From NCBI RefSeq assembly GCF_003966335.1, contig NZ_CP034549.1:390001-422000 (forward strand): 32,000 nucleotides of DNA. Direction: 5' to 3'. Both the position numbers and the translations under genes were made by a program. Source of the stretch: Nonlabens ponticola. Lineage in GTDB: Bacteria; Bacteroidota; Bacteroidia; Flavobacteriales; Flavobacteriaceae. Below, one piece after another: positions 1-32,000 of the stretch. Each line of letters starts with the position of its first letter. Within the stretch, counting starts at the first letter, position 1. The notes below the pieces were generated by a model. That model saw only the letters and a list, made by a program, of their open reading frames with translations. It made no database searches and was not told the origin of the DNA.

Positions 1-702
1 TCCTGCGTTGGGTATTGTTTTTAGTTCCGCTTTCGCGAAAGCGTGATCAATCAACATCTTATCGCTATCTAATATGTATCCCGATTCTCCACCGCGTATG
101 AACAAGGTAGGTATATCTATAGGCTCATCATGCTGCTCATGAGTTCCTACATCATGCTGGCTCGCAGCTAGTGTGGGTAAGTTAAAACGCCAGCCATAGG
201 TATTTTTATCGATACGGTGCAGGCTTTTCATCAAGAACATGCGGGTTCCTACATCATTGATACGCTGGGCAAGAATCTTATCTGCATCGCCACGTTTCTT
301 GAGTGTTGTAAAATCTACCGACTGCAACGCATTGATGATATCGCTGTGATGCGGTGCGTATTCTTTGGGAGCAATATCTGCAATGATCAATTTGTCGATA
401 AGTTCTGGATACATGGCGGCACACCGCATGGCGACCTTACCGCCCATGCTGTGTCCTAATAGTACGATGTTTTCCAAGTCATACTCCTTGCAATAATTTG
501 ACACATCTTGTGCCATATCATTATAATCAAAGGTATCGCTATGAAAACTGCGACCATGATTGCGTTGATCGAGCAGGTGCACTTGAAATCCATCCTGTGA
601 CCAGCGAGTTCCTAGCGTTTTCCAGTTGTCTGCCATGCCCAGGAATCCGTGTAATATAACGAAGGGCTTGCCTTCTCCCAATATGATGCTGTGCAGTTTC
701 AT
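1..702 (-). CDS. alpha/beta-fold hydrolase (esterase-like); its 3' end runs off the window
   Basis: It is absent from the ORF track because it has no in-window stop. Reverse translation from the ATG at 702..700 gives [31 protein letters not shown]... The nucleophile elbow GHSMGG lies at 439-456. Its ATG overlaps the pdxJ stop (ATGA at 702..699). Palindrome copy 1 is read here as AFAKA. Confidence 0.8.
28..43. repeat. palindrome copy 1, CGCTTTCGCGAAAGCG
   Basis: Exact 16-bp palindrome, inside the hydrolase CDS and read as AFAKA. Confidence 0.95.
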
Positions 703-1415
703 GAGCTCAATCGTGCCTTATACATATTAACGACGTTCTCCAGACCTAGATATAGACTCTCAGAAATCAATGCGTGCCCTATGCTTACCTCTAGCAAATC
801 CGGTAACTGCTGTGCAAAAAATTTAAGGTTCTCTAGTGAAAGATCGTGACCTGCATTGATGCCTATTCCTAATTCGGTAGCCTTTTTAGCTGCTTTTATA
901 TATGGTGCAATCGCGGCTTCTTTATCCTTATTATAGTGGCTCGCATAATCTTCTGTATATAACTCGATGCGGTCCACGCCTGTTTCTTTGGCGCCTTCAA
1001 CCATCTCTATGACTGAATCAACAAATATGCTGGTGCGTATCCCTTGATTTCTAAAATGAGATACTATCTCTGTCAAAAAATCACGGTGCTTGATCGTATC
1101 CCATCCTGCATTTGATGTGATGGCATCTGGCGCGTCTGGAACTAGGGTAACTTGTGCCGGCTTGACCTCATCGACTAGTTTGATAAAGCTATCAATTGGG
1201 TTTCCTTCAATATTCAGCTCCGTAGTTACAATTCTCTTGAGATCTCGTGCATCTTGATACTTGATGTGACGCTCATCAGGTCGTGGATGGATCGTGATTC
1301 CTTGTGCGCCAAATGATTCTAGATCTACCGCTACCTTGAGCAAATCTGGAACATTACCACCACGAGAGTTGCGCAGTGTTGCTATTTTATTGATGTTGAC
1401 ACTTAAAATGGCCAT
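699..1415 (-). CDS. pdxJ: pyridoxine 5'-phosphate synthase
   Basis: The 238-aa ORF begins [24 protein letters not shown] and contains ..[13 protein letters not shown].. and ..NAGHDL.., which are typical PdxJ TIM-barrel motifs. Confidence 0.95.
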
Positions 1416-1499
1416 AGTCCTGTTTTAGTCTCAAAAATACAAAGTATGTGCGCCGCAGGATACGCCTAGAAATGTTTAATTTGCAGTAAAACATGCTTC

Positions 1500-2156
1500 A
1501 TGGATTTACAAGAGTATATCATTAACGACGTGACACCGCTTTCTCTAGAAGATGACGTCAAGGTTTCTCAGCGCATTTTCCAGCAACAAACGATCTCTCA
1601 TTTACCTGTCCTCGATAAAGATCAATATGTGGGCTGCGTGTCTGAGACTGATGCGCACTGTTTTGAAGACAATCAAAAGCTGAACGATGTCAAATATGCT
1701 CTGGATCGTTTTTTTGTAAAAGAGGATACCCATTGGCTGGATGTGCTAGAAGCATTTGCCCAACATAATGCCAACTTAATGCCTGTTCTAGATACCAATA
1801 ATAAATATCTAGGCTACTATGAGTTGAAGGATATCATGCAGCATTTTAATGACTCGCCTTTCATGTACGAGAGCGGTGCCGTGATCGTGCTGGAAAAAGG
1901 GTCTACGGACTACAGCTTTAGTGAGATATCGCAGATTGTAGAGACTAATGACAGTAGGGTTTTTGGGATGTTTGTAAGCGGTTACCGCGATCATTTGTCT
2001 GAAATCACCATCAAAATAAGCCCAGCAAATCTCAACGCGGTGATTCAAACCTTCAGGAGATATAGCTATGAAGTGCTTACCGCTGCCGAGGATGACACCT
2101 ATCTAGATGCGCTGAAGAAAAGATCTGACTACCTGGATAAATACCTTAATATATAA
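1500..2156 (+). CDS. CBS domain-containing protein
   Basis: The 218-aa ORF has a CBS-pair-like N-terminal half (ISHLPVLDKDQYVGCVSETD, NLMPVLDTNNKYLGYYELKDI). Its stop overlaps the nadK start (TAATG). Confidence 0.75.
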   Translation: MDLQEYIINDVTPLSLEDDVKVSQRIFQQQTISHLPVLDKDQYVGCVSETDAHCFEDNQKLNDVKYALDRFFVKEDTHWLDVLEAFAQHNANLMPVLDTNNKYLGYYELKDIMQHFNDSPFMYESGAVIVLEKGSTDYSFSEISQIVETNDSRVFGMFVSGYRDHLSEITIKISPANLNAVIQTFRRYSYEVLTAAEDDTYLDALKKRSDYLDKYLNI

Positions 2157-3031
2157 TGAAGCATATTGCTGTTTACGGTCAGTACGTTCACAAAGATGCG
2201 CCAGATACAATAAAGGCGATTATTACTGCTTTTATTGATGCTGGTTGCGATGTAAAGGTTGAGAAGGATTTCTATGAATTTATGGACGACATTGATTTGC
2301 CCGGGCAAGTCACGACTTTTGACAGCCTTACCGCTGCCTATGATTTACTTATAAGTATAGGTGGTGATGGTACCATATTAAGAGCCGTATCCTATATAGG
2401 TGATCTAGATGTTCCTATACTAGGTATCAATACGGGAAGATTGGGTTTTTTGGCAACCACTCATGAAGATGGAATACAAAGCATTGTAAAACAAATCATG
2501 AATGGTGATTACCAACTCAATAAGCGCAGCCTGATCACAGCAACCTCATCACATCCAGAAAATCACTTGCCACCAGATAATTTTGCATTGAATGAGGTAA
2601 CGGTAAGCCGTATGAACACCACATCCATGATTCAAATAGAAACGCATCTAGACGGTGAGTTTTTAAACAGTTATTGGGCAGATGGTCTAATCATATCAAC
2701 GCCTACAGGATCCACTGGCTATAGTTTGAGTTGTGGTGGTCCAGTAATATCGCCAACTACCGATGCATTTGTCATCACACCCATCGCGCCACATAATCTC
2801 AATGCACGACCGTTGGTTATTCATGACAATACCGTCATAACAGTTAAGGTAATAGGTAGGGAAAAAGAGTTTCTCACATCGCTCGACAATCGTATCGCAA
2901 GCTATCCTAATGAGACTGAGATTACACTTAAAAAAGCAAATTTCACGATCGATCTCATCCAGCTCAACGACCAGAGTTTTATCAAAACGCTGCGTCACAA
3001 ATTACTTTGGGGCGAGGATAAGCGCAACTAG
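2156..3031 (+). CDS. nadK: NAD+ kinase
   Basis: The 291-aa ORF carries the GGDGT motif (ISIGGDGTILRA), INTGRLGFLA and the STPTGSTGYSLSCGGP signature. Confidence 0.93.
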   Translation: MKHIAVYGQYVHKDAPDTIKAIITAFIDAGCDVKVEKDFYEFMDDIDLPGQVTTFDSLTAAYDLLISIGGDGTILRAVSYIGDLDVPILGINTGRLGFLATTHEDGIQSIVKQIMNGDYQLNKRSLITATSSHPENHLPPDNFALNEVTVSRMNTTSMIQIETHLDGEFLNSYWADGLIISTPTGSTGYSLSCGGPVISPTTDAFVITPIAPHNLNARPLVIHDNTVITVKVIGREKEFLTSLDNRIASYPNETEITLKKANFTIDLIQLNDQSFIKTLRHKLLWGEDKRN

Positions 3032-3133
3032 GCAATAAAAGTCCCAACTACCTGTTTATGAATGTACACAATAGGGCATGAAACCTCATGCTGGCTAAAG
3101 AGAATTGTTATATTTGCACGTTTTAAAATTTCC

Positions 3134-3823
3134 ATGCGTTTATCGCTAGTTATCATCGTTTTTTTCGTTTCCGCTTTCGCGAAAGCGCAAACATTTGAGA
3201 TAGGAATATGGGCTGGTGGCTCTAACATCATAGGCGATGTGGGCAGCACTGCATATATCAATCCTACAGGAACTACGGTAGGTGGTATTTTTAAGTGGAA
3301 TCGCAGTAGCCGCCACAGTTTTAGAGGCACATTGCTCTACTCAAAAATTACCGCAGACGATGCTGATAGTGACGATCGCTCCAGAGAATTGCGTGGGCTT
3401 GAGTTTGACTACAACATGCTCGAGGCATCCATAGGTATAGAATATACCTTCTGGGAATGGAATTTATACAACTATAAAAGACAGTTTGTGCCTTATATGT
3501 ACTCAGGAATAAGCGCTTATCGATATGACCAGCAGCGCCTCAATAATAATGCTGAACTTGAGATCTATTCCAATAGTATAGACGTGGCTCTGCCATTTAT
3601 TTTGGGAGTCAAAGGAACATTAAGCGACCATCTAATTATAGGTGCTGAGATAGGCGCACGATATACCATTACTGATAATCTAGACGGGAGCAATCCAGAA
3701 GGTCGATTTGGAAGCAATCAACCTCAACGATTTGGTAATCTTAATAATAATGACTGGTACGTCTTTAGTGGTGTGACGCTTACCTACACTTTTGGACGTA
3801 AACCTTGCTACTGCAATTTCTAA
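3134..3823 (+). CDS. outer-membrane beta-barrel protein (porin-fold, DUF6089-like)
   Basis: I moved the start to the ATG at 3134, which gives the signal peptide MRLSLVIIVFFVSAFAKAQ. The rest shows alternating aromatic/Gly beta-strand patterns and ends in an aromatic C-terminus (..CYCNF). The position upstream of uppS/bamA is typical for Flavobacteriia. The family name is from memory only. Confidence 0.6.
   Translation: MRLSLVIIVFFVSAFAKAQTFEIGIWAGGSNIIGDVGSTAYINPTGTTVGGIFKWNRSSRHSFRGTLLYSKITADDADSDDRSRELRGLEFDYNMLEASIGIEYTFWEWNLYNYKRQFVPYMYSGISAYRYDQQRLNNNAELEIYSNSIDVALPFILGVKGTLSDHLIIGAEIGARYTITDNLDGSNPEGRFGSNQPQRFGNLNNNDWYVFSGVTLTYTFGRKPCYCNF
3172..3187. repeat. palindrome copy 2, CGCTTTCGCGAAAGCG
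   Basis: Exact 16-mer. It extends to a 26-bp palindrome at 3167-3192 with one mismatched pair. It encodes the signal-peptide end SAFAKAQ. Confidence 0.95.
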
Positions 3824-3827
3824 TTTT

Positions 3828-4562
3828 ATGGTAGAAGAACTACTCGACAATGCCAAATTACCTAAACACGTCGCCATTATCATGGATGGTAACGGTCGTT
3901 GGGCAAAAAAGCAAGGTCTATTAAGAGTACGCGGTCATGAAAAAGGAACCAAGTCAGTACGTCAGACTGTAGAAACCTGTGCAGAATTGGGCGTTGATTT
4001 CCTGACGCTCTATGCCTTTTCCACAGAAAATTGGAAAAGACCCAAACTAGAAGTAGACACCTTGATGAAACTCCTGGTTTCCAGCCTGCGCAAGGAACTA
4101 CCTACTCTTAAAAAGAACAAGATATCATTGCGTGCCGTTGGCTCCTTACATCTGTTGCCTTCGCAAGCCCAAATTGAATTACAAGAAGTCATTGATGAGA
4201 CCGCTGGAGATTCACAAATGATCCTGACGCTTGCACTGAGCTATGGATCCAGAGAGGAATTGACAAATGTGGTTAAACTAATAGCAGACAAAGCCGTCAA
4301 AGGTGACCTAGAGATCAATGACATAACTGAGGACACTATCAATAATCACCTATTTACCAACGACATGCCAGATGTTGACCTACTCATACGCACTAGCGGT
4401 GAGCAGCGCATCAGTAATTTCTTGTTATGGCAAATAGCCTATGCAGAGCTTTATTTTACCGAAGTGCTGTGGCCAGATTTTAGAAAAGAGCATTTGATAA
4501 CTGCCTTCAAAAACTACCAGGATCGTGAGAGACGATTTGGTAAAACCAGTGAACAATTATAA
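3828..4562 (+). CDS. uppS: isoprenyl transferase (undecaprenyl-diphosphate synthase)
   Basis: Motifs HVAIIMDGNGRWA, FSTENWKRP and IRTSGEQRISNFLLWQ are present. I chose the ATG at 3828, which avoids a 32-nt overlap with the upstream gene. Confidence 0.92.
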   Translation: MVEELLDNAKLPKHVAIIMDGNGRWAKKQGLLRVRGHEKGTKSVRQTVETCAELGVDFLTLYAFSTENWKRPKLEVDTLMKLLVSSLRKELPTLKKNKISLRAVGSLHLLPSQAQIELQEVIDETAGDSQMILTLALSYGSREELTNVVKLIADKAVKGDLEINDITEDTINNHLFTNDMPDVDLLIRTSGEQRISNFLLWQIAYAELYFTEVLWPDFRKEHLITAFKNYQDRERRFGKTSEQL

Positions 4563-4565
4563 CCG

Positions 4566-7142
4566 ATGACAAAACAGTTTGCAAAGGCTTTACTCGTATT
4601 TAGCATACTCATATACAGCATAAGCAGCAACGCACAGCGCGTAGGTGACATTCCTATAGGCGATGCCACCAGATATAAAATAGGCGAGATAACCGTTACT
4701 GGTGCCAAAAACTATAACGAGAACACCGTTGTAGCCTTCACAGGCTTGCGCAAGGGCGATGAGATATTTGTACCAGGAGAACGTTTGAGTAGTGTGGTCA
4801 AAAAATTATGGGATCTCAAACTCTTTAGCGACATACGTGTTTTTGCGACCGGTATCACTGGCAATCCTAATGATGATATCATCGATACCATCGATTTAGA
4901 AATCAATATCGTCGAGGTCCCAACCCTAGCTGAGGTAAAAATAGAAGGTCTTAAGAAAGGTCGTGCTCGCGATTTATTGAAAGAATTGAATCTTGCTAAA
5001 GGTGCTAAAGCCAATGAAAATCTAGTTACCAACACTAGAAACTTCATTGAAAATAAATACAAGGATAAAGGCTTCTTATATGCAGATGCTCTGGTAAGAA
5101 TACGTGAGAACGAGGATTCTACAGGTCAGACTACGGTTGACATGCGCATTGATATTGATAAGGGCAAAAAAGTCAAGATAGCCGAAATCAACTTTGAAGG
5201 TAATGAGCAGCTAAGCGATAAAAAGCTACGCGGTGCCATGAAGAATACCAAACAGAAAAACTTCTTCCGTGTTTTGAAAAGATCAAAGTATGTTGAGGAC
5301 GACTATCAGGCAGATCTTAAATCTGTGGTTGATAAATATAAGGAGAATGGTTTCCGTGATGCGCGTATTGTATCTGATACACTCAAGAAAATTGATGAGA
5401 AAACGATCGCTCTCAATATTAAAGTAGAAGAAGGTGAGCGCTACTATTTTGGTGACATCAATTTTATAGGTAATAAGGCGTATACTGATGAAACACTACA
5501 GCGCATCTTGAAAGTTGAAAAGGGTGATGTTTACAACGGTGTAGCATTTGACCAGCAAATTTCTGACCCTACTGATCCTGATGCCAACTCGCTAGAAAAT
5601 CTTTATCAAAATAGTGGTTATCTATTCTCGCGCATCAACGCGGTAGAGACTCGTGTACAAAATGACACCATTGATTTTGAAATACGTATTGTAGAAGACA
5701 ACATTGCCTACTTTGATAACGTTTCAGTTACTGGTAACGATCGTACTAATGACCATGTAGTTTATAGAATCTTAAGAACGGAACCTGGTCGTAAGTATTC
5801 AAAGTCAGACATTATTGCCTCTATTCGAGAGATAGGACAGCTAGGATTTTTTGATCCTCAAAATATCAATCCTAAAATCCAGAACCCTTCACAAGAAGAA
5901 GGAACTGTTGATATTGAGTACGAGATTGTAGAAACAGGTGCCAGCCAGATCGAGCTACAAGGTGGTTACGGTGGTGGTGGATTTGTAGGAACCTTAGGAT
6001 TGCGATTCAATAACTTCTCTTTACGCAATATTTTCAATAAAGAAGCATATGATCCAGTACCATTGGGTGATGGACAAAGTTTGGCGATAAGAGCACAAGC
6101 GAGTACCATCTTCCGTACCTATTCATTGAACTTTACTGAGCCGTGGTTAGGTGGCAAGAAACCAGTTTCTCTAAATGTCTCGTTATCACACAGTGAGCAA
6201 TTTAGAGTAGATCCTCGTGACTTTAGACAAGTGGATAGAGATCAACGATTCTTGATTACTGGTGGTACCATAGGTCTAGCAAAACGATTGGAATGGCCAG
6301 ATCCTTACTTCCAGTTTTCTCAAGCAATCTCATTCCAGCATTACAACTTAAAGAATTACACTACTAGGTTATTTAATTTCCCTAATGGTTTTTCTAACAA
6401 CCTAGCCTACACTGTCGGCTTGAGTAGAAATAATGTAGGTGTCAATAGAATATTTCCTACTTATGGTTCTTCATTCTCACTTACCGCCAAGATGACGCTA
6501 CCCTACTCTGTATGGAATGGCGTGGACTATGAGAACCTAGAAGATAATCCGGCATTTCAAACTAATGGTATGCCAGACGAGGCCAAAATCGACCAAGAGC
6601 GATTCCGTTTTCTAGAGTACTACAAGATCAAGTTTGATGGAGAATGGTACACAGAGCTAGCAAACAAGCTAGTACTGCAAACCAAAACTGAATTTGGTTT
6701 CCTAGGAGCCTACAACAACGATCGCGGTCTAGTACCATTTGAGCGTTTCTTTGTAGGTGGTGATGGACTAGGCGCTTTCTCACTAGATGGTCGTGATATT
6801 ATACGCATGCGTGGTTATGACAACAGCTCTCTTACTAACAGTGATGATGGTGATACCGTTTACAATAAATTCTCACTAGAAGCACGTTACCCAATCACGC
6901 TAGATCAGGCAGCATCCATTTATGTTCTTACATTTGCAGAAGCCGCAGGATCCTATGCAACATTTAGGGACTATAATCCGTTTGAGGTGCAACGATCCGC
7001 AGGAGCAGGTTTGAGAGTATTCATGCCAGCCTTTGGTTTGCTAGGTATTGACTTTGGTTATGGATTTGATCCAGTGCCTACATCACTTAGCCCAGATCCT
7101 AGCGGTTGGAATGTTCACTTTATAATCGGGCAGCAGTTTTAA
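4566..7142 (+). CDS. bamA: outer membrane protein assembly factor BamA (Omp85 family)
   Basis: The 858-aa ORF has a signal peptide, repeated POTRA-like modules, a C-terminal beta-barrel and a terminal ..HFIIGQQF. Confidence 0.95.
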   Translation: MTKQFAKALLVFSILIYSISSNAQRVGDIPIGDATRYKIGEITVTGAKNYNENTVVAFTGLRKGDEIFVPGERLSSVVKKLWDLKLFSDIRVFATGITGNPNDDIIDTIDLEINIVEVPTLAEVKIEGLKKGRARDLLKELNLAKGAKANENLVTNTRNFIENKYKDKGFLYADALVRIRENEDSTGQTTVDMRIDIDKGKKVKIAEINFEGNEQLSDKKLRGAMKNTKQKNFFRVLKRSKYVEDDYQADLKSVVDKYKENGFRDARIVSDTLKKIDEKTIALNIKVEEGERYYFGDINFIGNKAYTDETLQRILKVEKGDVYNGVAFDQQISDPTDPDANSLENLYQNSGYLFSRINAVETRVQNDTIDFEIRIVEDNIAYFDNVSVTGNDRTNDHVVYRILRTEPGRKYSKSDIIASIREIGQLGFFDPQNINPKIQNPSQEEGTVDIEYEIVETGASQIELQGGYGGGGFVGTLGLRFNNFSLRNIFNKEAYDPVPLGDGQSLAIRAQASTIFRTYSLNFTEPWLGGKKPVSLNVSLSHSEQFRVDPRDFRQVDRDQRFLITGGTIGLAKRLEWPDPYFQFSQAISFQHYNLKNYTTRLFNFPNGFSNNLAYTVGLSRNNVGVNRIFPTYGSSFSLTAKMTLPYSVWNGVDYENLEDNPAFQTNGMPDEAKIDQERFRFLEYYKIKFDGEWYTELANKLVLQTKTEFGFLGAYNNDRGLVPFERFFVGGDGLGAFSLDGRDIIRMRGYDNSSLTNSDDGDTVYNKFSLEARYPITLDQAASIYVLTFAEAAGSYATFRDYNPFEVQRSAGAGLRVFMPAFGLLGIDFGYGFDPVPTSLSPDPSGWNVHFIIGQQF

Positions 7143-7176
7143 ACTGGCACGATTATTTCAATAAAGCACTTAGATT

Positions 7177-8352
7177 ATGAAATGCAACATCATTGTCTTA
7201 TTGATAGTAGTTCTGGTTGGTTCCGCTTTCGCGAAAGCGCAACGAGGCATACGCGTGGGTTACGTTGATATGGAGTACATCCTAGAGAACGTACCCGAGT
7301 ACCAGAAGGCATCCACTCAATTAGAGAACAAGATGCAGGTCTGGAAACAGGAAATCGAGAAGATGGAGGCAGAGATCGACCAGATGGAAACCTCTCTCAA
7401 GAACGAGCGAGTACTTCTTACCAAGGAACTGATAGAAGAACGCGAGGAAGAAATCGAGATCAAGCGTCAGGACATGAGAGATTATCAGGTCAAGCGTTTT
7501 GGGACAGATGGTGATTTCATCAAGCAAAAACAACAGCTTATACAGCCCGTACAAGATCAGGTATTCAATGAGATGCAAAAAATAGGTCAAGGCAAGAAGT
7601 ATGACATGATTGTTGACAGATCAGAAACAACATTGCTTTACAGTGCAGACCGTCACGATTTAAGTGACGATGTACTTAAAGCCATAGGTCGCACTACAAA
7701 ACTTGAAGTCAACGCTGCAAAGCGCAAGAGCCGCAACCGCGGCAATGATGAGGACTCAGATCTAGTCTCAGAGCAACCGTACAAGAGCGTACAAGAAGCC
7801 GCAGATGATGCCGCAATTGAGCAGGAAAAGCAAGAAATAAGAGACGAGCGACAAGCCACTCGCGAGGAAAAAACAAGAAAGCGTGACAGCATCAAAGCCG
7901 CTAGGAAAAGAGAGTATCAAGAACGCAGACAGCGCCTACTTGATGCCCGACAGAGAAAAAAAGATAGTATCAAGGCAGTAAGAGCAGGCAAAGTGTTTGT
8001 TCCTAAAGTTGAAGAAAATGTAGAAAACACCGCTGCAGAAGAAAAGAAACCGTCTACAGAATCTGGTGTGAAGCCTAAAGTAACAAACCCTACCGTAACC
8101 ACTCCAGCTGCTGCACTGCCGCCAACACCAGAAACAAAAAAACCTGCGGCTGCTAATAAACCGACTAGAGAAGAACTTATCAAGAAACGTGACAGCATTA
8201 AAGCTGCTAAGATTAAGGAGGTAAAAGAAAGACGTGAACGTATTCTAGAGGAACGTAAACGTAAAAGAGACAGCATTCTTAATGCCAGAAAAAAAGCAAA
8301 AGAAAACAAAGAATCTGAAAGTAAAAAAGGAACGCCACCAGGCGGCAATTAA
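7177..8352 (+). CDS. OmpH/Skp-family periplasmic chaperone with a long charged, repeat-containing C-terminal tail
   Basis: It has a signal peptide (MKCNIIVLLIVVLVGSAFAKAQ) and an OmpH-like coiled-coil core (YVDMEYILENVPEYQKA...). These are followed by a ~190-aa K/R/E/P-rich tail carrying RKRDSIKAA-type repeats. Confidence 0.75.
   Translation: MKCNIIVLLIVVLVGSAFAKAQRGIRVGYVDMEYILENVPEYQKASTQLENKMQVWKQEIEKMEAEIDQMETSLKNERVLLTKELIEEREEEIEIKRQDMRDYQVKRFGTDGDFIKQKQQLIQPVQDQVFNEMQKIGQGKKYDMIVDRSETTLLYSADRHDLSDDVLKAIGRTTKLEVNAAKRKSRNRGNDEDSDLVSEQPYKSVQEAADDAAIEQEKQEIRDERQATREEKTRKRDSIKAARKREYQERRQRLLDARQRKKDSIKAVRAGKVFVPKVEENVENTAAEEKKPSTESGVKPKVTNPTVTTPAAALPPTPETKKPAAANKPTREELIKKRDSIKAAKIKEVKERRERILEERKRKRDSILNARKKAKENKESESKKGTPPGGN
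7224..7239. repeat. palindrome copy 3, CGCTTTCGCGAAAGCG
   Basis: Exact 16-mer. It encodes the signal-peptide end SAFAKAQ of the long OmpH paralogue. Confidence 0.95.
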
Positions 8353-8414
8353 CTAGCAGATTGCGGTATATTTGCCACCCGATTTACAAGTACTTTTATT
8401 AATAAAAATCGATA

Positions 8415-8933
8415 ATGAAACAAGTAAAGAACATTTTAGTAGTTGCAGCATTCCTTGTAATGGGTGCAAATCTTGCAACAGCACAAACGGCATCAAGTAA
8501 AGTTTGTCATATAGCATCTCAAGAATTAGTTGAGGAACTACCTAAGGCAAAAGCTGCTGAAAAGCAATTGAGAAATCTTGCAAAAGCCTATGAAGCTGAT
8601 CTAGTAAAAATGGATCGTGAGCTCAAGGTGAAAGCTCAAGAAGCGCAACAAAACGCACCTAATAGATCTGATGAAGAAAATGAGCGCAAGTATCAAGAAA
8701 TACAGCAAGACCGTAAGACTCTTGAAGATTTTTATTCTAAGTCTCAAGAATCTCTAGCACAAAAAAGAACTGACCTATTGAAGCCTCTTTATGAAGAGGT
8801 GCGTCAAGCAATCTTTAAAGTAGCAAGAGCCAAAGGTTTTGATTACGTTCTAGATTCAACTACAGGAACAGGCGTTATCATGGCAGATGGTTACGACCTC
8901 ATGCCTGATGTAAAAGCTGCGTTGGGTATTTAA
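8415..8933 (+). CDS. OmpH/Skp-family periplasmic chaperone
   Basis: The 172-aa ORF has a signal peptide ending ..ATAQ and a coiled-coil OmpH architecture. It lies directly downstream of bamA and the first ompH copy. Confidence 0.85.
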   Translation: MKQVKNILVVAAFLVMGANLATAQTASSKVCHIASQELVEELPKAKAAEKQLRNLAKAYEADLVKMDRELKVKAQEAQQNAPNRSDEENERKYQEIQQDRKTLEDFYSKSQESLAQKRTDLLKPLYEEVRQAIFKVARAKGFDYVLDSTTGTGVIMADGYDLMPDVKAALGI

Positions 8934-8952
8934 TCCATCCAATAAATTATAG

Positions 8953-8978
8953 AAACCGCCTCAACTGGCGGTTTTTTT
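8953..8978 (+). terminator. intrinsic terminator after the bamA-ompH-ompH unit
   Basis: The stem AAACCGCC pairs with GGCGGTTT around the loop TCAACT, and a T-run follows. Confidence 0.7.
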
Positions 8979-9025
8979 ATGCTCAAATTTTAAATTACTA
9001 CAATCTTTATAGCAACTTTGTCGAC

Positions 9026-9811
9026 ATGAATGCAAGGCCTATTGGTTTTTTTGATAGCGGCGTTGGTGGCACCAGCGTGTGGAAAGAGGTCGTCGATTTA
9101 CTGCCGCATGAGAACACTATTTATCTAGCAGATTCTGCTAATGCGCCCTTTGGTCGCAGGACCAAAAAGCAAATCATTGATCTGTGCGTCAAGAATACCG
9201 AGTTTCTACTGAAGCAGGACTGTAAACTTATAGCGGTGCCTTGTAATACTGCGACTACCAATGCCATAGGATATTTAAGAAGTAACTATGATGTGCCATT
9301 TATTGGTATAGAACCGGCTATCAAGCCTGCAGCGTTGCAATCAGATACTAAAAAAGTGGGCATTCTAGCAACTAAAGGCACGCTGTCTAGTGAATTATTC
9401 ATAAGCACACACAAGCAATTTACTAAGGACGTCAACACCATTGAGATAGTAGGTACAGGCATCGTCGAGCTTATCGAGGCAGGTAAAACGGATAGCCAGG
9501 AAATGCGAGATCTGCTGATTGAAATCACCGAGCCTTTTATGATTTCAGGTATTGATTATCTGGTTTTAGGGTGCAGCCATTACCCGTATATCAAGGATCA
9601 ATTACAGGAATTATTACCTAATCGCGTGCGCATCATTGACTCTGGCGCGGCGGTGGCCCGTCAAACCTTATCGGTGCTCAAATCCCAGGATTTACTTAAT
9701 CCCAATGACGTGCCTGGCAAACATTCATTGTACAGCAATATGGATGCCACCGTCTTGAAATCATTTGTAGGTGACGTATCTAATACTACGATCAAGTTCC
9801 TAGAATTTTAG
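9026..9811 (+). CDS. murI: glutamate racemase
   Basis: Motifs FFDSGVGG, VPCNTATT and LGCSHYPY are present; the last two are the catalytic Cys motifs. Confidence 0.93.
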   Translation: MNARPIGFFDSGVGGTSVWKEVVDLLPHENTIYLADSANAPFGRRTKKQIIDLCVKNTEFLLKQDCKLIAVPCNTATTNAIGYLRSNYDVPFIGIEPAIKPAALQSDTKKVGILATKGTLSSELFISTHKQFTKDVNTIEIVGTGIVELIEAGKTDSQEMRDLLIEITEPFMISGIDYLVLGCSHYPYIKDQLQELLPNRVRIIDSGAAVARQTLSVLKSQDLLNPNDVPGKHSLYSNMDATVLKSFVGDVSNTTIKFLEF

Positions 9812-9887
9812 TCTATATGACGGCATCTTAATGAAGGCATAAATCATTGAGATTTGTATTTTTATAAATTACACTTATACCCAACAT

Positions 9888-12506
9888 TTGGCAGCCAAAA
9901 GCAAGAAAGTCACGCCCTTAATGCAGCAGTACAACAAGATCAAGGTCAAGTACCCTGATGCTTTGTTGCTGTTCCGTGTAGGTGATTTTTACGAGACCTT
10001 TGGAGAGGACGCAGTTAAGACCGCTCGCATTCTCAACATTGTTTTGACTAATAGGAACAACGGCGGCGAGCGCACAGAGCTTGCAGGTTTCCCACACCAT
10101 TCCTTGAATACTTACTTGCCCAAACTTGTCCGTGCAGGTGAACGAGTGGCAATTTGTGATCAATTAGAAGATCCTAAACAAACTAAAAAGATTGTAAAAC
10201 GCGGCGTGACCGAGTTGATCACGCCAGGTGTATCGCTCAATGATGAGGTACTACAATCGCGTTCAAATAATTTTTTGGCGGCTGTTACGCTTTCGCGAAA
10301 GCAATATGGCATCGCATTTCTTGACATATCAACAGGTGAGTTTCTAGTGTCACAGGGCACAAGAGAAGAGGTGGACAAACTGCTTCAAAACTTCCAGCCC
10401 AGTGAGGTGCTGGTATCTCGCAGCGATAAAAAGAATCTAGCGCAGGATTTCCCGTATGATTTACCATTCTTCTATCTGGAAGACTGGATTTTTCAAATAG
10501 ACTACACGCGTGAATCTTTGTTGAAGCAGTTTAAAGTGAACAGCCTTAAAGGGTTTGGGATTGAGAAACTGGATGAAGGTATCGTGGCTGCTGGTTCGAT
10601 ACTGCACTACCTAGCGGAAACGCAACATGATAAACTGGATCATATCGTCAACATATCGCGTATTGAGGACGACAGCTATGTGTGGATGGATCGTTTTACC
10701 GTGCGCAATCTAGAGTTATATCAATCACTTAATACCGGCGCTGTCACCTTGCTTGATGTAATTGATAAAACTACTACACCTATGGGTGGTCGTTTATTAA
10801 AGAGATGGCTGGCTTTTCCATTAAAAGACAAGAAAGAGATAGAGAAACGTCACGAGATTGTGCAATTCTTTCATGACCATACAGAGCAGAAGGAAAGCAT
10901 AAAGACAGCACTCAAGCGCATGAATGATCTAGAACGTCTCATTTCAAAGGTCGCGGTAGGTAAAATTTGTCCTCGTGAAGTAGTACAACTTAAAAACAGT
11001 CTTGAATCCATCGTTCCCGTTAAGGAAGCTGCACAGGCTGCAAGTAACAAGTCTTTACAATTTTTAGGTGAACGATTGCATCCTTGTCAGCATCTGGTAA
11101 GTCATATCAAGCAATCACTTGATGAGCAGGCACCTGTCAACATTTTAAAGGGAAAAACTATTGCCAGCGGCTATAATCCAGAATTAGATGAATTGCGAGG
11201 TCTAGCCACTTCAGGTAAAGATTACCTAGATAAAATGCTGGAAAGACACTGTGAGGAAACGGGCATTAGCAGTTTGAAGATAAGTAGCAACAACGTCTTT
11301 GGCTATTACATTGAAGTGCGCAATTCACATAAGGATAAGGTACCTGAATCCTGGACACGCAAACAAACGCTGGTAAATGCTGAGCGCTACATCACTGACG
11401 AACTCAAAGAATACGAGGCTAAAATCTTAGGTGCCGAAGAACGCATTCACGCACTACAACAAGAATTATTTGAAGGCGTCGTCAAGAAAATTATGCCTTT
11501 TATTAAAGCTATTCAAGAAAATGCGCACCTGATAGGTCAATTAGATTGTCTGATCTCATTTGCAGATCTTGCCGTGCTTTCAAAATATACACGACCAGAA
11601 ATATTAGATTCCGCTGGATTAGTGATCTCAAACGGTCGTCATCCAGTTATAGAAAAAATGCTGCCTGCTGATAAGCCTTACATCCCTAACGATGTATCCT
11701 TAGATCAAGACTCTCAACAAATAATCATGATCACTGGTCCTAACATGAGTGGTAAAAGTGCCATCTTGAGACAGACAGCATTGATCGTCCTACTGGCACA
11801 AATAGGCAGCTTTGTCCCTGCAGATGAGGTTCAAATGGGCATCGTGGATAAAATTTTCACACGAGTTGGCGCTAGTGATAATATCTCGCAAGGAGAATCC
11901 ACCTTCATGACAGAGATGAATGAGAGCGCGAGCATTCTCAACAACATTAGCGAGCGCAGTCTGGTGCTGCTGGATGAAATAGGTAGAGGAACCAGTACAT
12001 ACGACGGTATATCAATTGCATGGGCCATCACCGAGTATTTGCATGAGCATCCTTACAAACCTAAAACCCTGTTTGCCACTCATTACCATGAGCTCAACGA
12101 GATGACAGATCAATTTGAGAGGATAAAAAATTTCAACGTGCAGGTAAAAGAGCTCAAGGACAAAGTGTTGTTTATGCGCAAGCTGGTTGCTGGTGGTAGC
12201 CATCATAGCTTTGGTATCCATGTAGCTAAAATGGCTGGTATGCCACAGCAAGTAATTGCTAAAGCAAATAAATTGCTCAAGCGATTAGAAAAGTCTAACA
12301 AACAAGAGGAAAATACAAGTGGTTTGAAGGCAATTCAAGAAGAAGAAATGCAGTTGAGCTTCTTTAATCTTGACGATCCATTGCTAGAAAATATCAAAAA
12401 TGAGATCCTACAAACCGATATAAATACCCTTACTCCAGTAGAAGCGTTGATGAAACTTAACGAGATCAAACGCATGCTCACAGGAAAGGATCAAGCAACA
12501 GGATAA
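9888..12506 (+). CDS. mutS: DNA mismatch repair protein MutS
   Basis: A TTG start at 9888 gives [19 protein letters not shown], which keeps the conserved TPLMxQY N-terminus; the first ATG is at 9921. Walker [16 protein letters not shown] and [12 protein letters not shown] are present. Palindrome copy 4 is read here as TLSRKQ. Confidence 0.97.
10289..10302. repeat. palindrome copy 4, GCTTTCGCGAAAGC
   Basis: Exact 14-mer inside mutS, read as LSRK. Its flanks (GTTACGC...GCAA) are identical to copy 9 and to the reverse complement of copy 11. Confidence 0.95.
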
Positions 12507-12543
12507 TTTTACCTTAATTCCTTTGCAGAATAAGGAAAGTTAT

Positions 12544-12551
12544 TAAATTTG
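12544..12551 (+). promoter_or_regulatory. candidate Bacteroidota -7 box (TAAATTTG) upstream of tRNA-Gly
   Basis: It matches TAnnTTTG, with TTTG at 12522-12525 as a possible -33 element, about 50 nt upstream of the tRNA. Confidence 0.25.
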
Positions 12552-12600
12552 CATCCGCTTTGAGTGATAAGTCAAAGTGCAGTTCTTTAAAGAATTATTT

Positions 12601-12672
12601 GCGAAAGTAGCTCAGGGGTAGAGCATCACCTTGCCAAGGTGAGGGTCGCGGGTTCAAATCCCGTCTTTCGCT
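12601..12672 (+). tRNA. tRNA-Gly (anticodon GCC)
   Basis: It folds by hand into a cloverleaf. The acceptor stem is GCGAAAG/CTTTCGC, the D stem GCTC/GAGC, the anticodon stem TCACC/GGTGA with loop TTGCCAA, and the T arm GCGGG-TTCAAAT-CCCGT. CCA is not encoded. Confidence 0.93.
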
Positions 12673-12680
12673 CAAGAGAA

Positions 12681-12706
12681 AAAGCCGATTCAACATCGGC
12701 TTTTTT
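12681..12706 (+). terminator. intrinsic terminator after tRNA-Gly
   Basis: The stem AAAGCCGAT pairs with ATCGGCTTT and is followed by TTTTTT. Confidence 0.7.
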
Positions 12707-12738
12707 GATCGCACCAATGATGTGTCGCTGACACAATC

Positions 12739-12824
12739 GCTCGAGTGGTGGAATTGGTAGACACGTTGGACTTAAAATCCAATGGGTAGTAATGCCCGTA
12801 CGGGTTCAAGTCCCGTCTCGAGTA
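12739..12824 (+). tRNA. tRNA-Leu (anticodon UAA), long variable arm
   Basis: The sequence reads GCTCGAG-TG-GTGGAATTGGTAGACAC. The anticodon stem is TTGGA/TCCAA with loop CTTAAAA. There is a long variable arm and a T arm GGGTTCAAGTCCCGT. The acceptor 3' strand is CTCGAGT, giving a G1-U72 wobble pair. Confidence 0.9.
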
Positions 12825-12828
12825 CTTT

Positions 12829-12860
12829 AAAACCTCATAATCAATTGATTATGAGGTTTT
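12829..12860 (+). terminator. perfect 32-bp palindromic hairpin terminator after tRNA-Leu (possibly also serving the convergent minus-strand gene)
   Basis: AAAACCTCATAATCAA|TTGATTATGAGGTTTT forms 16/16 paired arms. A T-run follows on the plus strand, and the hairpin sits between convergent transcription units. Confidence 0.7.
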
Positions 12861-12893
12861 TTATTTCGTTACTTGCATTTGCGTTGAGTAAAA

Positions 12894-13109
12894 TCAATTA
12901 TCATCCGCACCAGTGCGTTCTTCCTCAATTTCTTCTTCTACCTCGTCGCCAAATTCCTCTAGTTCGTCACCTACTTCTTCTAGATTGTCCTCTGTATCCT
13001 CAATGGCAGACTCAGTAGCTTCTTCCATTTTTTCCATCGTGGATTCACGGCAGGATGTGGTGCCCAATAAAAATGCGATTGCTACTAGACTTAAGATTAC
13101 TCTTTTCAT
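12894..13109 (-). CDS. small, highly acidic predicted lipoprotein
   Basis: The ATG at 13109 gives MKRVILSLVAIAFLLGTTSC (signal peptide plus Cys). A ~50-aa D/E-rich tail follows (EEATESAIEDTEDNLEEVGDELEEFGDEVEEEIEEE). I recognise no homologue, and coding status rests on the signal peptide alone. Confidence 0.5.
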   Translation of the reverse strand: MKRVILSLVAIAFLLGTTSCRESTMEKMEEATESAIEDTEDNLEEVGDELEEFGDEVEEEIEEERTGADDN

Positions 13110-13168
13110 GATTTCATTATTTATAGGAAATCTATTGAATATTTCGATGATCACAACCTAAGAGTGTG

Positions 13169-13325
13169 TTAAGCCGACTTCTCACTCAAATAATACCAGT
13201 AACGTTTCGGCACCTATTGTAGGTGCGGTTTCACTGTCTAGCTTTAGGCTATGTTGGTTCTCTGAAATTTTATTGACTCCTATGATCTTAATGGATGTTC
13301 TCGCTTTCGCGAAAGCGGAATTCCA
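13169..13325 (-). pseudogene. decayed duplicate of the 3'-terminal ~52 codons of the TIGR03915-family gene (compare 15869-16023)
   Basis: The segment 13181-13210 matches 15881-15910 at 28/30 positions. The TAA position is conserved (13169-13171 vs 15869-15871), both copies carry the palindrome (13302 vs 16000), and the offset is 2700 then 2698 bp. The copy at 13169-13325 has in-frame stops (e.g. ..ENIH* and ..HLQ*V..). Confidence 0.7.
13302..13317. repeat. palindrome copy 5, CGCTTTCGCGAAAGCG
   Basis: Exact 16-mer in the decayed gene-end duplicate; it is the paralogue of copy 6. Confidence 0.95.
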
Positions 13326-13480
13326 AACGATCTCACAGAGCTTCTACGGTATTTAGGAATAATTATTGATGCATTTAAAACTTTGTGCATCGGATTGCCT
13401 AACTTATTTTAAAAGAAGCATATTCCCTAGACTTGTAACTAAAGAATAAAGATTAAAAACACACTTTGTAAATCAAATTT

Positions 13481-15853
13481 ATGATTAGACTTTTACTCAC
13501 GTTTCTTTTTTTAATGTGTTTGGCTACAACTCTAGGGCAGGGCGAGGCAAACAATTGGTATTTTGGAGGTCAAGCTGGAATAACCTTTAATAATGGAGAT
13601 CCAATCGCGCTCACTGATGGTCAAATGTCAACTAATGAAGGTTGTTCAACAATTTCAGATCCAGATGGAAACCTTCTTTTTTATTCAGATGGGATTACTG
13701 TGTGGAATAAGGAACATGAGGTAATGGACAATGGCACATCACTATTGGGCGATCCTTCAAGTTCACAGTCAGGTGTAATAGTTCCAGTCCCAAAAAATCA
13801 AGATTTATATTACATTTTCACTATACCAGACGTAGGAGGTCCAGAGGGATTACGTTATTCAGTGATAGATTTGAGACTTGATGACGGCCTAGGTGGTGTG
13901 GTAAGCAATCAAAAGAATGTACTTCTTTATTCACCATCAACCGAAAAGATCACTGCGGTAAAACACCTTAACAATGTTGATGTCTGGATTATTACTCATG
14001 AATATAATTCAAACGTGTTTAGATGTCACCTAATGACTGAGGATGGCTTGTCTAATCAAGTAATAACAAATACTGTAGGTCACACTCCAACCACCGTAGA
14101 CTCTACCATTGGCAATATCAAAGCCTCATCTGACGGGCTGAGATTAGCAACTACCTATTATGTAGACCCAAGATCGAGCAATCGAGGGTTACTAGAGATT
14201 TTTGAATTTGACAATTTGAGTGGTGTTATCTATAATCCTATTTCAATTGGTCTTTCTGACCTAGATGAAACTGAAGAGCTTGTAAACAGCCCTTACGGAA
14301 TCGAATTCTCGCCTAATGGTCAATTTCTTTATATAGGTCAAACCGCAAGCGGCATAGACCAATATGATTTAAATGTTTTTGAAAAAACCTCAATAGTGGA
14401 ATCTCGTGTGAGATTGACAGGAACACCTAGATTTCCAGCCGGAAGCCTTATACCAACTTTAGGTCAATTACAATTAGGACCCGATAAAAAAATCTATGTT
14501 TCGGAAGTTAATAATGGTTTCTTAGGCGTTATCAATAATCCCAACTTGAAAGGCGTCGACGCTAATTTTGAACGTAATGGAGTTTTTCTTGGCGGCAATT
14601 TATCTAGATATGGTCTTCCTGCCTTCATTCAGTCCTTTTTTAGAGAGTCAAATATTAGTATAACAGGAGCCTGCTTAGGCACTGAAACATCGTTTGAGTT
14701 GAGATCCAGTAGATTTGTTAGGGATGTTATATGGGATTTTGGCGATGGGAACACCTCAACCGATCTAAAACCAACACATACTTATGATAGTATTGGTGAA
14801 TACACCGTAACTGTCACAGTTTTCCAGCTAGGAACAGAAGTATTTTCCACATCCACCATAGTAGACGTAAAAAATCCTCCTGTAGCATCATCGGCTAATA
14901 ATATGCAGCAATGTGCAAATACAGACGGAAGTCCGGTACCCTTTGATTTGAGTGAGAAAAAAGATCAAATCATTAATGATCAAGAAAATGAAAATTTGTC
15001 TGTTACTTATTATAGGGATCTAAACAGCGCTCAACAGGGCACGAATCCTCTAAATGACGATATTATTTTAACCTCTCAGGATGCATCAGTTTTTGCTAGA
15101 GTTGAAGATGATAATAATCTTGGGTGTTTTGATATTACCCAATTCGAGGTTCAAGTAATAGACATACAAGCTCCTGAAGTGCAGGAACAATATATATTTT
15201 GTAGAAGCACTGGACAGCTAGAAATATCGCTTAATTCAAACGCCGACCGTATAGAATGGTCTACAGGAGAGACGTCGCCCAATGTGATAATAACTGAACC
15301 TGGGTCGTATGGTGTCACGATATTTAAAGAATTTGAGTCCGTAATTTGTGAATCTTACAAAGATTTTGTGGTTCTAGAAAAACCGATCTCGATCAACGAG
15401 ATAGTAATAGATCAATTTGTTGAAGAAAATAATTCTGCTCAAGTTGTGATGTCAACCATTGATAATTATCAATATTCTCTGGACGGTATAAATTTTCAAT
15501 TATCTAGCACATTTGAAAATGTTGATCCTGGTACTTATGAAATCACGGTAGCTGATATAGATTTCTGTGGATTTGCACGTCAGAAAATTCAAATCGTTGA
15601 TTACCCTAGATTTTTCACGCCTAACAACGATGGCTATAATGACACATGGCATATAAAAAATATCATCTCTGATCCTGATGCCATTGTGATGATATTTGAT
15701 CGTTATGGTAAAATGCTCAAGGCACTAACTGCTCAAGATACTGGTTGGGATGGTACATTTAACGGTAACATCATGCCTTCATCAGATTATTGGTTTGAAC
15801 TTAGAATGACAGATGGCACCGTTGTTAAGAATCACTTCACCTTGAAACGGTAA
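13481..15853 (+). CDS. T9SS type-B sorting domain (gliding-motility C-terminal domain) surface protein with a PKD domain
   Basis: The signal peptide is followed by the NNWYFGGQAGITF start typical of this family. A PKD-like segment (WDFGDGNTSTDLKPTHTYDSIGEYTVTVTV) is present. The C-terminus is FFTPNNDGYNDTWHI...FDRYGKMLK...GWDGTFNG...SSDYWF. Confidence 0.85.
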   Translation: MIRLLLTFLFLMCLATTLGQGEANNWYFGGQAGITFNNGDPIALTDGQMSTNEGCSTISDPDGNLLFYSDGITVWNKEHEVMDNGTSLLGDPSSSQSGVIVPVPKNQDLYYIFTIPDVGGPEGLRYSVIDLRLDDGLGGVVSNQKNVLLYSPSTEKITAVKHLNNVDVWIITHEYNSNVFRCHLMTEDGLSNQVITNTVGHTPTTVDSTIGNIKASSDGLRLATTYYVDPRSSNRGLLEIFEFDNLSGVIYNPISIGLSDLDETEELVNSPYGIEFSPNGQFLYIGQTASGIDQYDLNVFEKTSIVESRVRLTGTPRFPAGSLIPTLGQLQLGPDKKIYVSEVNNGFLGVINNPNLKGVDANFERNGVFLGGNLSRYGLPAFIQSFFRESNISITGACLGTETSFELRSSRFVRDVIWDFGDGNTSTDLKPTHTYDSIGEYTVTVTVFQLGTEVFSTSTIVDVKNPPVASSANNMQQCANTDGSPVPFDLSEKKDQIINDQENENLSVTYYRDLNSAQQGTNPLNDDIILTSQDASVFARVEDDNNLGCFDITQFEVQVIDIQAPEVQEQYIFCRSTGQLEISLNSNADRIEWSTGETSPNVIITEPGSYGVTIFKEFESVICESYKDFVVLEKPISINEIVIDQFVEENNSAQVVMSTIDNYQYSLDGINFQLSSTFENVDPGTYEITVADIDFCGFARQKIQIVDYPRFFTPNNDGYNDTWHIKNIISDPDAIVMIFDRYGKMLKALTAQDTGWDGTFNGNIMPSSDYWFELRMTDGTVVKNHFTLKR

Positions 15854-15868
15854 GGCCTTTAATATAAA

Positions 15869-16657
15869 TTAGGCCACTTTCTCACTCAAATACTTCCAGT
15901 AACGTTTCGGTACATGTTGCAGGTGCAGTTTCATGTTTTTGCGCGATTCTATGTTAGTACTTTTAAAATACTGGTTCCAGAGATCGCGGTAATTGTTCTC
16001 GCTTTCGCGAAAGCGTGATTCCTCAACAACACCAGTATTCATAATACCTCGTTGCGCCCTAGGGTCATTAAATTGGATGGTGACCTCATCTACCTTTTCA
16101 AGATCATAGGAAATACCATAATCGCGATTCAAATCATAGATGATCCATTTCTGGTCTGCATAACGGTTTTTAAAGTGCTTTGAGATCAACGGCAGGACAT
16201 TGAAATCTGGCTCGCAGTTAGCATAATACACATCTTCCTCAATGAGATGAAATCGTATAAACGCTTCCATACGGTGCTTTTCCCGACCTACCATTTTGGC
16301 CGCTTGAGACATTTTCAATACGGTGATATTTCCATAATCGCCTGATGGTGAAGTTCCATTTTTAAAAGTGATGCGGCAGTAGTCCAATAACGTATTCTCG
16401 ATACCAGAAATCTCACTTAAAAATGCCCTGTAAAACTGGTTAAAATCATTGCTGCCGCACAATTTTTTCAGCTTTTTGAAAACACGATCTGCCTTATCTT
16501 GATCGGTGATGATAGTTTGCATTTCACCAAATAGCTGGTCCTGCGCCAGCGAGGTTTTTTGAATAATGGGATTTTTGAGTTTATGGGCATAAACATCAAA
16601 GACTGCCGTCAAGAACCCATTAAAGGAACCATCGTATTGTAATAATTCATTCATCAA
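15869..16657 (-). CDS. TIGR03915-family (DUF4130) putative DNA repair protein, without a fused uracil-DNA glycosylase domain
   Basis: The N-terminus ..YDGSFNGFLTAVFDVY.. is characteristic of the family. Its start overlaps the stop of the radical-SAM partner (ATGA at 16657..16654). Palindrome copy 6 is read here as RFRESE. Confidence 0.85.
   Translation of the reverse strand: MMNELLQYDGSFNGFLTAVFDVYAHKLKNPIIQKTSLAQDQLFGEMQTIITDQDKADRVFKKLKKLCGSNDFNQFYRAFLSEISGIENTLLDYCRITFKNGTSPSGDYGNITVLKMSQAAKMVGREKHRMEAFIRFHLIEEDVYYANCEPDFNVLPLISKHFKNRYADQKWIIYDLNRDYGISYDLEKVDEVTIQFNDPRAQRGIMNTGVVEESRFRESENNYRDLWNQYFKSTNIESRKNMKLHLQHVPKRYWKYLSEKVA
16000..16015. repeat. palindrome copy 6, CGCTTTCGCGAAAGCG
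   Basis: Exact 16-mer in the TIGR03915-family CDS, read as RFRES. Confidence 0.95.
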
Positions 16658-17919
16658 AACAGGCTTAATTGATTGGTGAAATTCTTACTATACTTGCTAG
16701 CTCCAGATAGTAGTATTTGATTTTTAATTTGTATACCAGTTAAATCGCGACGCTCAAATTCTCGTGAGTCACAGGTGATGAAGTATTTACCGCGGTTCAT
16801 GGATATACCTATCGCCTTAAGGTGTTCCCAGCCCAGTTTTCTATAGCGTCTAGCGCTTATGATTTTATGAACCGACTTCATGCCCACGCCAGGAATGCGC
16901 GCCAGCATGCGCTTATCTGCCTTATTGATATCCACAGGAAATTGATCTAGATTGCGCAACGCCCAGGATAACTTGGGATCAATATCCATGTCCAGATTTT
17001 GATGCTGATCGTTTAATATCTCGCGCACATCAAATCCATAAAAGCGCAGCAACCAGTCCGTTTGATATAATCTATTCTCTCGCATCATGGGAACCTCTGT
17101 ACCCAGCGCTGGTAATCGTGAATCATCTGCCACAGGAATATAGCCAGAATAGTACACGCGCTTCATGTTGAACTTGTTATAGAAAAAGTTGGCACTGTAC
17201 ATGACATCGCGATCACTCTCGCCAGTCGCGCCCACGATCATTTGGGTGCTTTGGCCTGCTGGTGCATATACTGGCGTGCTCTTGATGATCTTCTTTTCTG
17301 ACTTATAAAGATCGATAGAATTCTTTACCGCTTTCATGGGCTGGATAAAGTCCTTGTGATCCTTGTCTGGTGCCAGTAACTTAAGACCAGCCTTGGTAGG
17401 TATCTCTATATTCACTGATAATCTATCTGCATACAGTCCAGCCTCACGCATTAGCTCATCGCTAGCGCCAGGTATGGATTTAAGGTGAATGTAGCCGTTG
17501 AAATTTTCTTCCTCGCGCAGCTTTTTTGCAACACGCACCAGTCGCTCCATGGTAGCATCGGGACTTTTGAAAATTCCCGAACTCAAGAACAAGCCCTCTA
17601 TATAATTGCGACGGTAAAAGTTGATGGTGAGATCCACTACTTCTTGCACGGTAAAAGCAGCGCGCTTGATATCATTTGATTTGCGCGTCACGCAATAAGC
17701 ACAGTCAAAGATGCAAACATTAGTCAGCAGGATCTTGAGCAGCGATACACAGCGACCATCCTCAGTATAACTGTGACATATGCCCATGCCAGTGCTATCG
17801 CCCAGACCTTTATTCTTATTCTGTCGCTTGCTTCCGCTACTGCTGCAGCTCACGTCATACTTTGCCGCATCTGCCAGTATCTCTAGCTTCTCTTTTATTC
17901 TCTCGTGGTTCATATGCAT
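16654..17919 (-). CDS. TIGR03916-family putative DNA modification/repair radical SAM protein
   Basis: Motifs ..KLEILADAAKYDVSC.., the CX3CX2C cluster motif (CIFDCAYC) and FYRRNYIEGLFLSSG are present. A C-terminal helix-hairpin-helix is present (LARIPGVGMKSVHKIISARR). The start is set at the ATG at 17919, with 17913 as an alternative; the ORF-track extension to 17958 runs through a repeat hairpin. Confidence 0.88.
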   Translation of the reverse strand: MHMNHERIKEKLEILADAAKYDVSCSSSGSKRQNKNKGLGDSTGMGICHSYTEDGRCVSLLKILLTNVCIFDCAYCVTRKSNDIKRAAFTVQEVVDLTINFYRRNYIEGLFLSSGIFKSPDATMERLVRVAKKLREEENFNGYIHLKSIPGASDELMREAGLYADRLSVNIEIPTKAGLKLLAPDKDHKDFIQPMKAVKNSIDLYKSEKKIIKSTPVYAPAGQSTQMIVGATGESDRDVMYSANFFYNKFNMKRVYYSGYIPVADDSRLPALGTEVPMMRENRLYQTDWLLRFYGFDVREILNDQHQNLDMDIDPKLSWALRNLDQFPVDINKADKRMLARIPGVGMKSVHKIISARRYRKLGWEHLKAIGISMNRGKYFITCDSREFERRDLTGIQIKNQILLSGASKYSKNFTNQLSLF

Positions 17920-18067
17920 GCCCGCGCAGGCGGGAATCTTTTTATTACTATTCCGCACTTGATGCGGAATCTCATTTTAATTTGTCATGCCGTCGCAGGA
18001 CGGCATCTCTGAGTCACTCGTTAAGGTATCAGTCGGCTTCACTCGCCATACCGTCGCAGGACGGCAT
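17917..18067 (-). repeat. cluster of four short hairpin repeats in the dnaE2 / radical-SAM spacer
   Basis: On the minus strand these read AGAT-CCCGC-CTGC-GCGGG-CATG (17917-17939), ATTCCGCA/TGCGGAAT (17950-17970), ATGCCGTC-CTGC-GACGGCAT (17987-18006) and a near-identical copy (18048-18067). The 17987 copy with its flanks resembles 26286-26313. Confidence 0.6.
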
Positions 18068-18076
18068 CAGTCAACA

Positions 18077-21000
18077 CTATTTCCTAACCTTACCAGGTTT
18101 TCTACCAGCACCGCGCTGGTACACATCTACTTTTTCATGCGGCAGTTCTTGTCTTCTATAACCGTTGCCATTGCCCATGCGCCTATCCTTTAAACTAGCT
18201 TGTTTATCCAGTCGATGGATGGTTTGCGGATTATCCTCTGCATATCGTGGATCCTCGATATAGTCTGCTTTTTTCATGTCTTGCACCTCGATGGAACAAA
18301 AATCAAACTCTTCTACCACCTTGCCATAAACTGCATAGATACCGCTGCCGCGAAAGGTAATCCTAGCAGCCACAGGTGGAAACATCACGGTGTCAAAAAA
18401 GTGACCATCACGGTCTAGAAAAGTGCCAAATTGCATGCGCTTTCCCTTACCCGTATGAGTCGTTTTTATATTGACTACATAACCATAAATCAGGATATTT
18501 CTATTGAGATGATCCTTGAGATCCTTGCACGTATTGTTGTTTACCGGTGGCTTTACCAGTAGGTCAAAATGTGAGCACAATGGGAAACCCAATAGCTCAA
18601 TCTGTTCAAAGGCTAGTTCTTGCAACGTTGTAGTTAATTTGGGAATGCTCGCTTGTCTAAACTTGGGTACAAACAGCTGTTTTTGCAAGGCTTTTTTAGG
18701 TGTTTTATCCATTTTAAAATGTGCTTGCCACAACAATTCATACCGGTCAATACCTGTGAACCTAAATGCGTTGATACGTATCAACAAACTCATTTGATCA
18801 ATGCTAATACCTACTCTATTAATAAAATCTTCCAGCGATTTGAAATCACCATCATACCATCGTGCTTCTGTGATGAGTCTCATGGTGGTTTTTTCTAGCT
18901 CATTGATATAGCTGTAGCCCAGGTAGATGGTCTTGCCTTTAATGACATTGGCAATATCACTATTATTGACGCACGGCGCCTCGATGATCGCGCCGCACAT
19001 TCTAGCCTCATGCACATATAGTTCTGGCCTGTAAAAACCACCACCATTATTGAGTGTTGCAGTCATATATTCTAGCGGGAAATATCGTTTCAAGTACAGA
19101 CTCTGGTAACTTTCCACGGCGTAAGATGCACTGTGACCTTTCGCGAAAGCGTAACCCGCAAAACTCTTGATCTGATCCCATATTTCTTGAGCTTCTTCTT
19201 TTTTATAGCCCAGCTTGATGCAGTTTTGAAAATACTTCTGTTCCACGCGCTTGAACTCATCGCGCGAACGGTACTTACCGCTCATACCGCGACGCAGGAT
19301 GTCGGCCTCGGCAAGGTCTAGTTTTGCATAGTGGTGCGCCACCTTGATCACGTCTTCCTGATAGACCATGATGCCATAGGTCTCTGGCATGATCTCGTTG
19401 AGGATAGGATGCGCCTCGGCACGTTTTTCTGGGAATCGGGTGCGCAGGATAAACTCGCGCATCATACCACTTTGCGCCACACCAGGCCTGATCACGCTAC
19501 TCGCTGCGACCAGTCCTATATAATCGTTTGTAGCGAGCTTGCTCAACAGCATGCGCATGGCAGGCGACTCAATGTAAAAACAACCTATACAACCAGCGCG
19601 TGACAGCATGCGGTTGATGTTCTCATCTTTCATAAAAGACTTGACATCGCGGCGCACATCTGCCACCTGTGCGTTGGGCTGGTTTTCTTTGATCAGTTGT
19701 ATGGCATCGCGTATTTTTCCCAGACCGCGCTGTGCGAGTATATCAAACTTGTGGATTCCAGCATCCTCGGCAATGTGCATGTCAAACTGTACGGTCGCAT
19801 AACCTTTGGGCGGCAAGCTGGTAGCGCTGTAATAATGAATGGGACGCTCTGTAATGAGGATACCACCTGCGTGGATGCTGGTATAATTGGGCTTGTCTTT
19901 AATATGATGTGCATACTTGAGCACCAGTTGATGCATCTGGTCCAGTTGCTTGCCGTTCCAGTTTCCCGTTGAGAGCATGTCGATATCTGCTCGCGGTAAA
20001 CCGAATACCTTACCCAATTCCCTAATCACCGCGCGATATTGAAAGGTGACATAAGTGCCTTGCAAAGCAACGTTGTCAAATCTCTTGAAAATAAAGTCTG
20101 TCATGTCCTCGCGATCGTCCCATGAGAAGTCAAGGTCAAAATCTGGTGGGCTGGTACGGTAATCATTGATGAATCGCTCAAAATACAGATCGAGTTCTAT
20201 GGGATCGACCTCGGTTATTTGTAGCAGGTAAGCCAGGATACTATTAGCACCACTACCGCGGCCTACATAGAAATAGCCTTGGCTGCGAGCGTATTCACAT
20301 ATCTTCCAGTTGATTAGGAAATAGGCGACAAAGTTTTTGCGGGCAACCGTAGAAATTTCTTTCTCAATACGTTCTTTGATGTCTTTGTTAGAGGCTCCAT
20401 ACCGCACGGCAATACCTTGTTGCGCGAGCTCTTTAAGTAATTTGAAGTCGGCTTTTTGGTTTTCTTCTAGCGTGCCATCGCGATGGTAGGTTTTCTGGTT
20501 GGCATTGAGCTGTGACTTGTCATAATCAAAACTGATGCTGCATTGATCCAACAGCTTTTTTGTGTTTTCCAGAATAAAGGGATAATCCGCAAAAGCTTTT
20601 TCAAGATCATCTACTGGAATCATGGTGTCCTCAAGGCTGCCTTGCTGATTATCTGGTAATTGACTAAGCAAGATATTGAGATCGATGCATCGCAACAATC
20701 TGTGAGCATTGTAGTCTCGCTTGTTTCTAAAACTCGTGGTTTGCATCACGACGAGCTTGTCCTTGTAATTAATGTAGTCGGTAAACGGTAATTTACGTAG
20801 CGCTGCAATGGAGATTCCTATGTATTCGCTTTCGCGAAAGCGGTCTACCACACTACAACCAGTAGAACTTTTTTTATCCAATGCCATCACCGTGTTGAGC
20901 GGATAGATAACAAATGCATTGTCAAACGCTGGCGCCTCATCTGGTAATGGCGTCTTGTTATGCAAATGCCCTGATAAAAAGGCGTTGAGCTCCTGAAAAC

Positions 21001-21241
21001 CTGCATTGTTCCTTGCAATCCCAACGTACAGCTGTTGGTGCTCGTTACGGAAATCAATACCAATCACAGGTCGTTGTGGCATATCCTCTAACAATCTGAC
21101 AAAGTTGAGGCAGGCACTGGTGTTGTTGATGTCGGTAAGTACAATGGTTTCCACACCATTTTCCACAGCGAGATCGATGAGTTCTTGCTCACTGTAAGCA
21201 CCATAGCGCATGGAATAATATGTGTGGTTGTTTAAATACAC
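18077..21241 (-). CDS. dnaE2: error-prone DNA polymerase, DnaE2-like (second Pol III alpha-family paralogue)
   Basis: The PHP-domain N-terminus is MYLNNHTYYSMRYGAYSEQELIDLAVENGVETIVLTDIN, reached from an in-frame GTG at 21241. The Pol III alpha core includes GYAFAKGHSASYA, and an OB-fold-like region lies at the C-terminus. The 76 codons upstream in the ORF track translate tandem repeats. Palindrome copies 7 and 8 lie inside this gene. Confidence 0.88.
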   Translation of the reverse strand: MYLNNHTYYSMRYGAYSEQELIDLAVENGVETIVLTDINNTSACLNFVRLLEDMPQRPVIGIDFRNEHQQLYVGIARNNAGFQELNAFLSGHLHNKTPLPDEAPAFDNAFVIYPLNTVMALDKKSSTGCSVVDRFRESEYIGISIAALRKLPFTDYINYKDKLVVMQTTSFRNKRDYNAHRLLRCIDLNILLSQLPDNQQGSLEDTMIPVDDLEKAFADYPFILENTKKLLDQCSISFDYDKSQLNANQKTYHRDGTLEENQKADFKLLKELAQQGIAVRYGASNKDIKERIEKEISTVARKNFVAYFLINWKICEYARSQGYFYVGRGSGANSILAYLLQITEVDPIELDLYFERFINDYRTSPPDFDLDFSWDDREDMTDFIFKRFDNVALQGTYVTFQYRAVIRELGKVFGLPRADIDMLSTGNWNGKQLDQMHQLVLKYAHHIKDKPNYTSIHAGGILITERPIHYYSATSLPPKGYATVQFDMHIAEDAGIHKFDILAQRGLGKIRDAIQLIKENQPNAQVADVRRDVKSFMKDENINRMLSRAGCIGCFYIESPAMRMLLSKLATNDYIGLVAASSVIRPGVAQSGMMREFILRTRFPEKRAEAHPILNEIMPETYGIMVYQEDVIKVAHHYAKLDLAEADILRRGMSGKYRSRDEFKRVEQKYFQNCIKLGYKKEEAQEIWDQIKSFAGYAFAKGHSASYAVESYQSLYLKRYFPLEYMTATLNNGGGFYRPELYVHEARMCGAIIEAPCVNNSDIANVIKGKTIYLGYSYINELEKTTMRLITEARWYDGDFKSLEDFINRVGISIDQMSLLIRINAFRFTGIDRYELLWQAHFKMDKTPKKALQKQLFVPKFRQASIPKLTTTLQELAFEQIELLGFPLCSHFDLLVKPPVNNNTCKDLKDHLNRNILIYGYVVNIKTTHTGKGKRMQFGTFLDRDGHFFDTVMFPPVAARITFRGSGIYAVYGKVVEEFDFCSIEVQDMKKADYIEDPRYAEDNPQTIHRLDKQASLKDRRMGNGNGYRRQELPHEKVDVYQRGAGRKPGKVRK
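19138..19149. repeat. palindrome copy 7 (degenerate), cCTTTCGCGAAAGc
   Basis: It has a 12-bp perfect core and one mismatch to the 14-mer. It lies in the dnaE2 conserved motif GYAFAKGHSASYA. Confidence 0.8.
20827..20842. repeat. palindrome copy 8, CGCTTTCGCGAAAGCG
   Basis: Exact 16-mer in dnaE2, read as RFRES. Confidence 0.95.
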
Positions 21242-21322
21242 GAGCCTCTTTTTCCTCTGGACATTTCCCCAAAGGGAAAATTCATTTAAATTATTTTTTC
21301 TTTCTAATACTAGACCATCATT

Positions 21323-21346
21323 GTCACTTCGACTACGCTCAGTGAC
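21323..21346 (-). repeat. hairpin carrying the GAGCGTAGTCGA motif (shared with 26214-26233)
   Basis: The minus strand reads GTCACT-GAGCGTAGTCGA-AGTGAC. The identical 12-mer occurs at 26218-26229 on the plus strand. In both places the motif has the same orientation relative to local transcription. Confidence 0.55.
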
Positions 21347-21361
21347 CTCAAGAGAAAATTT

Positions 21362-21421
21362 CAAATCCCAAGTTCCAAGTTCCAAATCCCAAATCCCAAA
21401 TCTCAAATCCCAAACCTCAAC
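21362..21421 (-). repeat. heptamer tandem array, (GGATTTG)n-like, ~8.5 units
   Basis: The plus strand reads CAAATCC CAAGTTC CAAGTTC CAAATCC CAAATCC CAAATCT CAAATCC CAAACCT CAAC. Confidence 0.85.
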
Positions 21422-21472
21422 TAAACCTGAGGACTGAGGCACTCGAAGTCCGACTTTATAAAATCCCAAACC

Positions 21473-21541
21473 GTCAACTATTAACTATTAACTGATGCCA
21501 TCAACTGTCAACTGACAACTATTAACTGTTAACTAATAACT
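21473..21541 (-). repeat. heptamer tandem array, (AGTTNNN)n, ~10 units, starting 3 nt after the Y-family polymerase stop
   Basis: The plus strand reads GTCAACT ATTAACT ATTAACT GATGCCATCAACT GTCAACT GACAACT ATTAACT GTTAACT AATAACT. Confidence 0.85.
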
Positions 21542-21544
21542 GTA

Positions 21545-22762
21545 TCACTGCTTCCTATGTGCCAGCACTACTGGCGGTAAACCGTTAAACGGATTAATCA
21601 TTCTTCCTATAGTTCTCGCACCTAATCCTGATGCGCGTACTACCGCTCGATCGCCGTATTTCTCACGTACGTTGTCAAGTGCGTTATATAAATTAAGTGC
21701 CGTTTCTGTATCGTCAAACAGGTTGATTTGATAATTACCCGTTACCAGATGCGAGAAACGTATGCCTATCAATCGCACCAGCAGCCTGCGGTTATAAAGT
21801 CGCTCAAAAATCTCTAATATTTTGGGGATCAAGATGTGATCTGCGCTGCAATACGGTATCCGCATTTGTTTTGAATACGTATTAAAGTCAGAATACTTGA
21901 TCTTGACATTGATACAAGCCGTGAGTTTATCACCACGTCGCAACTGATAGGCAAGATTCTCTGTCATGGCGATGAGTATGGATTTGAGTTTCTTGACATC
22001 AATGGTGTCCTTGTCAAAGGTGCGCTCTGTACTTATGGACTTGCGCTCGTTGAAGGCAATCACTGGTCTGTTGTCCACGCCTTGCGCGCGACGCCATATC
22101 AAACTACCGTTCTTACCTAATACTTTGATAAGCATTTCTTCCTGCATTTCCTGCAACGTCTTTATACGCTTGACGCCCAAGTGCCGCAAGGTCTGATAGG
22201 TCTTATCGCCTACTTGTGGTATTTTTTTGATCGACAACGGTGCCATGAATTGTTTCTCAAAGCCATTGTCGATCATAAGCTGATTGTTAGGCTTTGCCTC
22301 ACCCGTGGCAATTTTTGAAACCACCTTATTGACTGACAAGCCAAAGGAAATAGGTAAACCAGTTTCCTTAATGATCTTGCGACGTATTTCTGTAGCGATC
22401 TTATAGCAATCATAAAACCGATCCATGCCTGTCATGTCTGCATAGAACTCATCGATACTAGACTTTTCAAACAACGGTGTTTCTTGTTTGATGATTTCAG
22501 TCACTTCATCAGAATGTTTTGAGTACGTGCCCGCATTGCCTCTTATGACGATGGCCTCTGGACACAGCTGGCGTGCAAGTTTCATGGACATACCACTATG
22601 CACACCATAACCACGCGTCTCATAACTACACGCCGCTACGACACCACGATCACTGGTACCGCCTACCAGTAGTGGCTTGTACTGTAGTCTAGAGTCGATC
22701 TTGCGCTCTACAGACACATAAAATGTATCCAGATCCATGTGCATGATATGCCTGTCGTTCAT
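21545..22762 (-). CDS. dinB: Y-family DNA polymerase (DinB / Pol IV-like), catalytic residues present
   Basis: Motifs MHMDLDTFYVSVE (catalytic Asp motif), SIDEFYADMT (D-E motif) and the little-finger region are present. The ORF is 405 aa. Confidence 0.9.
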   Translation of the reverse strand: MNDRHIMHMDLDTFYVSVERKIDSRLQYKPLLVGGTSDRGVVAACSYETRGYGVHSGMSMKLARQLCPEAIVIRGNAGTYSKHSDEVTEIIKQETPLFEKSSIDEFYADMTGMDRFYDCYKIATEIRRKIIKETGLPISFGLSVNKVVSKIATGEAKPNNQLMIDNGFEKQFMAPLSIKKIPQVGDKTYQTLRHLGVKRIKTLQEMQEEMLIKVLGKNGSLIWRRAQGVDNRPVIAFNERKSISTERTFDKDTIDVKKLKSILIAMTENLAYQLRRGDKLTACINVKIKYSDFNTYSKQMRIPYCSADHILIPKILEIFERLYNRRLLVRLIGIRFSHLVTGNYQINLFDDTETALNLYNALDNVREKYGDRAVVRASGLGARTIGRMINPFNGLPPVVLAHRKQ

Positions 22763-22783
22763 CGCTTAGTCTTAATTATTGTG

Positions 22784-22815
22784 GCTAAAAAACCTCACTT
22801 ATTACAGTGAGGTTT
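22784..22815 (-). terminator. terminator-like hairpin in the 5' leader of the polymerase operon (possible attenuator)
   Basis: The minus strand reads AAACCTCACT-GTAATA-AGTGAGGTTT followed by TTTAGCC. That is a 7-10 bp stem running into a 6-T run, 20-50 nt upstream of the ATG at 22762. No minus-strand gene lies upstream of it that it could terminate. Confidence 0.4.
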
Positions 22816-22837
22816 CTGGCAATCAACTAGTATATAA

Positions 22838-22850
22838 ATGGAAATATTCC
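22838..22850. promoter_or_regulatory. operator-like box 1, ATGGAAATATTCC
   Basis: One of three copies of ATGGAAnTATTCC (a GGAA-N3-TTCC inverted repeat). Its centre is at 22845. Confidence 0.45.
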
Positions 22851-22873
22851 TAGCTATTTGTATTATTTCATTT

Positions 22874-22881
22874 CAAAAGTA
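22874..22881 (-). promoter_or_regulatory. candidate -7 box TACTTTTG for the polymerase operon
   Basis: The minus strand matches the Bacteroidota TAnnTTTG consensus, and its TA is the last two bases of operator-like box 2. I found no clear -33 TTG. Confidence 0.3.
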
Positions 22882-22896
22882 TGGAACTATTCCATA
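22880..22896. promoter_or_regulatory. operator-like box 2, perfect 7-3-7 palindrome TATGGAA-CTA-TTCCATA
   Basis: This is the best-formed of the three boxes. Its centre is at 22888, exactly 43 bp from boxes 1 and 3. Confidence 0.5.
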
Positions 22897-22923
22897 TTAA
22901 TCGAGTAGATAATTGTTAAAATG

Positions 22924-22936
22924 ATGGAATTATTCC
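22924..22936. promoter_or_regulatory. operator-like box 3, ATGGAATTATTCC
   Basis: The core GGAATTATTCC is a perfect 11-bp palindrome. Its centre is at 22931. Confidence 0.45.
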
Positions 22937-22986
22937 GCATCGCAGTCATAGCACTTGACAAGTAAGGTACAATTCATCTATTATTA

Positions 22987-23006
22987 TTTTTAGCCTTGAC
23001 TAAAAA
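22987..23006. promoter_or_regulatory. candidate DtxR/MntR-type operator, TTTTTAGCCTTGACTAAAAA
   Basis: This is an imperfect 20-bp palindrome with 8 of 10 arm positions paired. The TTAG...CTAA arms recall the DtxR-family box arms. It lies 41 bp upstream of the mntR ATG. Confidence 0.3.
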
Positions 23007-23046
23007 TAAGTTTACCTACACCCAATTAATGTTTTACCTTTGCCGT

Positions 23047-23703
23047 ATGCATTCAGTATCAGAAGAGAATTACATCAAGGCCATCCATCACTTACAGCAA
23101 GGTGATGACCTTGTTTCTACAAATGAGATTGCTGCGCGCATGAATACCAGAGCATCATCAGTAACTGATATGCTCAAGAAACTGGCCGATAAAAATCTAG
23201 CGGAATATATTCCCTATAAAGGATCGCGACTCACACAAATGGGAACCGATTGTGCTACCAGCATCATCAGGAAACACCGTTTGTGGGAAGTATTCCTGGT
23301 AGAGAAACTCAATTTCTCATGGGATGAAGTCCATGAGGTAGCAGAGCAGCTAGAACATATCCAATCTCGCAAACTTATCGACGAGCTGGACAAACACTTG
23401 GGTTACCCTAGAAAAGATCCACACGGCGATCCTATTCCTGATAAGGACGGTAACTACGAGAAAACACAACAGGCACCACTATCCATAGTCGATGTAGGCA
23501 CACACGTTGCCATCACTGGCGTGGTGGACACCTCAAAAGAGTTCTTGAATTATCTGGACAAACACAACATCCAGCTAGGCACCCAGCTAAAAGTTCTAGA
23601 TAAAGAAGATTTTGATGGATCAGTAACCGTCGAGACACCTCATAAAACGCTACAGCTATCGCGTCAAATAGCCGACAACCTATTTATAAAAGAACAACCA
23701 TGA
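23047..23703 (+). CDS. mntR: DtxR/MntR-family metal-dependent transcriptional regulator
   Basis: The ATG at 23047 gives MHSVSEENYIKAIHHL.., a typical DtxR-family N-terminus. Motifs HRLWEVFLVEKL and DPHGDPIP and a C-terminal FeoA/SH3-like domain are present. The ORF-track TTG extension was rejected. Confidence 0.85.
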   Translation: MHSVSEENYIKAIHHLQQGDDLVSTNEIAARMNTRASSVTDMLKKLADKNLAEYIPYKGSRLTQMGTDCATSIIRKHRLWEVFLVEKLNFSWDEVHEVAEQLEHIQSRKLIDELDKHLGYPRKDPHGDPIPDKDGNYEKTQQAPLSIVDVGTHVAITGVVDTSKEFLNYLDKHNIQLGTQLKVLDKEDFDGSVTVETPHKTLQLSRQIADNLFIKEQP

Positions 23704-24482
23704 AAAAAATCATATACCTCTCAGCATTACTTATTTCTCTGCAACTGGTTGCGCAACAGGAACAAATAAATCCAGACGGCGCGCTCGTCACAGATAGACC
23801 CGACGCTACAGAATCGCCCAGCGTAGTACGACCTGGTTATCTGCAAATTGAAACTGGTGGTTTCTATACTGAAAATGAAGAAAACGGCACCACCATAAAG
23901 GAAACTACTTACAACACGACCCTACTGCGCTATGGCGTAATGAAAAATGTAGAACTGCGATTGGGACTGGATTATCGCAACACTCAGTTTGGGTCTAGCG
24001 ACAATGATCTCAATGGCTTATCACCCTTATTGCTAGGTGCCAAAATAGGTATCGCACAAGAAGACGGCTGGAAACCACAGATGGCACTGCTAGGACATTT
24101 GACCCTACCATATACTGCCAGCAGTGACTATGACCCAGAGGCTACTGGCATGGACTTTAGATTTGCATTCAACCACACATTGTCAGACAGGTCAGGTATT
24201 GCCTACAATCTGGGCGCACGATTAGACGCTGGCAATCCAGAACTTGCTTATTTATATACCGTTGCCTACGGCTACAGCTTGACAAATACCATAGGTGCCT
24301 ATGTAGAGCTATACGGTGATTTCCCTACAGACTCTAGCGCAAATCATTTATGGGACGCAGGTTTCACCTATCTCGCAAACAACGATTTACAATTTGATGT
24401 GACCGTAGGCTCGGGTATCACAGATGGACAAGACATCTTGCTCAGCGCTGGATTGAGTTACCGCATTAGAAAAAAGCAGTAG
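23700..24482 (+). CDS. outer-membrane beta-barrel 'transporter' (MetA-pathway/PF13557-like)
   Basis: A signal peptide (MKKIIYLSALLISLQLVAQQ) is followed by the TDRPDATESP motif typical of that family. The body shows alternating strand patterns and ends ..LSYRIRKKQ. Its start overlaps the mntR stop (ATGA). Confidence 0.7.
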   Translation: MKKIIYLSALLISLQLVAQQEQINPDGALVTDRPDATESPSVVRPGYLQIETGGFYTENEENGTTIKETTYNTTLLRYGVMKNVELRLGLDYRNTQFGSSDNDLNGLSPLLLGAKIGIAQEDGWKPQMALLGHLTLPYTASSDYDPEATGMDFRFAFNHTLSDRSGIAYNLGARLDAGNPELAYLYTVAYGYSLTNTIGAYVELYGDFPTDSSANHLWDAGFTYLANNDLQFDVTVGSGITDGQDILLSAGLSYRIRKKQ

Positions 24483-24498
24483 AGATGATACTGGTTAC

Positions 24499-24512
24499 GC
24501 TTTCGCGAAAGC
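24499..24512. repeat. palindrome copy 9, GCTTTCGCGAAAGC
   Basis: Exact 14-mer in the 53-bp spacer between the OM-barrel gene and the substrate-binding protein gene. Confidence 0.95.
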
Positions 24513-24535
24513 AAAAAACACAACAACACCTCAAC

Positions 24536-25444
24536 ATGAAAAAACTATCCTATTTATTATGTGCCTTACTGCTAGTGGGCTGCAAGGATGCCAGCCAAGA
24601 TAACGGCAAACTCAACGTCGTCACCACTACCACCATGATTACAGACATGGTGGGCGCAATAGGTGGCGATGCGATCAACCTACAAGGCCTTATGGGTAGT
24701 GGCGTGGATCCGCATTTGTACAAGCCTAGTGAAGGTGACGTGTCAAAACTGCAAGATGCAGACGTGATTTTTTACAACGGCTTGCATCTAGAAGGTAAGC
24801 TAGTAGATATTTTTGAAAAGATGGAAGCGCGCGATAAAAACGCCATTGCGGTGAGCGATGCCATTGATAAAAGCACGCTTATAGGCAGTGAGTATTTTGC
24901 GAGTAATTATGATCCACACGTTTGGTTTGATACCGATTACTGGATTTCTATGTCCCGACTAGTTGCTCAAGAACTCACCGCTGCAGATCCTGAGAACAAG
25001 GAAACCTATGAGCAGAATCTCGCTAATTACATATCGTCCATTGAAGAACTAGCAGTAGAATTGAAACAAATCATTGACGATTTACCTGCCGAAAAACGCA
25101 TCCTGGTAACCGCACATGATGCCTTTAATTACTACGGGCGCAAATTTGGTTTTGAGGTAGTAGGATTGCAAGGATTATCTACCGCGACGGAGGCTGGCGT
25201 GCAAGATGTTCAAAACATCACACAATTTATTATCGAGAATGATATCAAGGCCGTTTTTGTAGAAAGCAGCGTGCCTAGAAGAACAGTAGAAGCATTGCAA
25301 GCAGCGGTACGAGCACAAGATCGCGAAGTAGAAATAGGTGGCGAACTGTATAGTGATGCTTTAGGCAGCGCTGGCACAGCAGAAGGTACTTATGTAGGTA
25401 TGTACAAGCATAATGTCAACACTATCGTCAACGCACTCAAATAA
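24536..25444 (+). CDS. metal (Mn/Zn) ABC transporter substrate-binding lipoprotein, TroA/ZnuA/PsaA cluster
   Basis: The ATG at 24536 gives [16 protein letters not shown], which contains a lipobox. Metal-ligand contexts [15 protein letters not shown] and AHDAFNYY are present. Confidence 0.9.
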
Positions 25445-26181
25445 TGGAACAGAAAATCGCCGTTGCCGTAGATGACTTGACCGTAGCTTACAACTATAAG
25501 CCTGTCTTGTGGGATATTGACCTGTCGATTCCTGAAGGTGTACTTATGGCTATCGTTGGCCCAAATGGCGCTGGAAAATCAACCTTGATCAAATCTATTC
25601 TTGGGATCATAGATCCTATTGCTGGATCTGTAAAGATCTATGACAAGCCTTATGCCAAGCAGCGTGACAAGGTCGCCTACGTACCACAAAAGGGTAGCGT
25701 GGATTGGGATTTCCCGACTACCGCTCTCGATGTCGTCATGATGGGAACTTACGGTTCATTAGGCTGGATCAAACGACCAGGTTCCAAAGAGAAAAAAGCA
25801 GCCCTTGAGGCACTTGAAAAAGTAGGTATGCTAGCCTTCAAAAGCAGGCAGATAAGTCAACTGTCTGGTGGACAGCAGCAACGTATATTCCTAGCAAGAG
25901 CGTTGGTACAAAATGCAGCGATCTATTTTATGGATGAACCTTTTCAAGGTGTTGACGCCACCACAGAGATTGCCATCATCAATATCCTAAAAGAACTGCG
26001 CAAGGCAGGAAAAACGGTGATCGTGGTACATCACGATTTACAAACCGTACCAGAATATTTTGATTGGGTCACCTTTTTAAATGTGAAGCACATCGCGACT
26101 GGACCTGTCAAGGATATTTTTAATGACGACAATTTGACCAAAACCTATGGTATCAATTATAAAGTTGCAGTGCAGCAGTAG
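25444..26181 (+). CDS. metal ABC transporter ATP-binding protein
   Basis: Walker [10 protein letters not shown], the signature LSGGQQQR and Walker B IYFMDEP are present. The start overlaps the upstream stop (TAATG). Confidence 0.93.
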
Positions 26182-26182
26182 G

Positions 26183-26207
26183 TAGTTAGTAGTTAGTAGT
26201 TAGTAAA
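26183..26207 (+). repeat. heptamer tandem array (GTAGTTA)x3.5, starting 2 nt after the ATPase stop
   Basis: The sequence reads GTAGTTA GTAGTTA GTAGTTA GTAA. It has the same AGTTNNN phase family as the array at 21473-21541 and the same position relative to a stop codon. Confidence 0.8.
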
Positions 26208-26213
26208 ATGCTT

Positions 26214-26233
26214 GCTCGAGCGTAGTCGAGAGC
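26214..26233 (+). repeat. hairpin carrying GAGCGTAGTCGA (family shared with 21323-21346)
   Basis: The sequence is GCTCGAGCGTAGTCGAGAGC, and its CTCGA and TCGAG arms can pair. Confidence 0.55.
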
Positions 26234-26285
26234 TACTGGTAATTGAAAACTTGATTGCTTTCAACGAGCTATTAAGAGATTTAAA

Positions 26286-26313
26286 AGAGATTCCGCCCTG
26301 CGGCGAAATGACA
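26286..26313 (+). repeat. CTGC-loop hairpin repeat (family shared with 17917-18067)
   Basis: AGAGATTCCGCCCTGCGGCGAAATGACA closely resembles the minus-strand sequence AGAGATGCCGTCCTGCGACGGCATGACA at 17983-18010. Confidence 0.6.
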
Positions 26314-26427
26314 TATAAAACTTTGGCGTCTGCCTGCTAGACAAATGACAAACAGGAAAGCGTTTTGAATACATTATTACGGGAATCAAAAGTTGATTTT
26401 GATTTTATTTTTGAATTTAATTTTTAA

Positions 26428-27540
26428 ATGGATATAACACAGTACTTCACGGACTACACTCTGCGCACCATCACGCTGGGAACTGCGGTGCTAGGTGCTA
26501 TTTGTGGAATGTTGGGAAGTTTTGCAGTGTTGCGCAAAGAGAGTTTGTTAGGTGATGCGATCTCACATGCGGCACTTCCAGGTATTGCAGTAGCTTTTCT
26601 CCTTACTGGTGCCAAAGATTCCAACATCTTATTACTAGGTGCATTAGTCAGTGGGCTGATAGGTATCTGGTGGATACGTGGTATCGTGAGTAAGACGCAC
26701 TTAAAAACCGATACGGCTCTTGGTTTGATACTCAGTTTGTTCTTTGGATTTGGAATGCTACTGCTCACCTATATTCAAAAACAGCCGAATGCCAACCAGG
26801 CAGGACTTGATAAATATCTATTTGGTCAAGCAGCAACGCTAGTGGAAAGTGACGTCATTCTTATGTCGTTTGTCACAGGCGTTAGTCTCATCACATTACT
26901 ATTATTTTGGAAAGAATTCAAGTTATTGCTATTTGATCGCAACTATGCGATGACCTTGGGATTCAATGTGAAGTTTATAGATGGATTGATCAGTTTCTTT
27001 ATCGTGCTGGCAATAGTTATAGGTTTACAAACGGTAGGCGTGGTACTCATGAGCGCCATGTTACTGGCGCCGGCTGCAGCAGCGAGGCAATGGACTGATA
27101 AGTTGAGCGTCATGGTATTGCTGGCCGCTGGGTTTGGAATTTTTGCAGGAGTTTTTGGTACATCCATCAGTGCTAGCCAGTCAAATCTTTCTACAGGTCC
27201 AGTGATTGTACTAGTGGCATCTGCTTTTGTGGTGGTGTCGTTTATTTTCTCGCCTGGTCGTGGTATTCTATTCAAGCAGTTGCGACTGCTCAAAAACAGA
27301 CGCGAATTGGAACTACAAAAAACGCTGTCTTTCATGTACACTATCGTGCGCAAACATGATGACATTTCAAGACCACATGCGATCAAGATCTTGAACAACT
27401 TTCAAGGATTTACTAAAAGTACCTTAGCACAGCTATCGCAAAAACAATGGATCACCATCAATGGCAGCAACTGGTCCATGACTGATCAAGGTTTTAATGC
27501 AGCAACCAATCTGTACGATTCAAATAAGGTAGAATCATGA
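26428..27540 (+). CDS. metal ABC transporter permease (ABC-3 family) with a ~90-aa C-terminal extension
   Basis: A multi-span ABC-3 core (..LGDAISHAALPGIA..) is followed by the soluble tail ..LQKTLSFMYTIVRKHDDISRPHAIKILNNFQGFTKSTLAQLSQKQWITINGSNWSMTDQGFNAA.. Confidence 0.9.
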   Translation: MDITQYFTDYTLRTITLGTAVLGAICGMLGSFAVLRKESLLGDAISHAALPGIAVAFLLTGAKDSNILLLGALVSGLIGIWWIRGIVSKTHLKTDTALGLILSLFFGFGMLLLTYIQKQPNANQAGLDKYLFGQAATLVESDVILMSFVTGVSLITLLLFWKEFKLLLFDRNYAMTLGFNVKFIDGLISFFIVLAIVIGLQTVGVVLMSAMLLAPAAAARQWTDKLSVMVLLAAGFGIFAGVFGTSISASQSNLSTGPVIVLVASAFVVVSFIFSPGRGILFKQLRLLKNRRELELQKTLSFMYTIVRKHDDISRPHAIKILNNFQGFTKSTLAQLSQKQWITINGSNWSMTDQGFNAATNLYDSNKVES

Positions 27541-28694
27541 GCGCAGGACTAGAAATACAATTAATTGCAGCTGTCACAGCCATCGCTTGTGCTATTCCTG
27601 GTGTCTTTCTGGTGTTGCGCAAGATGGCACTGATTAGCGACGCAATAAGTCATTCTATCCTACCAGGAATCGTTATAGGGTTTATGATTACTCAAGATCT
27701 AGCATCGCCTTGGCTCATTCTGCTTGCTGCTTTTAGCGGTATTATTACGGTCGTTCTGGTAGAGCTCATTCAAAAAACAGGACTGGTGAAAGAAGACACG
27801 GCGATAGGATTAGTTTTTCCTGCGCTATTCAGTATTGGTGTGATATTGATTGCGCAAAACGCCAATGATGTTCACTTGGACGTTGATGCAGTGTTACTAG
27901 GCGAGCTTGCTTTTGCACCATTTGATAGATTGATCATTAATGGCGCCGACGTAGGTCCAAAGTCTCTGTGGATCATATCAGGAATCTTGGTGTTGACCCT
28001 AGTTTTACTACTAGCCTTTTACAAAGAATTGAAGATCAGTACGTTTGATATTGGTCTGTCATCGGCTTTGGGATTCTCGCCCGTGATTTTGCACTATGGT
28101 TTGATGAGTGTTGCATCGGTGACAACCGTTGCTGCCTTTGATGCGGTAGGCGCAATATTGGTGGTTGCCTTGATGATAACGCCAGCGGCTGCATCTTATC
28201 TGCTTACTACAGATCTCAAGAAAATGCTGGTGTTGTCAGTACTATTTGGAGTGATCAGCGCTATAGGTGGATATTGGGCAGCTCGCGCGTTAGACGCTTC
28301 TATTGCTGGATCTATAACTACGGTACTTGCACTACTCTTTTTGCTCATTTACCTATTTGCACCCAGCAAAGGTCTCATTGCGGTTCTCATCAGACAAAAA
28401 CGCCAACGTACCGAGGTTTCCTTGCTCACTTTCCTATTACACCTAAACAATCACGACAGTATTGAAGAACGTCGTGTGGCGCACCTGCAAGAGCATATTA
28501 ATTGGCAAAAAGTACGTGCTCAAACCGTGCTGGATCTGGCGGTGCAAAACAACATGATTACCATCAACGACAAAGTGGTTTCCCTAACTCAAAAAGGTCT
28601 TGAGTTCACAGAAAAAGCCCTAGAATACATCATCACCAACAAGGACGAAAAAATTGAAGACATGAAAGATGACTTCTTCTTGTTTAGGGGTTGA
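27537..28694 (+). CDS. metal ABC transporter permease (ABC-3 family) with a ~100-aa C-terminal extension
   Basis: The ABC-3 core (..ISDAISHSILPGIV..) is followed by the tail ..VSLLTFLLHLNNHDSIEERRVAHLQEHINWQKVRAQTVLDLAVQNNMITINDKVVSLTQKGLEFTEKAL.. Its start overlaps the upstream stop (ATGA). Confidence 0.9.
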   Translation: MSAGLEIQLIAAVTAIACAIPGVFLVLRKMALISDAISHSILPGIVIGFMITQDLASPWLILLAAFSGIITVVLVELIQKTGLVKEDTAIGLVFPALFSIGVILIAQNANDVHLDVDAVLLGELAFAPFDRLIINGADVGPKSLWIISGILVLTLVLLLAFYKELKISTFDIGLSSALGFSPVILHYGLMSVASVTTVAAFDAVGAILVVALMITPAAASYLLTTDLKKMLVLSVLFGVISAIGGYWAARALDASIAGSITTVLALLFLLIYLFAPSKGLIAVLIRQKRQRTEVSLLTFLLHLNNHDSIEERRVAHLQEHINWQKVRAQTVLDLAVQNNMITINDKVVSLTQKGLEFTEKALEYIITNKDEKIEDMKDDFFLFRG

Positions 28695-28704
28695 TGTTTA
28701 TCAC

Positions 28705-28718
28705 GCTTTCGCGAAAGC
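28705..28718. repeat. palindrome copy 10, GCTTTCGCGAAAGC
   Basis: Exact 14-mer in the 33-bp gap between the convergent permease and crotonase genes. Confidence 0.95.
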
Positions 28719-28727
28719 AAAACTATT

Positions 28728-29495
28728 CTAAAAACTCGCCTTGCGCTTTTCCAGAAATGCAGTCGTGCCCTCGACAAACTCATGAGTGCCAAAGCAGCTT
28801 CCAAAATTATCGATCTCTACCTGGTAACCATCAGTGCCATCGACAAAGCCAGCATTGACTGCATCAATCGCTGCGGCGATCGCCATCGGGCTGTTGCGCA
28901 TGATCTTGCTGGCTAACTTGTGAGTGAATTCCATGAGTTCTTCTTGAGCAACGACATGATTCACCAGTCCATAGGTGAGCGCCTGATGCGCGTCAATCAT
29001 TCCTGCGGTCATGATCATTTCCATAGCTCGTCCTTTGCCCACTAGTTGTGGCAAACGCTGTGTACCACCATAACCTGGAATAACGCCTAGGCTAACTTCT
29101 GGCAATCCCAAACGTGCATTGTCGCTAGCCACTCTAAAATGTGCGGCCATAGCCAATTCCAAACCACCACCCAACGCAAAACCGTTTACAGCAGCAATCA
29201 CTGGTTTTGAGCAGTTCTCGATCACATCAAACAACTCGCGCTGGCCTTGACCAGCTAGCTTCTTTCCTTCGCTCTCGTCATAATCTGCAAACTCGCTGAT
29301 GTCTGCACCAGCAACAAAGGCCTTTTCACCTTGTCCAGTGATGATGATGACTCTGGAGTCGTCATTTTCCTCGGCAGCAGCGATGGCATCACCCAATTCT
29401 TGAATCGTCTCGCGATTGAGAGCATTGAGCTTGCTAGGTCTATCAATGCGTATTGTGGTGATCTTGTCGGTGGTAGTTACTGTAATATTATCCAT
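28728..29495 (-). CDS. enoyl-CoA hydratase/isomerase (crotonase) family protein
   Basis: The 255-aa ORF has the crotonase signature ..AAVNGFALGGGLELAMAAHFRVAS.. and the ..FVAGADISEF.. oxyanion region. Confidence 0.9.
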   Translation of the reverse strand: MDNITVTTTDKITTIRIDRPSKLNALNRETIQELGDAIAAAEENDDSRVIIITGQGEKAFVAGADISEFADYDESEGKKLAGQGQRELFDVIENCSKPVIAAVNGFALGGGLELAMAAHFRVASDNARLGLPEVSLGVIPGYGGTQRLPQLVGKGRAMEMIMTAGMIDAHQALTYGLVNHVVAQEELMEFTHKLASKIMRNSPMAIAAAIDAVNAGFVDGTDGYQVEIDNFGSCFGTHEFVEGTTAFLEKRKASF

Positions 29496-29506
29496 TGGTT
29501 TGGTAT

Positions 29507-30964
29507 TTATTTAATTCTAGGTAACGTTACTGTAAAAGTAGTGCCGCTACCGTAAAGCGTTTCCATAGTGATGGTTCCATTAAAACTTTCCACGATTTGT
29601 TTTACCATGGCGAGTCCTAGGCCCATACCACTATTCTTGGTAGTAAATTTAGGTTCAAAAATCTTGCTTTCATTCTCTGGAGCGACGCCAGTACCATTGT
29701 CGGATACCTTAAGGTAGATATTATTTTCATCATGAGTGACACTCACCTTAATATCCATGTGACGTTGTTCATGTTGGGCTTGCAAGGCATTTTTGACCAG
29801 ATTTGTCACAACACGTATCAATTGCGTACGGTCAAAAATGGCGCACAATTCGCTCGCATCTTCTTCATAGTGAATGTGCGAGTCATTGAAAATATCCAAG
29901 GCTAGTTGCGTGATTTTGGGCACGTTGGTCTGCTCGTTTTTCTGCGCTGGCATGGTTGCATAGGTCGAGAAAGCACCTGCAATGTTGCTCATCACATCAA
30001 TTTGTTCAATCAATGAATTAGAATATTCCTTGATTTTGTCACGCGCATCAGGATCCTCGGGATCAAAGCGTCGTTCAAAACTTTGCACCGTCAACCTCAT
30101 GGGCGTCAAAGGATTCTTGATCTCGTGGGCAACCTGTTTTGCCATCTCACGCCATGCCTGCTCACGCTCGCTAGTCGCTAGTTTTACAGCGCTTTCCTCG
30201 AGCTCATCCACCATCGCATTGTAGGATATCACAAGCGTGTTTATTTCCTCAGTTCCTGCGACGTCCACACTTATTTTTTGATTGCGTTTGGCAATGTTGA
30301 GTTCCTTAATCTTGTCGCTGATATATCGTATGGATCTAGTCACATATCTGGACAAAATAAAGGCAATGAGTATGGTAAAAAACAGCATCACCGCGTACAC
30401 CATACCTATGCGATATAGAAACTCACGCAACTCATAGTTTATAAAATCATCGTTCTCTAGATACGGCAAATTGATGATCGCTATATTCTTGAATTGATCA
30501 TCCTTGAGATAGGTGTAACTAGACCTATAACTCTCGCCGTTTTCCTGAAATTCTACCACGTATCGACCGCTATCTGCATCACGCAAACGCGTCAAGGTTT
30601 CTTGACTCAGCTGCTTTTCTAGATCGTCCTTGACCAGTTTTTTACTAGATGTCTTGAGCAACCTGCCTTTCAAATCATACATGTTTACCGGCAAGCCGTG
30701 GATGTCACTTATGTCATCAATCTCTGTCTTAAAAATGAGTGGCAGCTTCTCTGTAGTAACCTCAAAGTCGGTTTTTTTGAGTTCATAATTAAAACTCTCA
30801 AGAATCGCTTCTTCCTTGCGTTCCAGGCGCTTGTTATGGTAGTCCTTGCCTTGCTCGCTATACTGATAAATGGACACGCCTGCAATCAAGATACTCGAGA
30901 TAAGAGTAAGCAAGATCATCGAGAAAAAGATCCTGTTGCGCAGGCTGTTCTTGTATAATTTCAT
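29507..30964 (-). CDS. sensor histidine kinase (two TM segments, HAMP-like linker, HisKA + HATPase_c)
   Basis: The H-box HEIKNPLTP, N-box LVKNALQA, G1 DNGTGV and G2 GMGLGLA are present. I preferred the ATG at 30964 (MKLYKNSL..) over the GTG at 31000. No response regulator is adjacent. Confidence 0.88.
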   Translation of the reverse strand: MKLYKNSLRNRIFFSMILLTLISSILIAGVSIYQYSEQGKDYHNKRLERKEEAILESFNYELKKTDFEVTTEKLPLIFKTEIDDISDIHGLPVNMYDLKGRLLKTSSKKLVKDDLEKQLSQETLTRLRDADSGRYVVEFQENGESYRSSYTYLKDDQFKNIAIINLPYLENDDFINYELREFLYRIGMVYAVMLFFTILIAFILSRYVTRSIRYISDKIKELNIAKRNQKISVDVAGTEEINTLVISYNAMVDELEESAVKLATSEREQAWREMAKQVAHEIKNPLTPMRLTVQSFERRFDPEDPDARDKIKEYSNSLIEQIDVMSNIAGAFSTYATMPAQKNEQTNVPKITQLALDIFNDSHIHYEEDASELCAIFDRTQLIRVVTNLVKNALQAQHEQRHMDIKVSVTHDENNIYLKVSDNGTGVAPENESKIFEPKFTTKNSGMGLGLAMVKQIVESFNGTITMETLYGSGTTFTVTLPRIK

Positions 30965-31039
30965 CTGGATAAAAGTAGCAATTATTGCGCCAGTACTCAC
31001 GCGATGATGGATATGAAAATTTAAGATGGGTTTAATTTT

Positions 31040-31053
31040 GCTTTCGCGAAAGC
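31040..31053. repeat. palindrome copy 11, GCTTTCGCGAAAGC
   Basis: Exact 14-mer in the divergent spacer between the histidine kinase and the aldo/keto reductase. Confidence 0.95.
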
Positions 31054-31082
31054 GTAACTACCTTTATTCTCAAACGCATATT

Positions 31083-32000
31083 ATGAGCATTGAGAAGTAT
31101 TACACGCTGGGAAAAACAGGCCTTAAAGTCAGTAGGCTGGCGTTGGGAACGATGACCTTTGGTAAAGAATGGGGTTGGGGAAATGAGAAAGAGGCGGCGC
31201 AGCAAATATTTGATTACTACCTAGATCACGGCGGCAATTTTGTGGACACTGCAGATATGTATACCGGCGGTACCAGCGAAGAATTTATTGGTGATTTCAT
31301 GCAATCGCGCAACAATCGCGAGGATATTGTACTTGCTAGTAAATTTACCTTCAATACCTCATCGAGCAATGCCATAAATAGTGGTGGTAATTCCCGCAAA
31401 AACATACGTCGGACGCTAGAAGAATCGCTCAAGCGACTGAAGACAGATTATATCGACCTATATATATTACATTGTTGGGACAAATTGACGCCTGTTGAAG
31501 AAGTGATGCGCACACTCAACGACCTAGTTAGCGAGGGCAAGATCCTGCACGTAGGTTTGTCGAACGTTCCTGCCTGGTATGCATCACGAGCGCAAATGCT
31601 TGCTGAAGCTAATGGCTATGAACCCATAAGCGCACTGCAACTAGAGTATTCGCTTATACAACGCACTATCGAGCATGAATATATCGATCTAGGACAATAC
31701 ACCAATGCTGGTATCATGGCGTGGTCGCCGCTAGGTGGTGGCTTGTTGTCTGGCAAATACAAGCCTGGCATTGACGATCAAGAAGATGTTGAAGGTCGCC
31801 TGAAACACATTACTGATAATGGCGGTGAGGTAAGCTCCAAAGACAACAAGCGCAACTGGAATATTGTGAAAACGCTACAGGAAGTAAGCGAGGAAATCAA
31901 TCAACCCATGGCAAGCGTGGCCTTGAACTGGACGGCTAACCAGCCCAATGTTGCCAGTGTACTCGTGGGCGCGACCAAAATGAAACAAATTGAGGAAAAC
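31083..32000 (+). CDS. aldo/keto reductase family oxidoreductase; its 3' end runs off the window
   Basis: It is not in the ORF track because it has no in-window stop. The ATG at 31083 gives MSIEKYYTLGKTGLKVSRLALGTMTFG.., and motifs GGNFVDTADMYTGGTSEEFIG and YIDLYILHCWD follow. Confidence 0.85.
   Translation, partial: MSIEKYYTLGKTGLKVSRLALGTMTFGKEWGWGNEKEAAQQIFDYYLDHGGNFVDTADMYTGGTSEEFIGDFMQSRNNREDIVLASKFTFNTSSSNAINSGGNSRKNIRRTLEESLKRLKTDYIDLYILHCWDKLTPVEEVMRTLNDLVSEGKILHVGLSNVPAWYASRAQMLAEANGYEPISALQLEYSLIQRTIEHEYIDLGQYTNAGIMAWSPLGGGLLSGKYKPGIDDQEDVEGRLKHITDNGGEVSSKDNKRNWNIVKTLQEVSEEINQPMASVALNWTANQPNVASVLVGATKMKQIEEN

Follow-up and report, generated by a model that had tools for sequence, protein, structure and literature searches.

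The palindrome GCTTTCGCGAAAGC is almost certainly a real and selected DNA signal that extends through the whole of Nonlabens, a marine genus of the Flavobacteriaceae. The 32-kb stretch of DNA analysed here (the window) contains ten exact copies and one copy with a single mismatch, against ~7e-5 exact copies expected per 32 kb (our own arithmetic from base composition, 42% GC), and 100 dinucleotide-preserving shuffles of the window yielded 0 copies. The motif is common to every sampled Nonlabens and present in no sampled outgroup, and both its exact sequence and its positions are preserved much more strongly than neutrality would predict. In the literature that was searched, no mention of it was found.

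Occurrence and Spacing of the Motif

An earlier note on this DNA had drawn attention to the motif, and its counts were largely borne out. The ten exact sites were found again, as were six copies of the 16-mer form CGCTTTCGCGAAAGCG (29, 3173, 7225, 13303, 16001, and 20828), the 26-bp palindrome with a single mismatched pair at 3167-3192, and four non-coding copies (13303, 24499, 28705, and 31040), of which 24499 is counted via a probable downstream start. The peptide readings AFAKA, AFAKG, RFRES, and LSRK hold on a frame check. The one-mismatch copy, CCTTTCGCGAAAGC, exists too, but lies at 19137-19150 rather than at 19138-19149.

Outside the window, 26 of the 28 MutS loci of the Nonlabens clade carry one to six copies each, the two motif-less loci being fragments of 2.2-2.4 kb. 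None of the 52 outgroup MutS loci (including Salinimicrobium, Aureivirga, and Namhaeicola) has the motif, even at one mismatch, and a comparable hyper-abundant word was sought in these 52 loci and not found. A metagenome scan added at least 120 stretches in which the 22-bp extended form occurs, large contigs having it at many places, and 73 extra copies in 591 kb; genome and metagenome loci together represent ~229 distinct genomic positions. Nonlabens-type DNA totalling 1.45 Mb holds 335 exact, 44 one-mismatch, and 22 two-mismatch copies, where 0.002, 0.1, and 2.3 are expected. This corresponds to 7.6 exact copies per one-mismatch copy, and 88% of the copies within one mismatch are exact. The density is similar across 26 Nonlabens-clade genomes, all estimates coming from individual loci that are orthologous to the window or motif-seeded. 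An enrichment confined to this window and a local duplication artefact, both considered in the earlier note and both tested through relatives, are at odds with that similarity, with the presence of the motif in loci not syntenic with the window, and with the ~229 distinct positions.

Even spacing is a feature absent from the earlier note. Gaps between copies in the window measure 1.7-4.2 kb, with a coefficient of variation of 0.22-0.23 compared to 0.87-0.88 for random placement, and 0 of 20,000 simulations were as even. For the metagenome loci the coefficient is 0.57 against 0.86 at random, and gaps below 1 kb number 9 where 20.6 are expected. One-mismatch copies sit in large gaps and avoid exact copies. 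The rule is one site per neighbourhood of 3-5 kb.

Placement favours intergenic DNA or tolerant protein segments. Just over half of the copies (51%) lie within the ~15% of the DNA that is intergenic, a roughly sixfold per-base enrichment between genes. Convergent gene ends are not favoured, accounting for only 13 of 83 classifiable intergenic copies, and distances to gene starts and stops are broad. About half of the copies are in open reading frames, in all three frames, and these concentrate in the first 20% of the frame, where the window examples are signal peptides. In Nonlabens-type open frames the exact motif encodes 130 of 137 AFAKA and 53 of 54 RFRES peptides, and AFAK is ~20 times commoner there than in other Bacteroidota. 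This coding pattern, together with unenriched half-sites and intergenic islands of identity, supports the earlier contention that protein-level selection cannot account for the motif and that something acts on the DNA itself.

Origin and Conservation of the Copies

AFAKA is read in the window from three carriers. The copy at 29..42 (16-mer 28-43) lies near the C-terminus of an alpha/beta-hydrolase encoded on the minus strand, whose gene extends past the left edge of the window; the exact motif is present in both long (~69% identity) alignments, to the syntenic Nonlabens loci L127 and L128, the remaining alignment rows being short motif-seeded matches. At 3173..3186 the 16-mer falls in the signal-peptide region of a DUF6089 protein (VSAFAKA/Q), at the centre of the 3167-3192 near-palindrome, and at the orthologous position L127 has GCTTTTGCAAAAGC and L128 has GCTTTCGCGGAAGC, in alignments free of indels. 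The signal peptide of an OmpH/Skp-like protein (GSAFAKA/Q) contains the 16-mer at 7225..7238, where 10 of 11 syntenic loci have the exact motif at the same position in flanking DNA that is only ~70% identical. The mutS gene has its copy at 10289..10302, where codons ~134-138 (TLSRK) belong to a variable linker. In most Nonlabens the gap-free alignment pairs this copy with non-motif sequence; L127 and L128 carry near-motifs, and L160 has an exact copy displaced by 6 nt.

RFRES is read on the minus strand from the 16-mers at 16001..16014, in a DUF4130 gene, and at 20828..20841, in a DnaE2-like polymerase III alpha gene. The former has the motif in L127, L128, and L130 and lacks it at this place in L131, L132, L134, and L166, while the latter is exact in four of six syntenic species and has one mismatch in the other two, with flanks that are 66-71% identical. 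The same DnaE2-like gene carries the one-mismatch copy (19137..19150), which encodes AFAKG within the conserved peptide YAFAKGH. Here the window and L128 have TTC GCG AAA and other species TTT GCA AAA, a synonymous shift towards the motif.

Among the non-coding copies, the intergenic 16-mer at 13303..13316 has tRNA-Gly and tRNA-Leu upstream of it and, ~165 bp downstream, a gene whose product contains a CHU_C type IX secretion signal domain. The copy at 24499..24512 probably belongs to the 5' leader of a ZnuA-like lipoprotein gene; it is inside the annotated frame (start 24485), and the lipoprotein signal peptide begins 17 codons later, which is probably the true start. At 28705..28718 the motif stands between two convergent genes, of which the one for an ABC-3 permease ends at 28694 and the one for an enoyl-CoA hydratase at 28728, with orthologous sites in two metagenome loci (L211 and L260). 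The last copy, 31040..31053, is also intergenic and precedes by 40 bp the start (31000) of a histidine-kinase gene on the minus strand.

Copies thus arise in place by point substitution and not by insertion, because the mutS alignment is gap-free, L127 and L128 hold near-motifs, and the L160 copy is shifted by 6 nt; the shift in DnaE2 points the same way. The alignment of orthologues that had been proposed for separating point conversion from insertion accordingly shows coding copies gap-free against motif-less orthologues. At 70-75% DNA identity, 58% of motif positions are conserved compared to 2.6% of control 14-mers, and at 65-70% identity 28% compared to 1.0%. Intergenic copies form islands of identity in otherwise unalignable spacers such as that between murI and mutS. 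Decay from CpG to TpG is not dominant among the one-mismatch copies.

The Recognised Unit

The core is the perfect palindrome (C)GCTTTCGCGAAAGC(G), with T at -3 and -4 and A at +3 and +4, and half-sites alone are not enriched. It is flanked by dyad-symmetric arms of ~19 bp per side, GT-rich and C-depleted in the 5' arm of each strand and mirrored (AC-rich) in the 3' arm, which are alike in deep-coding and intergenic copies. The arms are compositional and not complementary, their complementarity being that expected from composition. The recognised unit is thus the whole dyad-symmetric element of ~50 bp, palindrome and arms together. Since the palindrome forms only a weak hairpin (5-6 bp, -3 to -6 kcal/mol, z-score ~-1), we infer that a symmetric (dimeric), sequence-specific protein recognises the motif as duplex DNA; a role as RNA or hairpin is unlikely.

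Possible Functions of the Motif

Our best guess, tentative and made by analogy, is that the motif labels DNA as self for uptake or recombination, in the manner of USS, DUS, or HIP1. A symmetric dimeric protein would read the palindrome as duplex DNA, and the motif would mark self DNA for uptake and/or homologous recombination in natural transformation. These systems had already been named as the nearest analogues, and they are the right comparison. USS and DUS are evenly spaced, in excess between genes, and avoid constrained coding sequence, which has been attributed to uptake-biased drive (PMC7811141, PMC2817400, PMC1939737), and the spacing and turnover of the Nonlabens motif match the descriptions of uptake sequences. 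Shared traits are those of a hyper-abundant, taxon-restricted word in coding and non-coding DNA, with enrichment between genes and in protein segments under weak constraint, an origin by point substitution, a proteome imprint (AFAKA and RFRES in Nonlabens), relatively even spacing, and flanking AT-rich or bendable tracts. Another likeness is the absence of the motif, at up to two mismatches, from two cultured Nonlabens phages, P12024S and P12024L. In IMG/VR, some bona fide phage structural modules contain two to three copies at host-like spacing, which uptake-driven accumulation does not simply predict unless they are long-resident prophages.

In contrast, the known USS and DUS words lack symmetry, are 9-12-mers, and recur at ~1 per kb with numerous one-mismatch variants, whereas the Nonlabens motif is perfectly palindromic over 14-16 bp, occurs at a three- to fivefold lower density (1 per 3-5 kb), is much sharper, and has no detected dialects within the genus. 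Its palindromic form, density, and sharpness speak against an uptake role, and the perfect dyad and ~50-bp footprint suit an intracellular dimeric DNA-binding protein equally well. We know of no uptake sequence in the Bacteroidota. Natural competence with a preference for own DNA is known from two Riemerella species (Flavobacteriales), in which no uptake sequence of up to 10 bp was identified; Flavobacterium johnsoniae was not transformable, which counts against uptake (PMC7965970).

With HIP1 (GCGATCGC) the motif shares perfect symmetry, overwhelmingly exact copies in and between genes, positional conservation between genomes, and non-random (quasi-periodic) spacing. The function of HIP1, long unknown, is now linked to transformation, which HIP1 raises, and it has been proposed as an uptake signal (10.1101/2024.09.10.611283; 10.64898/2026.06.24.733823). 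The two words are unrelated in sequence, and the Nonlabens motif is nearly twice as long, has a symmetric footprint of ~19 bp per side, and is without a known cognate methyltransferase. HIP1 is spread through its phylum with a periodicity reported at 10-90 kb, whereas the Nonlabens motif is genus-restricted, of lower density, and regular at the kb scale.

The main rival to the self-DNA tag is a nucleoid-anchoring site. It is possible, if doubtful, that a genus-specific dimeric protein (nucleoid-associated, ParB/Noc-like, or SMC-associated) organises or anchors the chromosome in units of ~3-5 kb, with sites held by ordinary purifying selection. The perfect palindrome with unenriched half-sites, the footprint that is identical in coding and intergenic copies, the very regular spacing with mutual exclusion even of one-mismatch copies, and the strong positional conservation would all fit, and parS, NBS, matS, and SBS are likewise palindromes of 13-16 bp read by a dimer (ParB, Noc, MatP, and SlmA), as we infer for the Nonlabens motif. 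The likeness to parS (GTTTCAC/GTGAAAC) and NBS (ATTTCCC/GGGAAAT), with TTTC...GAAA arms around a GC-rich centre, is superficial; the half-site register differs, TTTC and GAAA being 4 bp apart there and 2 bp apart in the Nonlabens motif. Known organisers have few to ~100 degenerate sites, often regionally confined, against hundreds to roughly a thousand near-exact ones here, at every sampled locus; sites of nucleoid-associated proteins are normally degenerate, unlike the predominantly exact copies here, and no candidate protein was found. HIP1 was earlier argued on similar grounds to act in nucleoid structure (PMC5861425).

Chi-like or defence-related self-marking is unlikely. Here a translocating nuclease or helicase would be switched off or redirected at the bound or recognised palindrome, and DNA without a site every few kb would be degraded. 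One site per neighbourhood with few long gaps and the presence on some phage-like contigs are compatible with this, and the arms, GT-rich on the strand that runs 5' to 3' towards the core, recall Chi and RecA-preferred sequences, which are GT-rich. The density of 1 per 3-5 kb also resembles that of Chi (1008 copies in the 4.64-Mb E. coli genome; PMC1939737), and HIP1 is reported to resemble a Chi site in part of its action (10.1101/2024.09.10.611283). However, known Chi sites are 5-8 nt long, asymmetric, strand-oriented, and read as single strands, whereas in Nonlabens only the full duplex palindrome is enriched and the isolated 7-mer half-site is not, and the cultured phages lack even a single copy.

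Quite improbable is a functionless by-product of modification or biased repair, in which an orphan methyltransferase or very-short-patch-type repair at TCGCGA/CGCG converts near-matches. The core does contain both palindromes, of a kind that type II methyltransferases typically recognise, two orphan methylases have their sites within HIP1 (PMC4390886), and the synonymous DnaE2 change would fit. However, a specificity of 16 bp plus 19-bp arms goes far past any methyltransferase or Vsr site, TCGCGA outside the motif occurs 87 times where roughly 76 are expected (our own estimate from base composition), one-mismatch copies are not mainly decayed CpG, and pure mutational drive predicts neither site exclusion nor even spacing.

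An RNA-level or structural element, either a transcribed hairpin (terminator, mRNA stabiliser, or processing site) or a DNA cruciform, has very little to commend it: a palindrome is transcribed identically in either orientation and half of the copies are intergenic, but against this stand the weak hairpin, the merely compositional complementarity of the arms, the absence of compensatory variation (sequence is conserved, not pairing), a downstream flank that is A-rich and not T-rich and so offers no terminator U-tract, the placement relative to gene ends given above, and the lack of an Rfam family match at motif sites. A REP/MITE/RAYT-type miniature element spreading by insertion is hardly credible, since REP/BIME, MITEs, and other extragenic palindromic repeats, although equally high-copy and palindromic, are imperfect, extragenic, and spread by insertion, whereas the motif is exact, frequent in open reading frames in three frames, and substitution-born, with neither a target-site duplication nor any sequence conservation outside the compositional arms; REP had rightly been set aside, and for coding copies insertion is contradicted by the gap-free alignments.

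A self-DNA tag remains the preferred reading. The motif would accumulate and persist in Nonlabens by drive or selection, as for USS in Pasteurellaceae and DUS in Neisseriaceae and as proposed for HIP1 in cyanobacteria, and it would seem to be a so far undescribed equivalent of DNA-uptake sequences or of cyanobacterial HIP1.

The palindrome in the window and its genes

All 10 exact copies of the perfect palindromic 14-mer GCTTTCGCGAAAGC that an earlier note had reported from the window were recovered at the same coordinates, against about 7e-5 expected (our own arithmetic from base composition) and none in 100 dinucleotide-preserving shuffles. The rest of that description also holds: there is a one-mismatch copy, at 19137-19150, six copies extend to the 16-mer CGCTTTCGCGAAAGCG, the stretch 3167-3192 forms a 26-bp palindrome apart from one mismatched pair, four copies are non-coding, and translation gives the peptides AFAKA, AFAKG, RFRES and LSRK in the frames claimed for the coding copies. 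The note did not mention that the 11 copies are evenly spaced. The gaps between them are 1.7-4.2 kb, with a CV of 0.22-0.23 compared to 0.87-0.88 for random placement; no simulation out of 20,000 reached this evenness.

Annotation by Pfam indicates that the window contains ordinary housekeeping genes. These include pdxJ, NAD kinase, a DUF6089 protein, uppS, bamA, two OmpH-like genes, murI and mutS, as well as genes for a protein with PKD and CHU_C (type IX secretion signal) domains, a DtxR-type repressor with a ZnuABC-like transporter, an enoyl-CoA hydratase, a histidine kinase and a partial alpha/beta-hydrolase. The long spacer downstream of mutS holds tRNA-Gly(GCC) and tRNA-Leu(TAA) (12601-12825), upstream of the motif copy at 13303. 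The listed ORF start of the ZnuA-like gene (24485-24540) is probably spurious; a lipoprotein signal peptide starts 17 codons downstream, which probably places the motif copy at 24499 in the 5' leader of this gene. On the minus strand, a cluster at 15869-22762 encodes a Y-family polymerase (IMS family), a DnaE2-like Pol III alpha, a radical-SAM/HHH protein and a DUF4130 protein. This conserved cluster, which keeps its synteny in several Nonlabens loci, resembles a damage-inducible cassette for mutagenesis or repair. Together with mutS it contains four of the seven coding copies, an anecdotal count from one window. DUS, the uptake sequences of Neisseriaceae, are reportedly biased towards genome-maintenance genes, and the copies in the cluster and mutS recall that bias.

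Distribution in the Nonlabens clade and in metagenomes

The nearest relatives of the MutS encoded in the window (79-82% identity) belong to Nonlabens species and Flavobacteriaceae MAGs. The motif was counted in 80 retrieved MutS loci, 28 from the Nonlabens clade and 52 others. One to six exact copies are present in 26 of the 28 Nonlabens-clade loci, the other two being fragments of 2.2-2.4 kb, and the 52 remaining loci (Salinimicrobium, Aureivirga, Namhaeicola, other Flavobacteriales, Bacteroidales and beyond) contain none, even when one mismatch is allowed. Nor did the outgroup MutS loci yield any comparably repeated or over-represented 11-mer that would point to a dialect in sister lineages. 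The MutS locus of Bacteroidetes bacterium UBA2322 (L161) has unrelated 11-mers, among them TAAGCCGGCAA, GGCAGATTTTA and CGCCAAAACCG, that occur four times each in 22 kb, which suggests some other dispersed repeat of that genome. GC-richer loci of the Nonlabens clade (L119-L176) seem to carry the motif more densely: per 22 kb there are 3-6 copies, in most cases 4-6, at 40-44% GC, a group that the window joins at 42%, and mostly 3-5 at 34-37% GC.

In many Nonlabens loci, synteny with the window is limited to murI-mutS, so that their flanking copies represent different genomic neighbourhoods. Metagenomes were scanned with the 22-bp extended form TTNCGCTTTCGCGAAAGCGNAA, for which less than one chance match is expected from a rough estimate of collection size. 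The scan matched at least 120 stretches of marine or saline-lake origin, spread over many positions of contigs that reach 980 kb; the first 80 of these (591 kb) contain 73 further exact 14-mers. Altogether, 1.45 Mb of Nonlabens-type DNA holds 335 exact copies (0.002 expected), 44 one-mismatch copies and 22 two-mismatch copies. When clustered by their masked flanks, the 335 copies resolve into about 229 distinct genomic sites, which together with the many neighbourhoods shows that the enrichment is genome-wide within the clade, and not the local duplication artefact confined to the window that the earlier note had considered. Density is about 1 per 3-5 kb at every sampled locus, an estimate that rests on loci orthologous to the window or seeded by the motif rather than on complete genomes. 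The main conclusions hold despite this sampling, the non-independence of species pairs and the crude gene calls used below, because the effects span orders of magnitude.

Placement, spacing and imprint on the proteome

Crude ORF calls over 796 kb, in which about 85% of bases are coding, place 93 copies between genes and 88 inside them (181 in total). The AFAKA frame accounts for 51 of the coding copies and the other two frames for 18 and 19. Nearly half of the coding copies (41/88) lie in the first fifth of the ORF; in the window such early copies lie in signal peptides, reading AFAKA followed by Q. The intergenic copies show no bias to convergent gene ends, and their distances to starts and stops vary. 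In Nonlabens-type open frames, the motif encodes 130 of 137 AFAKA and 53 of 54 RFRES peptides, and AFAK is about 20-fold commoner than in other Bacteroidota. The motif thus shapes the proteome of Nonlabens.

Spacing in the metagenome loci is likewise more even than random (CV 0.57 vs 0.86), with 9 gaps shorter than 1 kb where 20.6 are expected. Large gaps between exact copies usually have a one-mismatch copy in the middle, and one-mismatch copies avoid exact ones (median distance 2.6 kb vs 1.6 kb; 10% vs 34% within 1 kb). As a rule, a neighbourhood has a single site. One of the shortest spacings, about 620 bp, separates two copies that flank the small gene of a 120-aa membrane protein (3757-4389 in L278 and 726-1359 in L244, both metagenome contigs). 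This is the sole double-flanked gene in the site clustering and is uninformative; a gene for an autoregulated binder beside recurrent sites was not found among the 335 clustered copies, whose sites are mostly singletons.

Origin, exactness and conservation

The earlier note had proposed alignment of orthologues as a means to separate point change from insertion, and the outcome is substitution. The mutS copy aligns gap-free to unrelated sequence in most orthologues, two species have near-motifs there, and one has an exact copy shifted by 6 nt, which together indicate that copies are made in place by substitution. In DnaE2, the one-mismatch copy encodes the conserved YAFAKGH; its codons are TTC GCG AAA in the window and N. 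antarcticus and TTT GCA AAA elsewhere, a synonymous move towards the motif. Sites also turn over: most species have a copy just upstream of mutS, and in the window and one other Nonlabens MutS locus (L160) the upstream copy is absent and a copy lies about 400 bp inside the gene.

Once present, copies are strongly retained. In 21 Nonlabens-clade loci and the window, whose species pairs are phylogenetically non-independent, the exact motif is kept at orthologous positions in 58% of cases at 70-75% DNA identity and in 28% at 65-70% identity, compared to 2.6% and 1.0% for control 14-mers. Within the murI-mutS spacer, whose DNA is otherwise unalignable, the motif stands out as an island of identity. 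Copies are also mostly exact (88% of those within one mismatch), and the one-mismatch copies bear no CpG-decay signature that would hint at m5C methylation. The commonest two-mismatch variant (5/22) is the symmetric GCTTTTGCAAAAGC, which is likewise palindromic and AFAKA-encoding; rather than a second dialect, it may represent a site in formation or in decay.

Anatomy of the element

Outside the palindrome, the half-site GCTTTCG was counted 57 times, and 7-mers of equal composition have a median of 43; the half-site is therefore not enriched alone, which makes the whole palindrome the unit. The core includes TCGCGA and CGCG. At 227 non-orthologous sites, position -1 is C in 89% and positions -3 and -4 are T in 81% each. 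The 5' arm of each strand, whose 3' end faces the core, has little C (2-9% vs 18%) and more T and G between -3 and about -19, with T peaks at -4, -7, -10 and -13; the 3' arm is its mirror image. Deep-coding sites (68) and the other sites (141) share this signature. Arm-to-arm complementarity within single copies equals the compositional expectation, and the hairpin is weak (-3 to -6 kcal/mol, z about -1). From this anatomy we infer a symmetric protein that reads duplex DNA over about 50 bp; alternatively, some process starts at the core and proceeds symmetrically to both sides. Possible readings of the GT-rich, C-poor arms are a footprint of a protein or of bending, one of deamination on 3'-ended strands, or RecA-friendly tails.

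Motif copies and TCGCGA sites in phages

The cultured Nonlabens phages P12024S and P12024L (L199 and L200, 35.7 kb each) have no copies within two mismatches. Both also lack TCGCGA (NruI-type) sites, of which base composition predicts about 4 per genome, an absence of low statistical weight in two related genomes; host DNA outside the motif, estimated likewise, does not avoid TCGCGA. DNA methyltransferases are encoded by both. Some IMG/VR contigs with genes for portal, protease, major head, adaptor and HNH proteins (L089, L114 and L117; also L053) carry two to three copies at 3-6 kb spacing, and one pair 4480 bp apart is conserved in three related contigs. These are probably temperate phages of Nonlabens-type hosts that acquired the host word. 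Only multi-copy contigs are informative, as most single IMG/VR matches to the bare 14-mer lack the extended consensus and look like chance.

Comparison with known systems and candidate functions

To our knowledge, hyper-abundant exact words inside genes are rare, the described cases being essentially USS (the uptake sequences of Pasteurellaceae), DUS and the cyanobacterial iterated palindrome HIP1. The motif resembles USS and DUS as a taxon-specific oligomer over-represented by orders of magnitude, here in the Nonlabens clade only, in its genic and intergenic occurrence with an excess in intergenic or weakly constrained DNA, in its substitutional origin and in its fairly even genomic spacing. 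Features of this kind are on record for uptake sequences, where they are ascribed to uptake-biased drive (PMC7811141; PMC2817400; PMC1939737). USS and DUS are further defined by a preference of competent cells for DNA that bears them, and by a cognate receptor and competence machinery. With HIP1 the motif shares perfect palindromy, hyper-abundance, mostly exact copies in coding and non-coding DNA, and conservation of orthologous sites beyond neutral expectation (PMC5861425). HIP1 itself is GCGATCGC and cyanobacterial; sequence and host (Flavobacteriaceae) both differ, so the motif is an analogue and distinct from HIP1, as the earlier note had stated. HIP1-type palindromes also include methylated targets of conserved orphan methyltransferases, a point on which the motif offers the TCGCGA and CGCG of its core. 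Recent work shows that HIP1 enhances transformation and proposes it as an uptake signal (10.1101/2024.09.10.611283; 10.64898/2026.06.24.733823). Riemerella, of the same order as Nonlabens, has natural competence with a preference for DNA of its own, and an uptake sequence of up to 10 bp was not found in it (PMC7965970). In the literature searched, the motif (as 14-, 12- or 10-mer) is undescribed, no iterated palindrome or uptake sequence is reported for Nonlabens or other flavobacteria, and the competence status of Nonlabens was not found.

Tentatively, we regard a tag of self-DNA for uptake or recombination as the likeliest function, one that would be read by a dimeric receptor. It is favoured by the taxon restriction, the substitutional origin, the tolerance in weakly constrained coding sequence, the intergenic excess, the imprint on the proteome, the even and non-redundant spacing and the retention of sites, together with the parallels to HIP1 and Riemerella. 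The main rival, which we consider rather unlikely, is an intracellular organiser site, and the symmetry and footprint of the element fit it as well as they fit an uptake tag. The sites of ParB, Noc and MatP (parS, NBS and matS) are, like the motif, palindromes bound by a dimer, of 13-16 bp; however, they number from a few to about 100 per genome and are degenerate and often regional, whereas the motif recurs throughout and is mostly exact. The spacer between TTTC and GAAA is ACGT in parS and CCGG in NBS. In the motif it is GC by inspection, and neither consensus is matched.

The remaining readings are progressively less likely. A Chi-like or defence-related self marker comes next; Chi is a short asymmetric oligomer enriched alone, unlike GCTTTCG, so a Chi-like 7-mer half-site is rejected as the unit. 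It is followed by a by-product of methylation or repair, and then by an RNA hairpin. Against any hairpin or RNA role stand the weak folding, the lack of extra arm complementarity, the lack of a U-tract and the lack of an Rfam match at the sites; intrinsic terminators are stable GC-rich hairpins with a T-tract downstream of genes, whereas the motif has an A-rich 3' flank. A terminator or operator role is also rejected on the broad distances to starts and stops and the lack of a favoured intergenic context. Least likely is a mobile element: REP, BIME and MITE elements are extragenic and spread by unit insertion, whereas the motif aligns gap-free with motif-free orthologues and, as the earlier note had argued for REP, differs in being tolerated inside ORFs (88/181 copies, in all three frames).

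A further reading, possible but somewhat doubtful, is that a genus-specific protein system docks on the palindrome with its symmetric arms, each about 19 bp long, and marks the whole chromosome every 3-5 kb or so. This would be either the first DNA-uptake or self-recognition specificity system to be described in Bacteroidota, with a dimeric receptor for a 16-bp palindrome, or an unprecedented chromosome marking, such as an exact-site loop anchor or a nuclease self tag.

Significance

The motif is best filed as a new variant of the USS/DUS/HIP1 type of element. It differs from these in phylum and sequence, is longer and sharper, is dyad-symmetric with a footprint of about 50 bp and is unusually regular in its spacing; no such signal has been described for Bacteroidota in the literature searched. 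USS, DUS and HIP1 each opened a view on DNA uptake, recombination or chromosome biology. The motif raises testable questions of the same kind: whether marine flavobacteria discriminate self-DNA during transformation, which protein recognises a 16-bp palindrome at about a thousand sites per genome, and how a genus gains such a word and then imposes it on its proteome. It is also a clean taxonomic marker of Nonlabens-type metagenome contigs and, if it is truly an uptake signal, its inclusion in constructs could make Nonlabens-type bacteria genetically tractable.

Follow-up and report, generated by a model that had tools for sequence, protein, structure and literature searches.

The four minus-strand genes between positions 22762 and 15869 of the window, i.e., the whole 32,000-nt stretch of DNA from the marine flavobacterium Nonlabens ponticola analysed here, most likely constitute one damage-inducible unit. 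They encode a Y-family DNA polymerase (DinB), a DnaE2-like polymerase, a radical-SAM protein and a DUF4130 protein, and upstream of dinB there are three exact GGAATAnTTCC boxes within 97 bp (Table 1). We favour, with a probability of about 0.7, a single SOS operon that would have been formed by fusion and that would include a radical-SAM/DUF4130 enzyme directed to the sliding clamp. The arrangement exceeds chance: of 74 informative related loci, 16 have the genes in this order and two more have them rearranged.

Table 1. Features of the four-gene unit and its upstream region (positions in the window)
Feature	Position	Strand	Description	Basis
LexA operator 1, GGAATAATTCC	22926-22936		perfect palindrome, GGA-N5-TCC type	exact motif match
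LexA operator 2, GGAATAGTTCC	22883-22893			exact motif match
Putative Bacteroidetes-type -7 box, TACTTTTG	22881-22874	minus	abuts operator 2, bracketed by operators	
LexA operator 3, GGAATATTTCC	22840-22850			exact motif match
5'-leader hairpin, AACCTCACT-GTAATA-AGTGAGGTT, then T run	22787-22817	minus	~25 nt before dinB ATG	
dinB	22762-21545	minus	Y-family DNA polymerase, Pol IV type	Pfam, NCBIfam, PDB alignment
dinB-dnaE spacer	21242-21544	minus	303 bp; short tandem repeats, CAGTTAATAGTT-like and TGGGATT heptamers	
DnaE2-like C-family polymerase	21241-18077	minus	GTG start	Pfam, NCBIfam, motifs
dnaE-radical-SAM spacer	17920-18076	minus	157 bp; four GC-rich hairpins	
TIGR03916 radical-SAM/HhH protein	17919-16654	minus		Pfam, NCBIfam
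Codons of C-terminal pentapeptide QLSLF, radical-SAM protein	16671-16657	minus	matches beta-clamp-binding consensus QL[SD]LF	
TIGR03915/DUF4130 protein	16657-15869	minus	262 aa	Pfam, NCBIfam

All four open reading frames of the initial annotation were found where it had placed them, and the set is uninterrupted on the other strand, where the antisense frames measure 81-99 aa only and none is supported. The ATGA overlap described for the last two genes does not exist, as the minus strand reads TTT-TGA-TGA-ATG there; the radical-SAM stop TGA (16656-16654) overlaps the next gene by one base if that gene starts at the ATG at 16654, and by four (TTGA) if it starts at the TTG at 16657, and the DUF4130 gene is probably translationally coupled to the radical-SAM gene. 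The spacer between dinB and dnaE, 12-37 bp in six related loci (L005, L006, L007, L017, L025, L032), contains over its 303 bp no LexA box, TAnnTTTG or minus-strand terminator-like site. Likewise, the 157-bp spacer before the radical-SAM gene, which measures 3-40 bp in L006, L008, L010, L018, L023, L025 and L032, is free of LexA boxes, -7 boxes and minus-strand terminator-like sites, and its four hairpins (GCCGTC-CTGC-GACGG, twice; ATTCCGCA..TGCGGAAT; CCCGCCTGCGCGGG) all lack a downstream T run on the minus strand. The content of both spacers resembles generic intergenic repeats, which were seen at 26182-26427 as well.

Regulation by LexA boxes is a feature absent from the initial annotation. 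The background density of such boxes is 0.28 per kb, and the observed match count at ≤1 mismatch was reached in 0 of 100 shuffles. GGA-N5-TCC is the operator of the non-canonical Bacteroidetes LexA, validated by EMSA and mutagenesis, and mitomycin C induces genes of this regulon in other Flavobacteriaceae (Sanchez-Osuna et al., NAR 2021; PMC8565304). Table S5 of the same study lists this very promoter, under Nonlabens sp. MJ115 EJ995_RS01700 'DNA polymerase IV': one predicted MJ115 site is identical to the 17-mer TATGGAATAGTTCCATA at operator 2, and the second to CTAGGAATATTTCCATT at operator 3, with the 43-bp spacing that separates the boxes here. Operator 1 has its homologue in the first box of the divergent lexA-SRAP promoter of N. 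agnitus (window 22839-22936 aligned to L081 4194-4098), and lexA itself is not encoded in the window but would lie ~56 kb away if the window is equated with MJ115. The consensus of the Bacteroidetes -7 promoter box is TAnnTTTG, and its single minus-strand occurrence between 15800 and 23050 (~7.2 kb) is the one between the operators. An equivalent box (TATATTTG or TACTTTTG) likewise lies between the boxes in Nonlabens lexA-SRAP promoters, from which we infer that it acts as the promoter of the operon. The leader RNA folds at -25.1 kcal/mol (z = -4.3); its hairpin recurs at the same place before dinB in 10 related loci of the Nonlabens clade, where the outer stem and tail, ACCTCAC...GTG(A/G)GGTTTTTTGACC, are kept and the inner stem and loop vary. 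This hairpin appears terminator-like and is a possible attenuator, and since it lies so close to the dinB ATG, the gene is reachable solely by read-through.

The neighbourhood survey proposed in the initial annotation was run and showed that linkage to polymerases recurs in Flavobacteriaceae, Cytophagales and the candidate phylum WOR-1; the coupling is not accidental. The pair is fused behind dnaE (dnaE, radical SAM and DUF4130 colinear) in 16 of the 74 loci and divergent from dinB-dnaE in two. It stands alone in 56: divergent from lexA itself, within 450 bp, in 28, with boxes and no divergent lexA in 12, and without boxes in 16. Stand-alone pairs with boxes (n = 40) have one to four of them, typically at about -75/-52/-33, and not one of the 16 fused loci has a box within ~120 bp upstream of the radical-SAM start, which therefore points to operon fusion of two SOS modules. 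In Gillisia (L032), lexA is divergent and the four genes come directly after three boxes. In two Cytophagales loci (L050, L054), dinB-dnaE and the pair are transcribed away from each other, and the spacer between them contains a CTAA-N5-TTAG box, which is the other LexA motif of Bacteroidetes. The WOR-1 order is canonical lexA, orf, DUF72, Y-family polymerase, radical SAM (14-nt overlap) and DUF4130, whereas Geobacter, Tissierella and Thermincola have the pair on its own. Since the pair is solitary in 56 loci, nothing implies that it depends biochemically on the polymerases. Because the pair is mostly a stand-alone LexA-controlled operon in relatives, the fusion argues for shared regulation; of the combined lesion-bypass and radical-chemistry system suggested initially, the recurrent coupling in a shared damage-inducible unit is upheld, whereas a combined machine does not necessarily follow.

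DinB contains the Pfam domains IMS and IMS_C and scores 285.7 bits against NCBIfam NF002677 'DNA polymerase IV' (cut-off 256). It is catalytically intact, with the D-x-D (MHMDLD) and SIDEF residues present in an alignment to PDB 7yll, and DLD, SIDEF and the clamp-binding-type motif QINLF (residues 345-349) are kept in its orthologues. The DnaE-like protein has PHP, DNA_pol3_alpha, finger and HHH_6 domains (TIGR00594, 458.7 vs cut-off 434), intact active-site motifs PDFDLD and KFD, a degenerate PHP N-terminus, and a QKQLF motif at residue 853 that is conserved as QxxLF in orthologues. Its mechanical reading frame reaches 21469 through low-complexity repeats, and homology to relatives begins at the GTG at 21241. 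The name DnaE2-like is justified by architecture, and the profile NF004225 'error-prone DNA polymerase' aligns over its full length as a single segment, but at 423.7 against a family cut-off of 939. The imuA-imuB-dnaE2 cassette is not the right template for these polymerases, as the Y-family protein is catalytically intact and both ImuA and ImuB-C are missing; they correspond to the 'PolY2 + DnaE2' variant described for Bacteroidetes by Timinskas & Venclovas (2019; PMC6511836).

The radical-SAM protein (TIGR03916, 671 bits vs cut-off 343.5) has Radical_SAM and HHH_3 domains and the cluster motif CIFDCAYC, whose CX3CX2C pattern is invariant; its C-terminus consists of a ComEA-type HhH domain and a disordered tail with pLDDT <50 in the AF2 model. 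The DUF4130 protein scores 272.6 against TIGR03915 (cut-off 112), and DUF4130 was its sole Pfam match, with no UDG domain. The two would act as one enzyme because natural fusions exist: residues 415-652 of one such protein of 666 aa (P0125) align to the whole DUF4130 protein of the window (E = 3e-26). A strict-confidence AF3 complex of radical-SAM and DUF4130 proteins is reported in preprint 10.64898/2026.08.19.745780. DUF4130, radical SAM and UDG are part of an SOS gene-neighbourhood network (Aravind et al. 2013, PMC3765255), and in both sources other lineages show DUF4130 in association with uracil-DNA glycosylases. The pair is damage-regulated elsewhere too, in the Acinetobacter DdaA regulon as well as in Alphaproteobacteria and Verrucomicrobia (cited in PMC8565304).

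At the end of the radical-SAM tail, a QLSLF-type motif is present in 118 of 119 close homologues and in 0 of 3116 control windows. The same C-terminal motif occurs in 100 of 118 homologues from other phyla (0 of 2228 controls), i.e., it is missing in ~15% of them. We predict from this conservation that the tail binds the beta sliding clamp, although QLxLF could serve another partner. A literature search found no mention of this C-terminal clamp-type motif, and the lead looks new.

In the fused operon that we propose, the bracketed promoter would be bound by the phylum's non-canonical LexA, a repressor with a CI-like HTH and an S24 peptidase domain that is encoded outside the window. DNA damage would remove LexA, and one transcript would run through the leader hairpin into all four genes. 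One of the two modules, each LexA-controlled alone in related genomes, would be the 'active PolY2 + DnaE2' pair for lesion bypass of the Bacteroidetes. The other would be the pair of radical-SAM and DUF4130 genes. Most Flavobacteriaceae have this pair alone behind two or three operators of its own, often divergent from lexA; upon fusion it would have lost these and come to depend on the dinB promoter. Both polymerases would bypass lesions. The radical-SAM and DUF4130 proteins, as one enzyme, would hold DNA via the HhH domain and may be brought by the disordered QLSLF tail to the clamp at stalled primer termini, where 5'-deoxyadenosyl radical chemistry would process or reverse a replication-blocking lesion.

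Separate transcripts, arising from internal spacer promoters or from leader termination, with a pair that escaped LexA control in this strain, are rather unlikely. In this genome both spacers are of unusual length, their repeats and hairpins could hide promoters or processing sites, the terminator-like hairpin and T run between promoter and dinB could stop much transcription, and the promoter scan used predicts Bacteroidetes promoters poorly. However, neither spacer holds a candidate promoter, operator or terminator-like site of the kinds searched for, their content matches generic repeats, orthologous spacers shrink to 3-40 bp, the leader hairpin leaves read-through as the only way into dinB, and the boxes of the stand-alone pairs are gone from all 16 fused loci, as expected if an upstream promoter takes control. 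The pair as a physical accessory of a DinB-DnaE2 mutasome, e.g., standing in for ImuA/ImuB-C in a four-protein bypass-plus-processing machine, is quite improbable. Such a role would fit the adjacency of the genes, colinear or divergent, in three independent lineages, clamp-binding-type motifs in all three enzymes, and a Bacteroidetes PolY2-DnaE2 system devoid of ImuA and ImuB-C (PMC6511836), but the pair is alone in 56 of 74 loci, mostly with its own LexA boxes, and also in the three genera named above, and in WOR-1 the gene before it encodes a Y-family polymerase and DnaE2 is absent. Shared regulation accounts for the linkage without any complex.

It is unlikely that the pair modifies nucleic acid by methylation or thiolation, as RlmN or MiaB, under SOS control for DNA marking or phage defence, even though MiaB is among the structural neighbours and the NCBI family name reads 'DNA modification/repair'. 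The pair is governed by three unrelated damage regulators (non-canonical LexA, canonical LexA and DdaA), is set with lexA itself in 28 loci, and combines a DNA-binding HhH domain with a clamp-type tail, while its DUF4130 member is linked in other lineages to uracil-DNA glycosylases; a domain search of the pair detected no methyltransferase or sulfur-insertion auxiliary domain. To our knowledge, spore photoproduct lyase (SPL) is the sole characterised radical-SAM DNA repair enzyme, and it had been named as the precedent. Aravind et al. called DUF4130-associated enzymes 'SplB-like radical SAM photolyases' (PMC3765255). Specific support for this precedent was lacking, as neither the protein nor a 60-sequence profile matched an SPL chain at E ≤ 1, and SPL was missing from the top 50 Foldseek matches, of which HydE, BioB, MqnE, HydG, LIAS and viperin were nearest. 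Furthermore, the same regulon has a distinct gene of the SplB type ('PA0069 family radical SAM', COG1533; PMC8565304), and the obligate DUF4130 partner has no counterpart in SPL. An SplB-like enzyme that directly reverses UV thymine dimers is thus very improbable.

The four-gene layout holds, but the link between the two modules was known at the regulon level, as Sanchez-Osuna et al. (PMC8565304) had already placed a dinB-dnaE operon and a COG1573-COG4277 (UDG/radical-SAM) pair under one Bacteroidetes LexA. The unit resembles that regulon in operator sequence, multiple operator copies, occurrence in Flavobacteriaceae, dinB with a COG0587 polymerase and the COG1573-COG4277 pair, whereas the radical-SAM/UDG-type genes form a separate 'two-gene operon' there and are fused behind dinB-dnaE here, their own operators gone. 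In other Nonlabens, lexA and SRAP adjoin the cluster, but in this genome they lie elsewhere. Compared with the PolY2 + DnaE2 mutasome variant (PMC6511836; Cellulophaga algicola example), two genes, radical SAM and DUF4130, are appended; the term 'radical SAM' has 0 occurrences in that paper. Like imuA-imuB-dnaE2, the unit couples a Y-family homologue and a DnaE paralogue under LexA, but it has neither imuA nor ImuB-C, its Y-family member keeps D-x-D and D-E and scores as Pol IV, and its DnaE paralogue stays under the NCBIfam error-prone-polymerase cut-off. With SplB the radical-SAM protein shares the superfamily and a presumed action on DNA, and it differs in needing a DUF4130 partner and in carrying an HhH domain and a clamp-type tail. 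The radical-SAM and DUF4130 genes match the putative TIGR03916/TIGR03915 (COG4277/DUF4130) DNA modification/repair pair, with HMM scores far over the cut-offs, adjacent overlapping genes, CX3CX2C and HhH; that pair often comes with a family-4 UDG, whereas here it has no UDG domain and is embedded in a polymerase operon.

The four open reading frames that the initial annotation had placed one after another on the minus strand are all present there, and each of the proposed family identities was matched by Pfam/NCBIfam family searches (see the table). The Y-family polymerase DinB comprises 405 aa with no extra domain, the Pol III homologue starts with GTG, and the only Pfam match of the DUF4130 protein was DUF4130 itself; the family-4 UDG-like domain that many, but not all, members of its family carry as a fusion is missing. 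The ATGA overlap reported for the radical-SAM (rSAM) gene and the DUF4130 gene, together called the pair here, has to be corrected: the junction reads TTT-TGA-TGA-ATG, and the rSAM stop codon overlaps a start by one base (ATG) or by four (TTG). The closest rSAM homologues are from Nonlabens, with 95% identity to the N. agnitus protein.

Coordinates of the genes, regulatory elements and neighboring features in the window
Feature	Position	Strand	Details
Metal-repressor operon	22996-26181		Divergent from dinB; DtxR/MntR-type repressor with FeoA domain, outer-membrane MetA-like protein, ZnuA-type binding protein, ABC ATPase
Predicted LexA boxes 1 to 3	22926, 22883, 22840		Exact GGAATAnTTCC
Putative Bacteroidetes-type -7 box TACTTTTG	22881-22874	minus	Abuts operator 2
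Terminator-like leader hairpin	22787-22817	minus	Ends ~25 nt before the dinB ATG
Y-family polymerase gene (dinB)	22762-21545	minus	Pfam IMS and IMS_C; NCBIfam Pol IV NF002677, 285.7 bits (cut-off 256)
Pol III alpha homologue, 1054 aa	21241-18077	minus	PHP, DNA_pol3_alpha, finger, HHH_6; TIGR00594, 458.7 (434)
TIGR03916 rSAM protein with C-terminal HhH domain	17919-16654	minus	671.3 bits (343.5); Pfam HHH_3
TIGR03915/DUF4130 protein, 262 aa	16657-15869	minus	272.6 (112.25)
PKD/CHU_C (type IX secretion) gene, 790 aa	13481-15853	plus	Between the two DUF4130 copies
Decayed duplicate of the DUF4130 gene 3′ end	13169-13339	minus	Exactly 2700 bp past the end of the real gene
Repeat-padded intergenic spacers	21356-21419, 21469-21537, 17977-18068, 26182-26300

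Upstream of dinB lies a promoter that had escaped the initial annotation. Its three boxes, spaced by 43 bp, span 97 bp of the 234-bp intergenic region between dinB and an mntR-like gene and are predicted operators of the GGA-N5-TCC type, which belongs to the non-canonical Bacteroidetes LexA, a repressor with a CI-like HTH and an S24 peptidase domain (PMC8565304). EMSA with other promoters from other species demonstrated LexA binding to GGA-N5-TCC, for which both the dyad and the spacer length are needed, and genes of this regulon were induced by mitomycin C in other species (PMC8565304). Table S5 of the same study lists EJ995_RS01700 of Nonlabens sp. MJ115, annotated as ‘DNA polymerase IV’, with the sites TATGGAATAGTTCCATA and CTAGGAATATTTCCATT at a distance of 43 bp. 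In the window, the two 17-mers and their spacing recur unchanged. Exact-sequence look-ups with the rSAM protein (under two start choices) and DinB matched no record, and the 17-mers are the basis for assigning the window, almost certainly, to this genome (N. ponticola, NZ_CP034549.1) or a nearly identical strain. The promoter is an already published predicted LexA target. A tblastn search of the 32-kb window found no lexA (CI-like HTH plus S24 repressor). In MJ115, lexA (EJ995_RS01455) and an SRAP peptidase gene are located ~56 kb away (Table S5, PMC8565304), which would explain why neither has a match in the window. The intergenic region carrying the boxes is shared with the metal-repressor operon. 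A fourth GGA-N5-TCC sequence, at 23286-23296, falls inside the mntR-like coding region and is probably a chance occurrence. The Bacteroidetes -7 promoter box has the consensus TAnnTTTG, and TACTTTTG is its sole instance on the minus strand from 15800 to 23050. Scanning for sigma-70 promoters was uninformative for this Bacteroidetes genome, as the number of matches equaled the shuffle expectation.

The leader hairpin, which folds strongly (z = -4.3, RNA folding), was read by eye and then folded because the terminator scan skips it, its stem taking up part of the T run. Rfam recognized two tRNAs in the window and had no match in the leader or the spacers. The outer stem and tail, ACCTCAC...GTG(A/G)GGTTTTTTGACC, are kept in 10 related loci (numbered L001, L003, L005-L007, L012, L017, L025, L081 and L082 in our collection), with variable inner stem and loop. 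As the hairpin leaves no room for a promoter ahead of the dinB ATG, dinB can be reached by read-through alone, and the structure may act as a leaky terminator or an attenuator that damps expression of the mutagenic genes. The hairpin with its invariant ACCTCAC...GTGAGGTTTTTTGACC always sits just 5′ of dinB and was retained in the window though the upstream genes whose transcripts it would end are gone.

In the closest relatives, N. agnitus, Nonlabens sp. YIK11 and a further eight loci, the gene order is a divergent lexA, four boxes, the SRAP peptidase gene, an ORF of ~100 aa, the hairpin, dinB, dnaE, rSAM and DUF4130. Positions 22839-22936 of the window align to the N. agnitus lexA-SRAP promoter, in which the boxes are also spaced by 43 bp. 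The window cluster keeps the box region and the hairpin, is without lexA, SRAP and the small ORF, and differs on both flanks. This ORF is conserved at ~90-105 aa between the SRAP gene and the hairpin (L005, 5050-5373; L001, 4483-4785; N. agnitus L081, 5041-5313) and has no Pfam match. The DUF4130 remnant downstream of the cluster is 75% identical to 15869-16037 and disrupted by stops and frameshifts (...VPKRYWYYLSEKSA followed by a stop). At this remnant the gene order of N. antarcticus and N. agnitus is taken up again, from which it follows that the window either gained an insertion of ~2.7 kb or had its cluster exchanged through recombination.

We infer from the sequence that the four genes form one transcript. 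In the window, the 303-bp dinB-dnaE and the 157-bp dnaE-rSAM spacers contain no LexA box, -7 box or minus-strand terminator-like site. Both are packed with short tandem repeats and GC-rich hairpins, and similar material fills the unrelated intergenic region 26182-26427; in orthologous clusters the corresponding spacers are shorter (12-37 bp and 3-40 bp). The repeat types are TGGGATT heptamers, CAGTTAATAGTT-like units and GTAGTTA, with GC-rich hairpins such as GCCGTCGCAGGACGGC, and 29 bp at 26206-26234 are 96% identical to part of the N. agnitus dinB-dnaE spacer (L081, 6646-6674).

The strongest argument for co-transcription is a comparative one, the loss of operators in fused loci. Our survey covered the best 80 species-level loci with the rSAM gene, all at least 77% identical and from Flavobacteriaceae and close allies; upstream DNA was long enough in 74 of them. 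The linkage to dnaE2 and dinB, for which a survey across Bacteroidota had been suggested, holds for part of these loci: dnaE, rSAM and DUF4130 are colinear in 16/74 (Nonlabens and allies, Gillisia, Antarcticibacterium), with dinB upstream in the same orientation except for three where it is inverted, and in two Cytophagales loci (2/74) dinB-dnaE diverges from the pair. The spacer between them contains a CTAA-N5-TTAG box, which serves as operator in the other group of Bacteroidetes LexA proteins. In the rest, the pair stands alone: 28 loci have a non-canonical lexA divergent within 450 bp, usually with three boxes at about -75/-52/-33, another 12 have one or two boxes, and 16 have none. The background density of boxes in the surveyed loci was 0.28 per kb. 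The 28 loci with divergent lexA (within L013-L078; e.g., L013, 9037-9798 and 9995 onward) make the pair a recurrent partner of the repressor. All 16 fused loci lack a box directly 5′ of the rSAM gene; instead, boxes precede the first gene of the cluster wherever the contig includes that gene. The simplest reading is that two LexA-controlled modules fused and the downstream one lost its operators, a loss that would make sense only with transcription from the upstream promoter. In one fused locus, from an uncultured Flavobacteriaceae MAG (L025, 6850-9992), the dnaE2-like gene is split over three frames, either as a pseudogene or as a sequencing artefact, next to an intact dinB and pair.

The initial annotation had described the pair as conserved and always co-occurring. 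Beyond their overlap in the window, the two genes are adjacent in 78/80 surveyed loci (the two remaining contigs end early) and in five loci from other phyla. The series from stand-alone genes with their own operators, through arrangements divergent from lexA, to fusions behind dinB-dnaE without operators shows the pair as a putative core SOS function in Flavobacteriaceae, tightly bound to the repressor. Outside Bacteroidota, our sample came from four look-ups (Geobacter, Tissierella, Thermincola, WOR-1). In Geobacter, Tissierella and Thermincola the pair is alone, and the WOR-1 locus L086 (5080-9898) contains a canonical lexA, an 83-aa ORF, DUF72, a Y-family polymerase, rSAM (14-nt overlap) and DUF4130. 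DUF72 is another uncharacterized family within this SOS operon. From the layouts in Flavobacteriaceae, Cytophagales and WOR-1, polymerases and pair were therefore joined under LexA independently at least three times, a pattern that suggests action at the stalled replication fork. Further evidence for damage regulation comes from the LexA regulons of Alphaproteobacteria and Verrucomicrobia, to which the pair is assigned in work cited in PMC8565304, and from gene neighborhoods that tie DUF4130, radical SAM and UDG to SOS (Aravind et al. 2013, PMC3765255). The pair also belongs to the Acinetobacter DdaA regulon. The pair is widespread (859 cluster representatives at E ≤ 1e-30), and at least three unrelated regulators place it under damage control.

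What kind of enzyme is encoded? The CX3CX2C motif (C69, C73, C76) is invariant in 60 rSAM sequences, and a profile built from them matched a ComEA-type HhH DNA-binding domain (E = 1e-7); a weak match was to the cluster-binding region of HydE, HydG and ThiH. In Foldseek, the solved folds nearest to the AF2 model (pLDDT 83.8, pTM 0.82) were those of HydE, biotin synthase, MqnE, HydG, lipoyl synthase, viperin, PFL-AE, MiaB and ThiH. Spore photoproduct lyase (SPL) had been offered as precedent for radical-SAM DNA repair. Neither the single rSAM sequence nor the profile retrieved SPL from the PDB at E ≤ 1, it is absent among the top 50 Foldseek matches listed, and no SPL model occurs among the NCBIfam matches. 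Without likeness beyond the generic radical-SAM core in sequence (E ≤ 1) or among these 50 folds, we reject membership in the SplB family, and ‘SplB-like’ is unsupported as a label. A SplB-type gene (COG1533/‘PA0069 family’) is a separate member of the same LexA regulon (PMC8565304). For the DUF4130 protein, PDB sequences gave marginal dGTPase-like matches (E about 0.02). A 2026 preprint (10.64898/2026.08.19.745780) presents a confident AF3 heterodimer of rSAM and DUF4130. There, DUF4130 lies next to a narrow single-strand channel and is similar to a DHH/DHHA1 nucleotide-binding module that has decayed and is non-catalytic. Together with a natural fusion of both parts (rSAM homologue P0125, 666 aa, by alignment), this indicates that the two genes encode one enzyme. 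Three more homologues, P0124 (729 aa), P0126 (669 aa) and P0127 (582 aa), also look like single-chain fusions.

The rSAM protein ends in ...FTNQLSLF, with QLSLF as its last five residues (codons 16657-16671); the consensus pentapeptide for binding to the beta sliding clamp is QL[SD]LF. Within the last 15 residues, Q[LMIV]x[LMIV]F occurs in 118/119 close full-length homologues, compared with 0/3116 control windows from the same proteins. Q[LMIV]x[LMIV][FW] after the HhH domain was found in 100/118 proteins from Firmicutes, Geobacter, Chloroflexi and candidate phyla (controls 0/2228) and in 14 of the 49 representatives of 50%-identity clusters (controls 1/881); most representatives without the motif are without any tail. 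The last 12 residues (410-421) are disordered in the AF2 model (pLDDT <50). DinB has QINLF, and the DnaE homologue has QxxLF at a conserved position. The conserved QLSLF suggests that the enzyme may be recruited to the beta clamp at stalled primer termini, which would fit the repeated association of the pair with translesion polymerases; our literature search found no paper linking a clamp-type motif to radical-SAM enzymes. Tentatively, and with a probability of roughly one in three, we propose that TIGR03916/DUF4130 is a beta-clamp-tethered, SOS-induced rSAM enzyme whose QLxL[FW] tail would bring it to stalled primer termini beside DinB/DnaE2. There it would act chemically on a lesion that blocks replication in the single-stranded template, processing or reversing what the polymerases would otherwise need to bypass. 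If true, the clamp ‘tool-belt’ would gain its first radical-SAM enzyme.

A looser relation between the polymerases and the pair suffices to account for the locus. The initial observation was confirmed, and part of its interpretation is supported. Polymerases and pair are indeed linked in function as it proposed, in the sense of shared SOS regulon membership, but this is not novel, being published for the same promoter. The combined lesion-bypass and repair system is not required, since in most relatives the pair uses its own LexA-controlled promoter and nothing demands a combined machine. What keeps the locus interesting is the chemistry of its radical-SAM enzyme, which is widespread, damage-induced and probably tethered to the clamp, and the locus sharpens the question of function for this damage-regulated pair, which is often found with UDG. 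Nonlabens and relatives can be cultured, and genetic tools work in some of them; this operon and related ones are good places to start experiments, with the clamp-type tail as a concrete and cheap test.

The polymerases, too, have to be placed among known systems. Aligned to the solved Pol IV 7yll, DinB has its catalytic residues D10 (MHMDLD) and D103/E104 (SIDEF), and when the Pol III homologue is aligned to E. coli Pol III alpha, its PDFDLD and KFD fall on D401, D403 and D555. These motifs are kept in the orthologues of 15 related loci, and both polymerases look active judging from the alignments. The designation as DnaE2-like draws on architecture: neither equivalog cut-off is reached (error-prone model NF004225, 423.7 bits vs 939; DnaE1 model NF004226, 479.7 vs 1002), but the error-prone model aligns end to end as one unbroken stretch (196-1027 of 1047 positions), compared with three stretches for the DnaE1 model. 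Bacteroidetes orthologues were called DnaE2 by Timinskas & Venclovas (PMC6511836). The comparison with the imuA-imuB-dnaE2 mutagenesis cassette did not hold. Only four genes separate the promoter from the convergent gene at 15853, none of them RecA-like as ImuA would be, and the Y-family protein lacks the ImuB-C extension; with intact catalytic residues, it is therefore DinB-like and not a catalytically dead ImuB, and we reject membership in the cassette. The most fitting class for the locus is that of a lineage-specific operon fusion inside a known regulon and not that of a new kind of system. Its polymerase arrangement is the same as ‘Bacteroidetes PolY2 + DnaE2’, which is unusual in joining two apparently active polymerases (Timinskas & Venclovas 2019, PMC6511836).
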